Shown piece by piece: positions 1 through 64,000 of a stretch of DNA of 64,000 bases. Source of the stretch: Haliotis rubra (Eukaryota); the NCBI RefSeq assembly GCF_003918875.1, contig NW_025767358.1, positions 558,001 to 622,000 on the forward strand, given 5' to 3'. The position numbers and the translations under genes were made by a program. The notes beneath the pieces are model-generated. The model saw nothing but the letters and a program-made list of their open reading frames with translations, ran no database searches and was not told where the DNA came from. The number at the start of each line of letters is the position of its first letter. The stretch's first letter is position 1.

Positions 1-245
1 TGAGTGAGTGAGTTTAGTTTTACGCCGCAATCAGCAATATTCCAGCTATATGACGACGTTCTGTAATTAATCGAGTCTGGACCAGACAGTCCAGTGATCA
101 ACAGCATGAGCATCGCTCTGCGCAATTGGGACGCGATGACATGTGTCAACCAAGTCAGCGAGCCTGACCACCCCGACCCCGTTACTCGCCTCTTACGACA
201 AGCATAGGTTACTGAATATCAGTCGTAACCGGGGTCTTCACGGGT
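1..245 (-). mobile_element. Non-autonomous retroposon family A (~245 bp, (ACTC)n tail)
   Basis: Near-identical dispersed copies throughout the window; minus strand starts ACCCGTGAAGA and ends in (ACTC)n. Confidence 0.85.
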
Positions 246-1488
246 ATTAAATCTATGCACAACACTTGTGTGTAAACTCTTGGGGTACAAACGAACATTT
301 AAGAAAATATTTAGTCATAAATTGTCATACATTGTACATAATCATGTTGTATATCAAATGAAAGACAATAAAAAGAAAAGGCAAAAAATATCTTTTTCTA
401 AGAACATGTTTTTTATAGTTCCGTATCGATTTATGAAGAAAATGCCATTTTAGAAAAAAATATATAACATGGTTCAAGTCATGCTCTGATGTTTTACTTA
501 AGTGCAATAAGTTGTACGATCATAATGGGAAGTAGTACATAGTCGGCCATCTTTGCCATGGAGACGGTGCAAGCAGAACTGTCAACAGTGATGGATATTT
601 TACCTTTACCAATCATTTTGAGATGAATCGGTGAGTATATTGTACTTATTTTGATAGATAAAGAGCACGTTGAACGAAAAAATACAAAATGACGAAGTAA
701 TGATAAGAAAAAAAGTTTGATAAATTATCTAAACTATGCACTCCTTTGTACTTTCCCTCCATCAAACTCAGTTACTGAGATACTATTTTCTCAAAAACAA
801 TAATGTTGGATTTCTACAAAGAGGACCTCTGTTGACTTTTTTTTGTAAATATCACTAAATATCAGGAAACACATATGATATAAATGAATAACTAAAAAAT
901 ATAGTTTAAAAACACTTTCTAAAAGGGGATATTAAAAAATAATTGCCTCTGTTGAATTAGTATTTTTTGATACATGCGAAATTGCAAAATTATGTTCTGA
1001 AATCTCATTTTGATGTGCCTTTTTCCATATAAGAAAGTACTATTTTCCAGAACACATGTTTTGTTGCTTTTTTATTGGTCAAATATCAGTAAAACATGTT
1101 TTTATTAAATGATTAATTGGGGATTTTCCTAAAACCCTCATTTGTTTCTATAAATTGAGCTACTCCTTTCTCGTATTTTGTTTCATTTTTTAATTAAAGA
1201 ATTATCTATTGAAATATTTGTTAAATCATAAAATAGGAGTAAATATATTGTCATGAATAAATGTTTAAGAGTCTTTTTAGATTAAAAACAGATATATCTA
1301 ATTTCTTCAAATAGTCAGAAATACTTCATCACGATTTTTACAGAAGAGCATAATAGATTCATTTACCGTATTTTCTGGTTAATCTTGGTTTTGGGGGGTC
1401 TTTTTTCCATTTTTCAGATGTTACTGGGCTGTGCTTATGAACATTCCTTGTCAGCGCAATGCCACTCAATGTTATTTTGGTTTGAGCC

Positions 1489-4400
1489 ATGTCTTTGACT
1501 GGAGTTATGAACTGGAAACTGTGTTGTCGGTGTCAGTTGGACAAGTCCAGTGAAGTACTGCAGATTCCTAAAGAAGAGGGACTTGAGTCTCTTGCGAGAG
1601 ATCTACAGGACTTAATATCTATAAGTGACAATGCTCTTCCTGCTGGTATCAATATCACAGTAAGTCAACTTAATGATGGCTAAGGTGTTGAAGAAACACT
1701 TAAATTACATAAGGCTTGCTATCACAAAAAAATGCAGGAGTTACTGTAGCCGATCTCGAGTCAAACGAGCGCGACACAAACTTACAAAGAAAGAAACAGG
1801 TCCAGAGAATAGTCCTAAAAAGTTGAGGTCATCCCATGAACTAAATACCTTGGATAATGTGAGGGTATGTATAATATGCGAGGGTGAGGAGGTTAACCTC
1901 CACAAGGTTGTCACTGACGTTGTGAATGCCAACCTAAAGAAGTGGGCAAAGATCAACAGATACAGTTACCAATCTGCCAAGAAGTTGAAAGTATCAGCTG
2001 ATGCACATGCCGCTGATACTTATTATCACCACCAGTGTTATGTGAGACTCAGAGACTCTGCTCATGCTGCTGAATGAAGAGATATTATGGGTCAAAACGT
2101 GAACCTTTTGATGCAATGATCTGTGCTCAAATTGTTGCTCTGATGGAAAATGTAAACTCAACATCATTTAAGCTCTCATAGTTACGAGAAATGTATCGGC
2201 AACTAATGACTGACAAAGATTACCCTTGCTTAGATACAAAAGAGCCACACTCAACAAGGTTTAAGGAGCATCTGCTTGACCTCTTACCTGAATGGGATGA
2301 ATATTCTAAAGGGAATGAAGGCAGAAAGGATCTTTATATATCTCAAAAGGTCAAGGTTGCTGATGAACTTGCAAAAACATATAGCTGTGAAGCTGAGTAA
2401 AAGGATGCACTTACGTTTGCGAGCTGCTATGATGATGCAAAATTTATGTTTAAGGAGCCAAGAATCTTTTGGTAGATCCTTCCCTGAAAATTGCCTTTCG
2501 ACACCAGTCAGCGAGGAAATGAGAACTTTCTTTAATGTCGTACTCAAAGGTCCAGTAGTCTTTCATGGGTATAAGAAAATCTGTAGTGATTCAGAATTGG
2601 ATGTTCGGGAGAAAATTGCCAGCAACATTTCCCAATTACTTATCTACAACACCTTTAAAGGTACACATCATACTGTACGATCATCAGTAGTTCGTCACAG
2701 TAATGGGGAGGGAAACCCCATTCCCTCTTTATTATGGACTCAAACTTCATGGATTTGGGCGGAATAAAACACAAATTGAGATCGCAAAGGAACAGGGTTT
2801 GTCAGTTTCCTACACCCGTGTCATGGAAGTTAAGAGAGATGTTGCAAGAGCAATGTGTGCTTGTCACGCAGAAGATGGAGTTTTGGTACCAACAAACAGT
2901 CGTTTCAAAGTCTTCACTACAGGTGATGTGGATAATCTTGACAGCAAAGCACAAGGAAATTTCTCACAAGATGAATTTCCTGGCTATGCACTCAGTGTGA
3001 CCAATCATCTATCAAAGGAGAATATGGCAGTAAAGCGTGCTCCGATAAAACTGGATCCAATGGACACAACCCCTCCAAAGTTGCCAGACTCTTATACGAT
3101 TCAACAGCCTGTGGAATTCTCTGAGAAAGATGTCTATGCTCCGAAATCTACTACAAACCAAGTCCGACCAAGTCTCGTTGTAGAAGATTCAATGGAGAAG
3201 GATCAGGCATGGATTACACACGTCTCATATGTATTGAACAAGGGTCCAGTAGAAAAGGGTGATATCATCACCTGGGCAGGGTACAACTCGTCTCTTTCAA
3301 GTGACAGATCTGTGAAACCTCCAGCAGAGATTGGTATATACTCTCTCTTCCCGGATAAAGCAGCATCTGCATCTTATATGAAACATGCTATGGATTTGTC
3401 TATGCGGGGTACCCAGTTCTTAAACCCAGGCCAGACCACAGTACTTGGAGCAGATCAGCCACTATATGCCATTATAAAACTCCTCCTGTGGCAGTTCCCA
3501 GATGCTTACGGAGAAGACAAGCTTGTTGCTATGATGGGTGCATTGCACATCGAAGACAAGATGCATCTAATGCTAAGGAAGCTGCTACGTCACTCAGGGT
3601 GGGCAACGGTACTAACTCAAGCTGAGATCCTCACATCTGGTCGAGCTAAGTCAACCCTCAATGAGCATCACAGCAAGCGCACAAGATATGCCCACCAGGT
3701 TTCCCTCATATCGCTGAACATCCTCAAGCAAAATGCATATTTTGAATATTGCAAGGGTGTTATGGGTCCACCCGAATCCTTCAACATGTGGGATCAACGT
3801 TCTCAAAGTTTTCCACAGTTCAAATACTGGTCTACTATCATTGAACTAGAACTGCTCATGGCTCGTTTTGTGAGGTCTTGAGGTAAGGAGACTTCCAACT
3901 TTATGTACAATCATGTGACGAACTTTGTGATTGGTTTCACGCATTAGACCACACAAACTATGCACGCTTGCTTCCAGTACATGTACGTGACATGGTTGAA
4001 CTTAGCAAGAATCACCCTGAGATACATGATGAATCTATGTAGGGCAATTTCGTCGTTCAGAAATCATCCAAGAAGTTCAGTCGTATGGCCAGGACCAAGC
4101 CCATGAACAGTCCAACAAATCCCTCCAGGAACACGGTGGAGCAACTGGTCTTTATGGGAATCCTGAAGCACTTACCCTTTATATGCTTGTAGGACCAGAC
4201 TGTGTGCAGATGGTAAAGGAGTTTGAATCAACACATGCCCTTTCACCTCAGGCAACAGCTCATCATGAGGAAAGACACCATTTACAAGTCAAATTTCAAA
4301 AAGACATTTTATCTTTTGTTCATGCAGTTGAACAACCTGGAAACCAAATCCTAGCAACCGGTCAGGAGCTTGTTCCTCTGGATACCCAAACTGTCAGAAA

Positions 4401-5801
4401 CAAAACATGATATTGGTGACACAGCTCTTCCTTTCTTTGAAGTCCCGCCCGGATGCAGACTTGGCCGACTTTTTCAAGTATGAAAATCAAAAGGAACCAC
4501 CAAGCCTAGCTGACTGAGGGTCATTGAGATTTGGAACGAAGTCAGACATACTGGACTGTATTAAGGCACCAACTGGCCGTACAACTGCTCCAAAACTAAC
4601 AACAGTCATGGTTTTAGATATGGCAGCCACATGCTGCGCCCAACAGTAGCAAAAAACATTCTCTGACTATGTGTCCCTTCAAGTCATTCCATATCTTGAG
4701 GTCCAGATGAAGAAAGGAGCCCAACAGGTTGATGCGGTATGGGATAACTACCCAGAGAGTAATAATCTTAAAGTCCTCACTTATCACCGCCGTGTGATTG
4801 GTTCAAGAACAAGAGTTGGTGATGGCAGCACCCTGATACCGAAACATCAATGGAACAGTGGTTTTCTCAAGAATGAGGAGAACAAAAGGGAATTCTTATC
4901 ATTCATCAGCTGTCAGATCTTCAAAACGGACATGGATTGAAAGTTCCTTCTGAGTACCCACTGTGAAAATGTGCTTTCAAACCAACAGTGTGACCTGGGT
5001 ACACTACAGCCATGCAACCATACCGAGGCTGACACAAGAATCCTCCTACATCTCCGACAAGCTGCAGAACACGGCCACACATCAGCCTATGTTCACACTG
5101 TTGACAGCGATGTTGTGATTTTGGCAATAACTTTCTTTGAGACCTTAGATCTAACAGAGCTCTGGATCGGATTTGGAACTGGTAAAAATTACAGAGACAT
5201 CCAAATCCATGATATGTACTCTCATCTTGGTCCATCAAAGTCCTTGGCATTACCCCTCTTCCACAGTCTTACTGGTTGTGACACAACTTCACATATTCTT
5301 GGATGTGGAAAGAAGACTGCATGGACAACCTGGACAAGTCTACCTGACCTGACAGACACACTAGTGGCTCTCACACAGGATCCTGAACACTTCGTGATTG
5401 AGTCGAGACACATGCAACAGATTGAAAGATTTGTTGTACTGATGTGCAGCAGAAGTTGTGGAGTAGGGCGCGTGAATGAAGCAAGGCATCGCCTTTTCAC
5501 TACTGGAAGCAGGTCATTGGAAACACTCCCGCCTACGCAAGCTGCGTAGATTCTGCAGACGAGTTTCTTTTGGGAGCAGGCAACCATTGCTTACTAGGAA
5601 ATCACTGACTTCAGTGATTGGGGTTGGCAGAAAGACGACCGCAATAACTGGCAACCTCTATGGACCACCCTCAGTGATGTTTCATCTTCGCGCCCGTCTG
5701 GAATCGAATTAGTATGCCTTAAGCTACCTCTGTGCCAAATTTGGTGCTTTTGGTAGAATCTGAACCAAATGCCCTGAAAATAGCCCTTAGCTCCCTGACT
5801 A
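1489..5801 (+). mobile_element. Decayed Academ-superfamily (AcademX-type) DNA transposon: transposase fused to XPG/FEN-like nuclease
   Basis: Broken ORFs across 1489-5690 carry GDVDNLD, GADQPLY, GALHIE, DHTNYAR, DQAHEQSNK (transposase) and HTEADTRILLH, DSDVV, HSLTGCDTTS..GKKTAW (XPG-like acidic residues and H3TH). Right terminus 5710-5801 ends in CTA and contains TGTGCCAAATTTGGTGCTTT. The left terminus is not visible. Confidence 0.72.
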
Positions 5802-5995
5802 ATATGGGATAATGGAAAGTTTCTTTTATGATGTATACGTACTTTGCTGTTGCGAAATGTAAACTCCACGAAAAAAAAAATAATGACTAATACAGCTTAT
5901 TACTTTTAAAAGCCTTAGAAAAATATGTCAGATAATTTTATTAGGAGAAGGTATCCATCGTGTTTACTTTTCATTTCACTGGTTTAACCTTATAG

Positions 5996-6155
5996 TGAGT
6001 GAGTATGGTTTTACGTTTTTAGCAATATTCCAGCAATATCACCGTGGGGGACACCAGAAGTGGGCTTCACATATTGTGCCCATGTGGGAAATCGAACCCG
6101 GGTCTTTGTGCGTGACGAGCGAACGCTTTAACCACTAGGCTACCCAACCTCCCCG
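5996..6155 (-). mobile_element. tRNA-derived SINE family C
   Basis: Reverse complement of 40981-41146 with A/B boxes and (ACTC)n tail. Confidence 0.8.
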
Positions 6156-6996
6156 TTTAACCTCATAGGATGCTCGTGCAGAATGTAACAGGGTAAGTGC
6201 AGTGTAAAAAACATGTTGTACAGCTCATGGACAGACACGTTCAATTCTTCCTGTGGTTCTAAAACACACTCGTCACGATATGGCTGCAATATTGCCGATG
6301 TGACGTTAAATAATAACTCACTCACTCTAAAACACACACTCTCATCTTCATTCATAAAGGGGTAAAATATATGTTAGGCGGCATACCCTAATTGAAGAAG
6401 CGGGTAGGAGCATGTATAAGGTATGTCCCGGTCGGTGAAAACTTGAAGTCAGGCTTCAATTTAACGTCAGCAATAGCACAATTGTCAGATTGTGGGGAAA
6501 GTGACGAAAATCCTAAAACAGGAGAACCAAGGAAAATTTCATCCCAGGAGGATTGCCAAATGACTCAACTTCAAATCGCCATTTTTCTTCTAACAAAATT
6601 TCTGAATATTCTGACCAGTGACACGCTAGTCTTGTTAGCCCACAAGTGTTTGTTTTTATGAAAATTATATATAATGAACTATACTTTTCCTTTTAAAATG
6701 CTGATAAATATATCTTCATGTATGCCTACCTCTGCGACTGAATTGTGGTAAAACATTATTTCACTGGCACATCTATCTGTGATTCCTGAAAACAAAGTTT
6801 TAAGATGGATTGAATCATGCTCTGATTTCTAATTTTCAGTGACGTATACCCCGATCCCTAGTTTGCCCTTTATGCAGGTGAACAATGGCACTTAGGAAAT
6901 GAACCCGATCACAAGTCATTTGCGTCACCTTGAAGAGCGAAGAAAACCATGCCAGAGAGCCTCCAAAGGCGGCTTGAGCGATCCTAAATATGTACG

Positions 6997-7260
6997 AGTG
7001 AGTGAGTTAATATTTAGCGTCATATCGGCAATATTTCAACTATATCGTGACGAGAACAATTTTAATTTATATCAAAACTAAAAAACAATAAATTTAGAAC
7101 GGAAAAAAAACCTGTCATCGAAGGACTATAAAAAAATAGAGCGTCACAGATATAAATTTATAACTGGTACGCTATCATAAAATTAAATCACTAAAGGCAG
7201 TACAAAATATAATCGGGCTATAGATTGCCAACAACAGAAAGTAAATCACCATACTATAAC
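6997..7260 (-). mobile_element. Nimb-LINE 3' UTR fragment
   Basis: Aligns with 25618-25875. Confidence 0.7.
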
Positions 7261-7464
7261 CTTCATGGCATAACATGTTTGTCAAATTTCTTTTAAATCC
7301 TTGGGAATAATGCTTTAATCATTTCTTCTAACAGCTGGAAACCCAGTAATTTGAAACTTTCAACATGCCCATTGGTTGACGTCAAACATGGCGGAGTGAC
7401 ACTGAGTCACCTTTACTCTCTCTAATAGATAATACGTTGCATAGATAACATCTCAACCGTCACA

Positions 7465-7549
7465 TGCTGCTTTCACATACATGCGTCGGCCTTGGAAAAC
7501 ATTTAAAAGCCCGTGTAGCTCACTTGAAGTGCCATTGTCTCATTGCAGA
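7465..7549 (+). promoter_or_regulatory. Putative core promoter, copy 1 (TTAAAA TATA-like box 47 nt before ATG)
   Basis: TTAAAA at 7503-7508, positionally conserved in all five copies; CTTTCACAT motif just upstream. Confidence 0.45.
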
Positions 7550-10500
7550 ATGTGGCTACGGGTTCTGTGTTCCTTGTTTCTCTGCGGAGCGGCGTTCTCC
7601 GACACAACCGTCACCATCTACAACGAGTGGCTCTCCCAGGGTGGACGTATGCATTTTGAAGTTGGAAGATGGAACAAAATTAATGGTCTCACCCAACAGA
7701 GCCTCATTCCAAAGATGAAAGCCGTCGGAGCGGCTGCCGGGCGTTGGGTGAATAGAGATCTGAGGGCCGATCTCTTTCCAAAGGTAAGTATAAAGAAACA
7801 TTCAGCTCCTATGTAGTCATATGATATTGTATTGTATGACTACTGAATCGGTCTATTGTAAAGAGAAGTATATTTGAAAGGGGCAGTGGCGTCGACTAAT
7901 GGTTACGGCGTTTGCTCGTCACGCTGAAGACCCGGGTTCGATTCCTTACAGGCAGCTTGGGTTATCCGGGGTAATAATGGCCTTGATTGTTAGCGCTATG
8001 AGCATACCTAGTTTGGCGCTATATAAATGGACACATTATTATTATTATTATTATTATGGGTACAATGTGCGAAGTCCATTTCAGTCCCGTCGTGTTATTG
8101 CTGGAATATTGCTAAATCACTCACTCACTCATATTTTAAAATGGGAATGAGTGACAGGGTGAGTGGGGCAGCTACAATTTCTTTGTATTGCTAGGGTGCA
8201 GATCGTTGATTATAGTTCAACTACTCAGGGACAGCATAATACTATTCACCGTATCCCTCTGCTACAAAGGTTTATTGGTTCTGGTCTGGTTAAGGTTAAG
8301 ACTTAGCAGCACCGTGGTATGAGAGTCAGAATCGACCTGAGTGGGGCCATAGCCACATCAGCTGGGATCTTTGACAGGCGGTACATTGTATAGAGGACCC
8401 GTAGGCCACGGCACTTCGCGAGACCTTACGTTGTTTAGTACTTCCGATGACAAACACCGTTTCAAACCTTTTCGAATGGGCTCATGGTTGTCAATGACAG
8501 TAAGGAACCGATAATCCTTTTATCCTAATATCTAATTTATGTCTAACAAACTATCATTAAAATATCGACACAGTTCACTATTTGAGGGAGGACTGCAGAG
8601 AAAGGGACAGCTTGGTGTGCGAGAAAGGATGGAGACGGCACAGCACAGGTTAATGAATCGGCACTTTGTCGGCACTTGTGCACGTGCTTCTCTAACACCT
8701 GGCTGTCCCTTTCTCTGCACTCCTCTCTCGTAACAAATAGTGAACTGTGTCAATATTTTAATGATAGTTTGTTAAACAACTTTTTTTAATTTTACGACAT
8801 AAATTCTGCAAACAAATCACAGAGTTGATCTGATATTTTGATTACGATCAGCGTTTCATTGAATATTATATGTTTATTAGTTTTTGAGTTAGATTGCAAT
8901 TCATCGGTCCACTTTTGAGCCAAACGCACTATTTTTATAAGCATGGTTGGACACTTGGGTCTGGTCTGGTAAAGCCATATTTGGCGGTCGCGCAATTTGG
9001 AGTCAGAGTTGGTTCTTGAATGTACGCTTGTCACCTGAAATTTCGTACCGGAAGTAAGCTCGGCCCCGTCTCGCATATCGCAAGTGAGCGGCGAGCCGGG
9101 AACCGGCTAAGTACCGGAAGTAGCGCCTCGCGAGACTTACAGGCCCTATTCGGGCAAACAATAACAGATCAGATTACCATATACAGTCGACCAACGTTGT
9201 GTCGAACTCTGATTACTCGGTTGTCTCGATATAACATCTCGGTCCCGATAAAATCCTTCATAATTTATCATTATTCAAGCTCTTTAACTCGATACGGATG
9301 TCTCCATATTTCGTATATCTCAGTATAATTTCATGGTTCCAACAAGCAAAATTACCCTTTTAACTCGATATTTGCAAAGAAACTCGATATTCACCTTCCT
9401 TTTATGGGCAAATATCCCTCTGAACTGAAGTTGTTTCCGCACGTTTACACACGATGCAGCGCGAATCAAAGAGATGCAGTAGTGTAAACTAATTAGGGCT
9501 CTAATGAAGGTGTCCCTTGTTTGTTATCTAATTAGGATTAATTAAGAAGGAATTAATTAGGGTGAGTGAATGAGTTATCCATACAAATTGTCATCATTCT
9601 TAATTGGTTGGTTTGTTCTTTTACGCCACACTCAGCAATATTCCAGCTACATAGCGGCGGTCTGTAAATAATCTAGTCTGGACCAGACCATCCAGTGATC
9701 AACAGCATGAGCATCGATCTACTCAACTGGAAACCGAGCCTGACCACCCAATCCCGTTAGTGTCCTCTTACGACAAGCATTGGTTACTGAATATCAATAT
9801 TCTAACCCCGACTTTCACGGGTAACAGCCACTGTAAACAGTTCTGATTTGAAGAGGCCATTCAACCATGACTTGAGTAAATACTGGATTGTGTTTGGTTA
9901 ATTAAATTATGCGATCATTCATTGGTCATTGAGGATCCTCAATTCTGTATCTCCCGTGGTGAAAGAATCACTCTAAAAAATGTCCTGCTTGAATGTGTTG
10001 ATTTTTCAATGACAAGGGATAACTATTTCAAAGCGCCGTCTACGAAGGATCTCTTTTAAAAATATTCATTTAATTCTTGATTTTTTAAAAGAATTTCAAT
10101 TGGTTAATAATGTGGTAGTATATTGTTAGATGTATGTATGTTAATGTATAACTGGTATTGTATAACTGAAGTTGTTAGTGAGTGAATCCTGACACAGGGT
10201 CAAAGTATTTGTGAAATCATTGTCTTCCTGAGAGAGGCGTAAGTCCTAAAACATAAGAAATTCTATCATATTAAGTCTACCAGCTATTTAATCGTGCGAT
10301 TTTGGGGGTTTTAAGCGATGGCTAAATTTGAGCACAGGGATGGTGTGAATCCACCTAGGGTGTAAGTTACAGACCAGCTAGTTTCACTTCCATCTGTAAT
10401 AATGGGTTCTTTTCCTGTCCTTCACTGACATTTTTTTTTATAATGCAACTTTATAAATCACGAATGTATAAATTCTTGCTAATCACGATATGGCTGGAAT

Positions 10501-13053
10501 ACTGCAGATGTGACTATATACTATTTAACTCTCTCTCACCCACTCTTCATATGGGGGCTATTGTGTAGCTTAGTGGTTAAAGTGTTCGATCGTCACGTCC
10601 AAGACCCGGGTTCGAATCCCCACATGGGTACCATGTCTGAAGGTCATTTCTGGTGTCTCCGCTGTGAGACTGCTGGAATATTGCTAAAAGTGGTATAAAA
10701 CTAAAACTAACTCTTCATATGACAAATTCCTCTTGTATTATTGTCGTCCTCTTTTCAGTGGCCCCAAAGCTCTAGTCACCACGGGTTTCCAGACCCCAGC
10801 TATCTCCAAGACCATACCATGCAGGCCAAGACATTCGCAAATTATATGATCCAACTGAAGAACTATGGGAATTACATTGACGACATGGTCTGGAACATAG
10901 AAGGTGAGTGAGTGAGTTAATATTTAACGTCATATCGGCAATATCTCAGCCATATTGTGATGAAAACAGGCGATGGACAGTAAAAATAGTAGAGTATCAC
11001 AGATATGAATATACAACTAAACATTTTAATTAAAAAAACACAATGCAATAAAAAACACAGGATACAGATCGCCAACAACGGAAGGTAGATCACCATACTT
11101 GGGGCGATGGGGACTTAAAGTACCGTTTCTGGAACATAGAAGGTTTGAGATGACATTTAAATCATTTCGAGACGTTTATGGGAAAACTGCAATCTGTAGA
11201 GCAGATATATGGAACATGTTTTGAGTTAAGATCATAAGGCTTCAATTATTGCACCGGGGGTTGATTTTGGGAATCTCATTTCGCGCCCCAATCTCTTTCG
11301 GCAATGAACGTATATTTGACGTCTAGTTGCATGTATTTACATCTTCACCAATCCACTCTCTCTCTTTCACACATCAAGTAGTTTATAATGCGATGAGCTT
11401 AATTTAAAATTCTCTGACAGGGAAGGTTGCCCAGTGGTTACAGCTTTGGCTTGTCACGTCGCAGAACCGTGTTCGATTCCCCTCGTGGGTACAATGTGTG
11501 AATCGCACTTCTGGTTATTGCTGGGATATTGCTAAAAGTGGCGTAAAACTAAACTCACTCACTAAGCTGACTGGGACGGTTGTTTCTTTGCAGGTCTTCA
11601 CTGGCCAAGCTGGATTGATAAATCTCAGCATCTTGATAAATTCCCCAACAACCTTGACGCTGCATCAGAGTTTGTGTCCCTAATGATTCAGAGTGCCAAG
11701 GACTACACAGGAGGACACCTTCCCTCTATCTTTGAACCTCTCAATGAACCTGATTGGGTCGAAAAGTACATCCCCCCAGAAACGTGTACCGATTTCCACA
11801 AGGCCGTCGCCGACAAAGTGAGAAAGAAGTTTGGAATCAAAGTTAGCGGACCATCGTACACTAGTATGGCCTTACGACAAGCAGATGAAAATGATTTTGC
11901 CTTCTGGAAGAGAACTGCAAAGTTTCTTGACATGTCTCTTGATCACTTGGACTTTTTCTCTTTCCATTCCTACAACTACCTGACGGACGTATCAGGTAAA
12001 AGCTACTTGGGCATCAACGAAGCTCGTCTTTTTGCTTCTCTTGACATGGTGGAGAATTATGCTCATATCAAGAAAGGAAAAAGTGTTCAGTTAGTTAACA
12101 CTGAATTTGGATTAGGCTTAGATAACCTTCAAGGCGTTGGCCCAGATTTTGAAAATGGAATGACGGATTTTCAGACAATTTATCAAGCAAACGGTTTCTT
12201 GTGTTCTTTCTTTAACCTGAGAGAGGTGATGGACAGAGCTACAATCTTCCTCCTCTCTAATGAACAATACCCAGGTCATACTTCCCTTCGCAATTCCTTA
12301 TTTACGATGGATGGCCATGCCCTTAATGTGACAAAATACTTCACTTTTTGGAAAAACCTTGTTTATGATCACAGGTTTCTCCGATTCTCAAGTGAACTCA
12401 ATGGGAAGGAGAGAACAGTTTCACCGCTTGCCCTTGCAAACCCCCACACCAAAGAGCTGGTAGTACTTCTCCACAACTTTGGCAATAAATTTGAGAATGT
12501 AAAACTGGACTTCCCCAATAACTGGCTCGACCCTTCTACAGGCGAAGAAACATGTGTTGTATTAAAAGATGGTTATCCAGCTATTAATGCTGATTTCAAG
12601 TTTGACAGGCATAAACTGCATGGCACTGTTGGTCTCCCTGCAACATCAACCTGCTTCTACAAGTTTAAAACCAACTACAACTTCAACGGAATACGCACAG
12701 ACAATCAGCGCACATACTACGGCAGGAACATGCAAATCAAAATCATTAATGGACGTGCACAGACAACCGTCACTCTACCGAGCACTGGTTATCATGAGGG
12801 TCATCTTAGAGTGGGCATCAGCCGAGGGAAGAATTTCAATACCAAACCGAAATCCGTTGTGTTCAATGGTCAGACTTTGTCTTCAAGTTACATGCTGTAT
12901 GATGCAATGGGCACGCAAGGGAAAACAAACTGGAACGTGTGGGAATTCGCGGTCCCTCCGTCAAAAATCACCAAATCCAATTCCGTCACCTTATCCTTTG
13001 ATGGAAACGATGGATACGTGACCTCCGTTGGGCTCGCTGTTGGAAAAATTTAG
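7550..13053 (+). CDS. Secreted GH86-like beta-porphyranase/agarase, copy 1 (3 exons, 612 aa)
   Basis: Exons 7550-7783, 10759-10903, 11594-13053 with GT-AG introns (phases 0 and 1) splice into an open 1839-nt frame. Signal peptide MWLRVLCSLFLCGAAFS. Motifs FEPLNEP (E178, 11746-48), LDFFSFHSY, VNTEFG (E297, 12103-05) and C-terminal LRVGISR...NSVTLSFDGNDGYVTSVGL match my recollection of bacterial GH86 porphyranases. Confidence 0.88.
7880..8131 (+). mobile_element. tRNA-SINE family C interrupted by an (ATT)n-tailed L2-like 3' fragment (~7949-8056)
   Basis: SINE head to 7948 and tail from 8056 flank a segment ending GCGCTATATAAAT...(ATT)n. Confidence 0.65.
8540..8931. mobile_element. Foldback element remnant: ~85-bp inverted arms (8544-8776) plus a terminus of the 25394 MITE family
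   Basis: TAACAAACTATCATTAAAATAT.GACACAGTTCACTATTTG recurs in inverted orientation at ~8734-8775. Confidence 0.65.
9606..9823 (-). mobile_element. Retroposon family A copy (intron 1 of copy 1)
   Basis: Aligns to 1-245 with an internal deletion. Confidence 0.8.
9930..10545 (+). mobile_element. Nimb-LINE 3' fragment (ORF2 C-terminus + 3' UTR)
   Basis: Translates EDPQFCIS..ERITLKNVLLECVDFSMTRDNYFK, homologous to ORF 26151..26351. Confidence 0.7.
10553..10712 (+). mobile_element. tRNA-SINE family C
   Basis: TAGCTTAGTGG A box and GGTTCGAATCC B box. Confidence 0.75.
10906..11127 (-). mobile_element. Nimb-LINE 3' UTR fragment inserted at the exon 2 splice donor of copy 1
   Basis: 17-bp TSD TCTGGAACATAGAAGGT at 10889-10905 and 11128-11144. 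Confidence 0.85.
11420..11563 (+). mobile_element. tRNA-SINE family C, diverged (intron 2 of copy 1)
   Basis: B box GTTCGATTCC, shared body and tail. Confidence 0.7.
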
Positions 13054-13055
13054 TA

Positions 13056-13061
13056 AATAAA
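13056..13061 (+). terminator. Polyadenylation signal, copy 1
   Basis: AATAAA 2 nt after the stop; equivalent hexamer conserved in all copies. Confidence 0.6.
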
Positions 13062-13556
13062 GTCTCTTTAAGAATTTAAGATTTTTTTTCATTCCAATCT
13101 CACATCAGGAATGAAGTGCAGCGAGACGGTGACTGTATAAGAGACACAGATGTTCATTACAAGCTAACGATTCCACATAATGGAAGACAGAGTCTGGTTT
13201 ACTGCGCAGCAACGACTACAGTGTAAATTCAGACAGCATTATCAGCTAAAAATGATCGCTGGCATTATGATAATATATATTTATATCGCCATACACTAGG
13301 AATAATACGCCAAAAGAGGGTAACACGCGAAGGTGAGTGGGTTTAGTTCAGTTTAAATTGAATGAGTCAGTTTAGAATAGCATTCAAATAGAAAACGACC
13401 GTCCACTGATACCCACCTGAACTTAATTCGTTCACTTATTTGATAGGAATTTTAGAAGTTGAGTTGCTAAAGAATGATGACAATTATTTATGGATATACA
13501 ACTTCACAGAATAAAAGAAGTTCTATATTCATAAAACTTGTCATCATTCTTAATTA

Positions 13557-13779
13557 GTTGGTTTGTTCTTTAACGCCGCAATATTCCAGCTGTATGGCGG
13601 CTGTCTGTAAATAATCTAGTGTGGACCAAACAGTTCAGTGATAAACAGCATGGGCATCGAATGCGATATGATGACATATGTTAACCAAGTAAGCGAGCCT
13701 GACCACCTGATCCCGTTTGTCGCCTTTTGCGACAAGCATGGGTTACTGAAGATCAATTCTAACCCGAATCTTCACGGGT
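13557..13779 (-). mobile_element. Retroposon family A copy
   Basis: Aligns to 1-245. Confidence 0.8.
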
Positions 13780-13838
13780 GGACACGTTAAGGATTGATAC
13801 TAATTGAAATGTTCCTGAGGCAAGATACAAGCTGAAAG

Positions 13839-14054
13839 TGAGTGAGTGAGTGAGTTTAGTTTTACGCCGCACTCAGCAATATTCCAGCTATATGGCGGCG
13901 GTCTGTAAATAATCGAGTCTGGTCCAGACAATCCAGTGATCAACAGCATTAGCATCGATCTGCGCAATTGGGAACCGATGACATGTGTCAACCAAGTCAG
14001 CGAAACTGACCACCCGATCCCGTTAGTCGCCTCTTACGACAAGATAGTCGCCTT
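13839..14054 (-). mobile_element. Retroposon family A copy, 5'-truncated, 13-bp TSD
   Basis: TSD TACAAGCTGAAAG at 13826-38 and 14055-67. Confidence 0.85.
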
Positions 14055-14509
14055 TACAAGCTGAAAGATTCAACTCTAAGATATATTTATCCCGTCCATA
14101 CAAACCCTGAATATTACAATTCGATTTGGACAGTAACTGAAAGAGCTGTCAGATTAGCAGTGTTGATGGTTCCAAAAGTACCCCCAGCTTCATTTTGGAA
14201 GTTACGTCAAGATGAAGCCAGTTCAGCGTTTGGAGTACCATATCTATTATTTTCTGGTGTATTATGTTGGATATGATTAATGCCATCGATGTATCCACAG
14301 CATCAGTTTGGAAGTTACGTAAATTGAAGCCAGCGCAGTATTTTAGACACTTGAAAGAGGTGGCGTGCATTGCTATAACTGATAACTGTTTTTCAAGTGC
14401 TAACACATTCACTATGTCTGCCATAGAAGGCGAGTTTATAATGTGATTCTGATTGCGATACCGTCTTTAACTGCCAAAGAAGAACGTGGAAATTTTGCCC
14501 AGTACCCAG

Positions 14510-14658
14510 GGCCCCGTTTCACAAAGCTCTCGTAGGCCTAAGATCTCGTATCTTTTTTTCGTAGCATTCGTACCTCCAATGTTACAGTATAGCAGGTACC
14601 AATGCTACGAGAAAAGTTACGAGATCTTAGGCCTACGAAAGCTTTGTGAAACGGGGCC
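14510..14658. mobile_element. Palindromic MITE with CAG TSD (PIF/Harbinger-like)
   Basis: ~60-bp inverted arms starting GGCCCCGTTTCACAAAGC; CAG on both sides. Confidence 0.8.
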
Positions 14659-14832
14659 CAGGGGTATATCAAACTTTTGGATCAACCAATGGACATTGAT
14701 AGAACAACAGGTCAATATATGAGATGCAGGATGTGGAGGGGATGCATATATACTAAATAACAAAGACAAGAATATAATTTACACAATTCGCTGAACAGTA
14801 AGCTGATTGCGCCAGTAAGTTAACAACGAGAA

Positions 14833-15180
14833 GGTGAGGTGAGGTGAAATTGGGTTTAACGTCGTGCTTGAGAATATTACGCTCATATGACGACGTGCAT
14901 GAATGTGTATGTGTATGTGTGGCTTCTTGTACTAGCCCAGACTTAAGCTGGTTTTATAGTGCTAGCCCACTGAGATACGATGCCGCAGTGAAGCATGAAT
15001 ACCCCACTCAGACACAGTATACTGACCCCGAGTCGTCCTTGTTGTACCCATTAATGTCGAGCGCCAGGGACCAACAAGTACCATATTTTAACGTCTATTG
15101 GTATGACGCGGTCGGGGATCGAACCCGCGACCTTCCGCTCTCCGGGCGGACGCTCTAACCACTACACCACGGAGGCGGTC
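14833..15180 (-). mobile_element. tRNA-headed SINE, probably V-SINE superfamily
   Basis: Minus strand TGGTGTAGTGG A box, GGTTCGATCCC B box, then GTCATACCAATAGACGTTAAAATATGGTAC resembling the V-domain; (CACCT)n tail. Confidence 0.7.
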
Positions 15181-15324
15181 AAGACATGGAAGTCAGATAT
15201 GTACAAATCAAAGGGGTAGTTCAAAAGAGGGGAGTTGAACATACAGTTAATTGTTATAACTCACTGGTCTATCAGCTTACTTGCCAGGTAATTATATGAT
15301 AGTTACGTTATTTTCTTTGTTATG

Positions 15325-15326
<2 letters not shown>

Positions 15327-15373
<47 letters not shown>

Positions 15374-15386
15374 CATATATATATAT
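15327..15386. repeat. (AT)n microsatellite
   Basis: Seen directly. Confidence 0.95.
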
Positions 15387-15732
15387 TCCCTACATTTCAT
15401 GTTACATTCCTGCTTGACAACATGACAAAATCTGTATCGAAACGTGGCGCACACAAAATAACAGATGTTGTTATCAATAGGTGTTTCTATGTTGTACTCC
15501 CCAGCTTCTTCTAAAATGCCACTCAAACAAATTGATGTTTCGAGTTAAAACAAAATAATAAAGGTACATTCTTTAGCATTACAATTTCGTAGAATTATTT
15601 CTATGATGCGATTCACTGGTCATAATCGGTTATTTGTCTGCCGGTGCTCGAGCAGGTAACATAAACACAGTACAATAGTAACAGCATAGCAAGTACACAT
15701 GACACCTTTTTAATGGATAACAACTTTTTGTT

Positions 15733-15896
15733 TAAGACAAAATATTATGGATGTGAACTTCTTCTTTATTGTATACACAACGTTTCTGGGCTATTCCTTG
15801 CCCCTTCGTCAGGTGAATCACGAAGGGGCAGGGAATAGCCCAGAAACGTCGTGTATACAATAAAGAAGAAGTTCACATCCATAATATTTTGTCTTA
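15733..15896. repeat. 77-bp near-perfect inverted repeat, Penelope-like terminal remnant
   Basis: Arms 15733-15809 and 15820-15896 (2 mismatches), 10-nt loop; contains a hammerhead core on the minus strand. Confidence 0.8.
15775..15816 (-). ncRNA. Minimal hammerhead ribozyme motif (Penelope-type)
   Basis: Minus strand CAC-CUGACGA-aggggcaaggaauagccca-GAAAC-GUU-GUG. Confidence 0.5.
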
Positions 15897-15949
15897 TATT
15901 AAATAATATTTTTTCTATACTTGAATACCAACTTCTTGTTTAATCTTTA

Positions 15950-15990
15950 TACGACGTTTCAGGGCTATTGCTAGCTCCTTCATCAGGTGA
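15950..15990 (-). ncRNA. Minimal hammerhead ribozyme motif (Penelope-type)
   Basis: Minus strand AC-CUGAUGA-AGG(A)GCUA-GCAA-UAGCCCU-GAAAC-GUC-GU; stem II closed by a GNRA loop. Confidence 0.6.
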
Positions 15991-16159
15991 ATGTTGAGTC
16001 AGTGCACAGAGAGAATATATATAGATAGAACACGTTTACACAACTCAAGGTGGGAGAATGTACAAAGATAATAATGTAATTACGGAGCCAATTAGATAGG
16101 ATTATTGCACAAAGACAACAGTATATTGTAATGACAAATCCAAGGGTTAATTTACCTTT

Positions 16160-17030
16160 AGATTGCCTTTTAGAAGCATTTGGCGTTATGGTTGTTCCAA
16201 TTCTCTTGTATGGCTGAGATATATGGGGAGACGAGAAATAATAGAAAGAATTCACTTAAAATTTCTAAAATTAGCTTTCGGTTTGAGAAATAGCACCCCA
16301 AATTATATGCTTTATGGTGAATTTGGAAGAGAACCTTTGAGTATCAAAATCTATAAGTGATTTATTTCACATTTGCATAAATTAGCCTCTGAGAACACAT
16401 ATTGGAAACTATCCCAGATTATATATAACTTTGTTAACCACATCTGTGACAATACAAATAAAATCCCATGGTTACGTTTTGTGAAACATATCCTTGATAA
16501 CTGCGGTCTATCCTACGTGTTTGTATATCCGTATGTATGCTCGACGCCCTGACTTGTCTCAATGGTCGAAAACACCTACAGATTCCATTTTCTTTTTCAA
16601 AAATTGGCAGTCTAATGTTTATTCAAGTTCCAAGGGGGATTATTATGAATATTACAAAACCCAACCAATCTTAGAAAAATATCTTCTTCTTCCAAAAAGC
16701 ATATATTACCCAATTTTAAAGTTTAGAACATCTAACCATAAATTACCAGTTGAGACAGGCCGATGGTTTGGCATTCGAAGTGAAGACCGACAATGTCCAC
16801 TTTGTGTTTCAAACGCTGTTGGAGACGAGTTTCACTATTTGTTTAGATGTGAAGCTTTCCTCCAACTGCGACGTCAGTCTGTGAACACTAAATACATAGA
16901 ATTTCCAAATTTGTTCATCTTTAAGAAACTCTTGTCTACCACCAGCTTAAGCGACCTTCCCAACTTACTGAATCGCATATTTAATGCATTTAGAAAATGA
17001 AATATTTTTTTTATCTTGTATCTTGTAAGC
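16160..17030 (+). mobile_element. Non-LTR retrotransposon 3' fragment (RTE-X-like ORF2 C-terminus)
   Basis: IERIHLKFLK, STPNYMLYGEFGREPL, FRTSNHKLPVETGRW, CPLC...GDEFHYLFRC; stops and frameshifts. Confidence 0.68.
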
Positions 17031-17814
17031 TGCTGTTTTGTATATTATGTAAATGCATATACGCTTATCTGATGTAAGTAGTATTTGCTCTGTACCTATT
17101 TCATATTTTTTACCTTTTTAATTCGGCCTCCCATTTATATTTCCCTTATTACTCAGTTGTTGTTGTTGTTTGTTCTTGGGGTTGGTTTTTTTTTTTTGTG
17201 TTCTTTTTGTTGTTTGTTTTTGTTTCTTTTGTTTTTGGGGGGTTGGTTTGTTTTGGGTAGTAACATTACTCTTTCAAAATTTCTATTTTATGCTCCCCCT
17301 CATTGCTTAATAAGTGTACTACCCCGTCGCCGAAACACCTTAGTTGTGCGCGCAACGTTAAATAAAGCAAATGACAACACCATTGGCCACACACTACTAA
17401 ATGTAGAGGCAGCTTGTAAATAACCGAGTCCATGCGTTACACGCTATAGCATTGAAGGGAATGATGCATGCCGTCCACTCAATAATTCATTCTGTCGACT
17501 ATCACNNNNNNNNNNNNNNNNNNNNNNNNNNNNNNNNNNNNNNNNNNNNNNNNNNNNNNNNNNNNNNNNNNNNNNNNNNNNNNNNNNNNNNNNNNNNNNN
17601 NNNNNNNNNNNNNNNNNNNNNNNNNNNNNNNNNNNNNNNNNACATGACCAGTGTCAATGCAATATTTGTGACCTATATCAGGATCCATGTCACAGTTCTT
17701 TGAAGTGCATCTGAAATTTGTAAGGTCATTTCATATACAATAGTACTTAAAGTTTTGGCGTTTAAAGATTTTACTTGTTTTCAAATTAAGTACTAAGGTG
17801 TCTTTTCTAGCTTC

Positions 17815-18095
17815 TTTGAGTGCCATTTTAGAAGTTGGGAAGTACACTATTGAACAAACTTTATGGATAACAACTTCTAATATTTCGTGAGTGTGACGTT
17901 TCGATACAGATTCTTGTACCATTGTCAAGCAAGCATCGTTTGGATACAGATTCTTGCACCGGTGTCAAGCAGGAATCGTTTTGATACAGGCTCTTGTACC
18001 GTTGTGATTCCTGCTTGACAACGGTACAAGATAATGTATCGAAACGTTGCACTCACGAAATAAAGTAAGTTGTTGTCCATAAAGTTTGTTCAGTA
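17815..18095. repeat. Inverted + tandem repeat cluster, second Penelope-like family (related copy 15405-15530)
   Basis: Three ~39-41 bp units CGTTTCGATACAGATTCTTGTACC..TGTCAAGCA followed by an inverted copy CTTGACAA...GAAACGTT. Confidence 0.6.
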
Positions 18096-18475
18096 ATATC
18101 TTTTCTAGGTTATAATTATATTCTAAAATTATAAAATTATTATCTGTTATCTATTACACATCTGCTACCTAATTCTTGAAAGCATGTGAGTTGCATGTGG
18201 AGTTACAGATATTGACATAAAATGTGCAGCTGTTCTCATGACTTGTCAATCTTGTCAAGGTTTACTGATAACCTAAATGTACCGTTAACGAGCACATACA
18301 CGCGTGGCTATTAGTCAGCTCCACCCTCCCGACCCATCAAATCTGGCAACCTGCCATTCGTGGATACACTAATGTTTACACGCCAATAAGTAAAATACAT
18401 TATCTTCATGAATCGTTTCAAATGTTTACCATCTTCTCGGTGAGTGAAAATCAAGAATCAGCTACGTCTCCTGCA

Positions 18476-18741
18476 ATATAAACAGATAGCTTGTTGACTA
18501 TTATTAACGGATAGCCTATTGACTATTATAAACAAACAACCTATTGACTATTATAAACAAATAGCCTATTGACTATTATAAACAGATAGCCTATTGACTA
18601 TTGTAAACAAATAGCCTATTGACTATTATAAACAAATAGCCTATTGACTATTATAAACAGATAGCCTATTGAGTATTGTAAACAGATAGCCTATTGACTA
18701 TTACAAACAAATAGCCTATTGACTATTATAAACAAATAGCC
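18476..18741. repeat. 25-bp minisatellite (~10.5 copies)
   Basis: Unit CTATTGACTATTATAAACA(A/G)ATAGC. Confidence 0.92.
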
Positions 18742-18782
18742 CCCAGACTATCAATTTTCGTGACGTCTGAGAACGTGGCATG

Positions 18783-18786
18783 ATAT

Positions 18787-18850
<64 letters not shown>
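18783..18850. repeat. (AT)n microsatellite
   Basis: Seen directly. Confidence 0.95.
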
Positions 18851-18854
<4 letters not shown>

Positions 18855-18949
18855 ACAAAATGTCCAAAATAGCACAGGTGTTCAGTCATAAATATCACAT
18901 AGATAAATAAAAACAGAATGCCCGTGAGCACTAGGCAATAGATGTAATT

Positions 18950-19035
18950 GCTTGTCTATTCCACTGCTGTCATTGTAAACAACCTTCAATCAGCTTGTCT
19001 ATTCCACTGCTGTCATTGTAAACAACCTTCAATCA
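18950..19035. repeat. Perfect 43-bp tandem duplication
   Basis: GCTTGTCTATTCCACTGCTGTCATTGTAAACAACCTTCAATCA x2. Confidence 0.9.
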
Positions 19036-20835
19036 GAATATCTGCATTCACTGTAACTATCAAGTCTCTGGTGAGTTAATATTTTATATTTGTGACCAAA
19101 TATTTTAGATTTGTGACTCAATTGCATTGTACTAGAAATCTGTATTGTAATTCATTGTAGCTTGCTCATTGTTTGTTCAATACATTATTGAATATTCTAG
19201 ACTTGTCTGTGTTCTATTTTGCTGGTTTAAAGGGGGACTCTTAAACCTTTTGTCACGGGAAATAATTAACTATAACAAAATGTCTATATATAGCCTTGCC
19301 TGCAGTATTGTACATTATTTGCTTGATAACGGTCGCTCATATTAAACATAAACATATAGAGTTGTATATCCATAGAACGCTCCTCGGTGTTCACACATTT
19401 ACACTTAGCTATGAGGTAACCAGAATAAGGCGCAGCCTTACATTCCATAAGACAACATGGTCGCAATCTTAAGTATGGTTGTGTGTATTTTTAGATAACA
19501 AAAAGGAATGTATTTTGACTCTTGCACCTTGTCATCTATCGCAGGAATGAACCCATCCCAAATACCGAAATGACTATCTTGTACACAAGAGCTCCACATT
19601 AGCATATCAAAGGCCGTAACTCCTATGTACTTTTATCCACAGACCACGCTGGCCTTGAAACCGTCACAGGTAAAACAAAAATAGAACATATTCCTTATCG
19701 TTTCTCTGATACCGCATTGGCTTCTTTTTAGTTATACGAAATTCAGTGTATCGTTGCTTTGAAGTCTATATTTCTCTTTAACAAGAAAGGTATCAGATGT
19801 GAAAATTCCTCTGTTATGAGCAAGCTTGATTATGCTCCCATATATAGCAACGGGGATTTAGTTCACAGTGTCATGACACAGTACGATCACATATCAGAAC
19901 ATGCTTGTCATAATTATATATTCCATGGTAATTTGTGGAAACAAACGTGATATAGAATTTTAAGACTGTGTGATTTAAACATAATTTATTCATGAAAATA
20001 TACGTCATAAATGAATTGGCAAACACGCTCCGGGGAGTTATTTGTAGGCGCGCCCATTGTGCAAATACATAGAGAGGTAAATACGAAACAGATGACACAA
20101 CGATGATACTATTCTTAATTATCAGCTATCAAGATAAGGAAAATGCATGAATATATTCGTTTGTTTGGCAGTCAATATCAAATCGATCCGATTTTATTAT
20201 GCAATCTTGAATAGTTTTCAATAATTTATGTAGATCATTTTTCTAGTGAGCGATGCACATCCCAATAGTACCGACTGTGTGCTGGATAACGTTTAAATGG
20301 TTTAAACATATTTTCTTTTGATAAATTGTTCGGAAACTGGATCGGCAAACAAAGAAAAAACTTATATTAATTCCTCTCCAGACAAAATTACTTGCATTTC
20401 ATAACATTATTACAAAAGTACATGATATCATAAATAACATTAAGCACACAATATACATGAATATAAACGTCCATACAGCAAAAATACTGTCAGTTCTTCA
20501 AAGTGCCAGATGAAAACATAAGATTGATTAAATCTTCTTGAAATCATCTTAAAGTTAGGTACTGATAAAGCCATTATTAACTGATTTGATAATATCATGA
20601 TTTATACATTTGGGTAATTCTAGGTTACTATACAGTGCGTCATTTATGTTATATCAATGTTTGAAACAAAATAAATCGTTTCTTAAGGCAATATAGTTGG
20701 GACATATAGAAAGATAATGAAGGGTCTCCTCGAAGTCGTTTAAATATGATATGAGCAGCGAGGAACGTTATGTTGAGTCTGGAAAACTTTACTTTGTCTA
20801 CTTGTGTCTGAAATATGTTACACTGGTTATTCGAG

Positions 20836-20924
20836 GAATGTCAGCTGCTCCTTTCACATGCAGATTACAGCTGACAGTTAAAAGGCCACGTTGGCGACCA
20901 GACATGTCATCTTTTCACATCAGA
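20836..20924 (+). promoter_or_regulatory. Putative core promoter, copy 2
   Basis: GGAATG...CTTTCACATGCAGATT...CAGTTAAAA (TTAAAA 20878-83), conserved across paralogs. Confidence 0.45.
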
Positions 20925-23900
20925 ATGTTTCTACAAGTTCTGAACACTTTGTTGCTGTTGGAATCGGCGTTTTCTGACACAACTGTCACAATCTACAACG
21001 AGTGGCTCTCCCAGGGTGGACGGGTCAATTATGAAGTTGAACGATGGAACAACGTAAATGGGCTCACCCAACTGAGCCTAATTCCAAGTATGAAATCTAT
21101 CGGAGCGGTTCCTGGGCGTTGGGTAAACAGAGACCTCAGAGATAATCTCTTTGTAAATGTACGTATGAAGTAAAAACATCTTTCATACAAAAATATAGTT
21201 CGTGATTGATGTGATTCATGATTCATGTCCTTGTTTGCCTATTGAATCGGTATATTGTAAGGAGCAGTCTTTTTACGCAGCTTAAATGGGTTCGGAGTGA
21301 CAGTGTGTGTTCTATACTGGACAAAATAAGTTAGGGATATTGGTATTTTTATGATTGATATTTTATCAGTGTGTCAATGAATAAATAGATCATTATTAAT
21401 AATTTCAAAATTTACATATATCCCTAACTATTTTTGTCCAGTATATTTTCGCAAGGTGCAGATAGTTGCTCATAGTTCAGTTATGTATTTACTGGTTCAG
21501 ATTGAATTATTCAAAGTGACCCATTGGTGCAGGTGTTTGATAGTTCTGGTCCAAGCAGAATTTAGGGTACTGCTTAGTAAAGATGACCGTGAAGATCCGG
21601 GTTAGAATATTGGCCTTCAGTAACCCTTCTTGTCGTAAGAGGTGACTAACGGGATCGGGTGGTCAGACTCACTGACTTGGTTGACAGATGTCATCGTATC
21701 CCAATTGCGTAGATCGATGCTCATGATTTTGATCACTGGATTGTCTGGTCCATACTTGATTATTTACAGACCGCCGCCATATAGCTGGAATATTGCTGAG
21801 TATAACAAACCAACCAACCAACCAACCAATCCCTCTTCGATACTCATTCGCTATCATGGTCTCCCCACACAATCGCAGACCTCCTAAAATCACTTTTCTT
21901 AGGTCTTTGGCGGAGTTCAATGTTAGAAAAGCAGAAACGACTGCAAATGGGACAAACTAACCAATTCTGTCGTAAGTTCCAACAACTTCTTCGTTTGAAC
22001 TGGTCCTGCTTCCATGATCAGTTGTGTCAGTAGAAATTTCATTTGTAAGGAGGTAAGGAAAATATCTGAATGTAAGATTTCCAATTGAGAAATAATTGTA
22101 TTTACTAAAAAATCAGAAATGTAACACATCTCTAAAATGTCAATGGGAAATAGAAAATAAACTGACTCTGTTGCATATTTTCTGTTGCTCTGGTGTAACT
22201 GACCCCAAGAATATATGACACTATTTATGGATTGCATCTTATCTTTTATTCAATCTGGTGAAAGAGCAAGAATAATCTCTGAAACGTCGTGAGACAGAAG
22301 TTCTTATTCATAAAACGTGTCATTTATCCATGTTCATCCAACTTCTACACGCCTTGGAAGAACTTAGCTGACTCCAAGTATAAAACTGATCAAAGCGACC
22401 CATGGCACAACATAAAGGAATACACCATTATACTGTTTTTCCTTGAACACCCATTTACAATTGTATCATTAAAATGTTCATTTCTTTTACTTTTGTGAAA
22501 AATATTGTCCTTCAGTGGCTAAAAATGCAATTTAGATGAATGCCATAACAAACGTAACTGTTTATCTTTTAATTATTCACAGAGAAAACTGTTGGTTTAA
22601 TCTTATATTGTTTTATTCAGTGGCCTCAAAGCCCTAGTCACCATGGCTATCCGGACCCCACCTATCTACAGAACCAACCACTGCAGAGACGGACATTTTT
22701 GACGTATCTCAAACAATTGCAAGACTATGGGAATTACATCGCCAATATGGCCTGGGAAATGAAAGGTTTGTTCTTTTAATCCTCTCAAAGAGTGACTGAG
22801 TGAAATAAACTTTAACGTCACCACTGTTTCAGCCATACAGTGACGATAAACGTTTTGCATTCATAATAAATGCAAGTTGTTAAAAATCCAGTCATCAAAG
22901 GATTGACAATGAGTTGAGTTTTACATATGGTGTTTAAACCTGGCATGTAAATCTGAAACCTTTGAAGACAATATAAAAACAGGCTATAGGTCGTCAACAA
23001 GTGGAAGATCACGACACTAGGGACCATGGGGACTTACAGCGCGTTTTCCTATCTGCATGGACCATAGTTGAATTTGCATCATCCCTTCAAATATGACTAA
23101 TTTAGCCCCAAAATAAAACGAATACATATTCTATGAATACAAGTGTGTAGAAGTACATGGGAAAAGTATGCCATTAACTAATACATATAACTACTAACAG
23201 AACAGACGTGAAACAAATTTTGCGGTGTTTCAAGCTGAACTGAGAGCACTCTTTTCTCATTGGTAGGTAGTCCAATTTCCTTCTTACCTCTCTGAAAGCA
23301 GGTTACTCATAATCATTTATAACAACAGTTGAAAATGGCAGTAACTTAACCTGTCTACACAAACTTATTAACGCTTAAAGTGGGTGAACACCCAATGAAT
23401 ATTTCTTTCGTAATATTTCTCTTACCGTATATGCTGGTTGTTTACAGGTCTCTCCTGGCCCAGCTGGATAGATAAGTCTCAGCATCAAGACAAATTCCCA
23501 AACGATGTTGACGCTGCATCCGAGTTTGTCTCACTGATGGTTCAGAGCTGCAAGAACTACACATCAGGACGTCTTCCTTACATATTTGAAGTCATCAATG
23601 AACCTGATTGGGATGAAAAGTATATTGATCCACAAACCAATATAGATTACCACAGGGCCGTCGCCGACAAACTGAAATCAAGATTTGGAATGAAAGTGGC
23701 TGGACCATCATTCACTAGTATGGCCTTACGACTAGCAGATGAAAATAACTTCATCTTCTGGAAGAAAATTGCTAACTTTATGGACATGTCTCTTGATCAC
23801 TTGGACTTTTTCTCTTTCCATTCCTACAATCATATTTTCAATGCATCAAGCGAATCCTACTATGGTATCAACGAAGACCGTTTGTTTGCCTCTCTTGACA

Positions 23901-24913
23901 TGGTTGAGAATTATTCTCATCTCAAGAAAGGAAAAAGTGTTCAATTAGTAAACACTGAATTTGGAGTAGGTTTACTTACCATGGGCATTGCGCCCGATTT
24001 TGAAAATGGACTGATAGACTTTGAGACAATTTATCAAGCAAACGGTTTCATGTTTTCTTTCCTTAACCTCAGGGAGTTTATGGACAGAGCTACAGTGTAT
24101 CTCCTCGCAAATGAACAATACCCTGGCCATACTGCCCTTCGGAATTCCTTATTCACAAAAGATGGTCATCCACTTAATGCGACCAAATTCTTTCTATTTT
24201 GGAAAAACTTTATTGATGATCAAAAGTTTCTCCGAGTCTCTAGTCAATACGATGGAGAGGAGAAAATAGTCTCACCACTTGCACTAGCAAATCCTCACAC
24301 CAATGAGATGGTAGTTCTTCTCCACAACTTTGGCAGTGAATTTGAGAATGTAAAACTGGACTTCCAAAACAACTGGATCAATCCTTCTTCGGGTGAAGCG
24401 ACATGTATTCTGTTCGAAAAGGGTAAGCCAGCTGTTCATGCAGATTACCATTTCAACATATCCGGGGTTAATGGCACCGTCGGTCTTAATGGATCATCAA
24501 CATGCTTCTACAAGTTTCAAACCAACTACATCTTTAACAGATTACACACAGATAATCAGAACACATACTATGGCAGGGACATGCTCATTCCCATCAGCAA
24601 TGAACGTGCACAGACAACCATCAGTGTACCGAGCTCTGGCTACCATGAGGCCAATCTTAGAGTAGGAATTAGTCGTGGCATGAGAGACAATACAAAACCT
24701 AAGGCAGTTGTATTCAATGGTCAGACGTTGTCGTCAAGCTATATGTTGTTTGATTCTATGAAGACAACAAAAATGAGGACAACAACATGGAACGTGTGGG
24801 AGTTCATGGTACCAGCATCGCTGGTGAAAACAACCAACACCGTCAGCATGACCTTTGATGGGGACGGTGGCAACGTGACTTCCGTTGCTCTTGTTGCAGG
24901 AAAACTTGAGTAA
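20925..24913 (+). CDS. Secreted GH86-like beta-porphyranase/agarase, copy 2 (3 exons, 614 aa)
   Basis: Exons 20925-21158, 22621-22765, 23448-24913, same exon 1/2 sizes and intron phases as copy 1, open frame. Signal peptide, FEVINEP and VNTEFG present. An in-frame ATG at 20904 is an alternative start. Confidence 0.88.
21315..21443. mobile_element. Tc1/mariner-type MITE
   Basis: TIR TACTGGACAAAA..AGTTAGGGATAT, TA flanks. Confidence 0.75.
21586..21830 (+). mobile_element. Retroposon family A copy ((AACC)n tail)
   Basis: Reverse complement of 1-245. Confidence 0.8.
22792..23135 (-). mobile_element. Nimb-LINE 3' UTR fragment (intron 2 of copy 2)
   Basis: Shared motifs GAAGATCAC...CTAGGGACCATGGGGACTTACAG. 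Confidence 0.65.
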
Positions 24914-24918
24914 ATAAA
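24913..24918 (+). terminator. Polyadenylation signal overlapping stop, copy 2
   Basis: TAAATAAA. Confidence 0.6.
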
Positions 24919-25027
24919 TGTTCTTAAGAATACTTTGCTTGTGTTGATTCCATCCCCACACGAGGAATGATATACAGTGAGAAAGTGCCACTTTGTCAGA
25001 TGATACAGATAGTAATAATTCCGGTTT

Positions 25028-25236
25028 TGTTGTTGTTGTTCTTAAACGCCATATCAGCTATATGGCGGTGGTCTGTAAATAATCGAGTCTGGACCAGACA
25101 ACCTAGAAATTGACATCATGAGCATCAATCTGCGCAACTGGGAACCGATGACATGCATCAACCAACCCAGCGTGCCTGACCACCTGATCCCGCTAGTGGC
25201 CTCTTACAAGTATGGGTTACTGAAAACCTATTCTAG
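25028..25236 (-). mobile_element. Retroposon family A copy
   Basis: Diverged alignment to 1-245. Confidence 0.75.
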
Positions 25237-25393
25237 CACATTACAACCTTACGAAACAGAAAGGCTTCTTGTTTATTGCGACGTTTTGGTGTAAATTCTT
25301 ACACCATTATCAAGCTAAAAGTGATCGCACTCATTGGTATGATATGTATTAGGATGTGTCCAATACAATATTGCTCTTTACGCAACGCTACGC

Positions 25394-25568
25394 TATAGTC
25401 CCTTTGGCTCAAAAGGGGACAGATGAATTGCAATCTAACTCGAAAACTGATAAACAAATAGTACGCAATGAAACGCTGATCATAATAAAAACATTGAGTA
25501 TTATATGTTTATCAGTTTTCGAGTTAGTTCGCAATTCATCGGTCCGCTTTTGAGCCAAACGGACTATA
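25394..25568. mobile_element. Foldback MITE
   Basis: ~70-bp inverted arms TATAGTCC.TTTGGCTCAAAAG...CTCGAAAACTGATAAACA; related terminus at 8840-8931. Confidence 0.75.
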
Positions 25569-25617
25569 TTAATCCATTTTCCAACTGTAGCCTGTACATG
25601 ATATGCCTGGGCCCCTT

Positions 25618-28193
25618 AGTGAGTGAGTGAGTTAAAATTTATAGTCACATCGGCAATATTGCAGCCATGTTGTGACTCAAAAAGTTATAAATTAACAATA
25701 AACACAATTACATTATGAAACACCTCTCGACGAAGGACAGTAAAACAACTAGATTATCACAGGAATAAATTTAAGACTAGTAATCAAATCTAAAATACTG
25801 TACTTATAAATGACAATACAATATGAAAACCGGCTTTAGATTGCCAACAACTGAAGGTAGATCACCATACTAGGGACCATCGGAACTTACAGTACATTTG
25901 CTTCTAACTGGACTAACACCATCCATTCAGCCGTTAGCAATTTAGCAAATCTAGCCATACTTTAATAGAACAGGTATTCTACGTTTAAAAAAATGGAATG
26001 TTTTACTTCGAATTTACTTCGAATGTTTTGGGACTTACGTACCCTCTCAGGAGGACAATAAATTTACAGTACTTTAACCCCCGTCGAGGATACAGCCACT
26101 AACAATCTTAGTTATAAATTCAAACTTCCAATCATAAAGTGTTTATGTATTTACAAATCATTTAACAAATCTAATTCTTGTAAAAATGCAATAATTAAAT
26201 GAGGACTGATACTATTAAAAAGATCCTTCATAGTTCGTGATTTAAAATAGTTATCCCTTGTGATGGAATATTCTACACAGTCAAGCAAGACATGCTTGAC
26301 CGTGATTCTTTCATCACAAGGGACGCAAAACGGAGGATCCTCACCTTTCAATAGGTATTCATGAGTTTATCTTGTGTGGCATGATATCGTCACCATCCTT
26401 GGACCCATCTGAAAATAAGGATTTATATGTAATATATTAACTTTTTATTTGATTATATTCTTGTTTATAGTGTAATTCATTAGTTTCTGATTGTTTAAAC
26501 TTTGTCAGTGTTAGGTCCACTTGCGGCCTAACCATGCCAAGGAGGAGAAGAAAGAAGACGGGAAGGAGCTATATTTACTAGCTCAATACCAGCAGCAAAA
26601 AGGAAAGGTTTGACTCTTAGTCCCAGAAGCGGAACAAGAGAAGACTTTTTGTTGTACAGATCCTCATAAAGAGGGTTGAAAAGACAGTTGAATGCAGGGT
26701 TAGAGCCGAGATCAAAGAATATCGATACTGCATGTTGTTTATTTACTATTGTATTATTGACAAAGGATTCTAAACGTACCAAATGATCAATGGTACTACG
26801 ACTTTTCCTGAGACCACATATAATATTTGTTATAATGTTGTTGGTTTCAAGATACCAGGTTAATCTATTGTTTACCATTCGTTCCATGGTTTTACAGACA
26901 CAAGTCGTTAAAGAGATTGGTCTGTAATTTAACGGATCAGTATGATCCCTGCCAGGCTTTGGAATAGGGACAAGCTGGGTGTTGGCCGTCACAATTTGCA
27001 CATTTGTAGTCATTTGTACACTCTGTACTTTCATGGTGATCACCACAACGATGGCACGTAACAGGATTTCAACAGGAGTGAGAACAATGACCGAAATGTT
27101 GACATTTATAACAACGGAGTGGATTGGGGACATACACATCCACCCCGATGTTGAGATAACCAGCTTTGATCGACTGCGGAAGGGACGATCTAGCAAAAGT
27201 CAGTAAGTAAGTATTGGTATTGGTGATTTTGCCATCTTTCTTGAATGTAAAACGTTTCACCGCCGTAACGGCCTGATCATCAAACTCTGTAGCTATGTCC
27301 TCCTCTGACATGTCAGAGAGACAACGATCCCTGTCTCGGATAATGCCACAGCAGGAATTGAGAGTCCAGTGCACATATCCCATGGATAGCTTTGGAAATA
27401 GCAAATGGGTTTAGTTTAATGGGTAAGTAGTCGGGAGCTTCGATCACTAGAAATCTAGGCCAGGAATCAACGTTTGAAAAATTTGATTCAGTTGGACAAA
27501 CAAGTTCGTCCAAACGTCTCTTTCTTCATAGCGAGATGAACCAGCTGGATTGGGGTAACATGTTGAAAGGAAAATGATTCAACACCCCTGCTCCCCACCC
27601 ACCATGGAATGTCAACAAGGACAGTGGCACCGGATATCCAAGATGCCGACACCAGGGATACAGGGGTGATATACTCCAGCGAAAACGACACAACTAGCTG
27701 CATTTATCTACCAATTTAATGTCAGACTGGTTCGGCGAATAACAATAAATTGGATACATACATCATTTGGAGGTCATTATCACCAGATTGGCCCATGAGC
27801 CACCGCCTTCTGGCATAGAACTCTAGGCAATTTAATATAATAATAATTTGTACATTCAGGATAAAAAACAACCAAAGCCCAAAACTAAGTAAATGTGCAA
27901 ATAATATAGTCACTATGCACAGGGCTTGGCGTGACCAGCCGATTGATAGAAGCGGGCCAGTTCTACCTCCCGTCTAGGTGAAGTAAGGGCCGAAGTGGTG
28001 TGTTGGGCAAAAGGAACACGGTTCCAGGCTCCCAGTGCCCTCAACCACCAGCCTCCCGTCCTCCACCGACAAAGGGCGCAACCCACGGCAAACGGGTTGA
28101 TGGACCAAATATACCCCCGGGTCCACAACGGGGGTTTGAAGAGCACTTAGCATTACCCAGCACCCACCACGAAGAGGTGGCTCTTCACGGGTG
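25618..28193 (-). mobile_element. I/Nimb-clade LINE, internally deleted, both ends retained
   Basis: ORF1 remnant PNPLRCYKCQHFGH (CCHC), RT remnant IPKPGRDHTDPLNYRPISLTTCVCKTMERMVNNRL, C-terminal CVPC...HVLLDC, 3' UTR and (ACTC)n tail; degenerate TSD CCCCTTARTGAG. Confidence 0.8.
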
Positions 28194-28307
28194 CCGGACC
28201 CCTTAATGAGAAATACTGCCTCGACGTGCCTTCCAAAACTTAGGATACTGAGGAAACGGCATACGCTGTATATTTGAACATGATATCTTCTTGTGGCTTT
28301 TACGTAA

Positions 28308-28495
28308 TGAGTGAGTGAGTGAGTTCAGTTTTTCGCTATATGGCGGCGGTCTGGGCCAGACAATCCAGTGAGCAATAGCATGTATATCAAGATACGATGA
28401 CATTTGTCAACCAAGTCAGCGAGCCTGACCACCCGATCCCGTTATTCGCTCCTTCGGGTTACTGAAGATCAATTCTAACCCGGATCTTTACGGGG
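28308..28495 (-). mobile_element. Retroposon family A copy (internally deleted)
   Basis: Aligns to 1-245. Confidence 0.75.
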
Positions 28496-29304
28496 GGCTC
28501 TTATGATAGATGAACTGCAGTAATATCAGGCATTAGGATGCTCTCGGTTTCTTTTAAATATTTTATATACAGATGAGTATGAAGTGAACCAACAACGACC
28601 AATGTTCAGTCAATAGTTCAGAAGCTCTGAAGTTGGCGGTGGCTTATGGGCCAGTTGTGTGATGCTGACCTCCGAATAATGTTTGTCTACATAACATGTC
28701 ATGGGCTGAAACAGTCAGGCCTTGAGTTGGTAGATAAATACAGCAATTCATGTCAAATGTGCTGGAGTAAAACGCCACTGTATGCTTAGTGTTAGTGTCT
28801 GGGAAATCCGGTGCAAATGGGGGTCCTTGTTAACACGCCATCTGTTCATTTACCTTCATACTTTTCTGTGCAAAACCCATTTGTTCCTCTAGAGATGGAG
28901 GTAAGGATTAGATCATTTTCATATTTACGCGAAATATCTCCAGTTTAGAGTTTAGCAACCATAACTCACTTGTCCACTATAAAATGAATGTTTAAACTTT
29001 AATACCACGGTGCTTGCAGTAACTTAACAGATAATCGGTACGATGTGCGAAACCCATTTCTGGTGCCCCCTATGTGATATTAATACGTGACACGTTTTAT
29101 GGATAACACCCTCATTTTATTCTTTATACGACGTTTAAGAGCTAATTCTTGCTCCTTCATCAAATGAATGCTGAGTCAGTGCGCGTAGTGAAAATATATA
29201 TATAAAACATGTTTGCACAACACTTTAGCATAATATCCGTGATATTGATGGAATATTCAGTTAATACAGTTAATACCATTGCTGTTGACGCAATTTGGTC
29301 AAAA

Positions 29305-29519
29305 ACCTTGACATAAAATTTCCTTGCTGCCCATTGGTTTAAGTTCAAATATTTCAAAACGAACTGAGAGGAACATTCTGTTGAACATGAAACCTATACT
29401 TTGTGTACTCTTATCTGAATTTGTTTACTTAAGGAATGCCACTTGCTACTTTCACATGCAGATTGCAACAAACAGTTAAAAGCCCAAGCTGGTGATCAGA
29501 AATATCATTTCACAGCAGA
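29305..29519 (+). promoter_or_regulatory. Putative proximal promoter, copy 3
   Basis: CCCATTGG (reverse CCAAT) at ~29331, TGTTTAC at ~29422, CTTTCACATGCAGATT, TTAAAA at 29476-81. The whole block aligns with 44810-45025. Confidence 0.45.
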
Positions 29520-32500
29520 ATGTTTCTACCGGTTCTGTGCACCTTGTTGTTGTGGGGATCGGCATTCTCTGACACAACAGTCACAATCTACAACGAGTGG
29601 CTTGCCCAGAGTGGACGTGTCGATTATGAAGTTGAACGATGGAACAACGTCAATGGACTCATAGAATCCTACCTTGCTCAAAAGATGAAATCTATCGGAG
29701 CGGTTCCAGGGCGGTGGGTAAACACTGATCGGAGAAATGGTCTCTTTGCAAATGTAGGTATTAAATATAACCGTCTTCAAAGCAAAACAGATTTTGGAAG
29801 TGATATGGTTTTGTGCATGCTATGTATACCTACCAAATCAGAATATTGTAAGGAGCAGTATTTTTACCTCAAAATCGGAATGAGACAGTTGGAGTGTATA
29901 AGCTTAAGTATCTAGGGTGTTTTTGTCACGGTGTAGTTCATTGCTTATGGTTCGTTCTAGTCTATGCCAGTTTTTGATATTACAGAAACAGTCCAGTGTT
30001 GAAGTTCAGCTTTAAATAAATAGCTATATGATAACCTGTTTGTAATCTAGTTTAATAATACCTTTTCAAAACTTTTGTTTGTTCAAACAATACCGTCTGG
30101 GGAACCTTAATGTTCTTTTAATCCTGACTTTGAAGCCTTGCACATCTGATCAAAAAGTTTAAAGCAATAGTAAGTTTGTTTGTGCTATGTGATTAGTCTG
30201 CCCATCTCTTCAATTATCATTCAATATCATCACCATGTTGACGGCGGCTCGTGGTTAGGTGAGGTGAAATGGGGTTTAAGATAGTACTTAAGAATATTTC
30301 GCTCATATGACGTGCATGCATGTATTTATGTGGCTGCTTGTACTAGCCCAGACTTAAGCTGGTTTTATAAAACTAGCCCACTGAGATAAGCGTGCATACC
30401 TAACTCAGACACATTATACTGACTCCGAGCTGACCAGTCCTTGTTGTACCCAGTAATGCCGAGCGCCAGAAAGGGACCAATAAGTACCATATTTTAACGT
30501 CTTTTGGCATGACGCGACCGGGGATCGAACCGGCGACCTTCCACTCTCCGGGCGGATGCTCTAACCACTACATCATGGAGGTAGTCACACAGTCGTGGTC
30601 CTCTGGTCATGTCTTTTCTTAGGCCTTCTGTGGAACACAATCTCAGGTAATCAGATAGTCTGTGGTGGAGTTGTTTGAGATAACAATTTCTGTCTAACTG
30701 TCAACAACGTCATTAATTACAAAACCTAGCCTGAACAGGTATGGCCGCCAGCTCAGATGTGTCAGTACACATGAAGTCATCGTAGAGCAGTTAACCACAG
30801 TATCTGAATATGCGCTTTTCAATGGAGAAATACTTGTCGTTTAAGGTGTACAACAGAAGAATACTTGAAGTCAGACTTGACATAATAATACCCCACGAAT
30901 TGTCATGTTGAGACCTGTATTGTGGTGAAATTACACTGTGATACATTAATATTTCGCAGAATTACGGCGTGTTGAACATGCATGATTTATGCAAAAATAG
31001 TCCTAAGTCAGATATAGGTTGTTCTGCCTCTGGACGGGCCTGACTTAGGTCTTTTTGCCTCAAAACCCTTCGTAAGGAGGTGAAATTAGGTCTGGAGAGC
31101 ACATGTCACGCTGGAAGGAAGCTCTGAGAAAACTGAAACAATGGTTTGATTAAAACTAGTAAGCATTGACCAGTTCTTTCAAATATAAGTGTCACATCAT
31201 ACTATAATAGTGATTTTGTGTGAAAATGACAATATATGTACATAAACACACTCAAATGTGGTTTCAGGCACAAATTCATTTGTAACATACATAAAATATG
31301 TATAAAAAAACACATTCAGTCAGTAGTAAAATTATCTTATAAACGTATTTTATAGTAACATTTAATCGTAGTCATCACACAAAGGACGCACATAGTGTTA
31401 ATTAATATATATGCAGAATAGGGTTCACAGAGAACATTACGTTTTGGGCTAAATAATGGAATCTGTATCTCCCATTTTCCTGATCCAATTTACCCCGATG
31501 AGCTCGTTTCTCATTCATCTCATGATACTGATTACTGTAATGACAGTAAAGCTACTCTTCAATTTAATGTAGACTGTAATGTAGTTTGCTTCAGTTTGAC
31601 TGTGTTGAATTTGGAGACTGACAGACATTCAGTTCCAGTGTGTTCCAGTTCTACCCTCAGTAAAGTCAGATGGACATGTTCTGCAATGTTAACGTCACTG
31701 TCCCGAACAAAGCAGAAATGATGGTAAAGAGGTAAGTCTTGAGACCACGTCTAAAAGACTCAGAGTGTCGGCCATGTTCTGTACACGCCAGAGTACAACA
31801 AGGAGACTTACAATAGTAAAATATTTCCGGATGTTGCTGGTGTTCCTCAACTGTAGAGAACACGTCTTGGTTATTCGACTGATCTGACTATCCATTGAGA
31901 GGTCCGCGTCTTTGACACTCTCTGGCACTGGTACCTCCAGTTACCAAGGTAGTGAGCCCGGACTTCAGACTGATTAGGCTTGAAGAGTGAGTGTCATCTG
32001 CATATATGTGCTTGTTGATCTCATGTACCTGAATGATTGAGCTAAGTGCCTTGGTGTACAGCGTGAATAGAACTGGACCCAAAACCAACCCCTGTGGCAC
32101 ACCACGTGATAGATTCAAGGGAGCTGAATAGACACCATCGATATATACCTATTGTTACCAATTCCGCAGATATTTTTCGAACAAGGACTGGTAGGAATCA
32201 TATAGAAAGAACCATAAAACACTGGTCGAGATATTCCTCTAACAAGGATGTTTACTTCCTGGTTCTGAAATAACAGAATGATACAATGTAGCAACTTGTA
32301 TTTAGCACTTATTACCATGAAACAACATTTATGAATATCCCATTATAATGAAACTACAGCAATAAGTTCACAATACATGACACTGTCATGAAATGACTGC
32401 TCCCAAGTTTCACGAAACTTTGAAACAGTCTAGCAAAACTACAGATAGTAAATTCCATGAATTACCACTGAGCATGTTGACTTAATATTGATTCTAAAAC

Positions 32501-35500
32501 TACAAACTGACTCTATAATCCTGACATCTTAACAGAAATCTGCCATATAGTTACAAAACACAATGTATCAGAGCGCACCATTACCACGAAAATAGGATAC
32601 AGTTTTGCACGTGACCAAATAATTGAACATTCCTTGAATTGCAAAAATACTCTGAAAATAGTATAATACACCGCCACAAACATGGGTATATTATAAGAGT
32701 GACATTTGTACCTGAAGAGTGCATCTCGACCATCTCTGAAACTTCAACATTCAATATATACTTGCTCTAAACAAACTCCTTTTTGACCATCGCGGGTCAC
32801 TCATGCGCTCGCTCGCAGTAAACTTTTTACAGCCAGGGAGCATCTATTGTATCAAATGTCAACGACTTAAGCCACTACTACCATGTATCTACAGTCAGAG
32901 AACTTAACTACTGGTCAAATAAAGATATTATTCCAAACTAGTACACAAAATGCAAAATACTGCTGCACATTTCCTGACTAGAAACAATTCTGCAAAATAT
33001 TAGGATTACATCAGGGAAAACCAAACAAATTGTAGTCATGACCACACTAAATATACACTATTAGTCTCAAAAACCAAAACAGTTACAACATAATAAGACT
33101 GTCTGCATGGTATTCCATAATACCAATCTACATGATAAAAATGACAAGCTCTTTATACTGACACACAAACAAAACTAACCATAGCAGAATAATTCAGGTG
33201 CAATCTAGCCTTTAGTCAACATGTAATATTATTCCAAACAAGGACCATACACTACCATTGAGAAAGACGTCATCCTTGAGGCACCTGAGTGGCATCTGTT
33301 GGTCTATGGTATCAAAGGCCGCCCAAAAATCTAACAGTACCAGGAGGCCAACATTACCACTGTCAATACCACATCTAAGGTCGTTGAGGACTTTCAATAG
33401 GGCTGTCTCCGTACTGTGTTTAGGACGGTATGCCGATTGGAAAGGCTCGTACAAGGATCAGACGAGAGGATAACAGACGTATTGCTTGCTGACAAGAACA
33501 GTAGAGAAGACAGGGGCTATTCTTGAAATGCTTTGATTGAACAAAAATGTTGCAGATATTGTAATCCATAGGAATGAATTGTATATTACAGTGTGATGTT
33601 CAGAATGTTTTATGTTTGAATAAATCTATCACTCATTATGATGGCTGATGGGTGCACTGCAGTCTCTAAACCGATGGAAAAGCGTTACTAGTATCCTCTA
33701 AGGTTTAGATGATTTTCAGAACAAAATACATCGTTTTAAAACGCAATATTCCTCTCAAAGGTTCAGCATGTGCAATGGGTACATGCATCTTGTTTTGTAT
33801 CTTTCTCTTAATTTCTCGAAATGATTTTATGCATAATGACTTAGGTTGTTTTGCGTCTCAATTTTAGTGACTTAGGTCATTCTGCCAGAAAACGGAAATT
33901 CAAGAATCAGTTTTGCCTTCATAATTCTGAATATTTATGAAACAAAATTAAAGTAAAGCACAATACATTTATCCCATCATGCAAGTCTAACCAAGAAAAC
34001 AAACACGGTTTCCCAGTAGTTTTCAAGATACAGGTTTTTCGTCTCTCCTGATACCCTACAAAAGGGACTTAGGTCGTATTGCTCCTCATCCCTTTACTTT
34101 GTCAATGGGAAAGCTTAAAGAATGATTACCTGTGTCCTGCATATTTTGTGTTGCTGTGGTACAGCTGATCCCAAGTGAAAATCCATGGTGCATCATGATC
34201 AAAGAGAAATCAAGAAACCGCTTTTTCTATAGATTCTATTACAATACCATTTACATTTGAAATGCTTTTCTGAGCTTATTGTCATTTTAATTCATTTGAA
34301 GGGACGCTGTACCAAACGTACATGTAATTGTTTCACTTCTAACTCTAAATTTAGTACTATATTCATTCCTTTTATTCAGTGGACTGAAAACCCAAGTCAC
34401 CATGGTTATCCAGACACCACCTATCTCCAGGACCATACTTTCCAGCGAAGGACATTTCTAACATATGTGCAACAATTGCAATACTTTGGGCCTCACACCA
34501 CCAACATGGTCTGGGGAATGAAAGGTTTCTCAAGTCATTAAATCCTTTTAAAGACGTTTATGAAAAAAGCTTTTTTACATTTTTTTTTGAAAGATAACTA
34601 TAGGGAGAACACGGGACAAACCCATTTCACTGTGCTTAAACTTGAACTTACAGGTTTCACCTTACATTAGTCGAGTCACATGTTGATCTTCACGTCCCTG
34701 GAAGCAGATTACCACTTAACCTATGCACACGCATTAACGTTTAAAGTAGTTGAACACCCAATGAATATGCTCTACTTATGTTTTTACTTACAACATATGT
34801 TGCTTCCTTATAGGTCTCGCCTGGCCCGGCTGGATATATAAGTCTCAGCATAAAGATGTATTCCCAAACAACGTCAACGCTGCATCAGAGATGGTGTCGC
34901 TGATGGTCCAGAGCTGCAAGGACTACACAGGAGGACGCCTTCCTTACATATTTGAAGTCATCAATGAACCTGACGTGGACGAACAGTATATTGACCCACA
35001 ACTCAATATAGATTACCACAGGGCCGTCGCCGACAAACTGAAATCAAGATTTGGAATGAAAGTTGCCGGACCATCATACACCAGTATGGCATTACGACAA
35101 GCAGATTTAAATAACTTTAGCTACTGGAAGAGAACTGCTAAGTTTATGGACATGTCTCTTGATCACTTGGACTTTTTCTCTTTCCATTCCTACAACCATA
35201 TGAATGATGCAGCAGGTCACTCCTACTCTGGCATTAACGAAGATCGTTTATTTGCTTCTCTTGACATGGTGGAGAATTATTCTCATATCAAGATAGGAAA
35301 AGGTGTTCAGTTAGTTAACACTGAGTATGGACTAGGTTTAAATAACCTAGGCCTTGGGGCCAATTTTGAGAATGCCATGTCAGACTTTCAGACAATATAT
35401 CAAGCAAACGGTTTCATGTTTTCTTTCCTTAACCTGAGAGAGTTTATGGACAGAGCTACCGTGTTTCTTCTTTCAAATGAACTATACCCAGGTCATACTT

Positions 35501-36279
35501 CCCTTCGGAATTCCCTATTTACCACTGATGGTCATCCCCTTGAGCCAACCAAATTCTTCCTGTTTTGGAAAAACTTTATCAATATTCAAAAGTTTCTCCG
35601 GGTATCTAGTCAACACAATGGACAGGAGAGAACAGTTTCACCACTTGCCCTTGCAAACCCCCACACCAAAGAGATGGTAGTTCTCCTCCACAATTTTGGC
35701 AATAAATCAGAGAATGTAAAACTGGACTTCCCCAACAACTGGATCAATCCTTCTTCAGGTGAGCAGACATGTATCCTGTTCGAAAAGGGTAAGACAGCCG
35801 TTCATAGCGATAGCCATTTTGACAGGTCTAAGCTTCATGGCAGTGTCGCACTTCCTGCAACATCAACCTGCTTCTACAAGTTTAAAACCAACTACATCTT
35901 TAGCAAAATACACTCAGATAATCAGAATACATACTATGGCAAGAACATGCTCATCCCCATCAGCAACGGACGTGCACAGACAACTATCGGTGTACCGAGC
36001 TCTGGCTACCATGAGGCTCATCTTAGAGTGGGAATTAGTCGAGGCAGGACTCATACTACAAAACCTAAGACAGTTGTGTTTAATGGTCACACTTTGTCTT
36101 CTAGCTACATGTTATTTGATGCTATGAAAACTCAAAGCAAAAGGAAAACAAACTGGAACGTATGGGAGTTCGTGGTCCCTGAATCACTGGTGAAAACAAC
36201 CAACACCGTCAGCATGACATTTGATGGGGACGGTGGCAGCGTGACATCCGTTGCTCTCGTTGCAGGAAAACTTCAGTGA
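29520..36279 (+). CDS. Secreted GH86-like beta-porphyranase/agarase, copy 3 (3 exons, 614 aa)
   Basis: Exons 29520-29753, 34380-34524, 34814-36279, GT-AG introns, open frame. Signal peptide MFLPVLCTLLLWGSAFS, FEVINEP and VNTEYG present. Confidence 0.88.
30256..30586 (-). mobile_element. Second V-SINE-like copy (intron 1 of copy 3)
   Basis: Aligns end to end with 14833-15180. Confidence 0.7.
31690..32115 (-). mobile_element. L2/CR1-group LINE RT fragment
   Basis: GVPQGLVLGPVLFTLY and YADDT motifs. Confidence 0.75.
33245..33455 (-). mobile_element. L2/CR1-group LINE RT fragment (upstream part of the same RT)
   Basis: QSAYRPKHSTETALLKVLNDL...LVLLDFWAAFDTID. Confidence 0.75.
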
Positions 36280-36284
36280 ATAAA
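36279..36284 (+). terminator. Polyadenylation signal overlapping stop, copy 3
   Basis: TGAATAAA. Confidence 0.6.
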
Positions 36285-37804
36285 TGTTCTTGAAAAACAC
36301 TTTGCTTGTGTTGATTCCCACATGATATGCAGCAAATTGGTGATAGGGGATACAGATCCTGACTTGGTTGATGTGTCGTATTGTCATACTGTATGGTGGC
36401 AATGTGACATCCTTCAGTGAATACAGTCTCTTGAGGAATACTCTGTTTTGATTCGAGTGGAATGAATCGGAAAGGTGACTAGTTGTAAATGATTACAGAT
36501 CCTAGAGGATGCAGTAATGTTTCTGAGACACAAAACGTAACTATTTATTGACAATAACTTTTCGTACATTGCACAGAGTGATGATTTGAAGCACATTTTG
36601 ACACCTTTATCAAGCCAAACATGATCACTTTCATTATGATACGATATACAGAATATAATCGGTGCAATACTGCTTTCTGTTTAACTCCATACTCATACTT
36701 TTTTCACATTATGGCTGAAATAATGCCGATGTGACAAATCGTAACGTATTCAGCCATACTCATAATCCTGTCGCCTGTGCAGAATATGGCTCGGACAAGA
36801 CCCATTTAACGAGAAGTTTGTAAATGAACGACACTTTATTAATCGTTGACATGCATGACATGTTCAGTTAACGTGATTGGTTTCGCGAAAACACCGCCAC
36901 ATGTACCTATCTTTAAATTATGAAACTGTATGTAATGTAGTAATATACCTGTAGTTGTAGGTATGGACAGTGGCATTGAACTGTCGTACATGTGTTTCAC
37001 TTGGAACCTAGAAACTAAATGTGGTCGTTGGTGACTCTAAATACTGTATGTCACAAGTCTTTTTCCTTAAATAAATTAATGAAGTGATACAATCGTAAAA
37101 CATTTATCTTCTTTGAGGCCCTTGTCAATGGGAACAGCTACACGTGCACAACATGCACAACATCGCACACTTCCTTGACTGCAAAGACAAAAATCAGGTT
37201 CCTCTCCTCTTCAGAATAAGCTTGCTTTTATAGTTGTGATCCCAGTTTGTAGGAGGCTGCTCACGGTGTTAGGTGACGCTTGTCAAAAACAGAGAAGTTA
37301 TGTTTCTTGCCATTTGTAGACATGCATGTCTTGTACCAAACTGAGAATAGTAGCACATGCATTTGAAGTACCGGAGCAAAGGGTTGGATGCGTAAACGAT
37401 TTAGGTTTTCCCACGAACCACGTTTTTAAAAGCCATGATTGCCGTAATTAATGGGATGTCCGTCGCTGACTTGGTTGATGTGTCATCGTATTGTGAATAC
37501 ACAGACCGATGCTCATGCTCCAGATACGATATGCCGACTGCTGTCATCTGTAATGTATATGTGATGCACATAACGATATTTATTACCTACGAGGGCGAAA
37601 ATATCGGGGTTCATATTGTTCATACTATGTCCTAGGGCAAAATATCACTTTGTCATGGTGACGTGACGTCATGAACAAAGCTTTGACGTCACGTTTCTTC
37701 TATGACGTTGCGTTCTACAAGCAGCGACGGCGGGTTGCCAGCCTGTGTTTGAAAGCAGATTTGGGTTTATTTTTCTCAATTTGACGACTTCGGTAATAAA
37801 TAGA

Positions 37805-37955
37805 ATATCATATTTGTGCCCGTATCATTCTTTGTTTACGACGCTCGTGCCTAAATATCAGTATATCCCTCACTCTCACTCGGGAAATACCAACATTTAG
37901 GCACTCGTGTCGTAAACATAGTATGACATGGCACTCATTTAATATCCTCTATATA
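37805..37955. repeat. Hairpin-forming inverted repeat (end of a non-autonomous DNA element)
   Basis: TGTTTACGAC...GTGCCTAAAT / ATTTAGGCAC...GTCGTAAACA. Confidence 0.55.
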
Positions 37956-38009
37956 TTCAACACTCAAAAATGTCCAGCACATCCACTAGCATGAAACGAT
38001 TCTTTCTTC

Positions 38010-38168
38010 GTTTGTTTGTTGTTTAAAGCCGCACTCAGCAGTGTTCCGCCTACATGATGGTAGTCTGTAAACAATTGAATCTGGACCAGACAATGCAGTG
38101 ATTAGCATCATAAACATCGACCGACGCAATTGGGATATGACGTCATGGGTTAACCTCGTCAGCGAGCC
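38010..38168 (-). mobile_element. Retroposon family A copy, truncated
   Basis: Diverged alignment to the 3' two-thirds of the family. Confidence 0.7.
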
Positions 38169-40183
38169 TCTTACTGACATGAGATTATTACTAAGTTACT
38201 AATTGCACAATATTATCATGCTTTTTACTAACTGCATTGTCCATAGTCTGTCAATGTAGTAATATAACACAGACCAGATGCCTTAGATACAATCTACCAT
38301 ATAGATTTCGACAGAATTGACCGACTGTTATGTCATAACTGGATATCCTGAAAAGTGCACTTTCAAGCTAAGAAAATTAACTGACATAATACGAATGTTT
38401 AACCTAAAATGAAAGGCCGTGTCATTCAGTTGGAGGCAAAGACATAATCACATCGTGTCTCACCTGCTGGACAGCGCTACACATAGTATGCAGTAATTGC
38501 CATTAGATGTAAATAAATTTCTGTCACCTCCATTCCCTATTTTTGACCTTGAACATCTCTTTCACGAAACCAGAAAGTTAAATTCTGTTCAATCAATCAA
38601 TTCTCTAAACAAGTATAAAGGCATTTAGCTGACCTTTGGAAGTCTAAGGAGACTCAATACGTTTTAGAGCCAGAATATATAGGTGAGATACTTTTGTATC
38701 CCTATACACAACTTTTCCTTCTTAAGGTCACCCTCTGTGGCATTTTGCAAGTGAATCACAACTCTGATTCTTTGGGGAATTTTTGATAAGACAGCGATTA
38801 TTGGCACTTGTGGGAACTTAAATAAACAGTGTGTGTTATCCTGACATATTTTTACATACATGTAATACAATATAATTACAAAATGTCTTGAAACTAAATG
38901 TATGACATGTACATCGATGAAGGAGTTGTACATCGATGCCTTGTGAGCCTCGTTTCCTGTATTGACATCTATCGATTCTACTGATGACCACTGTCCTAAC
39001 CTTTATGAACCTCATTGATTAATGGCGTAATTTGTGCATATTAATGAGCTAATTAATGATGCGGAATTGTAGGTTTTCCCAGCAGAAATTGTATATCTCA
39101 TGAAAAATTACGTGAAAAATGTATAATGGCAATTTTCATACCTGTTAATTTTCTAAATATTTGCAACCTTACTTCAAGTGAGGAATTTGTTTACACCAAG
39201 TTAATTTACAGCTGCTGACCATCTGACTGAATCTAGCGTTACTGTCAAAGTTTAGTAGATCCCGTTAGACTCTCCTTGAAGTTCATATTCCTTACTGACC
39301 AAGTATACGTCAACTCTAAATACAATCAGTGCTAACAGTGTCATTTAAATATTCTGTTTTAACTGGTTATTTTTTATGCCTTGTAAATGTCACTGGATCG
39401 CGCTGTACATAGTTAGGAAACGACAAAAGTTTTTTATCTTTGTTATGAGAATGTGTTTTTGTTAGTCATAATGTCACATTAATTGACTTTTAGTTATAGT
39501 GGGTTACAAAAGTTTGAAGCGCTGAGAGTGACGTGACGTGACAGAATCCGCATGCTGAGAAAGCCTTTAACTGAGTTAAACGATATCAGAACAACTTTCA
39601 GTCTGGCTTATATCTCTAAAATGTACAGCATCCCTCATATACGTGTCAATGCAATTTCAAATTTTATTCGTACAAATCATGAAAATTGCCTGCTGTGCAT
39701 TAGCAAATCCTTGAGATTTGAAATTTCTTTGATCATGGTTTTAGTAGGGCAGCCTTGTTCCACGCTTGAATCGACTACGAACAAGCAATACTGTTATTGT
39801 AAATAATTTGTGCATACTTCCACTAAGCAATGAAGACAATGAAACTGATCTGGGTTGTAGTTTGGTGTTGTTGCTATGGAAATCAAGGGTAGATAATTCA
39901 AAGTGAGCTAACTCTGGATGAACCAATACATTGCAGAATCTGAACCATATCGTGATAATCATATCGCGAGATACTGTACCGGTATATATCGGTTTACTGG
40001 TAATATTGCACATCCCTAGTGCGGAGTCAAACTCCAGACTGGTAGTAAGTGTCAGAATAATATCTTTGATCTTGATGGAATATTGCCAAAAGATACATAA
40101 AAATTAATTCATTGATTGATTCTGTTAATACAGTCGTCAGAATTAGACCACGCTAAACAGAATAATATACTATATATCATTAA

Positions 40184-43017
40184 GTCATTAAGGCCGAGAG
40201 ACACGTACATGTATATGGGGCAAATTAATCAGCTCCTCACAGCGAGTGACGTGTTTATTGGGCAGGTAATTGGCAGTTTCTTACAGCGAGAGCCACACAT
40301 ATCCGTCAACAGAAAGTATTCAGCGAGAGACGCACTTTTAAAAATCGTACTGTACCTATTATTTCAACCAATTTAGTACTACTGAGCAAATATTAGCTTT
40401 TCTTACGAGATATCCTACCTTTAGTGTCAACCAGAAGAAGTATTTAAATTGTTTTGATAGCAATTGCTAATCATTATCATAGTCTTGTACAGCGCTTGGC
40501 TAGTGAACACATGTCGGCGAGAAAGGGGGATTATGATGTTTTTACAGAGGTAAATGTCTGGTACTCTTCATTGGGAATGGATACTAAAATACTTCTTATG
40601 CACATTGATTGAATTAGATGTAATGATTCAGAGGTCACTGAAGAATATATTTTCTTCAACTTCCTAATAAATAGGAAACAATATACGAAATTTCAAGGAC
40701 ATACAAAGAAATCAAACACAATAGAATAATTTGAATTTACTTTTAGATAATATTACGTTGTCATGTTTCATATATTGAAACATAATGTATAAACACAAAT
40801 AATTATACATCCAAGCTCGAATAGAGTAGACATAATTTAACGTACTAACTTAAAGCTTACTGAATTGTAACTAGTTATTTTCCATAATCTAAAGTTGATA
40901 ATGTTACCTAATCGAATATAAAGTGATAAGTCGCCCCTTTGCATCGAATATATATACATGTCAATGTTATTACAATAATGGGGGCGGTGGGGTAGCCTAG
41001 TGGTTAAAGCGTTGGCTCGTCACGCCGAAGACCCGGGTTCGAATCCCCACATGGGTACAATGTGTGAAGCCCATTTCTGGTGTCCCCCGCCGTGATGTTG
41101 CTGGAATATTGCTAAAAGCGGCGTAAAACCAAACTCAGTCAGTCAGTACAATAATGAAATCTTTTACTACGTGTGTTATAAAACACAGTAAGTTAGTAAT
41201 TCAAAAAATTCTCACACATAGACAGAAGTAATATCATAAGTTATTACATGTAAACCATACAAAGGTATTTCAAGCATTTTTGTTCAAGCTGTTGAAAGTT
41301 TCATGCTGATTTGAATTGTCAGTTTTCTATGCAATTTACATGAGCACTGTGTAAAACATTTGTATTTGATCTCTGTAATTATCAAATCCGGTGTAATTAT
41401 CACGTGTATCAATGAACTCAGTCTCTTTTGATCCATCGTCAATAAAAGCTGGATAGTATATCAGTTACGGTCTCGATACACATGCGTATAATCATTCAAG
41501 CAGATTACAGTAATGAGATAATTGAACACCTCTTTCGGCCTTGAAATAACAGCCTCCGGTAGAATGCATATGTAGTTACGTCCTTGTTGAAATGTTTGTC
41601 CAGTGACAAGTGTAAAATAAACAGATGCGATGTTATATCATTGGACAACCTGCTTTATGGAGTCATTCCCCTCTCTGTAATGTTTATGCATGCATGCACA
41701 TCTGTAATCTTATGAACCTCGTTTGCATTCAGCATAAATATCGGCACCTTCATAAATATTGTGGGGGGGGGGGGGTCAACTTCAAGTTTACACACTATAA
41801 TAATTCAGTATAGTGTCATTTCGTGAATTCTGTAATACGTGTACTTTAGTTTGTACATTCGTATCAAGGTGAAGATTATATTTACATGTTCAGCAAATCA
41901 TTATGTTTTATGTACTAGTTGTGTGCGTAAATTTTTTATGAAAATATATACTATCTATACTCAATGCTTGGATTTCAATCGCTTTGTTTTACTTATCGAA
42001 AAACATTAAAATGAGGACAATTAAACTCGCCAAAGTGTCTATCTACTCCTATTTGTCTTATGTGTATATTTCAAACATCGTTACCAGTGTGTATGTTTAC
42101 AATACACAAACTGTTACATGATAGCTTGAGTTGATAAAGCCGAAACCCAGCATATCGACTGGTCAACGATATAGCCAATAATCAATCTCTATCCAAGCTG
42201 TTGAGTGACCAAACATGCTCTTCAGAAATTCGCCCACGCCCCATCACCTGTCCTTTCCTCTGTGACAGGTATCTCATGATACGATTGGTCACAGATAACA
42301 TATGCCCAGCCACTATATTGAACAGTTGAGATACCGAACGTTCTATTCGGGAAATTTGATGACGCCCTATCACGTGGCTCTTTGTTTTATGTCTATGCAA
42401 GGAATATGTAGTCTTTGATATGTATGTTTGTATGGTCACGTGTGTTTTCTGCATTAAATCTAGATGGAAAAAGTGCCAAGCTATGAATGTGCTTTATGTC
42501 AGTCACAGACTAGCGTAATAGTACTTTCATTAAAATAATTCGTATGCACTCGGCAAAAACGCTATTTTCGTCGAAGATTATAAAGTATGTAAGTAAATCC
42601 TCTCTACAGTATGTCATTGTCATAGATGTTTTGTAAAATTAAACCTCACACAATGATATGAGAGAGAGAATTTGTTTATATGTGTGTTTCATCTCTTACA
42701 TACAAAGAATACATGCATATGTTGATAAAATATAAATGTACAAGCCGCCAAAAGTCTATAAGAGAAACTTGCAATAAAATTACATAAAACTTTGTAATAC
42801 ATGATATGTATTCACACCTGCTTTCTTTCTACATATTTCTTTACGACACAATTAAACAATCAGGACTTCTTTGTACGACTAGACAGTTTCCTGTCATCGC
42901 CGAAACCTGCCAGGGAAATCAGGTGTTATTAGCACTAATTAGTCTCGGCACAGCGAGTGGGTAATCAGCGAGGGGTTCCAGGTGCTGAGTAGTGAGGTGG
43001 CTCTCAGGCTTAATGAG
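40184..43017. mobile_element. Non-autonomous TTAA-flanked (piggyBac-like) DNA element, ~2.8 kb
   Basis: TTAA at 40180-83 and 43018-21; imperfect TIRs TCATTAAGGCCGAGAG / CTCTCAGGCTTAATGAG; second partial copy at 49767-50905. Confidence 0.7.
40981..41146 (+). mobile_element. tRNA-SINE family C, full length, 10-bp TSD
   Basis: A box TAGCCTAGTGG, B box GGTTCGAATCC, GTC in the anticodon-equivalent position; TSD TACAATAATG at 40971-80 and 41147-56. Confidence 0.88.
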
Positions 43018-43345
43018 TTAATGAAAGGTCAAGCTATTGGTAACACTATTTCTTAAAATTTGTAAAATCTTCGTTTATGCAAGTGAATGTTTTATAAACT
43101 TTCTTATCAGTATTGAAAAACACATCAGGCCTTTGAAATGTCATCATTACGTTTATTTAACGTCCGATACATACTGTTACAAATGGCATAGTTTTTATTC
43201 AAATTGTCAATATGGAAATCCACCTGCCACGTAATGTCAATAATTTGCACTTGCAAGTCGGTGTATCCATGGAAAGTGAAGGACAATACACATGCATTGG
43301 TGCTTTTTCACTGTTCAGGTACCTGTTTGAAATCGCAGCTTAAAA

Positions 43346-44215
43346 TGAGACGTGTTTTGACACCTGCTGAAAGGAGTCAGTCTATAGGCCTTTTGGAATC
43401 TGGTCAAACTCAGTGGCAGGTTGCCGTCCGCTTTAATGTGAGTCAAAGTGCTATTGGTAGACTGTGGCAGAGATTTCAAGCCATTGGGTCCGTGGAATAT
43501 GCGTATAATATGCATGTCGACCCTGAGTCACAACAGTCCAACACGATAGGCACATGATTAACACTGCGTTACGTAACAGATTCCTTAACGCAGCAGATGT
43601 TCAGACAGAACACTTCAATGTTAAGAATGTAAGGATATCCAGGAGCACCGTTCGTTGACGTTTAAGGACAGCCGGTCTCGTGTGTTCTTCACAGATGAAA
43701 GCTGATTCAATTTGTCCTTCCATGATGGTCGGCAGATGATTTATTGTCGCAATGGAGAGCGAATCCCAGATGCAACTGCGGCCACGCATAACTGATTTAG
43801 CGAGGGTTCGGTCATGGTTTGGGCAGGGATAACTCCTACAGGACGTACTCCACTGCACGTGTTCGACGGTAATCTTGCTGAACAGCTTCATTAGGACGCG
43901 ATTCTAGCTCCTATAGCAGTACCATTCCTGCAAGCTATGCATGACTTTTATGGTCGACCCTCTTTACTGCAAGACGAAAACGCTAGGCCCCATAGGGCCA
44001 GGATCGTCATGGAATCCCTTAGGCAGCAGAGTGTAGAGGGGATGGAGTGACCAGCATGCTCGCCAGACTTCAACCCAATTGAACATGCCTGGGATTAACT
44101 CAGTCGAGGAATGGCATACGATTCCACAAGGTTTCTTTATGAACGTCATAGGAGCATGAGAAGAAGGTGCACCTGTGTCGTGGATGCGCGACAAGATATT
44201 GATTGACCGAGTGCT
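43346..44215 (+). mobile_element. Decayed Tc1/mariner transposase
   Basis: HTH region VAVRFNVSQSAIGRLWQRF, LQDENARPH, PACSPDFNPIEHAWD; many stops; TIRs not resolved. Confidence 0.75.
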
Positions 44216-44319
44216 TAATGTTTGTCATTTTCATTTTGGGGGGTTGGTTATGATGACAATCTTAGTTCAATTGTTTCTGAGAAACATTTCTGTACATGTG
44301 CTCTTTTTCATTTGATAAG

Positions 44320-44720
44320 TCCCAAAACTTTCAAAGTTAAATTTAAGCTTACCAGATTTTTATACGTAGTATTTTTGATCTTTTAAAATTCAACTAAAAT
44401 CCTACAATCGCCAGCGGCTGAAGGGATATTGTAAATCCAACTAGGGTCCATGCAGGTAGCAAATGCACTGTATGTCCCCACGATTCCTATAGCTAGTATG
44501 GTGATCTACCTTCAGTTGTTGGCGATCTATAGCCTGTTTTTTATATTGCATCGTCTTCTATAGTTAAAGTATTTTAGATTTGATTACTAGTGTTAAATAC
44601 AAATCTGTAATAGTATAATTGGTTTTACTGTCCTTTGTCGACAGATATTTAAATTGATTACCTTGTTTTCATCGCTATATGGCTGTAATATTGCCGATGT
44701 AAAATTTTAACTCACTCACT
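44320..44720 (+). mobile_element. Nimb-LINE 3' UTR fragment
   Basis: Reverse complement of 25618-26040. Confidence 0.75.
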
Positions 44721-44809
44721 TTGAAATTTGACCCTGTGCTTATGGACAGCATGAACAAAAATTTAAAATCGTAAAAACCCTTGTGAATGATGCATTATGG
44801 TAGAAAAAT

Positions 44810-45025
44810 ACTTGACATAAAATCTGCCTGCTTCCCATTGGTAAGAGTTAAGATATTGCAAAACAAACTGAGAGAAACATTCCGTTGAGCACGAAACCTA
44901 TACTTTGTTTATTCATATCTAGATTGGTTTACTTAAGGAATGCCACCTGCTACCTTCCCATGCAGATTGTAGCAAACAGTTAAAACCCACGTTCGTGATC
45001 AGAAATATCATAACTTCAAAGCGGA
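44810..45025 (+). promoter_or_regulatory. Putative proximal promoter, copy 4
   Basis: Homologous to 29305-29519; TTAAAA at 44980-85. Confidence 0.45.
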
Positions 45026-48000
45026 ATGTTTCCTCAGGTTCTTTTGACTCTGGGTTTGTGGGGGTCAGCGTTTTCTGACACAACCGTCACAATCTACAAC
45101 GAGTGGCTTTCCCAGGGTGGACGTGTCAATTATGAAGTTGAACGATGGAACAACGTTAATGCACTCACCCAAATGAACCTGATTCCAAAGATGAAATCTA
45201 TCGGAGCGGTTTCTGGGCGTTGAGTAAACAGAGACCTGAGAAAAGGTCTCTTTGCAAATGTACGTATGTAAACACCATCTTCAATGCTAAACGATTATGA
45301 ACGTGATATGATTCATGCATGATTTGTGTGTCCAGTGAATCTGTATATTGTCAGGAGCAGTATTTGTACATATGTTTAATGGAAATGAGACAATTAGAAT
45401 GTATGACGGTATAAGACTATATGTTTTCATGGTGCAGATCATTGCTCACAATACATACTAGACAATGCAACTTATGTTTTGTTAAATTATAAAATGTCCG
45501 AACGAGTCATGCCGCCATGACCATCAGCTCAAAAGTATAGATCAATTCATTTGGAAGCAGGTTAGGACAATATCTGAACATGAGATTTTCAATTGAAAAT
45601 AACTGGCTCTTTTTTTTAGAACATTAACGTTAGAAATAATATCATGACAATATACACTCAGTGCCATTATTGAAGGGTCATGTGTCTTTTTTTTGCATTG
45701 CTACGAATCAATTTCATATTATGAAATATAAGTAATGAGAAGTCAATACTGTTTAAAACCCTGTTGACAGAAGGCACCATAGAACACATTAGACTACGCA
45801 CATGTCTCATTATTGAGAAGTTTAAGCTATAGAGTGTTTCAAAAACATGATCATTTTGATAAATTCCGAAAATACTGTCAATGTCTGTATCGTGGAAACG
45901 CAGCATTTTGCCCTGTATTCCACGAGAAAGTGCGACTTCCCATGCACAGATTTAGGCTATAAATGTCAACTGTAGTCTCACCCTGACATCATGGTTTCTG
46001 ATACGAAATGAGACGTTTCCTGACGGTAGCAGAGAGAGGTCAAGCAAGCTGGTCACAGTCAACGACAAGCTGCAAATCACTTCAATGTGAGTCAAAGTGT
46101 CATTTGGTTGCAAAGGTTTCAAGCCACGGGATCGATGGAATATGCGAGAAGACCAGGCCGACCTAGAGTTACCAGTGCAAGGCAAGACAGATATATGGGA
46201 AACGTCGCTTTACGTTACCGATTCGTGACCTCCAGTGACCTTCAGACAGAACATTATAATGTTCATGGTGTCAGGATAAGCAGGAACACCATTCGACGCC
46301 GATTACGTGCCCACTCAGTGGGCTCCGTTCAAGGCGACCAGCAGTCCGTCCACCACTTCTGCAACGTCACAGACATGCATGTTTAGCCTGGATCAGTCAC
46401 GGTCGTTGGAATCATCGTCAATGGTCGAACGTGATCTTTACAGATGAACGCCGGTTTAATTTGTCTATTAATGATGGTCATTGGAGAATATTCTGCAGAA
46501 GAAGTGAACGGTTCACTGATGCTACAGTTGTCACACACAATAGGTTTGGTGGCGGGTCAGTCATGGGTTGGGCCGGTATCATGGCTACAGGAAGAAAGAT
46601 CCCAGCTTAATATTATTGATGGAAATTTGACTGGTCAGTGNNNNNNNNNNNNNNNNNNNNNNNNNNNNNNNNNNNNNNNNNNNNNNNNNNNNNNNNNNNN
46701 NNNNNNNNNNNNNNNNNNNNNNNNNNNNNNNNNNNNNNNNNNNNNNNNNNNNNNNNNNNNNNNNNNNNNNNNNNNNNNNNNNNNNNNNNNNNNNNNNNNN
46801 NNNNNNNNNNNNNNNNNNNNNNNNNNNNTTTTTGCAAGCTACGCATGGATTTTATGGTCGTGACCCTCTTCTACAGGACGATAATGCCAGACCTCACAGA
46901 CACAACTGCAGTCACTGATTATCTTCAGCAACAGGGTGTGGAACGGGTGGACTGGCCGGCATGTTCACCAGACCTTAATCCAATCGAGCATGCATGGGAT
47001 GAACTTGGCAGACGTGTTTACAGACGTCACCCTGCTCCACAAGAGTGTCTTCGGAGAGTTCATGTGCAAGAATGGGAGGCTATTCTTTATGAACTTGATG
47101 AGAAGCATGAGGTATCGGTGTAACTCTGTCCAGGACCAGAGAGGCGGCCACATGGTCATGGACTCTATTGTTGCGACTTTCAGTGTTGTGGGTATCCCTT
47201 TATTAGATGTGCGTGAAGATGCAGTCCTGATCCTTTCCTCACAGCACAGCACCGAACACTCTCCAGACTGTCTTTTCTTTCTATAATCTTGTCACAGCAT
47301 ACTCCACTTTGCATTATATTACCTTATTGCTACATAACCCTTCAATAATGGCACTGAGTATATAAAAAAGTAACATATTATTAATGAGGAAAAGAAGGAA
47401 TACATGTTAGGTACGTATCTGCTATTGCTGTGGTACAGCTCACCTCAAAGTATGATCAAAGCCACAAACTGTGCACTTTGAATGAGTCTGGCAGAAAACC
47501 ACTTTTTTCATTCGATCAGTAAACAGTAATATATTTTCCTTTGCTGTATGTTTTTGCCATTCAAAGGCTGCATATTTATTTAAAAGGACGCCGTAACAAA
47601 TGTACCTGTTTATCTTTTAATTCTTCACATGGAACTATGCGATATTATTTTTTCATTCAGTGGACCGAAAACCCTCATCACCATGGTTATCCGGACCCCA
47701 CCTATCTCCAGGACCGTTCTCTCATGCGACAGACCTTTCTAACATATGTGCACCAATTAGAAAACTTTGGGCCTCACACCGCAAACATGGTCTGGGAAAT
47801 GAAAGGTTTCTCCAGTCATTTAATCATTTTCAAAAGTCAAACAGGTGTCAAACACTGTGTTTAAAGTTGAACTAACAGCAGCATCATTCATCGGTCGGTA
47901 TTAGGAGTCCAATGTTGATCCTCACGTCCCTGAAAGCATATTACACGTGATTTATCATGTAACCCACAGTCAACAACATAACCTACACACACTCATGTAC

Positions 48001-49549
48001 GTTTAAAGTAGTAACATTCGTTGAATTTGCTTAGCCTAACTTTTCACTTAATTTCACCTACAATAGATAATGCTTTTTTACAGGTCAGGCCTGGCCCGGC
48101 TGGATCGATAAGTCTCATCATCATGGCGGATTCCCAAACAATGTTGACGCTGCATCAGAGATGGTGTCACTGATGGTTCAGAGTTGCAAAGACTACACAG
48201 GAGGACGCCTTCCTTACATATTTGAAGTCATCAATGAACCTGACTGGTACGAAGATATTATTGATCCACAAACGAATATAAATTACCACAGGGCTGTCGC
48301 CGACAAACTGAAATCAAGATTTGGAATGAAAGTTGCCGGACCGTCGTACACCAGTATGGCATTACGACAAACAGATGAAAACAACTTCAGCTCTTGGAAG
48401 AGAACTGCCAACTTTATGGACATGTCTCTTGATCACTTGGACTTTTTCTCTTTCCATTCCTACAACCGTCTGAATGATGCATCGGGTCACACCTACTCTG
48501 GCATCAACGAAGCTCGTCTGTTTTCTTCTCTTGACATGGTGGAGAATTATTCTCATATCAAGAAAGGAAAAAGCGTTCAGTTAGTTAACACTGAATATGG
48601 ATTAGATTTACTTAACCTAGGCCTCAGTCCCAGTTTTGAGAATGCAATGACAGATTTTCAGACAATATATCAAGCAAATGGTTTCATGTTTTCTTTCCTT
48701 AACCTGAGAGAGTTCATGGACAGAGCTACAATATATCTCCTCGCAAACGAGCAATACGCAGGTCACACTTCCCTTCGGAATTCCTTATTTACTGATGATG
48801 GTCATCCCCTTGAGCCAACCAAATTCTTCCTGTTTTGGAAAAACTTCATAAATATTCAAAAGTTTCTACGGGTCTCTAGTCAACACGATGGACAGGAGAG
48901 AATAGTTTCACCACTTGCCCTTGCAAACCCCCACACCAAAGAATTGGTAGTTCTTCTCCACAACTTTGGCACAAAAGATGAGAATGTTAAACTGGATTTC
49001 CCCAACAACTGGATCAACCCTTCTTCAGGTGAACAGACATGTATTCTGTTCGAAAAGGGTAAGACAGCTGTTCATCCCAATAACCATTTTGACAGGTCTA
49101 AGCTTCATGGCAGTGTCAGTCTTCCTGCAACATCAACCTGCTTCTACAAGTTTCAAACGAACTTCAACTTTGCTGGACTACACACAGATAATCAAAACAC
49201 ATATTATGGCAAGGGCATGATAATCCCCATCAACAACGGACATGCTCAGACAACTATCGGTGTACCGAGCTCTGGCTACCACGAGGCCCATCTTAGAGTG
49301 GGAATCAGTCGCGGCAAGTATACTACTACAAAACCTAAGACAATTGTGTTCAATGGTCGCACTTTGTCTTCAAGCTACATGCTGTTTGATTCTATGAAGA
49401 CATCAAACAAGAGGACAACAACATGGAACGTGTGGGAGTTCATGGTACCAGCATCGCTGGTGAAAACAACTAACACCGTCAGCATGACCTTTGATGGGAA
49501 TGGTGGCAGCGTGACATCGGTTGCACTCGTTGCAGGAAAACTTCAGTGA
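45026..49549 (+). pseudogene. GH86-like porphyranase copy 4, premature stop W66* (null allele, young pseudogene or base error)
   Basis: Exons 45026-45259, 47661-47805, 48084-49549. TGA at 45221-45223 where the other four copies have TGG (GRWVN). Splice sites, catalytic motifs and the rest of the frame are intact. Confidence 0.78.
45655..47360 (+). mobile_element. Tc1-like DNA transposon (defective) in intron 1 of copy 4
   Basis: TIRs (C/T)ACTCAGTGCCATTATTGAAGGG at 45655-77 and 47338-60, TA on both flanks; FTDE, QDDNARPH and WPACSPDLNPIEHAWDELGRR motifs; spans an N-gap. Confidence 0.87.
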
Positions 49550-49554
49550 ATAAA
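49549..49554 (+). terminator. Polyadenylation signal overlapping stop, copy 4
   Basis: TGAATAAA. Confidence 0.6.
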
Positions 49555-49766
49555 TTCTCCAGAAAAATAATTTGTTTGTATTGATCCAGGTGCCACATGA
49601 TATGCAAAAAATTTGTGATAGGGAATGGAGGATGCATATCCTGATCGGGTTGATATGTCATCTTATTGCCATTACAAAAACCAATGCTCATGATCCAGGT
49701 ACAATTTACTGACTACTGCCATCTGTTGCATATAAAGATTAAAGGGTGAGTGAGTGAGTGAGTTAA

Positions 49767-50905
49767 CTCATTAAGGCCGAGAGCCGCATATATGGGGCAA
49801 ATTAATCAGCTGCTCACAGAGAGTGACGAGTTTATGAGGCAGGTAATCGAGAGTTTTTCACAGTGAGAGCCGCATATATTCGAAGCACTTCCTATTCAGC
49901 GAGTGTCATTATTGTAGCTATTATTTCAATGAATTTAGAAGTACTGAGCAAAGATTAACATTTCTTACGTGAGATGCTGCCCTTAGTGGATCACAGGAAG
50001 AATTTAGAGTGTTTTGATAGCAATTCCTAATTATTATCATAGGCTTATACAACGTTTTGTAAATGAACACGGGATTATGAGATGTTTGTACAGAGGTAAG
50101 TGTCTGGTACTCTTCATTGGGAGTGGATATATTGTAAGTTTCCGTTATTGTGGAAACTGAATGTAAAAGAACGGAAACTCACTGGATTCTAGTTGGAAAC
50201 TTAACTTTCAGTCCACTTTCCATCAGGTTCCGCATTGCGGAAACCAAGTTATTTTTGCTGGGATACTAACATACTTTTTATACACATTGATTGAATTAGA
50301 TGTAAAGGTTTAGAGGTTACTGGAGAATATATTTTCTTCAACTACCTAAAAAATACGAAAAAAGGTACGAACCTTCAAGGACATAAAAATAATTCAAACT
50401 CAATAGTTTGAATTTAATTTTTAGGTATTATTACGTTGTCATATTTTATATAATGAATCGCAAACACAAATATCTGCATGCAAGCTCGAAAATAATAGAT
50501 TATGCATGAATTAAGTTACCAATTTAAAGCTTACTGGATTGTAACTATTCCTTTCCATAATGTAAAGTTGATAATGTTACCTAATCAAATATAAAGTGAT
50601 AACTCGCGCCTTTGCATCGACACATAATACATGTATATGTACATGTCAGTGTTATTACAACACTGAAATCTTGTTCTACGTTTGTTACTAAACAGAGTTG
50701 GTAATTCAAAATTCTTAGACATAGATAGAAGTAATGTAATAGCTTATTACAAGTAAACCATATAAAGGTATTTCATGCATTGTGTTCAAGCTGTTGAAAG
50801 TTTCATAGTGATATGTCATATTTCTAAGCAATTTACATGATCATTGTGTAATAAACTTTTATATGTGATCTCTGTAATTATCTGATCCGGTGTAATTATT
50901 ACTTG
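49767..50905. mobile_element. Left part of the same piggyBac-like element, inserted into the TTAA of a LINE tail
   Basis: Aligns with 40184-41405 (minus the SINE); preceded by TTAA at 49763-66. Confidence 0.7.
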
Positions 50906-52317
50906 CGTCACATCGGCAATGTTTCAGCCATATCATGACGAGAACAAATTTGACATTGATAATGAATTTGTGTATATTATAAAACCTGTCGCCAAAGGAC
51001 AGTAAAAGAACTAGACTATCACAGTTAGAATTAAAACAAGCATGTAAGGTTCAAACTAATAGCACTATTTGGACAATACATAATCTAAAAACAGGTTGTA
51101 GATCGCCAACAACTGAAGGCAGATCAGCACACTAGGGACCATGAGGACTTGCAGGGCTTCTGCTACCTGCATGGTCCCAAGCTGCATTTACAACATCCCT
51201 TCAGGTGTCAGCGACTCTAGTGAATTTTGGCCTAACCTTAAAAGAACAAATATCCTATTATTAAAACGGTGGTAGATATAAAAATAGGCTGGAATAATGC
51301 CGATGTGACGCAAAACCCAACTCAACATCAAGATATAAAAATACTTCAGATGAAATGGGACCTACGTACCCTCTCAGGAGGAAAATAATTTGACGGTTCT
51401 TCAACCCCTTATTCAATCTCTGTTAATAATTATGTCCTTCCAAATATTGTAAAAATCATAACTATGTATATCAGAATTTATGAATTAGATCTATTTCTTT
51501 TCAAAAACCCAAGATTACATGAGAATGAACGACATTAAAAAGGTCCTTTGCTGTTTTGACACTATAACATTTATCCCATGTGATGGAAACATCTTTCATC
51601 ACAAGGGATGCAAAACGGAGGATCCTAAACTTTCAACAGGTATTCATGAGTATATCTACAGTGGGCAATACGAAATCGTCTTAAAATGACCTCTTCAAAT
51701 CTGGACAGACAACCCAAATACGTGTACCCGATACTTGGTTTGAATTTATTGATACCTACTTGGGTGTCCGACGTCTTTTGCATTAGATAACGTATATACG
51801 ATCTAATCATATCTTTATAATCAGGGTATGGAATATGAAGTTACCGAGTGCTTCTTTATCGGCAAAATCGGCCCTTGTGTTACCAGAAATTACAACATGA
51901 CGGGCCAGCCAACAGAAGACGGTGTGGAATTCGCCAATAGCAAGATCATTATATAACTCGATTATTTACTCGAAGATATATTGTTTATATTTAGGGTGTG
52001 TATTCTCAACACAAAGTGCACATGTAACAGACAATGTGCAAGTATTCACACCATGTTCGTACATTTGGCATTTAAAACACCACAGAGGATTGGGGGTGTA
52101 CACATTGCACTAACCTGCCCTGATTGATTTTGGCGGATTCGGCGCAGAAAAAGAAAAAAAGAGACGTGTTAGTTGGCACAGTCTCATTATTTTTCCGGGT
52201 TGAGAATATCTTTACATCTACCACTCCCTGATCGTTCATTTCTAATACAATGTCAATCTCCATCATATCTGCGAACAGACGATTTCGATCTCTTACGATA
52301 CCGCTGATGGTGTTCAG

Positions 52318-52767
52318 TGAGTGAGTGAGTTAAATGTATCGTCGCATCGGCAATATTTCAGCCATATCGTGACGAGAACAATTAATTTTATACATAGTAA
52401 GTAATGGTAAATTGCTAAAATCTGTCAACGAAGGACAGTAAAGTAACTAGATTATCACAGATTCGAATTTAAAACTAGTAACTAAATCTAAAACAGTTTA
52501 ACTATATATGACAATACAAGGTAAATACAGGCTATATTATTGCCGACAAGTGAAGGTAGATCACCATACTAGGGACTTACAGTACATTTGCATGGATCCT
52601 AGCTGGATTTACACCATCCCTTCAGCTTTTAGCAATTTTAGATAATCTAGCCAGAAATAAAACGAACATATATTCTACGATTAAAATGGTAGTAGGTATA
52701 CATTTACTTTGAATGTTTTGGGACTTACGTACCATTTTAGGAGGGCAATAATTTTACAGTACTTTAA
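52318..52767 (-). mobile_element. 5'-truncated Nimb-LINE 3' UTR copy nested in the LINE
   Basis: 14-bp TSD CTGATGGTGTTCAG at 52304-17 and 52768-81. Confidence 0.85.
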
Positions 52768-54315
52768 CTGATGGTGTTCAGAGTTCTATGTGCAGATACC
52801 ATAGCCGGAAATCCAACAAACATGTCTGTGGACAGCAAGTTGGTTGCTTGCTGTTTTGCATTACATTCAAGTAATAGAAATCCTGAACGCAAGCGTTTCA
52901 CGCCTTTAATGTCTCCTGCTATTCCGTGGACAAGTGAGTCTTCTCAAGAGTCTCAAGAGTCTCAAGAGTCTCAAGAATCAGAAAAAGTGATCAATGGGCT
53001 TCGAGGGTCGCTGTTCGTCGTCATCATTGTCGAGTGGACGTGTCGTTTTTTGCTTGGGGTTTGGTATTCCATAGTGAGTCAGTATTGATTTGTCATCCGA
53101 GCTCCCAAACCCCCCACGGAATATCAGAAGGACAATGCTAAAAACAGGCGGCATTCAAGCCTGCAGCGCCCAGGATACTCAGGTGATGTATTCAAGCAGC
53201 AGAATAATCAAAAAGTAACCATTCCACCAGGTTGGCCCATGACATAGGACTCTAAGCAAATTATTCAATTGGACTTATACAATCCAAATGCAAATATATG
53301 GTCATTAAGCCAAGATAACTGACAAAACAATGAAATAGTTTTTACATTTTGTGCAGCAAAATATACATGCACAGGGCTTAGCATGACCAGCCGATTGATA
53401 GAATCGGGCCCATTCTACCAATCAAAGTGGTGTGTTGGGCAACAGGAACACCTGGTCCTGGTTCGTGTGCCCTCAACCACCAGACTTCCGTCCTCCACCG
53501 ACACAGGGGCGCAACCCACGACAAACAGGGTGCCCAATTCGGTCGCCTGGTATGACCAGCATTGGGGCACCGTTGACCTATTTGATCCCTGGTCCCAACG
53601 GGGGTGAAGGGCGAATAGCGTTACCCAGCACCCACCACGAGGAGGTTGCTCTTCAAGGGTACCTAAAGATTAAAGAAAAGAGTGCACTCCACAAGAACAT
53701 TATCCCAACTCCAAATGGGAAACACTTGTCAGAGGTGTATCTTAAGAAGACGAAACTGAACATGCTGAGGTTGATTTCGGATGACAACTAATTCCAAAGT
53801 TTCAGAGTGTGGCTATAGTCTTTGTGTCATATATATAGACAGGCTGGATGTATCAGATACAATAAACTATCTTGATCCTGAACAGAGTTACCGACTGCTA
53901 TCACATAACTGGAATCCCGAAAAGTGCGTGAAGTCTGTCTCATTTAATAATGATGGCAGTATGTGCATAATTGCAATTGTTCTTGCCTCACACATAAATG
54001 TCGTTTTCTGATTGGCTGAGCACTAATCCATTATATTCAATGTACCCCGCCTACAAGCGAGTAACAGTTTCTATGTACCTCGCTGAGAAAGCCGAACTCA
54101 TTTGGTACTTCGTAGTAGTAATTCTTTATCTCAAATAACATTGAATCACGTATGATCTACGAAAATTACCGATGTTTTGCGAATGCAAATCAATGGAAGA
54201 GAGATCACTCTAAATTTGTTTTTCTTGTCGTCCTGTCCTTCATACTATGATCTGATTCCTGTGCTTCAAACAGTTAAAAATTACCATTGAGTTGTTTGGT
54301 GAGATAAATACGTTC

Positions 54316-54432
54316 TTCACTGGTCCCTCGGGGCCCATTGGTTGATGTACCCTCGATGTTTCTTTATGTTCTTTAGGAACATAAACAAACATCGAGGGTA
54401 CATGAACCCATGTCCCCCTCCAGACCAGTGAA
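54316..54432. repeat. Hairpin-forming inverted repeat (end of a non-autonomous DNA element)
   Basis: TTCACTGGTC...ATGTACCCTCGATGTTT..TTTATGTTC / GAACATAAA..AAACATCGAGGGTACAT...GACCAGTGAA. Confidence 0.6.
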
Positions 54433-55110
54433 CAACTTATAATATCTCACCTACAATCTTCTTTCTGTACATAGTACACATTAATCACCAGCAGATTCAA
54501 ATAACTTTCTGCCACATCCATTACCTGGGTTTGACCTTGAAGATCTCTTGCAGCAAAACCTTTACCTTTCTCTGCACTGTTGCCACATGCTGAGTTACAA
54601 ATTGTCACACATATTTTCTCTTGAACAACGTATTAATGGGTCACGTTTCTACCATAAACTGGAACATGTGTTTGTCATTTTCAATCTACTCTTGCATTCA
54701 AAGATGATGTTTGCGATTTAAGGTTAGAGGAATGAGGAGCCAATTTAGATATCACAAATATTTTTCACTGGGATTGATAAATTGCGGGACCTTATTTCTG
54801 CCACTGACAATGCGGACTCTTCTGTGCATGATATTAAATGTTGCGTACATGCTGCAGCTAGATGGGTCAATCTGCTAAGACAAAGGATCCAAAACTGTAA
54901 ATAACAAAGTCTTCCAAAGACAAACCAAATGAACCTAAATAAGAAAACAATAGACGTTTAGAATTATGTTCCTAGGGCACGCAATGACCAAACATCAACT
55001 GTTGATTGGGGAAATATGGAAAACGAAAATACAGAAACTCTAGAAAACTACAAAAGTCAGATTTTTTATTCGTTGTAGGCAAAGTTAAGGATTTGGACAG
55101 AATAGAAATG

Positions 55111-55333
55111 GAGTGAGTGAGTTTAGTTTTATGCCGCTCTCAGCAATATTCAAGCTAAATGGCGGCGGTATCTAAATAATCAAGTCTGGACCAGACAATC
55201 CAGTGTTCAACATCATGAGCATCGATCTACGCAATTGGGATACAATGACATGTGTCAACCAAGTCAGCGAGCCTGACCACCCGATCCTTTAAGTCAACAC
55301 TTACGAAAGGCATTGGTTACTGAAGACCAATTC
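55111..55333 (-). mobile_element. Retroposon family A copy
   Basis: Aligns to 1-245; GAATAGAAA on both flanks. Confidence 0.8.
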
Positions 55334-56200
55334 TAACCCGGATCGTCATGGGCTGAATAGAAAAGGAAACAGACAAGTGGGACTCGAATTTATTTGTTTG
55401 TTTTGGGTTTTATTGGTTAAACAAAATAAATACTTTTAGGACTGAAAATTAGTTATTCTATTAATTTGTCTATTTCTGTATACATCCTCGGCATCTAGTG
55501 GAAATCTTGTTCTAATTTGTAATAACATATTCATGTAACGTTGATCACTATTTTTAAAAGAATAATTAACACTGTTTCTAAAAAAATGTAAATCATTTCA
55601 ACAATGACAGAAAAATACTTTTAATGCTCTTATTGTGTAACGTAGAAGGGTTACATGTCTTTACTGGCGCAAAATACTTTCTGGAATTGATATAGTAATA
55701 TCTTACATATATGTTTTCAAACGATAAAATTATATTTCCTTACACCATTTATTAGGTTTGTCACAAATTAGAAACAGATTGAATATTTTGTTTTAAAAGT
55801 AGCAAGCTCAACAGGCCTACCTTGGCGGAGTTGTTTTTGGTTTCACTTACATTACAAGGGATTGTGTGGTTAAGCTCCATAAGGGCATTGTTGTAACCGA
55901 GTGGGTAGAGAGTTTGCTTGTGTAGATTAAGTTTTCCTTTCAGACATGTATGATATATGTACATGGCATGGAATAGAACACGAGTCACAGTACGAACAAC
56001 GGTGTCATGGCACAGCAAGATCTCCATAACAGGACATATTTCTGATATATTTGCATATGTTGTCTCTTGATATAATTTATAAAAGCACATTGTTATAAAA
56101 TGAACGTGATGTCTATTGTTAAACGTTTAGAAATTGTAACACGAACTGGGAGGAGCATTGTGTTGAGTCTGTGAAACCTGTACTTCTCGACTCTTATCTT

Positions 56201-56332
56201 GGGGCGGTGGGGTAGCCTTGTGATTAAAGCATACGAATGGTACAATGTATGAAGCCCATTTCTGGTGTCCGCTGCCGTGATATTGCTGGAATATTGCTAA
56301 AAGCGGCGTACAAATAAACTCATTCACTCACT
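56201..56332 (+). mobile_element. tRNA-SINE family C, internally deleted, just upstream of copy 5 promoter
   Basis: Head and tail match family C; B box missing. Confidence 0.75.
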
Positions 56333-56359
56333 ATTCTTATCTGAAAAATGTTTCAAAGA

Positions 56360-56459
56360 TTACTTGAGGAATGCTACACCTGTGACTGTCACATGCAGAT
56401 TTCAGCAAACAGTTAAAAGCCCAAGCTGGTGATAAGAAGTATCATACTTTCACTGCAGA
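56360..56459 (+). promoter_or_regulatory. Putative core promoter, copy 5
   Basis: GGAATG...CACATGCAGATT...GCAAACAGTTAAAAGCCC; TTAAAA at 56413-18. Confidence 0.45.
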
Positions 56460-57298
56460 ATGTTGTTACTGCTTCTGTGCTCCGTGTTGTGTGGGGCAGC
56501 GTTGGCTGACACAACCGTCGCAATCTACAACGAGTGGCTCTCCCAGGGTGGACGTGTCAATTATGAAGTTGAACGATGGAACAACGTTAATGGACTCACC
56601 CAATACTACCTTGTTCCAAATATGAAATCTATCGGAGCTGTTCCTGGGCGTTGGGTGAACAGAGACCTCAGAAAAGATCTCTTTGCAAATGTACGTATGA
56701 AGTAAAGCCATCTTCAATGCAAAAAGGATTTTGGACTTGATGTGATATGATTCGTACATGATTTGTATGCCTAGCGAATCAGTATATTGTAAGGAGCATT
56801 ATTTCTGTCTTAAAATCAGAATGAGACAGATGGAATGTATGAGCTGTTGTATCTGTATTTTTCACGGTGCAGTTCAGTGCTCATAATCCAAACACGTCCA
56901 TGCCAGCGTTATTTTATATATGTTAAAATAGCCAAGTCTGTTGTAACTGCTAACAACGTAATTATTTGTGGAAACCTCCTCTGAACGAGTCTGGCCGCCA
57001 TGACTGTCAGCTCAGATGGGTCAATGCAGATGAATTCCTTGGAAAGGAGTTAAGGACAGTATCTGAATAAGTGCTGTTAAAAAAATAACCGTCTTTTTCT
57101 GAACATTTAAGATATATAACAAAGGAATAATTTGTCAATGGAAAAACGAAAATGATTACCTGTGTGCTGCCTATTTTGCGTTGGTGTGGTACAGCTGATC
57201 TCAAGTGCAAATCCGATCTAAGCCACATCACATCACATGGTCAAAGAGTGTGCCATGAAATCACTTTTTCTGTTGATTCGTGGGGCGGTGGGGTAGCC

Positions 57299-57717
57299 TG
57301 ATTCAGAGGTCACTGAAGAATATATTTTCTTCAACTTCCTAATAAATAGGAAACAATATACGAAATTTCAAGGACATACAAAGAAATCAAACACAATAGA
57401 ATAATTTGAATTTACTTTTAGATAATATTACGTTGTCATGTTTCATATATTGAAACATAATGTATAAACACAAATAATTATACATCCAAGCTCGAATAGA
57501 GTAGACATAATTTAACGTACTAACTTAAAGCTTACTGAATTGTAACTAGTTATTTTCCATAATCTAAAGTTGATAATGTTACCTAATCGAATATAAAGTG
57601 ATAAGTCGCCCCTTTGCATCGAATATATATACATGTCAATGTTATTACAATAATGGGGGCGGTGGGGTAGCCTAGTGGTTAAAGCGTTGGCTCGTCACGC
57701 CGAAGACCCGGGTTCGA
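57299..57717 (+). repeat. Identical copy of 40624-41042
   Basis: No mismatch seen over ~419 bp. Confidence 0.9.
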
Positions 57718-57820
57718 TTCCCCACATGGGTACAATGTGTGAAGCTCATTTCTGGTGTCCCCCGCCGTGATATTGCTGGAATATTGCTAAAAGCGTCGTA
57801 AAACCAAACTCACTCACTCG
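57656..57820 (+). mobile_element. tRNA-SINE family C, full length
   Basis: Near-identical to 40981-41146. Confidence 0.85.
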
Positions 57821-58314
57821 CTCTGTTGATTCGCTTACAATGTCAATGACATGTCGAAACTTTTCAGAGTTTATTGTCTTTCAACGGCAGCAAACTCATT
57901 TAAAGTGATGCTGTACAAGACGTAAGTGTTTATCCTCTAATTCTTCATAGAGACAACCCATCACTTTACTACCATATTGATATATTTTATTCAGTGGACT
58001 GAAAGCCCAAGTCACCATGGTTATCCGGATCCCACCTATCTCCAGGACCATTCTCTCCAGAGAAGGACATTTCTAACATACCTGCGACAATTGCAAAACT
58101 ACGGGCCTCACACCACAAACATGGTGTGGGAAATGAAAGGTTTGAAAAGTCACATAATCATTTTTTAAAGTTTATAAACATATTTTTTACGTTTTTGTTT
58201 CAGTCATAACTGAAGACAGGAAAGGTGTCAAACGTATTTCACTGTGTTTAAAGTTGAACTGAGAATATTCACATTTCACTGGTCGGTATTGGGAGTCCCA
58301 CTCTGGTCTTTAAG

Positions 58315-58695
58315 TGTGTGAAGGAGTTAAGATTTTATGTCACATCGGCAATATTTCAGCCACATCGTGACTAAATCATGTTATAGATTTATAATAACTA
58401 AAAGTAAATTCTAAACTAGTAATTAAATCTAAAATACCTTAACTATAGAAGACAATACAACATAAAACCGTCCTGTAGGTCGCCAACAACTAAAGGTAGA
58501 TCACCATACTAGGGACCGTAGGGACCAGTACTTTTGCTACCTATCTGATCTTTAATGTTACCGACAGTTGAAATGCAACGGGACTTAATACTCCACAGTT
58601 TTGGGGTTTTTTATTTATAAATTTACAACTTTCCTAGTCACGATATGGCAGAAACACTGCCGATGTGACTTTAAATTTTAACTGACTCACTCACT
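58315..58695. mobile_element. Two oppositely oriented Nimb-LINE 3' fragments (intron 2 of copy 5)
   Basis: Minus copy ~58315-58545, plus-strand tail ~58620-58695. Confidence 0.6.
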
Positions 58696-60256
58696 AATAC
58701 ATCCACACTCATTTGCGTTTCATAACTGAACACCCGATAAATATGCTGGAAATGAAAATTTCATTTGCAATATATTTTGCATCCCTTCAGGTTTGGCATG
58801 GCCGGGCTGGATAGATAAGTCTCAGCATAAAGATGTATTCCCAAACAATGTTGACGCTGCATCCGAGTTTGTGTCACTGATGGTTCAGGCTTGTAAGGAC
58901 TACACAGCAGGACGCCTTCCTTACATATTTGAAGTAATCAATGAACCTGACTGGGATGAAAAGTATATTGATCCACCAACGAATATAAATTACCATTAGG
59001 GCTGTCGCCGACAAACTGAAATCAAGATTTGGAATGAAAGTTGCCGGACCATCCTATACGAGTGAAGCCTTTACGACTAGCAGATGAAAATAACTTTAGC
59101 TTGTGGAAGAGAACTGCTAACTTTATGGACATGTCTCTTGATCACTTGGACTTTTTTCTTTTCATTCCTACAACCATATGTTCAATACGTCTAGTAAATC
59201 CTACTATGGCATCAATGAAGATCGTCTGTTTGCTTCCCTTGACATGGTAGAGAATTACTCTCATATCAAGAAAGGAAAAAGTGTTCAATTAGTCAACACT
59301 GAATTTGGAGTAGGCTTACTTTCCCTGGGTGTGGCGAACGATTTTGAAAATCCACTGATAGACTTTGAGACAATTTATCAGGCGAACGGTTTCATGTTTT
59401 CTTTCCTAAACCTGAGAGAGTTCATGGACAGAGCTACAATATATCTCCTCGCAAATGAGCAATACCCAGGTCATACTTCTCTTCGGAATTCCTTATTTAC
59501 AACTGACGGTCATAGCCTTGAGCCAACCAAATTCTTCCTGTTCTGGAAAAACTTTATTGATGATCAAAAGTTTCTCCGGGTTTCTAGTCAACACGATGGA
59601 CAGGAGAAAATAGTGTCACCACTTGCTCTTGCAAACCCCCACAACAAAGAGATAGTAGTTCTTCTCCACAACTTTGGCAACAAATTTGAGAACGTAAAAC
59701 TGGACTTTCCAAACAACTGGCTTAACCCTTCTACAGGTGAACAGACATGTATTCTGTTCGAAAAGGGTAAGCCAGCTGTTCATCCCAATACCCATTTCGA
59801 CATATCTAAGCTTAATGGCACCGTCGGTCTGCCTGGATCATCAACATGCTTCTACAAATTTCAAACCAACTACATCTTTAACAGATTACAAACAGATAAT
59901 CAAAACACATACTATGGCAAGGAAATGCTCGTCCCCATTAGCAATGGACGTGCGAAGACAACCATCAGTGTACCGAGCTCTGGCTACCATGAGGCTCATC
60001 TTAGAGTTGGAATTAGCCGTGGCATGAGAGACAATACAAAACCTAAGGCAGTTGTGTTCAATGGTCGCACTTTGTCTCCAAGCTACATGCTGTTTGATTC
60101 CATGAAGAATGCAAAAAGGAGGACTACAACATGGAACGTATGGGAGTTCTTGGTACCTGAAACACTGATAAAAACAACCAACACCGTCAGCATGACCTTT
60201 GATGGGGACGGTGGCAACGTGACATCCGTTGCACTTGTTGCAGGAAAACTGCAGTG

Positions 60257-60262
60257 AATAAA
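60257..60262 (+). terminator. Polyadenylation signal overlapping stop, copy 5
   Basis: TGAATAAA. Confidence 0.6.
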
Positions 60263-60363
60263 TTCTCCAGAAAAATACTTCGTTTGTGTTGATTCATTTC
60301 CCACATGATAAGTAACAAATTGGTGACAAGGTAGTAGAGGATACAGACCCTGACTTGTTTGAT

Positions 60364-62960
60364 ATTTTTTTTCGATCTTTTGAAGCTACATTTTCCCATC
60401 CATTCTGAACATTCATAAGTTCATCTGACTTGTTGNNNNNNNNNNNNNNNNNNNNNNNNNNNNNNNNNNNNNNNNNNNNNNNNNNNNNNNNNNNNNNNNN
60501 NNNNNNNNNNNNNNNNNNNNNNNNNNNNNNNNNNNNNNNNNNNNNNNNNNNNNNNNNNNNNNNNNNNNNNNNNNNNNNNNNNNNNNNNNNNNNNNNNNNN
60601 NNNNNNNNNNNNNNNNNNNNNNNNNNNNNNNNNNNNNNNNNNNNNNNNNNNNNNNNNTTTTCAGGAATTAGTGTAGAGGATTTCTAAACAGTAAATTGAA
60701 AGAAGACCAGAAAGCATGAAAGCTTGCAAAGTTACAATTTGAATATGCAATAAACCTTGAGGATTGGTAATATCTTACTGTTTTTTGAAAGGTTATAAAG
60801 CTTGGTTTAGTCATTTTTCTATTAAATGTATAAAGGAGAGGTTTTGTTATCATGATAACAACATTCAACGGATTATTATGTTTACCCTTTAAACAATATA
60901 TGATCTTCACTAAAGGTGATTCTGCCCTCTGTATAATTTCCAATCCATTCTAGTAGCTTTTCCCATATATCAACAGAATATAAACATTTACATAAGATAT
61001 GTGAAATTGTTTCATTTGGTTCGTTACATAAGGTACAAGCTGCAAATGGTACATAACCAATCTTAAATAAATAACTATTTGTACTCAGCATATTGTGTAG
61101 AACCTTCAACTTAAACCATCTTAATTCACTTACTGGGTACATCTTTTACCATCATATTATAGTTTATCCATTCTGTATCAGTCAATGTTTTCCTAAGGTA
61201 GCTTTCCACACTTGTGTAATACGTCTTAAGTTTTGTAAAATTAGGCTCATGCAAGATTTTATAAAGTACCTTACATCCAGATTTATTATGTATTTTGGCA
61301 ATATTGGTCCTTGAGGAATTTTCACTAAATAATTCCTATTAATATTTTGTAAATAACTCAACATAGCTTGTTTTATTGCTCGATAAGTCACGAAATTGGT
61401 TCTAATTCTATATTTTAACAAATTCATCAAATATATCAAATATATTTTACCATGTTCATTAATAAAATCATTCAGAAATGTTATACCCTTTTTATGCCAC
61501 TGTGCAATATATATGGGCTTACCATCATTTTTTTATGGAATTGTTATACCCAAACTGATTTGCTCATAATGTCTTCAATAGTTGTTTTTTAGTGTCATCA
61601 CAGTTCAGATATAAGTTCCATAATAGCAGTTTTCGTTCCAAAAGGTGTTATGAATATTTGAGCAATATTTTCATAGATATATGAACTATCAGCCAAAGTC
61701 ATGACATTTGTATTCACTGCAGTTTCAAAGAATATGATTGCCCACTTTGGTTTACTAGTAAATAATCTTTTAACCATCCTAATTTCTGATCTGCAATTAC
61801 TTTTTCTACAACAGGTACACTAATGCCACAATTAGTGTAGTACCATTACCTCCCTCTTGATCTTGTCTGGTTTGAACTTCCAGATAAATTGAAAACATTT
61901 TTTCTGAAAATTTCTATTATATGTTTTGGTGGAGTAGGTATACTGCTGAAAAGATGATTAAGCTTGGTGTTTTAGTAAATAGGCTTGCAACCCCCTTTTC
62001 AGTGTCACAAGAGGTTTTCTTTTTCAATGTAGTTGAAAAGTATTGACGCTTCTTTATGTTTAACAGTAACATTTCCCATAGTAATTGATCATTAATTGTA
62101 AACACTCTTTCATCTTCTATAGTTTTGTCTTGATATTGTTCCAGGGTATCGCTTATTATTTTTTTTTTATAATTTCCACATATTTCGTATCCTTTAACAG
62201 CCAATTATTGAACTTCCAGAAGCCTTTCCCTTTTTGTATATCTGAAAACATAATTGTGAGTGGCACTATCGAGTGATCTGAATTGATACTTGGTTCCTCT
62301 ACGGAATTGAGAACATTATGGGAAACTAAGAAATAGTCTAATCGAGCTTGCTTTAGTGGTGTTGGTTGTATTTAGGTAAACCTTCTTGTAGAAGGATGCA
62401 ATTCTCGCCATGGGTATTTGAGATCTAGGAAATTCATTGTCTCTAACAATTCCTGGCCTGATTTAGGGTTATTTATATGTCTAAAGTTGAAGGTATCATT
62501 ATCAGGATAAATCAACAATTCCAATCACCACATATAACAATATTTTCACCTGTTTATTATTCAGCTATTTCTCTAATGTGTCTTATGAATTCTGGTTTAT
62601 CGGAATTTGGCCCATATAAGTTAATCAAAGTATATATCTTATCATTGATAATCACATCCAATGCTACATAGTTGCCATCATCTTTGTCAGTTATTATTTG
62701 CATGACCTTAAATTGAAACTTATTGTTAAATAAAATTGCTGCCCCTTGCATTCTTTTAAATGAACTTATGTACCATTCACTATACCCCATTGTTGTTTTA
62801 TTAGTTGTTCCTGATCAGCTGTAAAATGAACATCTTGTAAACAATATATTTGAGCCTTTTTTTCTCAAGAATCTGAAAAAATTGTTTCCTTTTTAAAGTT
62901 ATTATTTAAGCCTCTACAATTCAGCGATAATATTTTAAATGCTCCTTTGCATCATCTGTC
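60364..62960 (-). mobile_element. Decayed L1/Tx1-clade LINE ORF2 (APE endonuclease + zf-RVT; RT core deleted)
   Basis: Minus strand SLNCRGL, CLQDVHF, LINLYGPNSD, CGDWN, ARLDYFL, SDHS (endonuclease) and CTLCNEPNETISHILCKC (C-terminal zinc finger). Confidence 0.75.
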
Positions 62961-62984
62961 ATTGCAGAAATTCATTCCTAGGTG

Positions 62985-63468
62985 ATACGGCTGTATCCTC
63001 AAAGGGGGTTGAAATAGCGTAAAATTATTGTCCTCCTGAGAGGGTACCTAAGTGCCCAAAACTTTCAAAGTACAATTTTCACGTACCAAGTTTTTAAACG
63101 TAGTATTTTGTTCTTTTTAAATTTCGGCTAAATTATCCTACAATCGCCAGCGGCTGAAGGAATGGTGTAAATCCAGCTAGGCTCCATGCAGGTAGCAAAA
63201 GTAATGTAAGTCCCCATGGTTCCTAGTATGGTGATCTACCTTCAGTTATTGGCGATCTATAGCCTGTTTTTATATTATATTGTCCAAATAGTGCTATTAG
63301 TTTTAACTTTCACGCTAGTTTTAATTCTAATTGTGATATTCTAGTTGTTTTACTGTCCTTCGCCGACAGGTTTTATAATATACATATATTCCATTTCAAT
63401 ATCATATATGTTCTCGTCACGATATGGTTGAAATATTGCCGATGTGATGTAAAAATCTCAACTCACTC
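62985..63468 (+). mobile_element. Nimb-LINE 3' UTR fragment
   Basis: Reverse complement of 25618-26100; ACTCACTC tail. Confidence 0.78.
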
Positions 63469-63864
63469 TTCAGGTGGTATATTGTAAATGTAATGTCTGA
63501 TAGCACACTGATTTTGTCTAATGGAAAATGTAGTTTTTATCAAGTAAGAACAAGCAAAACTAAACGAAATATAAAACATAAATGCTTCCGTTTGTTCCAA
63601 ACCGAAACCGCTCTCATTAACAGACAAATTTACATTGAACACACATGGGCATATGTCCCAATGTCCAGTACATACCGAGACACCACCTTGCTCAAACATT
63701 GTCAAATCAGATTTTGCCATAATGTTTACTTGATGTCTCATGACAAAATGGTCAGTCAAACAAAATCTTACTTGCATATTTACAATCCATAAGTAGCGAT
63801 TTGTTGCCTCAAGCGTCACTCACAGTGACTTGATTGATGTGTCATCGTATTGTCGTACCGTATT

Positions 63865-63925
63865 GTGGCAATGTGACATTTGTTGCACTCGTTGCAGGAA
63901 AACGTCAGCAAGAATAAATTCTCCA
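63865..63925 (+). pseudogene. Short duplicated remnant of the gene 3' end (GNVTFVALVAGKRQ + AATAAA)
   Basis: Direct similarity to the last ~14 codons and polyA signal of the array genes. A more eroded equivalent follows copy 3 at ~36395-36430. Confidence 0.6.
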
Positions 63926-64000
63926 GACGAATACTCTGCTTTGATTCATATGACGAATGGTATGAATCGGAAAAGGCGACAAGTTGCCAAATATTACAGA

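What the first reader, a model, noticed from the sequence alone, without database searches (positions are those of the whole stretch)
7550..60257. Animal-encoded tandem array of five GH86-like beta-porphyranase/agarase genes: a candidate endogenous red-seaweed galactan digestion system
Seen: five co-oriented paralogs with signal peptides, two GT-AG introns at identical positions, polyA signals and host retroposons inside introns, so this is not bacterial contamination. Knowledge: the NEP acid/base, DFFSFH strand, LDMVENYS helix, TE[F/Y]G nucleophile (119 aa after the acid/base) and the C-terminal LRVGISR...FNG...WEF.VP...NTVS.TF.G.GG.VTSV beta-sandwich follow the architecture I recall for bacterial GH86 porphyranases such as Bacteroides plebeius BpGH86A. 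Characterised porphyranases and GH86 agarases are, to my knowledge, bacterial. Inference: an algivorous animal makes its own porphyran/agar hydrolases and has amplified them for dosage or substrate range.
Basis: partly seen in the sequence, partly recalled or inferred. Interest (0 to 1): 0.95.

Follow-up and report, generated by a model that had tools for sequence, protein, structure and literature searches.

The report
Abalone's own GH86 seaweed-galactanase gene array
The blacklip abalone genome itself, not its gut bacteria, carries a row of intron-containing genes for secreted enzymes of family GH86, whose solved and characterised members are bacterial enzymes that cut red-seaweed agar and porphyran; the family is old in molluscs and hugely multiplied in abalone, but no enzyme activity has been measured.

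Summary
The window (Haliotis rubra, contig C2468:558001-622000) holds five co-oriented three-exon paralogs. Their GT-AG introns (phase 0, phase 1) sit at identical positions. Genes 1-3 are intact. Gene 4 has a TGA at a conserved Trp codon. Gene 5 has three 1-nt indels, but a 99%-identical second assembly of that locus lacks them, so they are probably assembly errors. The N gaps lie outside coding sequence.

GH86 membership is well supported. A mollusc-only profile matches only GH86 structures in the PDB (E 2e-41 to 4e-29). An AlphaFold model (pLDDT 91.5) matches them at TM 0.74-0.82, against 0.5 or less for other clan GH-A folds. Both catalytic glutamates are conserved.

Chiton and mussel genes share both intron positions and phases, so the family predates the split of mollusc classes. 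A bacterial origin is inferred, not shown. No GH117 partner was found, so "complete digestion system" is unsupported. Substrate and expression of these exact copies are untested.

RefSeq already auto-names relatives "beta-porphyranase A-like", but I found no paper describing them. The scan noted sister arrays elsewhere in this genome.

The parts
7550..13053 (+). Gene 1 (RefSeq LOC124257191): exons 7550-7783, 10759-10903, 11594-13053; 612 aa, intact. Acid/base Glu codon 11746-11748, nucleophile Glu codon 12103-12105.
   Evidence: Identical to P0015 over its full length. The AlphaFold model of this protein has pLDDT 91.5.
20925..24913 (+). Gene 2: exons 20925-21158, 22621-22765, 23448-24913; 614 aa, intact. 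Glu codons 23600-23602 and 23957-23959.
   Evidence: An RNA-type contig about 91% identical to this gene joins 21158 to 22621 and 22763 to 23446, exactly at these exon borders.
29520..36279 (+). Gene 3 (RefSeq LOC124257188): exons 29520-29753, 34380-34524, 34814-36279; 614 aa, intact. Glu codons 34966-34968 and 35323-35325.
   Evidence: Residues 121-614 are identical to P0001.
45026..49549 (+). Gene 4: exons 45026-45259, 47661-47805, 48084-49549. Otherwise a 614-codon open frame, but it has a TGA at 45221-45223 in place of the nearly invariant Trp66.
   Evidence: No near-identical second copy exists in the assembly to check against; the best is 90%. dN/dS against g3 is 0.29, so the lesion is recent, or it is an error or a null allele.
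56460..60257 (+). Gene 5: exons 56460-56690, 57995-58139, 58791-60257. As assembled, the frame is broken by an extra T at 58996, an extra T at 59070 and a missing C at 59156.
   Evidence: A second assembly of the same locus (C2249:2500-7000, 98.9% identical over 4.2 kb) lacks all three indels and carries a different 1-nt insertion near 59602. The breaks are therefore probably consensus errors.
46087..47123 (+). Tc1/mariner-type transposase remnant inside intron 1 of gene 4, interrupted by the N gap 46641-46828.
   Evidence: Pfam HTH_32 and HTH_Tnp_Tc3_2 left of the gap, DDE_3 right of it.
26528..27196 (-). Reverse-transcriptase fragment of a retroelement, lying between genes 2 and 3.
   Evidence: Pfam RVT_1, E 3e-9.
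17506..17641 (.). Assembly gap between genes 1 and 2. It touches no exon.

Best explanation
These are five neighbouring Haliotis rubra nuclear genes for secreted, retaining glycoside hydrolases of family GH86. Each protein has a (beta/alpha)8 barrel followed by two beta-sandwich domains. Glu178 in the NEP motif serves as acid/base and Glu297 in TE[F/Y]G as nucleophile. They form one stretch of a tandem array of about 36 copies. The array belongs to a mollusc-wide gene family with at least 88 loci in this genome. That family already had its two introns before chitons, bivalves and gastropods diverged, and it most likely entered an early mollusc from a bacterium. The most likely job is endo-cleavage of beta-1,4 links in agar-type sulfated galactans of red algae in the gut lumen, with the long-diverged paralogs covering differently substituted substrates. 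Shown: gene structure, family membership, fold, conserved catalytic residues, purifying selection, copy number, and intron conservation across three mollusc classes. Inferred: secretion, bacterial origin, substrate, and digestive role.
For: Gene models and splice sites come, and the g1 model equals RefSeq P0015. One exon-3 translation matches PDB 5TA1 at E 1.3e-13 across the catalytic and C-terminal parts, with NEP aligned to NEP and TEF aligned to the residue mutated in the E322Q entry 5TA0. PMC5849685 calls that mutant the nucleophile mutant. A mollusc-only profile matches only GH86 chains: 5TA1 2.3e-41, 8H97 1.4e-40 and 4AW7 3.8e-29, with nothing else at E 0.01 or better. The AlphaFold2 model has pLDDT 91.5 and pTM 0.91. 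Its seven best Foldseek hits are all GH86 at TM 0.74-0.82, followed by a drop to TM 0.5 or less. E174, N177, E178, H251 and D277 are invariant, and E297 is at least 90% conserved, across 55 mollusc and bacterial-type sequences. dN/dS is 0.22-0.38 for all ten pairs. The genome has at least 88 matches, and all copies on C2468 and C2249 are on the + strand. The two contigs overlap by 15.2 kb. Mollusc sequences form one clade with SH-aLRT 100. Intron 1 is phase 0 and intron 2 phase 1 at homologous codons in chiton and Mytilus and in deep H. rubra paralogs. The nearest non-mollusc relative lies among bacterial genes. RNA-type contigs cover exons only, and one is spliced at the predicted borders.
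Against: No enzyme activity, tissue expression or protein evidence is available. The spliced contig is only about 91% identical, so it comes from a paralog or a related species, and the runs are only guessed to be RNA. Identity to characterised GH86 enzymes is 17-20%. The loop that sets agarose versus porphyran preference in bacteria (the -2 subsite, PMC5849685) aligns with gaps, so the substrate cannot be read off. Filter-feeding Mytilus and Pinctada carry the family, which does not fit a purely macroalgal role. No GH117 was detected in the genome. The tree is unrooted: molluscs sit on one side of a long branch from all sampled bacterial-type sequences, so neither a donor nor the direction of transfer is shown. 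Of the non-mollusc sequences, bacterial origin was checked for only two (P0093 by context, P0102 by its Vibrio name). Two of the five copies do not read through as assembled.
Confidence: 0.6

Rival explanations
1. They are true GH86 enzymes, but their substrate is not agar or porphyran. It could be another beta-linked, possibly sulfated glycan, such as carrageenan-like or funoran-like galactans, microalgal or biofilm exopolysaccharides, or a molluscan glycan. The role could be digestive or could be in mucus or matrix turnover.
For: The mollusc clade sits on a long branch (about 1.4 substitutions per site) apart from all sampled bacterial-type GH86, at 17-20% identity. The family occurs in the filter feeders Mytilus and Pinctada. 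The loop corresponding to BuGH86 T82 is two residues longer and reads GRWxNRD in molluscs. No GH117 was found. RefSeq names vary between porphyranase, agarase and funoran hydrolase.
Against: The largest expansion is in abalone, which graze macroalgae. The -1 subsite catalytic framework is conserved.
Confidence: 0.28
2. The array is largely decaying: it is a graveyard of duplicated genes with little present function.
For: g4 has a stop codon and g5 has frameshifts as assembled. Several other genomic copies contain stops.
Against: Three of the five copies are intact. dN/dS is 0.22-0.38 even for g4 and g5. The g5 indels are absent from a second assembly of the same locus. Most of the 88 matches have no stops. 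Orthologous subclades persist across four Haliotis species.
Confidence: 0.05
3. They are catalytically inactive, lectin-like or immune glycan-binding proteins derived from GH86.
For: No direct evidence. This is considered only because large tandem families in molluscs are often immune-related.
Against: Both catalytic glutamates and the surrounding invariant residues are kept in all five copies and in nearly all 55 aligned sequences.
Confidence: 0.04
4. This is bacterial contamination or a misassembly.
For: The closest non-mollusc relative examined by genomic context is bacterial.
Against: There are spliceosomal GT-AG introns at conserved positions and host transposons within and between the genes. 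GC content is about 0.40, like the flanks. The contig is 627 kb. The same intron positions occur in chiton and mussel chromosomes. Exons 1 and 2 carry GH86-homologous sequence that is split by the introns.
Confidence: 0.01

Closest known systems
BuGH86, the endo-beta-agarase of Bacteroides uniformis NP1 (PDB 5TA1, 5TA5, and 5TA0 for E322Q)
   Same: It is the best sequence and structure match. It has the same three-part architecture, a (beta/alpha)8 barrel plus two Ig-like domains (PMC5849685). The acid/base NEP motif and the nucleophile Glu align.
   Different: It is bacterial, intronless, a single gene in a polysaccharide utilisation locus alongside GH16, GH117, GH2 and sulfatases, and predicted to be periplasmic. 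Identity to the abalone protein is only 17-18%. The abalone genes have introns and a eukaryote-style signal peptide, stand in huge tandem arrays, and have no detectable GH117 partner.
BpGH86A, the beta-porphyranase of Bacteroides plebeius (PDB 4AW7)
   Same: Same family and fold (TM 0.74-0.80). The Pfam BPA_C domain, defined on this protein, is the one Pfam hit above threshold in the abalone proteins.
   Different: It scores lower than the two agarases (3.8e-29 against about 1e-41), so the RefSeq-style name 'porphyranase A-like' carries no evidence about substrate. I could not map its sulfate-pocket residues (F77, S326; PMC5849685) with confidence.
Aga86A_Wa, a GH86 agarase (PDB 8H97)
   Same: Full-length match at E 1.4e-40 and TM 0.81.
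   Different: It is a longer chain, 742 residues, and 19% identical.
Host-encoded algal- and plant-polysaccharide enzymes of molluscs and other animals, such as abalone alginate lyase and cellulase, and horizontally acquired GH45 or GH5 enzymes of nematodes and beetles (from my own knowledge, not tested here)
   Same: The concept is the same: an animal's own secreted digestive carbohydrate-active enzyme, often of microbial ancestry and often tandemly duplicated.
   Different: Those enzymes belong to other families and act on other substrates. I found no paper reporting an animal GH86. The copy number here is unusually high.

Membership tests
Glycoside hydrolase family 86 (CAZy GH86) | Significant sequence similarity to established GH86 members over the catalytic module, and better than to any other GH family | tested here: met
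   A single exon-3 translation matches 5TA1 at E 1.3e-13. A mollusc-only profile matches only 5TA1, 5TA0, 8H97 and 4AW7 (E 2.3e-41 to 3.8e-29), with nothing from GH39 or GH5 at E 0.01 or better.
Glycoside hydrolase family 86 (CAZy GH86) | A (beta/alpha)8 barrel followed by two beta-sandwich (Ig-like) domains | tested here: met
   The AlphaFold2 model has pLDDT 91.5. The top seven PDB folds are all GH86 at TM 0.74-0.82 over about 650 aligned columns, and the next folds are at TM 0.5 or less. Pfam BPA_C is above its cutoff. Pfam Porphyrn_cat_1 is seen only below its cutoff, and only in divergent family members. Caveat: the model's alignment included bacterial-type GH86 sequences, though no templates were used.
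Glycoside hydrolase family 86 (CAZy GH86) | Clan GH-A catalytic pair: the acid/base Glu in NEP and the nucleophile Glu | tested here: met
   E178 is invariant and E297 is at least 90% conserved in 55 sequences. E297 aligns with the residue changed in BuGH86 E322Q. Both codons are present in all five window genes.
Glycoside hydrolase family 86 (CAZy GH86) | Endo-beta-1,4 hydrolysis of agarose, porphyran or funoran | not testable with these tools
   This needs recombinant protein and substrate assays.
Glycoside hydrolase family 86 (CAZy GH86) | Assignment by CAZy or dbCAN models | not tested
   No dbCAN or CAZy library was on hand. NCBIfam gave no hit.
Expressed, functional animal gene | An uninterrupted reading frame with canonical splice sites | tested here: inconclusive
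   Met for g1-g3. g4 has a TGA. g5 is broken as assembled, but a second assembly of that locus lacks those breaks.
Expressed, functional animal gene | Purifying selection | tested here: met
   Pairwise dN/dS is 0.22-0.38 with dS 0.32-0.65.
Expressed, functional animal gene | Spliced transcripts of these copies | tested here: inconclusive
   A spliced contig at the exact exon borders, and exon-only coverage in three runs, were seen. However, the contig is about 91% identical, and the runs are only guessed to be RNA. RefSeq models match g1 and g3.
Gene horizontally acquired from bacteria | Restricted to one animal lineage against a broad bacterial background | tested here: inconclusive
   All named animal hits are molluscs: Haliotis, Mytilus, Pinctada and Liolophura. 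The other relatives have bacterial-type GH86 domain architecture; two were confirmed bacterial. The searches have limited reach and do not prove absence in other phyla.
Gene horizontally acquired from bacteria | The animal clade nested within a bacterial clade on a rooted tree | tested here: inconclusive
   Molluscs are one clade (SH-aLRT 100), but it lies opposite all 31 sampled non-mollusc sequences on an unrooted tree with long branches. No donor was identified.
Complete agarolytic pathway in the host | A GH117 alpha-1,3-L-neoagarobiose hydrolase alongside the endo-agarase | tested here: not met
   A PDB-verified GH117 from a bacterial GH86 locus found nothing in the genome at E 0.001 or better. 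The GH86 of the same locus found 69 loci. This used one query only, so the result is 'not found with this query'.

The most novel reading that the evidence does not exclude
Molluscs acquired a GH86 galactanase before their classes diverged, around the Cambrian. Abalone then diversified it into roughly ninety genes. Red-algal agar-type galactans would therefore be depolymerised mainly by the animal's own enzymes, each paralog tuned to a different sulfation or methylation pattern, rather than by its gut microbiota. This would be the first endogenous agarolytic or porphyranolytic capacity in any animal.
Probability: 0.35. Interest if true: 0.85.

Novelty: new variant of a known kind. Interest (0 to 1): 0.68.

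Why it matters
Papers on abalone digestion that I could read attribute breakdown of red-algal polysaccharides to gut bacteria (PMC5870069). Reviews list agarases and GH86 porphyranases only from microbes (PMC5874223). A host-encoded GH86 family that is conserved and massively amplified would change that picture for an important aquaculture and fishery animal. It would add a very old example of a carbohydrate-active enzyme family shared between bacteria and one animal phylum, dated by shared introns. It would also offer a large natural library of eukaryotic galactanases for making seaweed oligosaccharides. The question can be tested directly with recombinant enzymes and with digestive-gland transcriptomes.

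Tried and rejected
**Contamination.** Rejected on introns, transposons and contig size.

**GH39, GH5 or GH79 instead of GH86.** Pfam gives weak GH39 and GH5 hits, at or below cutoff, in divergent members. Profile and fold searches put GH86 far ahead.

**An intronless basal paralog.** A 615-aa open frame at C696 suggested one. tblastn shows it has the usual three exons.

**g5 as a real pseudogene.** Not supported, once the same locus was found assembled twice with different private indels.

**PolyA signals as evidence.** The hexamers are not consistently placed.

**Reading substrate from BuGH86/BpGH86A specificity residues.** T82 and Q138 map onto the alignment with the expected +3 offset. The paper's M396 does not fall on a Met in my count of the aligned chain, and the loops align with gaps. 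I abandoned this approach.

**Searches that gave nothing.**
- NCBIfam gave no hit.
- The term 'BuGH86' matched no paper.
- One six-term literature search was too loose to be informative.
- Pfam on the ORFs at 1673-5549, 16494-16997, 33212-33451, 8792-9076 and 14844-15155 gave nothing.

**Reads.** Only contigs were available, only one read-laying run was allowed, and no run on record as RNA holds the stretch. I could not check g4's stop codon or measure expression.

**N gaps.** I filled none. Locus L013, fetched to compare contig ends, spans the place of the window's third N run and contains no N. I did not print or use those letters.

Full report
**What is there.**
The window is Haliotis rubra DNA. 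One translated exon is 100% identical to RefSeq LOC124257188, and the genome tool places the window at C2468:558001-622000.

Six-frame ORFs and tblastn show five long open exons of about 1.46 kb on the + strand. Each is preceded by a short exon that encodes a hydrophobic N-terminus. Intron-to-intron comparison found a third, 145-nt exon in every copy.

Reading the junctions gives GT..AG introns in all ten cases. Intron 1 is phase 0, after the codon for N or K in '...LFxN'. Intron 2 is phase 1, inside the Gly codon of '...MKG|L.WP'.

The resulting proteins are 612-614 residues long. My gene 1 model is identical over its full length to RefSeq protein P0015, and gene 3 residues 121-614 are identical to P0001.

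**State of the five copies and the N gaps.**
- Genes 1-3 are intact.
- Gene 4 has a TGA at 45221-45223, where all relatives have a nearly invariant Trp. The assembly holds no near-identical second copy to compare; the best is 90%.
- Gene 5 has an extra T at 58996, an extra T at 59070 and a missing C at 59156.

The last 15.2 kb of contig C2468 align end to end with the first 15.2 kb of contig C2249 (95.9% identity). Within that overlap the whole gene 5 locus is 98.9% identical, with 9 mismatches but 39 gap positions over 4.2 kb.

That second copy lacks all three indels and carries a different 1-nt insertion further on. Only two substitutions separate the two copies in exon 3. Private single-base indels at different sites in two assemblies of one locus look like consensus errors. 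I therefore do not accept gene 5 as a proven pseudogene.

dN/dS is 0.22-0.38 for every pair, including genes 4 and 5.

The three N runs lie between genes 1 and 2, inside intron 1 of gene 4 (within a Tc1/mariner remnant), and downstream of gene 5. None touches an exon, and I filled none.

**Family assignment.**
Pfam finds only the BPA_C domain, 'beta porphyranase A C-terminal', above its cutoff. That would be thin evidence on its own.

Three further results are stronger:
- One exon-3 translation already matches the solved chains 5TA1 and 5TA0 at E 1e-13 across residues 46-485.
- A profile built only from 24 mollusc proteins matches exactly four distinct PDB sequences at E 0.01 or better, and all four are GH86: BuGH86 wild type (5TA1, 2.3e-41), its E322Q mutant (5TA0, 1e-40), Aga86A_Wa (8H97, 1.4e-40) and BpGH86A (4AW7, 3.8e-29). 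The alignments cover residues 62-610.
- The AlphaFold2 model of gene 1's protein is confident (pLDDT 91.5, pTM 0.91). Its seven best Foldseek hits are those same GH86 entries at TM 0.74-0.82. GH30, GH79, GH39 and GH51 folds follow at TM 0.5 or less.

E178 (NEP) is invariant and E297 (TE[F/Y]G) is at least 90% conserved across 55 mollusc and bacterial-type sequences. E297 aligns with the residue that differs between 5TA1 and 5TA0. The authors describe that change as the E322Q nucleophile mutant (PMC5849685).

Exons 1 and 2 also align with the bacterial N-terminal region; for example, the '..EDP.R.GYPDP' motif lies in exon 2. The introns therefore split GH86-homologous sequence.

**Scale.**
The large exon has at least 88 matches in the genome, with 194 first-look candidates. 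Contig C2468 carries about eight more copies outside the window (seven upstream, one at the contig's end). C2249 carries about 23 beyond the overlap, and all are on the + strand.

If the two contigs join, as their terminal overlap suggests, the window shows five of about 36 tandem copies spread over about 530 kb. The alternative, that the overlap reflects two haplotypes, is not excluded.

**Age and origin.**
Named relatives come only from molluscs: four Haliotis species, five Mytilus species, Pinctada imbricata and the chiton Liolophura sinensis.

An exhaustive HMMER scan of 1.84 billion representatives gives only 202 hits. There is a sharp step from mollusc proteins (E below 1e-30) to proteins of 24-29% identity with the canonical GH86 domain pair. 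Of these, one lies among bacterial transporter and regulator genes, and another is a Vibrio protein with a CBM6 module.

In a maximum-likelihood tree, the 24 mollusc sequences form one clade (SH-aLRT 100) on a long stem. Three deep Haliotis lineages branch outside a group that contains the chiton, the bivalves and the main Haliotis expansion.

Exact GT-AG solutions that reproduce the annotated chiton and Mytilus edulis proteins place intron 1 (phase 0) and intron 2 (phase 1) at the codons homologous to the abalone introns. The deep H. rubra paralogs show the same three exons.

The family, with its introns and probably several paralogs, therefore predates the split of Polyplacophora, Bivalvia and Gastropoda.

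Transfer from a bacterium into an early mollusc is the simplest reading of the distribution. However, the tree is unrooted and no donor clade emerges, so this step is inference.

**Function.**
Secretion is inferred from the N-terminal hydrophobic segment and a small-residue cleavage motif.

The chemistry, retaining hydrolysis of a beta-glycosidic bond by the Glu pair, follows from family membership.

The substrate is the weak point. But identity is only about 20%. The -2 subsite loops that separate agarase from porphyranase in bacteria do not align cleanly. The family is also present in filter feeders.

The neighbouring copies are old (dS 0.32-0.65). Gene 2 is closer to an H. asinina protein (89%) than to its neighbours (68-84%). 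This favours retained functional diversity over simple dosage.

A GH117 enzyme is needed to split neoagarobiose (PMC5849685). One taken from a bacterial GH86 locus and verified against the PDB found nothing in the abalone genome. The GH86 next to it found 69 loci, with a best E of 7e-28. The host thus appears to own the endo-acting step but not, by this test, the whole pathway.

**Expression.**
No run on record as RNA holds the stretch.

Three runs guessed to be RNA cover the exons of gene 2 and repeats, but not the unique intron bins. A DNA run covers everything. One 440-nt contig joins 21158 to 22621 and 22763 to 23446, which are the predicted borders. At about 91% identity it comes from a paralog or a sister species. 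It shows that family members are spliced as modelled, not that these five copies are expressed.

**Novelty.**
RefSeq's automatic names already point at the family: 'beta-porphyranase A-like', 'beta-agarase-like' and 'funoran endo-beta-hydrolase-like'. This scan has also flagged sister arrays on other pieces of the same genome.

I found no paper that reports or discusses an animal GH86. A 2026 compendium of metazoan gene transfers does not mention abalone, agarase or porphyranase in its main text. Work on abalone digestion assigns red-algal polysaccharide breakdown to bacteria.

I rate this as a new variant of a known kind: a canonical enzyme family in an unexpected kingdom, with introns, ancient within a phylum, and amplified to an unusual degree.

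Noticed in passing
window 1673-5549 (+): A run of long ORFs (134, 392 and 192 aa) upstream of gene 1 has no Pfam match. It is possibly an unclassified mobile element.
   Followed up: partly
window 21304-21907 and 24928-25200: These stretches in gene 2's intron 1 and just downstream of gene 2 reach summed depths of up to about 15 million in the DNA run, so they are very high-copy host repeats. They also appear in the RNA-type runs.
   Followed up: no
window 43204-43557 (+) and 60882-61142 (-): Further mobile-element fragments: a CENP-B/Tc-type HTH domain upstream of gene 4, and a zf-RVT domain downstream of gene 5.
   Followed up: partly
G000:C2468:611693-626874 versus G000:C2249:1-15250: The end of one contig and the start of another align over 15.2 kb at 95.9% identity, with differences dominated by indels. 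Either the assembler failed to join them or they are two haplotypes. It also shows that single-base indel errors are common in this assembly, so stops and frameshifts in other copies should be treated with care.
   Followed up: partly
P0090 (Mytilus coruscus 'CHST1', 419 aa) and P0091 (Mytilus edulis 'DDE-1 domain-containing', 575 aa): These gene models have a GH86 piece attached to a differently named protein: one carries a sulfotransferase name, the other a transposase domain. They are probably fused or broken annotations next to GH86 genes in mussels.
   Followed up: no
P0096 cluster (879 aa), member P0244: A GH86-like protein (E 4.7e-16) has a cluster member labelled as coming from a Picozoa single-cell genome in EukProt. 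It may be bacterial contamination of that dataset or another eukaryotic occurrence.
   Followed up: no
L017 (metagenome contig, 21 kb): This bacterial-type locus has two GH86 genes, a GH3, a GH117, a sulfatase and proteins with type IX secretion tails: a typical agar/porphyran utilisation locus. I used it only as a source of control queries.
   Followed up: partly
window 60436-60657: This N run in the window corresponds to a place where the fetched genome locus L013 holds no N. I did not read or use those letters.
   Followed up: no

What the first reader, a model, noticed from the sequence alone, without database searches (positions are those of the whole stretch)
11594..13053. Possible bacteria-to-animal horizontal transfer with later intron gain
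About 80% of the CDS, including both catalytic residues and the C-terminal domains, sits in one ~1.46-kb exon; the only two introns are 5'-biased. An intron-poor, 5'-intronised gene with bacterial-type domain architecture fits a domesticated HGT gene. Shared intron positions show that intron gain preceded array expansion.
Basis: inference. Interest (0 to 1): 0.85.

Follow-up and report, generated by a model that had tools for sequence, protein, structure and literature searches.

The report
Ancient mollusc GH86 seaweed-enzyme gene
This 1.46-kb exon is the main exon of one of five tandem abalone genes for a secreted enzyme of a family (GH86) otherwise known from bacteria that digest red seaweed; the gene is very old in molluscs and its nearest relatives are in single-celled eukaryotes, so a direct bacterium-to-abalone transfer is not the best reading.

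Summary
Window 11594-13053 is exon 3 (1460 of 1839 coding bases, 79.4%) of Haliotis rubra LOC124257191. It holds both catalytic glutamates and both C-terminal beta-sandwich domains. The only two coding introns lie in the first 21% of the coding sequence.

The predicted fold matches all three solved GH86 enzymes over its full length (TM 0.74-0.81). The window holds five tandem copies: three read intact, copy 4 has a stop codon in exon 1, and copy 5 is frameshifted.

Both introns sit at the same alignment columns and phases in all five copies, in deep abalone paralogues, and in mussel, pearl oyster and chiton genes. Intron gain therefore preceded the array and the split of the mollusc classes. 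No other animal phylum showed the family.

The sister group of the mollusc genes is not bacterial. It is a small clade of unicellular-eukaryote genes (support 100/100): a choanoflagellate transcript, an intron-bearing metagenome gene, and a contig with eukaryote-type neighbours.

Rooting is unresolved (AU p 0.365), and a choanoflagellate+mollusc grouping is not rejected (p 0.205). Ancient foreign origin remains likeliest, but a direct bacterial donor is not shown. No RNA or enzyme data were obtained. The scan had already noted this family on other DNA of this genome.

The parts
7550..7783 (+). Copy 1 (LOC124257191) exon 1: start codon, predicted signal peptide, start of the catalytic domain; 78 codons, phase-0 donor GTAAGT
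7784..10758 (+). Copy 1 intron 1 (2975 nt), full of high-copy interspersed repeats
10759..10903 (+). Copy 1 exon 2 (145 nt), encodes the conserved GYxDP region; phase-1 donor GTGAGT
10904..11593 (+). Copy 1 intron 2 (690 nt)
11594..13053 (+). Copy 1 exon 3 (the finding): 1460 nt with stop; both catalytic Glu residues, rest of the (beta/alpha)8 barrel, two beta-sandwich domains
20925..24913 (+). Copy 2: exons 20925-21158, 22621-22765, 23448-24913; reads intact by homology; same intron positions
29520..36279 (+). Copy 3 (LOC124257188): exons 29520-29753, 34380-34524, 34814-36279; intact
45026..49549 (+). Copy 4: exons 45026-45259, 47661-47805, 48084-49549; in-frame TGA at 45221 in exon 1 as assembled
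56460..60257 (+). Copy 5: exons 56460-56690, 57995-58139, 58791-60257; frameshift near 58996-58998 and stops at about 59065-59140, so a pseudogene as assembled

Best explanation
The exon is the last and largest exon of an intact three-exon abalone gene for a secreted GH86-family enzyme. By homology it is a retaining endo-beta-galactanase of the agarase/porphyranase type: a signal peptide, a (beta/alpha)8 barrel with acid/base E178 and nucleophile E297, and two C-terminal beta-sandwich domains. It probably acts on red-algal galactans in the gut. It is the first of five tandem paralogues in the window. The family is endogenous to molluscs and old. Its two introns were gained once, before the first duplications of the family and before chitons, bivalves and gastropods diverged. 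The family has no counterpart in other animal phyla, so a single ancient acquisition on the mollusc stem lineage is the most likely origin. Its closest relatives are genes of unicellular eukaryotes, so the immediate source was more probably such a eukaryote, or a lineage shared with them, than a bacterium. Bacteria are the likely ultimate source of the whole eukaryotic clade. Shown here: the gene model, fold, catalytic residues, intron conservation, taxon distribution in the databases searched, and the sister group. Inferred: secretion, substrate, direction and timing of transfer.
For: Gene model and intron phases. Identical intron columns in five window copies, in the Haliotis paralogues P0070 and P0062, and in Mytilus, Pinctada and Liolophura. 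GH86 membership: PDB 5TA1 E 1.3e-12 over 445 residues; AlphaFold model pLDDT 89.5 with TM 0.74-0.81 to BuGH86, Aga86A_Wa and BpGH86A, against 0.5 or less for other clan GH-A folds; both catalytic Glu kept in copies 1-4. Integration in the host genome: host-like GC, repeat-filled introns, and DNA contigs from another 2018 study that are 95-99% identical and bridge all exon/intron junctions. Distribution: every named hit with E<1e-30 among 1.84 billion representatives is a mollusc, and profile searches name only Haliotis, Liolophura, Mytilus and Pinctada. The best bacterial-type hit has E 6e-22, which gives an alien index of about 48.8 when Mollusca is excluded. Sister group X: reciprocal BLASTP; trees with X+mollusc at 98-100 support. 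X is eukaryotic: GT-AG introns in L011; Kelch/DRC7, tubulin carboxypeptidase and Mucin4-C8-3/PAN neighbours in L010; a transcript from Diaphanoeca grandis, whose transcriptome study used four rounds of polyA selection (PMC6040629). No X relative was found in 185,579 prokaryote genomes with the two patterns tried.
Against: The GH86 tree is not reliably rooted. A distant outgroup puts the eukaryotic clade inside the bacterial GH86 sequences with only 81-94 SH-aLRT support, and the AU test does not reject bacterial monophyly (p 0.365). X is monophyletic and excludes the molluscs, so no sampled X lineage is the donor. A Diaphanoeca+mollusc clade, which vertical descent predicts, is not rejected (p 0.205). 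The organisms behind most X sequences are unknown, and the Picozoa label comes from a single-cell co-assembly. X and mollusc genes share no intron. No RNA-seq, protein or activity data were obtained.
Confidence: 0.45

Rival explanations
1. Vertical inheritance. A GH86-like gene was already present in the common ancestor of choanoflagellates and animals (itself perhaps acquired from bacteria). It was kept on the line to molluscs and lost in every other sampled animal phylum and in many mollusc lineages.
For: The sister group contains a choanoflagellate transcript. L011 resembles choanoflagellate genomes in its 56% GC and short GT-AG introns (the comparison rests on my own knowledge). The AU test does not reject Diaphanoeca+mollusc (p 0.205). 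Losses are clearly frequent, because the family is patchy even within molluscs. The GH13_1 amylases of bilaterians offer a similar patchy case that includes choanoflagellates (PMC7003070, abstract seen).
Against: It needs roughly a dozen independent losses across animals. No homologue was found in sponges, cnidarians, deuterostomes, ecdysozoans or other spiralians. X as sampled is monophyletic to the exclusion of molluscs and may include non-holozoans. No introns are shared between X and molluscs.
Confidence: 0.28
2. One reading: a direct bacterium-to-mollusc transfer followed by intron gain. Group X would then be a separate acquisition by protists from the same, still unsampled, bacterial lineage.
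For: The whole architecture is bacterial GH86 and is colinear across the intron sites. GH86 is diverse in at least five bacterial phyla. X and molluscs share no intron. The outgroup tree places the eukaryotic clade among bacterial GH86 sequences.
Against: No bacterial sequence is closer to molluscs than X is. This holds in an exhaustive search of 1.84 billion representatives, in profile searches and in pattern scans of 185,579 prokaryote genomes. X and molluscs share derived features absent from bacteria, namely the RW..HHG motif and the lack of an 11-residue insert. X+mollusc has 100/100 support.
Confidence: 0.2
3. Contamination or an assembly artefact: the gene is bacterial or protist DNA wrongly assembled into the abalone genome.
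For: None beyond the unusual family.
Against: The gene has spliceosomal introns with canonical sites. Host repeats and a reverse-transcriptase remnant lie within and between copies. GC content is host-like. There are five tandem diverged copies (68.6-85.7% identity among the four readable copies). The family is present in chromosome-scale assemblies of four Haliotis species and in three other mollusc genera. Independent DNA contigs bridge the exon/intron junctions.
Confidence: 0.01

Closest known systems
Bacterial GH86 beta-agarases and beta-porphyranases: BuGH86 (PDB 5TA1/5TA0/5TA5), Aga86A_Wa (8H97), BpGH86A (4AW7)
   Same: Same three-domain fold over the full length (TM 0.74-0.81). Same catalytic NEP acid/base Glu and the same nucleophile Glu, aligned to BuGH86 E322. 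BPA_C domain present.
   Different: Only 17-20% identity in the structural alignments. A eukaryotic signal peptide replaces the lipoprotein or T9SS signals. An 11-residue N-terminal insert is missing and an RW..HNG motif is gained. The gene carries two spliceosomal introns, sits in a tandem array in an animal genome, and has no polysaccharide-utilisation-locus context. Its substrate has not been tested.
Group X: GH86-like genes of unicellular eukaryotes (Diaphanoeca grandis transcript P0098; Picozoa single-cell assembly and marine metagenome P0080/P0220; P0225; P0362 on L011; P0180 on L010)
   Same: Sister clade with 100/100 support. Shares N-terminal motifs and the NEP and SE(H/Y)G catalytic motifs.
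   Different: Only 22-31% identity to molluscs. Either no introns (L005) or introns at other positions (L011). P0080 carries an extra GH3-like tail. The source organisms are largely unidentified.
Endogenous animal plant-cell-wall and algal-polysaccharide enzymes with disputed origins, such as animal GH9 cellulases (my own knowledge) and GH13_1 amylases in bilaterians (PMC7003070)
   Same: A carbohydrate-active enzyme with a patchy animal distribution, introns, and a debate between horizontal transfer and ancient vertical descent with loss.
   Different: I found no open paper describing GH86 in an animal genome. Here the family is confined to molluscs and is expanded to roughly 30 protein clusters in H. 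rubra (my rough count from the name columns).

Membership tests
Glycoside hydrolase family 86 (clan GH-A) | Significant sequence similarity to characterised GH86 enzymes over the catalytic and C-terminal domains | tested here: met
   5TA1 E 1.3e-12 over query residues 38-481 of the exon. Profile hits to hundreds of bacterial GH86 proteins.
Glycoside hydrolase family 86 (clan GH-A) | (beta/alpha)8 barrel followed by two beta-sandwich domains | tested here: met
   AlphaFold model with pLDDT 89.5 and pTM 0.90. The top seven Foldseek hits are the three solved GH86 enzymes at TM 0.74-0.81; the next families score 0.5 or less.
Glycoside hydrolase family 86 (clan GH-A) | Catalytic acid/base Glu in the NEP motif and nucleophile Glu at the end of strand 7 | tested here: met
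   E178 and E297 are present in copies 1-4 and in 98 of 105 aligned family members. The nucleophile aligns to BuGH86 E322. Five distant paralogues elsewhere have Ala at that position.
Glycoside hydrolase family 86 (clan GH-A) | Pfam domains Porphyrn_cat_1 and BPA_C | tested here: inconclusive
   BPA_C scores 30-45 bits, above its 26.2 cutoff. Porphyrn_cat_1 is not detected in P0001 and is only weak in the chiton P0052, although the model does show that beta-sandwich.
Glycoside hydrolase family 86 (clan GH-A) | Endo-beta-agarase or beta-porphyranase activity | not testable with these tools
   No enzymology could be done, and no paper on an animal GH86 was found.
Bacterium-to-animal horizontally transferred gene | Absent from other animal phyla and outgroups | tested here: inconclusive
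   No hit in non-mollusc animals. However, relatives exist in unicellular eukaryotes, including a choanoflagellate dataset.
Bacterium-to-animal horizontally transferred gene | Closest relatives are bacterial | tested here: not met
   The closest relatives are the eukaryotic group X. Bacterial GH86 comes next.
Bacterium-to-animal horizontally transferred gene | Recipient clade nested inside donor diversity in a rooted tree | tested here: inconclusive
   The outgroup tree nests it with 81-94 SH-aLRT support. The AU test does not reject bacterial monophyly (p 0.365).
Bacterium-to-animal horizontally transferred gene | Physically integrated in the host genome rather than a contaminant | tested here: met
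   Introns, host repeats, a tandem array, several species' assemblies, and independent DNA contigs across the junctions.

The most novel reading that the evidence does not exclude
Molluscs and a set of marine unicellular eukaryotes, including a choanoflagellate, share a distinct eukaryotic subfamily of GH86. The gene may have been present in the common ancestor of choanoflagellates and animals and survive today only in molluscs. In that case a textbook-looking bacterial transfer would really be a vertical relic. Alternatively it is a rare protist-to-animal transfer.
Probability: 0.3. Interest if true: 0.75.

Novelty: new member of a known kind. Interest (0 to 1): 0.6.

Why it matters
Digestion of agar and porphyran by animals that eat red seaweed is usually credited to gut bacteria. 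Here the animal itself carries a large family of GH86 genes: roughly 30 protein clusters in H. rubra by my rough count, and five copies in this window alone. Abalone may therefore cut these galactans with their own enzymes, which matters for the evolution of herbivory and for aquaculture feeds. The case is also a useful caution for transfer screens. The alien index and the domain architecture both point to bacteria, yet the nearest kin are protists, one of them a choanoflagellate. The conserved introns date the gene to before the mollusc classes split.

Tried and rejected
RNA evidence: the only runs that hold the stretch turned out to be genomic DNA contigs, so splicing and expression remain untested here.

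Scans with the group X alignment found nothing in prokaryote genomes, JGI metagenomes or viral contigs. That argues weakly against a bacterial or viral carrier of X, but only two peptide patterns were used per scan. The genome scan with mollusc motifs returned only distant non-GH86 clan GH-A relatives from Armatimonadota, Kiritimatiellia, Pirellulales and Clostridia. I used these as an outgroup.

Rooting and topology tests: rooting with that outgroup was inconclusive, and so was the test of Diaphanoeca+mollusc. Midpoint rooting falls on the long eukaryotic stem and was not trusted.

Neighbours of the Picozoa-type gene on L005 have no Pfam hits, so that contig's origin stays open.

Literature: seven searches, of which six looked for an animal GH86 and found no description. 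The seventh located the Richter et al. 2018 choanoflagellate transcriptome paper.

N runs at 17506-17641, 46641-46828 and 60436-60657 were left untouched.
Full report
**What is there.** The window comes from Haliotis rubra. The translated exon is 100% identical to residues 127-612 of LOC124257191 (P0001, 612 aa). I mapped that protein onto the window by brute force, requiring GT/AG splice sites and an exact translation. This gives three exons: 7550-7783, 10759-10903 and 11594-13053 including the stop. The donors are GTAAGT (phase 0) and GTGAGT (phase 1).

Exon 3 is 1460 of 1839 coding bases (79.4%). The two introns interrupt the coding sequence after codon 78 and within codon 127, which is the first 21% of the sequence.

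**The tandem array.** tblastn finds five copies on the + strand. By homology their exons are as follows:

| Copy | Exon 1 | Exon 2 | Exon 3 |
|---|---|---|---|
| 2 | 20925-21158 | 22621-22765 | 23448-24913 |
| 3 | 29520-29753 | 34380-34524 | 34814-36279 |
| 4 | 45026-45259 | 47661-47805 | 48084-49549 |
| 5 | 56460-56690 | 57995-58139 | 58791-60257 |

- Copies 1-3 read intact.
- Copy 4 has an in-frame TGA at 45221.
- Copy 5 has a frameshift near 58996-58998 and several stops at about 59065-59140.
- Exon 3 proteins of copies 1-4 are 68.6-85.7% identical, so the duplications are not recent.
- Exon GC is 0.42-0.43 and intron GC 0.40, against 0.386 for the window. There is no compositional anomaly.

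**What the protein is.**
- Pfam finds only the BPA_C domain, the C-terminal domain of beta-porphyranase A.
- phmmer against the PDB gives Bacteroides uniformis GH86 agarase (5TA1) at E 1.3e-12 over 445 residues.
- An AlphaFold model built on a 37-sequence alignment has pLDDT 89.5 and pTM 0.90.
- Its top Foldseek matches are all three solved GH86 enzymes (BuGH86, Aga86A_Wa, BpGH86A), matched over the full length at TM 0.74-0.81. Other clan GH-A folds score 0.5 or less.
- The acid/base Glu (E178, LNEPDW) and the nucleophile Glu (E297, NTEFG) are conserved in copies 1-4 and in 98 of 105 aligned family members.
- E297 aligns with the position mutated in 5TA0, which is titled BuGH86 E322Q.
- The N-terminus looks like a eukaryotic signal peptide. 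This is by eye only and was not tested.

The most likely mechanism, inferred from family membership, is a secreted retaining endo-beta-galactanase acting on agar- or porphyran-type galactans of red algae. Blacklip abalone eat red algae (my own knowledge).

**Introns.** The same three-exon layout, with a phase-0 and then a phase-1 intron, is found in six genes:
- Mytilus californianus (L001);
- the chiton Liolophura sinensis (L002);
- Pinctada imbricata (L009);
- two deeply diverging Haliotis paralogues (P0070 on L007 and P0062 on L008);
- copy 1 in the window.

In a joint alignment the junctions fall at identical columns, 141 and 202. Exons 1 and 2 are colinear with the N-terminal part of the bacterial GH86 catalytic domain, including the GR and EDPxRPGYxDP motifs. 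The introns therefore interrupt conserved catalytic-domain sequence and do not join shuffled modules.

That is correct but understated: it preceded the earliest duplications in the family and the split of Polyplacophora, Bivalvia and Gastropoda.

**Distribution.**
- An exhaustive phmmer search of 1.84 billion representative proteins gave ten clusters below E 1e-30, then a gap to E 6e-22.
- All named members of the top tier are Haliotis or Mytilus.
- Word-index searches with the exon and with a mollusc profile name only four Haliotis species, Liolophura, several Mytilus species and Pinctada.
- No other animal phylum appears, and neither do many well-annotated molluscs. The family is therefore patchy even within Mollusca.
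- The next tier has the bacterial GH86 architecture, Porphyrn_cat_1 plus BPA_C. One member checked, P0077, has an unmistakably bacterial genomic context.
- A profile search names only bacteria: Bacteroidota, Gammaproteobacteria, Planctomycetota, Verrucomicrobiota and Calditrichota.
- With Mollusca excluded and no other metazoan hit, the alien index is about 48.8. This uses the E-values and is a heuristic only.

**The unexpected sister group.** Five clusters among the best non-mollusc hits cover the N-terminus better than the bacterial proteins do. I call them group X.

| Member | Source |
|---|---|
| P0080/P0220-P0222 | marine metagenomes and a EukProt Picozoa single-cell co-assembly |
| P0085/P0225 | NCBI and Logan assemblies, unnamed |
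| P0098 | EukProt Diaphanoeca grandis, a choanoflagellate transcriptome |
| P0102/P0362 | JGI metagenome |
| P0180 | ENA metagenome |

- Relatedness: X members hit molluscs at E 1e-15 to 1e-30, but the four bacterial GH86 proteins compared only at about 1e-5 to 1e-17. Their best non-X hits are all molluscs.
- Trees: X+mollusc is recovered with SH-aLRT 98-99 in the quick trees. In the careful IQ-TREE run (LG+C20+F+G4 by PMSF) it has UFBoot/SH-aLRT 100/100, with X at 99/98 and molluscs at 100/100.
- Shared derived features: X and molluscs have an RW..H(H/N)G motif and lack an 11-residue bacterial insert.

**X is eukaryotic.**
- The L011 gene is broken by canonical GT-AG introns, for example GTGAGT...CAG at about 4727-4926.
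- The neighbours of the L010 gene are a Kelch/DRC7-type protein, a 1087-aa tubulin-glutamate carboxypeptidase, and a Mucin-4 C8-3/PAN protein.
- The Diaphanoeca transcriptome study describes and tests four rounds of polyA selection to remove bacterial RNA (PMC6040629). That EukProt EP00040 is this dataset is my own knowledge.
- Pattern scans found no X relative in 185,579 prokaryote genomes, in JGI metagenomes or in IMG/VR.
- The introns of L011 are not at the mollusc positions, and the L005 gene has none.

**Rooting.** Without a root, the tree is a three-way split between the eukaryotic clade and two bacterial clans. I used distant clan GH-A relatives recovered from prokaryote genomes as an outgroup. 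With them, the eukaryotic clade falls inside the bacterial GH86 sequences, next to the P0077 group, with SH-aLRT 81-94 on 229 columns. The AU test does not reject bacterial monophyly (p 0.365).

A Diaphanoeca+mollusc grouping, which strict vertical descent would predict, is also not rejected (p 0.205). The phylogeny therefore cannot choose between three readings:
- transfer into the mollusc stem from an X-like eukaryote;
- parallel transfers from an unsampled bacterial lineage;
- vertical descent from a choanoflagellate-animal ancestor with many losses.

I rank these 0.45, 0.20 and 0.28. The ranking rests on the number of losses that vertical descent requires and on the absence of any bacterial sequence closer to molluscs than X is.

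**Not contamination.** The gene has canonical introns packed with high-copy host repeats. A reverse-transcriptase remnant lies between copies. The five copies are diverged from one another. The family is present in chromosome-scale assemblies of four abalone species and three other mollusc genera. Contigs from another 2018 study, 95-99% identical, bridge every exon/intron junction of copy 1. Those runs are DNA, so I have no independent evidence of expression or splicing.

**Novelty.** Six full-text searches found no paper describing a GH86 gene in an animal genome. RefSeq's automatic names already say "beta-porphyranase A-like".

Earlier notes of this scan on other DNA of the same genome had already described GH86 arrays, had concluded that molluscs acquired the family long ago, and had noted the Ala-for-Glu paralogues. 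My results agree with them.

New here are the exact conservation of both introns across three mollusc classes, the eukaryotic sister clade that includes a choanoflagellate, and the finding that neither nesting within bacteria nor vertical descent can be decided on present data. I rate it a new member of a known kind: a patchily distributed carbohydrate-active enzyme in animals, probably of foreign origin. Interest is 0.6.

Noticed in passing
window 45221-45223: Copy 4 has an in-frame TGA in exon 1 where the other copies have the conserved Trp of the GRW motif. It is either a pseudogene or an assembly error.
   Followed up: partly
window 58990-59140: Exon 3 of copy 5 has a frameshift near 58996-58998 and a shifted stretch with several stops. 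Residues 126-194 of P0012 (LOC124289987, annotated on another contig) are 100% identical to 58790-58996, which may indicate a haplotig or a duplicated assembly.
   Followed up: partly
window 26528-27196 (- strand): A 222-aa ORF with a reverse-transcriptase (RVT_1) match lies between copies 2 and 3. It is a retroelement remnant.
   Followed up: partly
window 2703-3881 (+ strand): A 392-aa ORF upstream of the array has no Pfam hit and no similarity to the GH86 genes.
   Followed up: partly
window 7874-8060, 8622-8808, 9557-9743, 10492-10678, 10866-11052, 11427-11613: Parts of introns 1 and 2 of copy 1 show enormous summed contig depth. Joints link about 8116, 10690 and 11540-11546, which suggests copies of one interspersed repeat family. 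One copy abuts the exon 2 donor (GTGAGTGAGTGAGT) and another lies just upstream of the exon 3 acceptor.
   Followed up: no
P0069, P0070, P0217, P0218, P0342 (other Haliotis loci; L007 for P0070): A deep paralogue group keeps the acid/base Glu but has Ala at the nucleophile position (IIFSAHGL). It still has the same two introns. These may be pseudo-enzymes or galactan-binding proteins.
   Followed up: partly
L010 1-9738: This 27% GC, intron-poor contig from ENA ERZ26692669 carries a truncated X-type GH86-like gene next to a tubulin-glutamate carboxypeptidase and a Mucin-4 C8-3/PAN protein. It comes from an unidentified compact eukaryote.
   Followed up: partly
L003 6001-7359 and L004 6001-7590: Two low-coverage, gene-poor contigs of metagenome ERZ26168041 carry exon-3-like ORFs 54-55% identical to the mussel protein P0054. 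In the trees, P0058 (L004) groups with Pinctada. They are probably DNA of an unsequenced bivalve within a metagenome.
   Followed up: no
P0074 and P0075 (Mytilus coruscus, Mytilus edulis): These gene models, named CHST1 and DDE-1 domain protein, contain GH86-like fragments. They are probably chimeric annotations or transposon-disrupted copies.
   Followed up: no
P0076 (1329 aa, metagenome): The best bacterial-type hit to the abalone protein carries two GH86 modules in one polypeptide.
   Followed up: no

What the first reader, a model, noticed from the sequence alone, without database searches (positions are those of the whole stretch)
34960..35390. Paralog divergence concentrates in loops next to the catalytic residues
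After NEPD the copies read WVEKY / WDEKY / VDEQY / WYEDI / WDEKY. After FHSYN they read YLTDVSGKSYL / HIFNASSESYY / HMNDAAGHSYS / RLNDASGHTYS / HMFNTSSKSYY. After TE they read FGLGLDN / FGVGLLT / YGLGLNN / YGLDLLN / FGVGLLS. Core strands are almost invariant. In (beta/alpha)8 GH-A enzymes these loops line the cleft. Copy 3 uniquely loses the Trp three residues after the acid/base, suggesting tuning to differently sulfated or methylated galactans.
Basis: partly seen in the sequence, partly recalled or inferred. Interest (0 to 1): 0.7.

Follow-up and report, generated by a model that had tools for sequence, protein, structure and literature searches.

The report
Abalone GH86 seaweed-enzyme paralogs: variable loops
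Five side-by-side abalone genes for a red-seaweed-digesting enzyme (family GH86) differ somewhat more in three loops beside the catalytic residues than elsewhere, but the pattern fits relaxed constraint in a large gene family, and adaptive tuning is not shown.

Summary
The window is from Haliotis rubra. It holds five tandem three-exon GH86 (beta-agarase/porphyranase-like) genes, from a family with at least 93 matches in this genome.

**Observation.**
- All fifteen motif strings are correct.
- The NEP and TE glutamates align with the GH86 acid/base and nucleophile.
- In a confident model, the three segments are the beta4-alpha4, beta6-alpha6 and beta7-alpha7 loops on the catalytic face.

**"Concentrates" is overstated.**
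- Among the four copies with an open last exon, 40% of sites vary: 44% in catalytic-face loops and 42% in the C-terminal beta domains.
- Only the loop after FHSYN is a clear hotspot.

**Selection.** My codon likelihood models used 24 intact paralogs.
- Catalytic-face loops as a class do not differ from the rest.
- The one candidate positively selected site lies elsewhere, in the beta8-alpha8 loop.

**Copy status.**
- Copy 3's Trp-to-Val change is real and derived. Copy 3 still evolves under purifying selection.

Substrate tuning remains an untested hypothesis.

The parts
7550..13053 (+). Copy 1 (LOC124257191, protein P0017, 612 aa). Exons are 7550-7783, 10759-10903 and 11594-13053. The copy is intact.
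   Evidence: tblastn of P0017 gives 100% on exon 3. This protein was used for the structure model.
20925..24913 (+). Copy 2. Exons are about 20925-21158, 22621-22765 and 23448-24913. All frames are open and GT/AG sites are present.
29520..36279 (+). Copy 3 (LOC124257188), the finding's gene. Exons are 29520-29753, 34380-34524 and 34814-36279. The copy is intact, and intron 1 is long (4.6 kb).
   Evidence: P0001 (isoform X2) matches 34813-36276 at 100%. The terminal-branch omega is 0.36, below 1 (p=4e-5).
34963..34989 (+). NEPD motif of copy 3 (acid/base Glu codon 34966-34968) and the five residues after it. The Val codon GTG at 34975-34977 stands where the other copies have TGG (Trp).
   Evidence: This is the beta4-alpha4 loop in the model. 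Its omega is 0.68 (n=7 codons).
35182..35229 (+). FHSYN motif (end of strand 6) and the 11-residue segment after it. This is the clearest variability hotspot of the three.
   Evidence: The best overlapping window ranks 14 of 486 by nonsynonymous rate.
35317..35346 (+). NTE motif (nucleophile Glu codon 35323-35325) and the seven residues after it. The family-wide hot part lies just downstream, at about 35344-35365.
   Evidence: TE+7 has omega of about 0.11 on the grid. The whole beta7-alpha7 loop has 0.43.
35524..35526 (+). Codon equivalent to P0017 residue 365 (beta8-alpha8 loop). It is the only candidate positively selected site in the last exon.
   Evidence: M1a/M2a-like LRT 6.86, p=0.03, omega about 6.5, posterior 1.0. 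FEL-like p=0.06.
45026..49549 (+). Copy 4. Exons are 45026-45259, 47661-47805 and 48084-49549. Exon 1 has TGA at 45221-45223 in place of the invariant Trp66 codon.
   Evidence: The last exon is still under purifying selection (omega 0.26), so the stop is recent, polymorphic or an assembly error.
56460..60257 (+). Copy 5. Exons are 56460-56690, 57995-58139 and 58791-60257. The last exon is broken by three one-base indels near 58996, 59070 and 59156, between NEPD and FHSYN.
   Evidence: It is 99% identical to the intact copy L004 on contig C2249. Non-coding flanks are also 97-99% identical.

Best explanation
The window carries part of a large, lineage-specific tandem expansion of GH86 genes in the abalone Haliotis rubra. 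GH86 enzymes are retaining endo-beta-galactanases of the agarase/porphyranase type. Each gene has three exons and encodes a signal peptide, a (beta/alpha)8 barrel with the NEP acid/base and TE nucleophile, and two C-terminal beta-sandwich domains.

The copies evolve by birth and death under overall purifying selection. The barrel strands and the loops after strands 1-3 are tightly conserved. The loops after strands 4, 6 and 7, next to the two catalytic glutamates, are the least constrained part of the catalytic face, so they accumulate replacements and small indels faster.

The most economical reading is relaxed constraint in these loops. By general GH-A geometry they probably form the aglycone (+1/+2) side, but that placement is my inference. 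Some functional diversification may be included, but positive selection is not demonstrated. Copy 3's Trp-to-Val change at acid/base+3 is a real derived change in a gene that is still constrained.

- Shown: family, fold, catalytic residues, loop positions, rates, and broken copies.
- Inferred: secretion, digestive role, which subsites the loops form, and any specificity difference.
For: - **Family and fold.** Pfam BPA_C matches all five copies. The profile matches the GH86 structures 8h97, 5ta1 and 4aw7 at E 4e-37 to 1e-26. Foldseek gives TM of about 0.8 to the same structures.
- **Expansion.** There are at least 93 matches in this genome, and several have internal stops. Dozens of paralogs occur in four Haliotis species.
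- **Selection.** Global omega is 0.276. Pairwise NG86 values are 0.26-0.35.
- **Loop variability.** Family entropy is highest in the loops after strands 4, 7 and 6.
- **Copy status.** The copy 3 branch has omega 0.36, below 1. Copy 4 has a stop and copy 5 has indels.
Against: - That is above the gene background (p=0.006-0.03). It could hide a mixture of positively selected and constrained sites that 21-26 codons cannot resolve.
- The Trp-to-Val change needs two nucleotide changes in one codon on a short branch.
- In the three bacterial GH86 structures, the two agarases have Trp or Tyr at acid/base+3 and the porphyranase has Val.
- The genome keeps many intact, constrained paralogs. That is easier to explain if they are not fully redundant.
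- I had no model coordinates, so distance to the cleft was judged from secondary-structure topology only.
Confidence: 0.65

Rival explanations
1. After duplication, selection reshaped the loops beside the catalytic residues. Different paralogs would then accept differently modified red-algal galactans: 3,6-anhydro, 6-sulfated or methylated units at +1/+2. Copy 3's Trp-to-Val would open room at the +1 subsite.
For: - The loops after strands 4, 6 and 7 are the most variable elements in 61 mollusc GH86 proteins.
- Their omega is raised over the background.
- At acid/base+3, the bacterial agarases BuGH86 and Aga86A_Wa have W and Y, the porphyranase BpGH86A has V, and copy 3 has V.
- Copy 3 also has unique changes at other conserved catalytic-face positions: Q351L after strand 8, and R69T and L71R after strand 2.
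- Copy 3 stays under purifying selection.
Against: - Omega is below 1 in these loops across 24 paralogs.
- No site there is significant.
- Among the window copies the signal is indistinguishable from neutrality.
- The C-terminal domains vary as much.
- The known agarose/porphyran determinants sit after strands 1 and 8 (PMC5849685).
- The W/Y-versus-V correlation rests on three enzymes.
- No biochemical study of an animal GH86 turned up in my paper searches.
Confidence: 0.25
2. Copy 3 is drifting towards loss of function. On this view the Trp loss and the other unusual replacements are early decay in a redundant array that already holds two broken neighbours.
For: - Copy 4 (stop) and copy 5 (frameshifts) show ongoing gene death.
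- Copy 3 has replacements at conserved positions: W181V, Q351L, R69T, L71R and P91T.
- The only protein model retrieved for it is an N-terminally short isoform (P0001).
- No RNA evidence could be obtained.
Against: - All three exons are open and have GT/AG sites.
- Both catalytic Glu are present.
- The terminal-branch omega of 0.36 does not differ from the background and is well below 1 (p=4e-5).
- Its count of unique changes at conserved sites (5) is typical of the family, where the range is 0-26.
Confidence: 0.08

Closest known systems
BuGH86, beta-agarase of Bacteroides uniformis NP1 (PDB 5TA0/5TA1/5TA5)
   Same: - It has the same three-domain fold (Foldseek TM 0.79-0.81).
- The EVINEP acid/base motif is identical.
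- The nucleophile Glu lies at the end of strand 7. This is the column of the E322Q mutant.
- It has an aromatic residue (Trp) at acid/base+3, as most copies here do.
   Different: - Sequence identity is only about 17%.
- It is a bacterial, intronless gene in a polysaccharide utilisation locus. Here the genes are animal, have three exons and sit in large tandem arrays.
- The loops after strands 4, 6 and 7 differ in length and sequence.
- The activity of the abalone proteins is untested.
BpGH86A, beta-porphyranase of Bacteroides plebeius (PDB 4AW7)
   Same: - It belongs to the same family and shares the C-terminal BPA_C domain (Pfam PF18040).
- It reads NEPFV, with Val at acid/base+3 as in copy 3.
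   Different: - Its sulfate pocket at -2 is based on a Ser after strand 8 and a Phe after strand 1 (PMC5849685).
- At the aligned position after strand 8, the abalone copies mostly have Leu. That is closer to the agarase state.
- The alignment in that stretch is uncertain by one residue.
Aga86A_Wa, GH86 agarase (PDB 8H97)
   Same: It gives the best profile match (E 4e-37) and TM 0.81. It has Tyr at acid/base+3.
   Different: It is bacterial and longer (742 aa). Identity is about 19%.
Other lineage-specific digestive glycanase expansions in herbivorous molluscs (from my own knowledge, not tested here)
   Same: They are tandem duplicates of secreted polysaccharide-degrading enzymes in algal grazers, with birth-and-death turnover.
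   Different: Those that have been characterised act on alginate, cellulose, laminarin or mannan. I found no paper on an endogenous animal GH86.

Membership tests
Glycoside hydrolase family 86 (CAZy GH86) | Significant sequence similarity to characterised GH86 enzymes over the catalytic domain | tested here: met
   phmmer of the copy 3 last exon against PDB gives 5ta1 at 2e-16 and 4aw7 at 1e-12. The profile of 61 mollusc sequences gives 8h97 at 4e-37, 5ta1 at 1e-36 and 4aw7 at 1e-26.
Glycoside hydrolase family 86 (CAZy GH86) | (beta/alpha)8 barrel followed by two beta-sandwich (Ig-like) domains | tested here: met
   The AlphaFold2 model of P0017 has pLDDT 89.9. The top Foldseek hits are the three GH86 structures at TM 0.74-0.81. 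The next families (GH30, GH79, GH51) fall far behind. Pfam BPA_C matches the C terminus of all five copies.
Glycoside hydrolase family 86 (CAZy GH86) | Two catalytic glutamates: the acid/base in NEP and the nucleophile about 120 residues later | tested here: met
   E178 and E297 (P0017 numbering) are invariant in 61 sequences. They align with the bacterial catalytic residues, including the E322Q column. All five window copies have them.
Glycoside hydrolase family 86 (CAZy GH86) | Hydrolysis of beta-1,4 linkages in agarose, porphyran or funoran | not testable with these tools
   This needs an enzyme assay. The names 'beta-porphyranase A-like', 'beta-agarase-like' and 'funoran endo-beta-hydrolase-like' are automatic.
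Clan GH-A | Acid/base at the C-terminal end of strand 4 and nucleophile at the end of strand 7 of the barrel | tested here: met
   DSSP of the model places strand 172-178 ending at E178 and strand 292-299 containing E297. Two strands lie between them (209-211 and 247-256).
Positively selected (adaptively diversifying) loops | dN/dS above 1 at sites of the loops, or a significant site-model test that places sites there | tested here: not met
Loop omegas are 0.40-0.68. Window-copy pN/pS of 0.8-1.6 does not exceed neutral.

The most novel reading that the evidence does not exclude
Abalone would encode its own battery of GH86 galactanases. Their aglycone-side loops, after strands 4, 6 and 7, would have diversified to handle different red-algal galactan decorations. 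Copy 3 would have converged, through Trp-to-Val at acid/base+3, on the state of the bacterial porphyranase. The animal, not only its gut bacteria, would then hold a substrate-partitioned toolkit for agarose, porphyran and funoran.
Probability: 0.2. Interest if true: 0.6.

Novelty: new member of a known kind. Interest (0 to 1): 0.3.

Why it matters
GH86 is known from bacteria that break down red seaweed. A large endogenous GH86 family in a red-algae grazer suggests that the animal itself digests agar-type galactans. My paper searches found no study of such a family. If paralogs differ in specificity, they would be a natural library of agarase/porphyranase variants, and a case of diet-driven gene family expansion. 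The present evidence shows only a modest relaxation of the loops beside the catalytic residues. The finding is therefore a reasonable hypothesis for enzymology rather than a demonstrated adaptation.

Tried and rejected
1. **Ancestral states.** I did not reconstruct ancestors by other means. Instead I used codon likelihoods that sum over internal states: a FEL/FUBAR-like grid, partition LRTs, branch tests and an M1a/M2a-like mixture.
2. **3D distances.** I used DSSP topology instead.
3. **RNA evidence.** The one run search found only DNA-like holders. The laid contigs cover introns and show no splice joints. Expression therefore stays unknown.
4. **Literature.** Five searches found no paper on an endogenous mollusc GH86. 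The BpGH86A paper was not held.
5. **Haplotig question.** I considered whether contig C2249 is a simple haplotig of this array. I rejected that for copies 1-3, whose best matches are at most 85% at the protein level. It stays open for copies 4 and 5, which are 94-98% identical in DNA, non-coding sequence included.
6. **Spliced copy 3.** Exons were handled one by one, and the structure model is that of copy 1 (database protein P0017).
7. **Printed residue number.** The Met printed as M396 in PMC5849685 does not fit the 5ta1 sequence at that number. By position it is the Met in the PFAMLKSEW stretch (native 369), which I take to be a printing transposition.

Full report
**What is there.** The window has few long ORFs. 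Five of them are about 460-aa paralogs on the + strand. Each is the last exon of a three-exon gene.
- Exon 1 encodes a signal peptide and barrel strands 1-2.
- Exon 2 is a 49-codon exon.
- Exon 3 is 1.46 kb and holds strands 4-8 of the barrel and both C-terminal domains.

The closest database proteins are Haliotis rubra gene models (copy 3 = P0001, copy 1 = P0017). Dozens of paralogs occur in H. rubra, H. rufescens, H. cracherodii and H. asinina. More distant ones occur in a chiton and a pearl oyster. A six-frame search of the window's own genome gives at least 93 matches, several with internal stops. I did not test its view on the family's origin.

**Family and catalytic residues.**
- Pfam finds the beta-porphyranase A C-terminal domain in all five copies.
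- The last exon of copy 3 matches the GH86 structures 5ta1, 4aw7 and 8h97. A profile of 61 mollusc sequences matches them at E 4e-37 to 1e-26.
- The NEP Glu aligns with the bacterial EVINEP/EPLNEP motif.
- The TE Glu aligns with the column that differs between 5ta1 (E) and the E322Q mutant 5ta0 (Q).

An AlphaFold2 model of copy 1 (P0017 with a 61-sequence alignment) has mean pLDDT 89.9. Its best Foldseek hits are the three GH86 structures at TM 0.74-0.81. In that model E178 ends strand 172-178 and E297 lies in strand 292-299, which is the GH-A arrangement. These are the starts of the beta4-alpha4, beta6-alpha6 and beta7-alpha7 loops on the catalytic face.

**The observation.**
- All fifteen quoted strings are correct, and the copy 3 coordinates fit.
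- Copy 5 was read across three frames. Compared with a 99%-identical intact copy on contig C2249, it has two one-base insertions and one one-base deletion between NEPD and FHSYN.
- Copy 4 has TGA where all 61 family members have Trp66.
- Only copies 1-3 are intact as assembled.

**Does divergence concentrate in these loops?**

*Among the four copies with an open last exon.* 200 of 494 aligned sites vary (40%).

| Region | Share of sites that vary |
|---|---|
| Barrel strands | 19% |
| Helices | 38% |
| Catalytic-face loops | 44% |
| Bottom loops | 48% |
| C-terminal domains | 42% |

These columns were chosen after looking, however.
- Columns that follow any invariant run of 4 or more residues are already 48% variable on average. 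Against that control the FHSYN segment ranks 1 of 28. NEPD and TE rank 10 of 28.
- The six residues after each of strands 4-8 are 59% variable, against 39% elsewhere (p=0.04). The loops after strands 6 and 7 are hot; those after strands 5 and 8 are cold.

*Across 61 mollusc proteins.* The loops after strands 4, 7 and 6 have the highest mean entropy of all structural classes (1.88, 1.75 and 1.52 bits, against 1.31 overall). The loops after strands 1-3 are average or below and hold many invariant residues.

They hold about a tenth of the differences, and the C-terminal domains vary as much.

**Selection.** I built a codon alignment of 24 intact H. rubra last exons and a maximum-likelihood tree. 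I then wrote a GY94-type likelihood that sums over internal states.
- Global omega is 0.276. Pairwise NG86 values among the window copies agree (0.26-0.35).
- The partition tests gave:

| Partition | Omega | Comparison |
|---|---|---|
| Catalytic-face loops | 0.29 | 0.27 for the rest, p=0.35 |
| beta4-alpha4 loop | 0.68 | 7 codons; not distinguishable from 1 |
| beta6-alpha6 loop | 0.40 | below 1 |
| beta7-alpha7 loop | 0.43 | below 1 |
| C-terminal domains | 0.31 | |
| Strands | 0.17 | |

- Site by site, 216 sites show purifying selection at p<0.1 and 12 lean positive.
- An M1a/M2a-like mixture gives LRT 6.86 (p=0.03) for a single site. This is P0017 residue 365, copy 3 codon 35524-35526, in the beta8-alpha8 loop.
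That is above the rest of the gene (p=0.006-0.09) but not above neutral (p=0.4-0.7).

**Copy 3.**
- Its codon at acid/base+3 is GTG where copies 1, 2 and 4 have TGG. That is two nucleotide changes.
- Trp is kept in 22 of 24 close paralogs. In the wider family the position is W in only 22 of 61 sequences. It is often A, V, G or P, with an aromatic two residues later. The loss is therefore derived within its clade but not exotic.
- Copy 3 has five unique changes at otherwise conserved last-exon sites, which is typical for the family. Two are on the catalytic face: W181V, and Q351L after strand 8.
- It also has R69T, L71R and P91T in exons 1-2.
- Its terminal branch has omega 0.36. That does not differ from the background and is well below 1, so it is not decaying freely.

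**Link to known specificity determinants.**
- In the bacterial enzymes, the -1 and -3 subsites are conserved. Agarose/porphyran choice is attributed to the -2 subsite: a Phe/Thr after strand 1 and a Ser/Met after strand 8 (PMC5849685).
- The abalone position that aligns with the Ser/Met is mostly Leu.
- On the other hand, the residue at acid/base+3 is W (BuGH86 agarase), Y (Aga86A_Wa agarase) and V (BpGH86A porphyranase). Copy 3 has V.
- In GH-A enzymes the stretch after the acid/base usually borders the +1 subsite. For these substrates that subsite holds the L-sugar, which carries the anhydro bridge or the 6-sulfate. This is my inference from general GH-A architecture and was not tested here. 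It is a lead from three enzymes, not evidence.

**Verdict.** The sequence facts are right, and the three loops are genuine local hotspots on the catalytic face of a bona fide GH86 fold. "Concentration" is overstated, no positive selection is detected there, and two of the five copies are broken as assembled. The best reading is ordinary paralog divergence with relaxed loops in a large birth-and-death family. Functional tuning stays possible and needs enzymology.

**Limits.**
- No model coordinates were available.
- Gene conversion among tandem copies was not screened.
- The codon analysis covers the last exon only.
- No RNA data were available.
- The stretches of N at 17506-17641, 46641-46828 and 60436-60657 were left as they are.

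Noticed in passing
window 45221-45223: Copy 4 has TGA in place of the Trp66 codon (TGG), which is invariant in 61 family members. The rest of the gene looks constrained, so the stop is a recent null allele, a polymorphism or an assembly error.
   Followed up: partly
window 58996, 59070, 59156: Copy 5 has three one-base indels within 160 bp, next to short T runs, relative to a 99%-identical intact copy (L004). It is either a pseudogene or a locally poor assembly near the contig end.
   Followed up: partly
window 47358-51046 and 56996-61724 versus L003, L004, L005 (contig C2249): The regions of copies 4 and 5, introns and flanks included, are 94-98% identical to collinear loci on another contig. 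This points to a recent segmental duplication or an uncollapsed divergent haplotype.
   Followed up: partly
window 35524-35526 (P0017 residue 365): This hypervariable codon in the beta8-alpha8 loop has 10 different residues in 24 paralogs and no synonymous change inferred. It is the only candidate for diversifying selection.
   Followed up: yes
window 26528-27196 (-): A 222-aa ORF with a reverse transcriptase domain (PF00078, E 3e-9) lies between copies 2 and 3. It is a retroelement fragment inside the array.
   Followed up: partly
window 2703-3881 (+): A 392-aa ORF upstream of the array has no Pfam match. Its nature is unknown.
   Followed up: partly
window 11594-13053 (copy 1): Copy 1 is the most divergent of the five. 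It has 26 unique changes at otherwise conserved sites, reads FEPLNEP instead of FEVINEP, and has a raised terminal-branch omega of 0.42 (p=0.011).
   Followed up: partly
window 29754-34379: Intron 1 of copy 3 is about 4.6 kb, against about 1.3-3.0 kb in the other copies. The cause was not examined.
   Followed up: no
window 10904-10909: The exon 2 donor of copy 1 is a consensus GTGAGT. Copies 2-5 use weaker GTT... donors at the same split Gly codon.
   Followed up: partly
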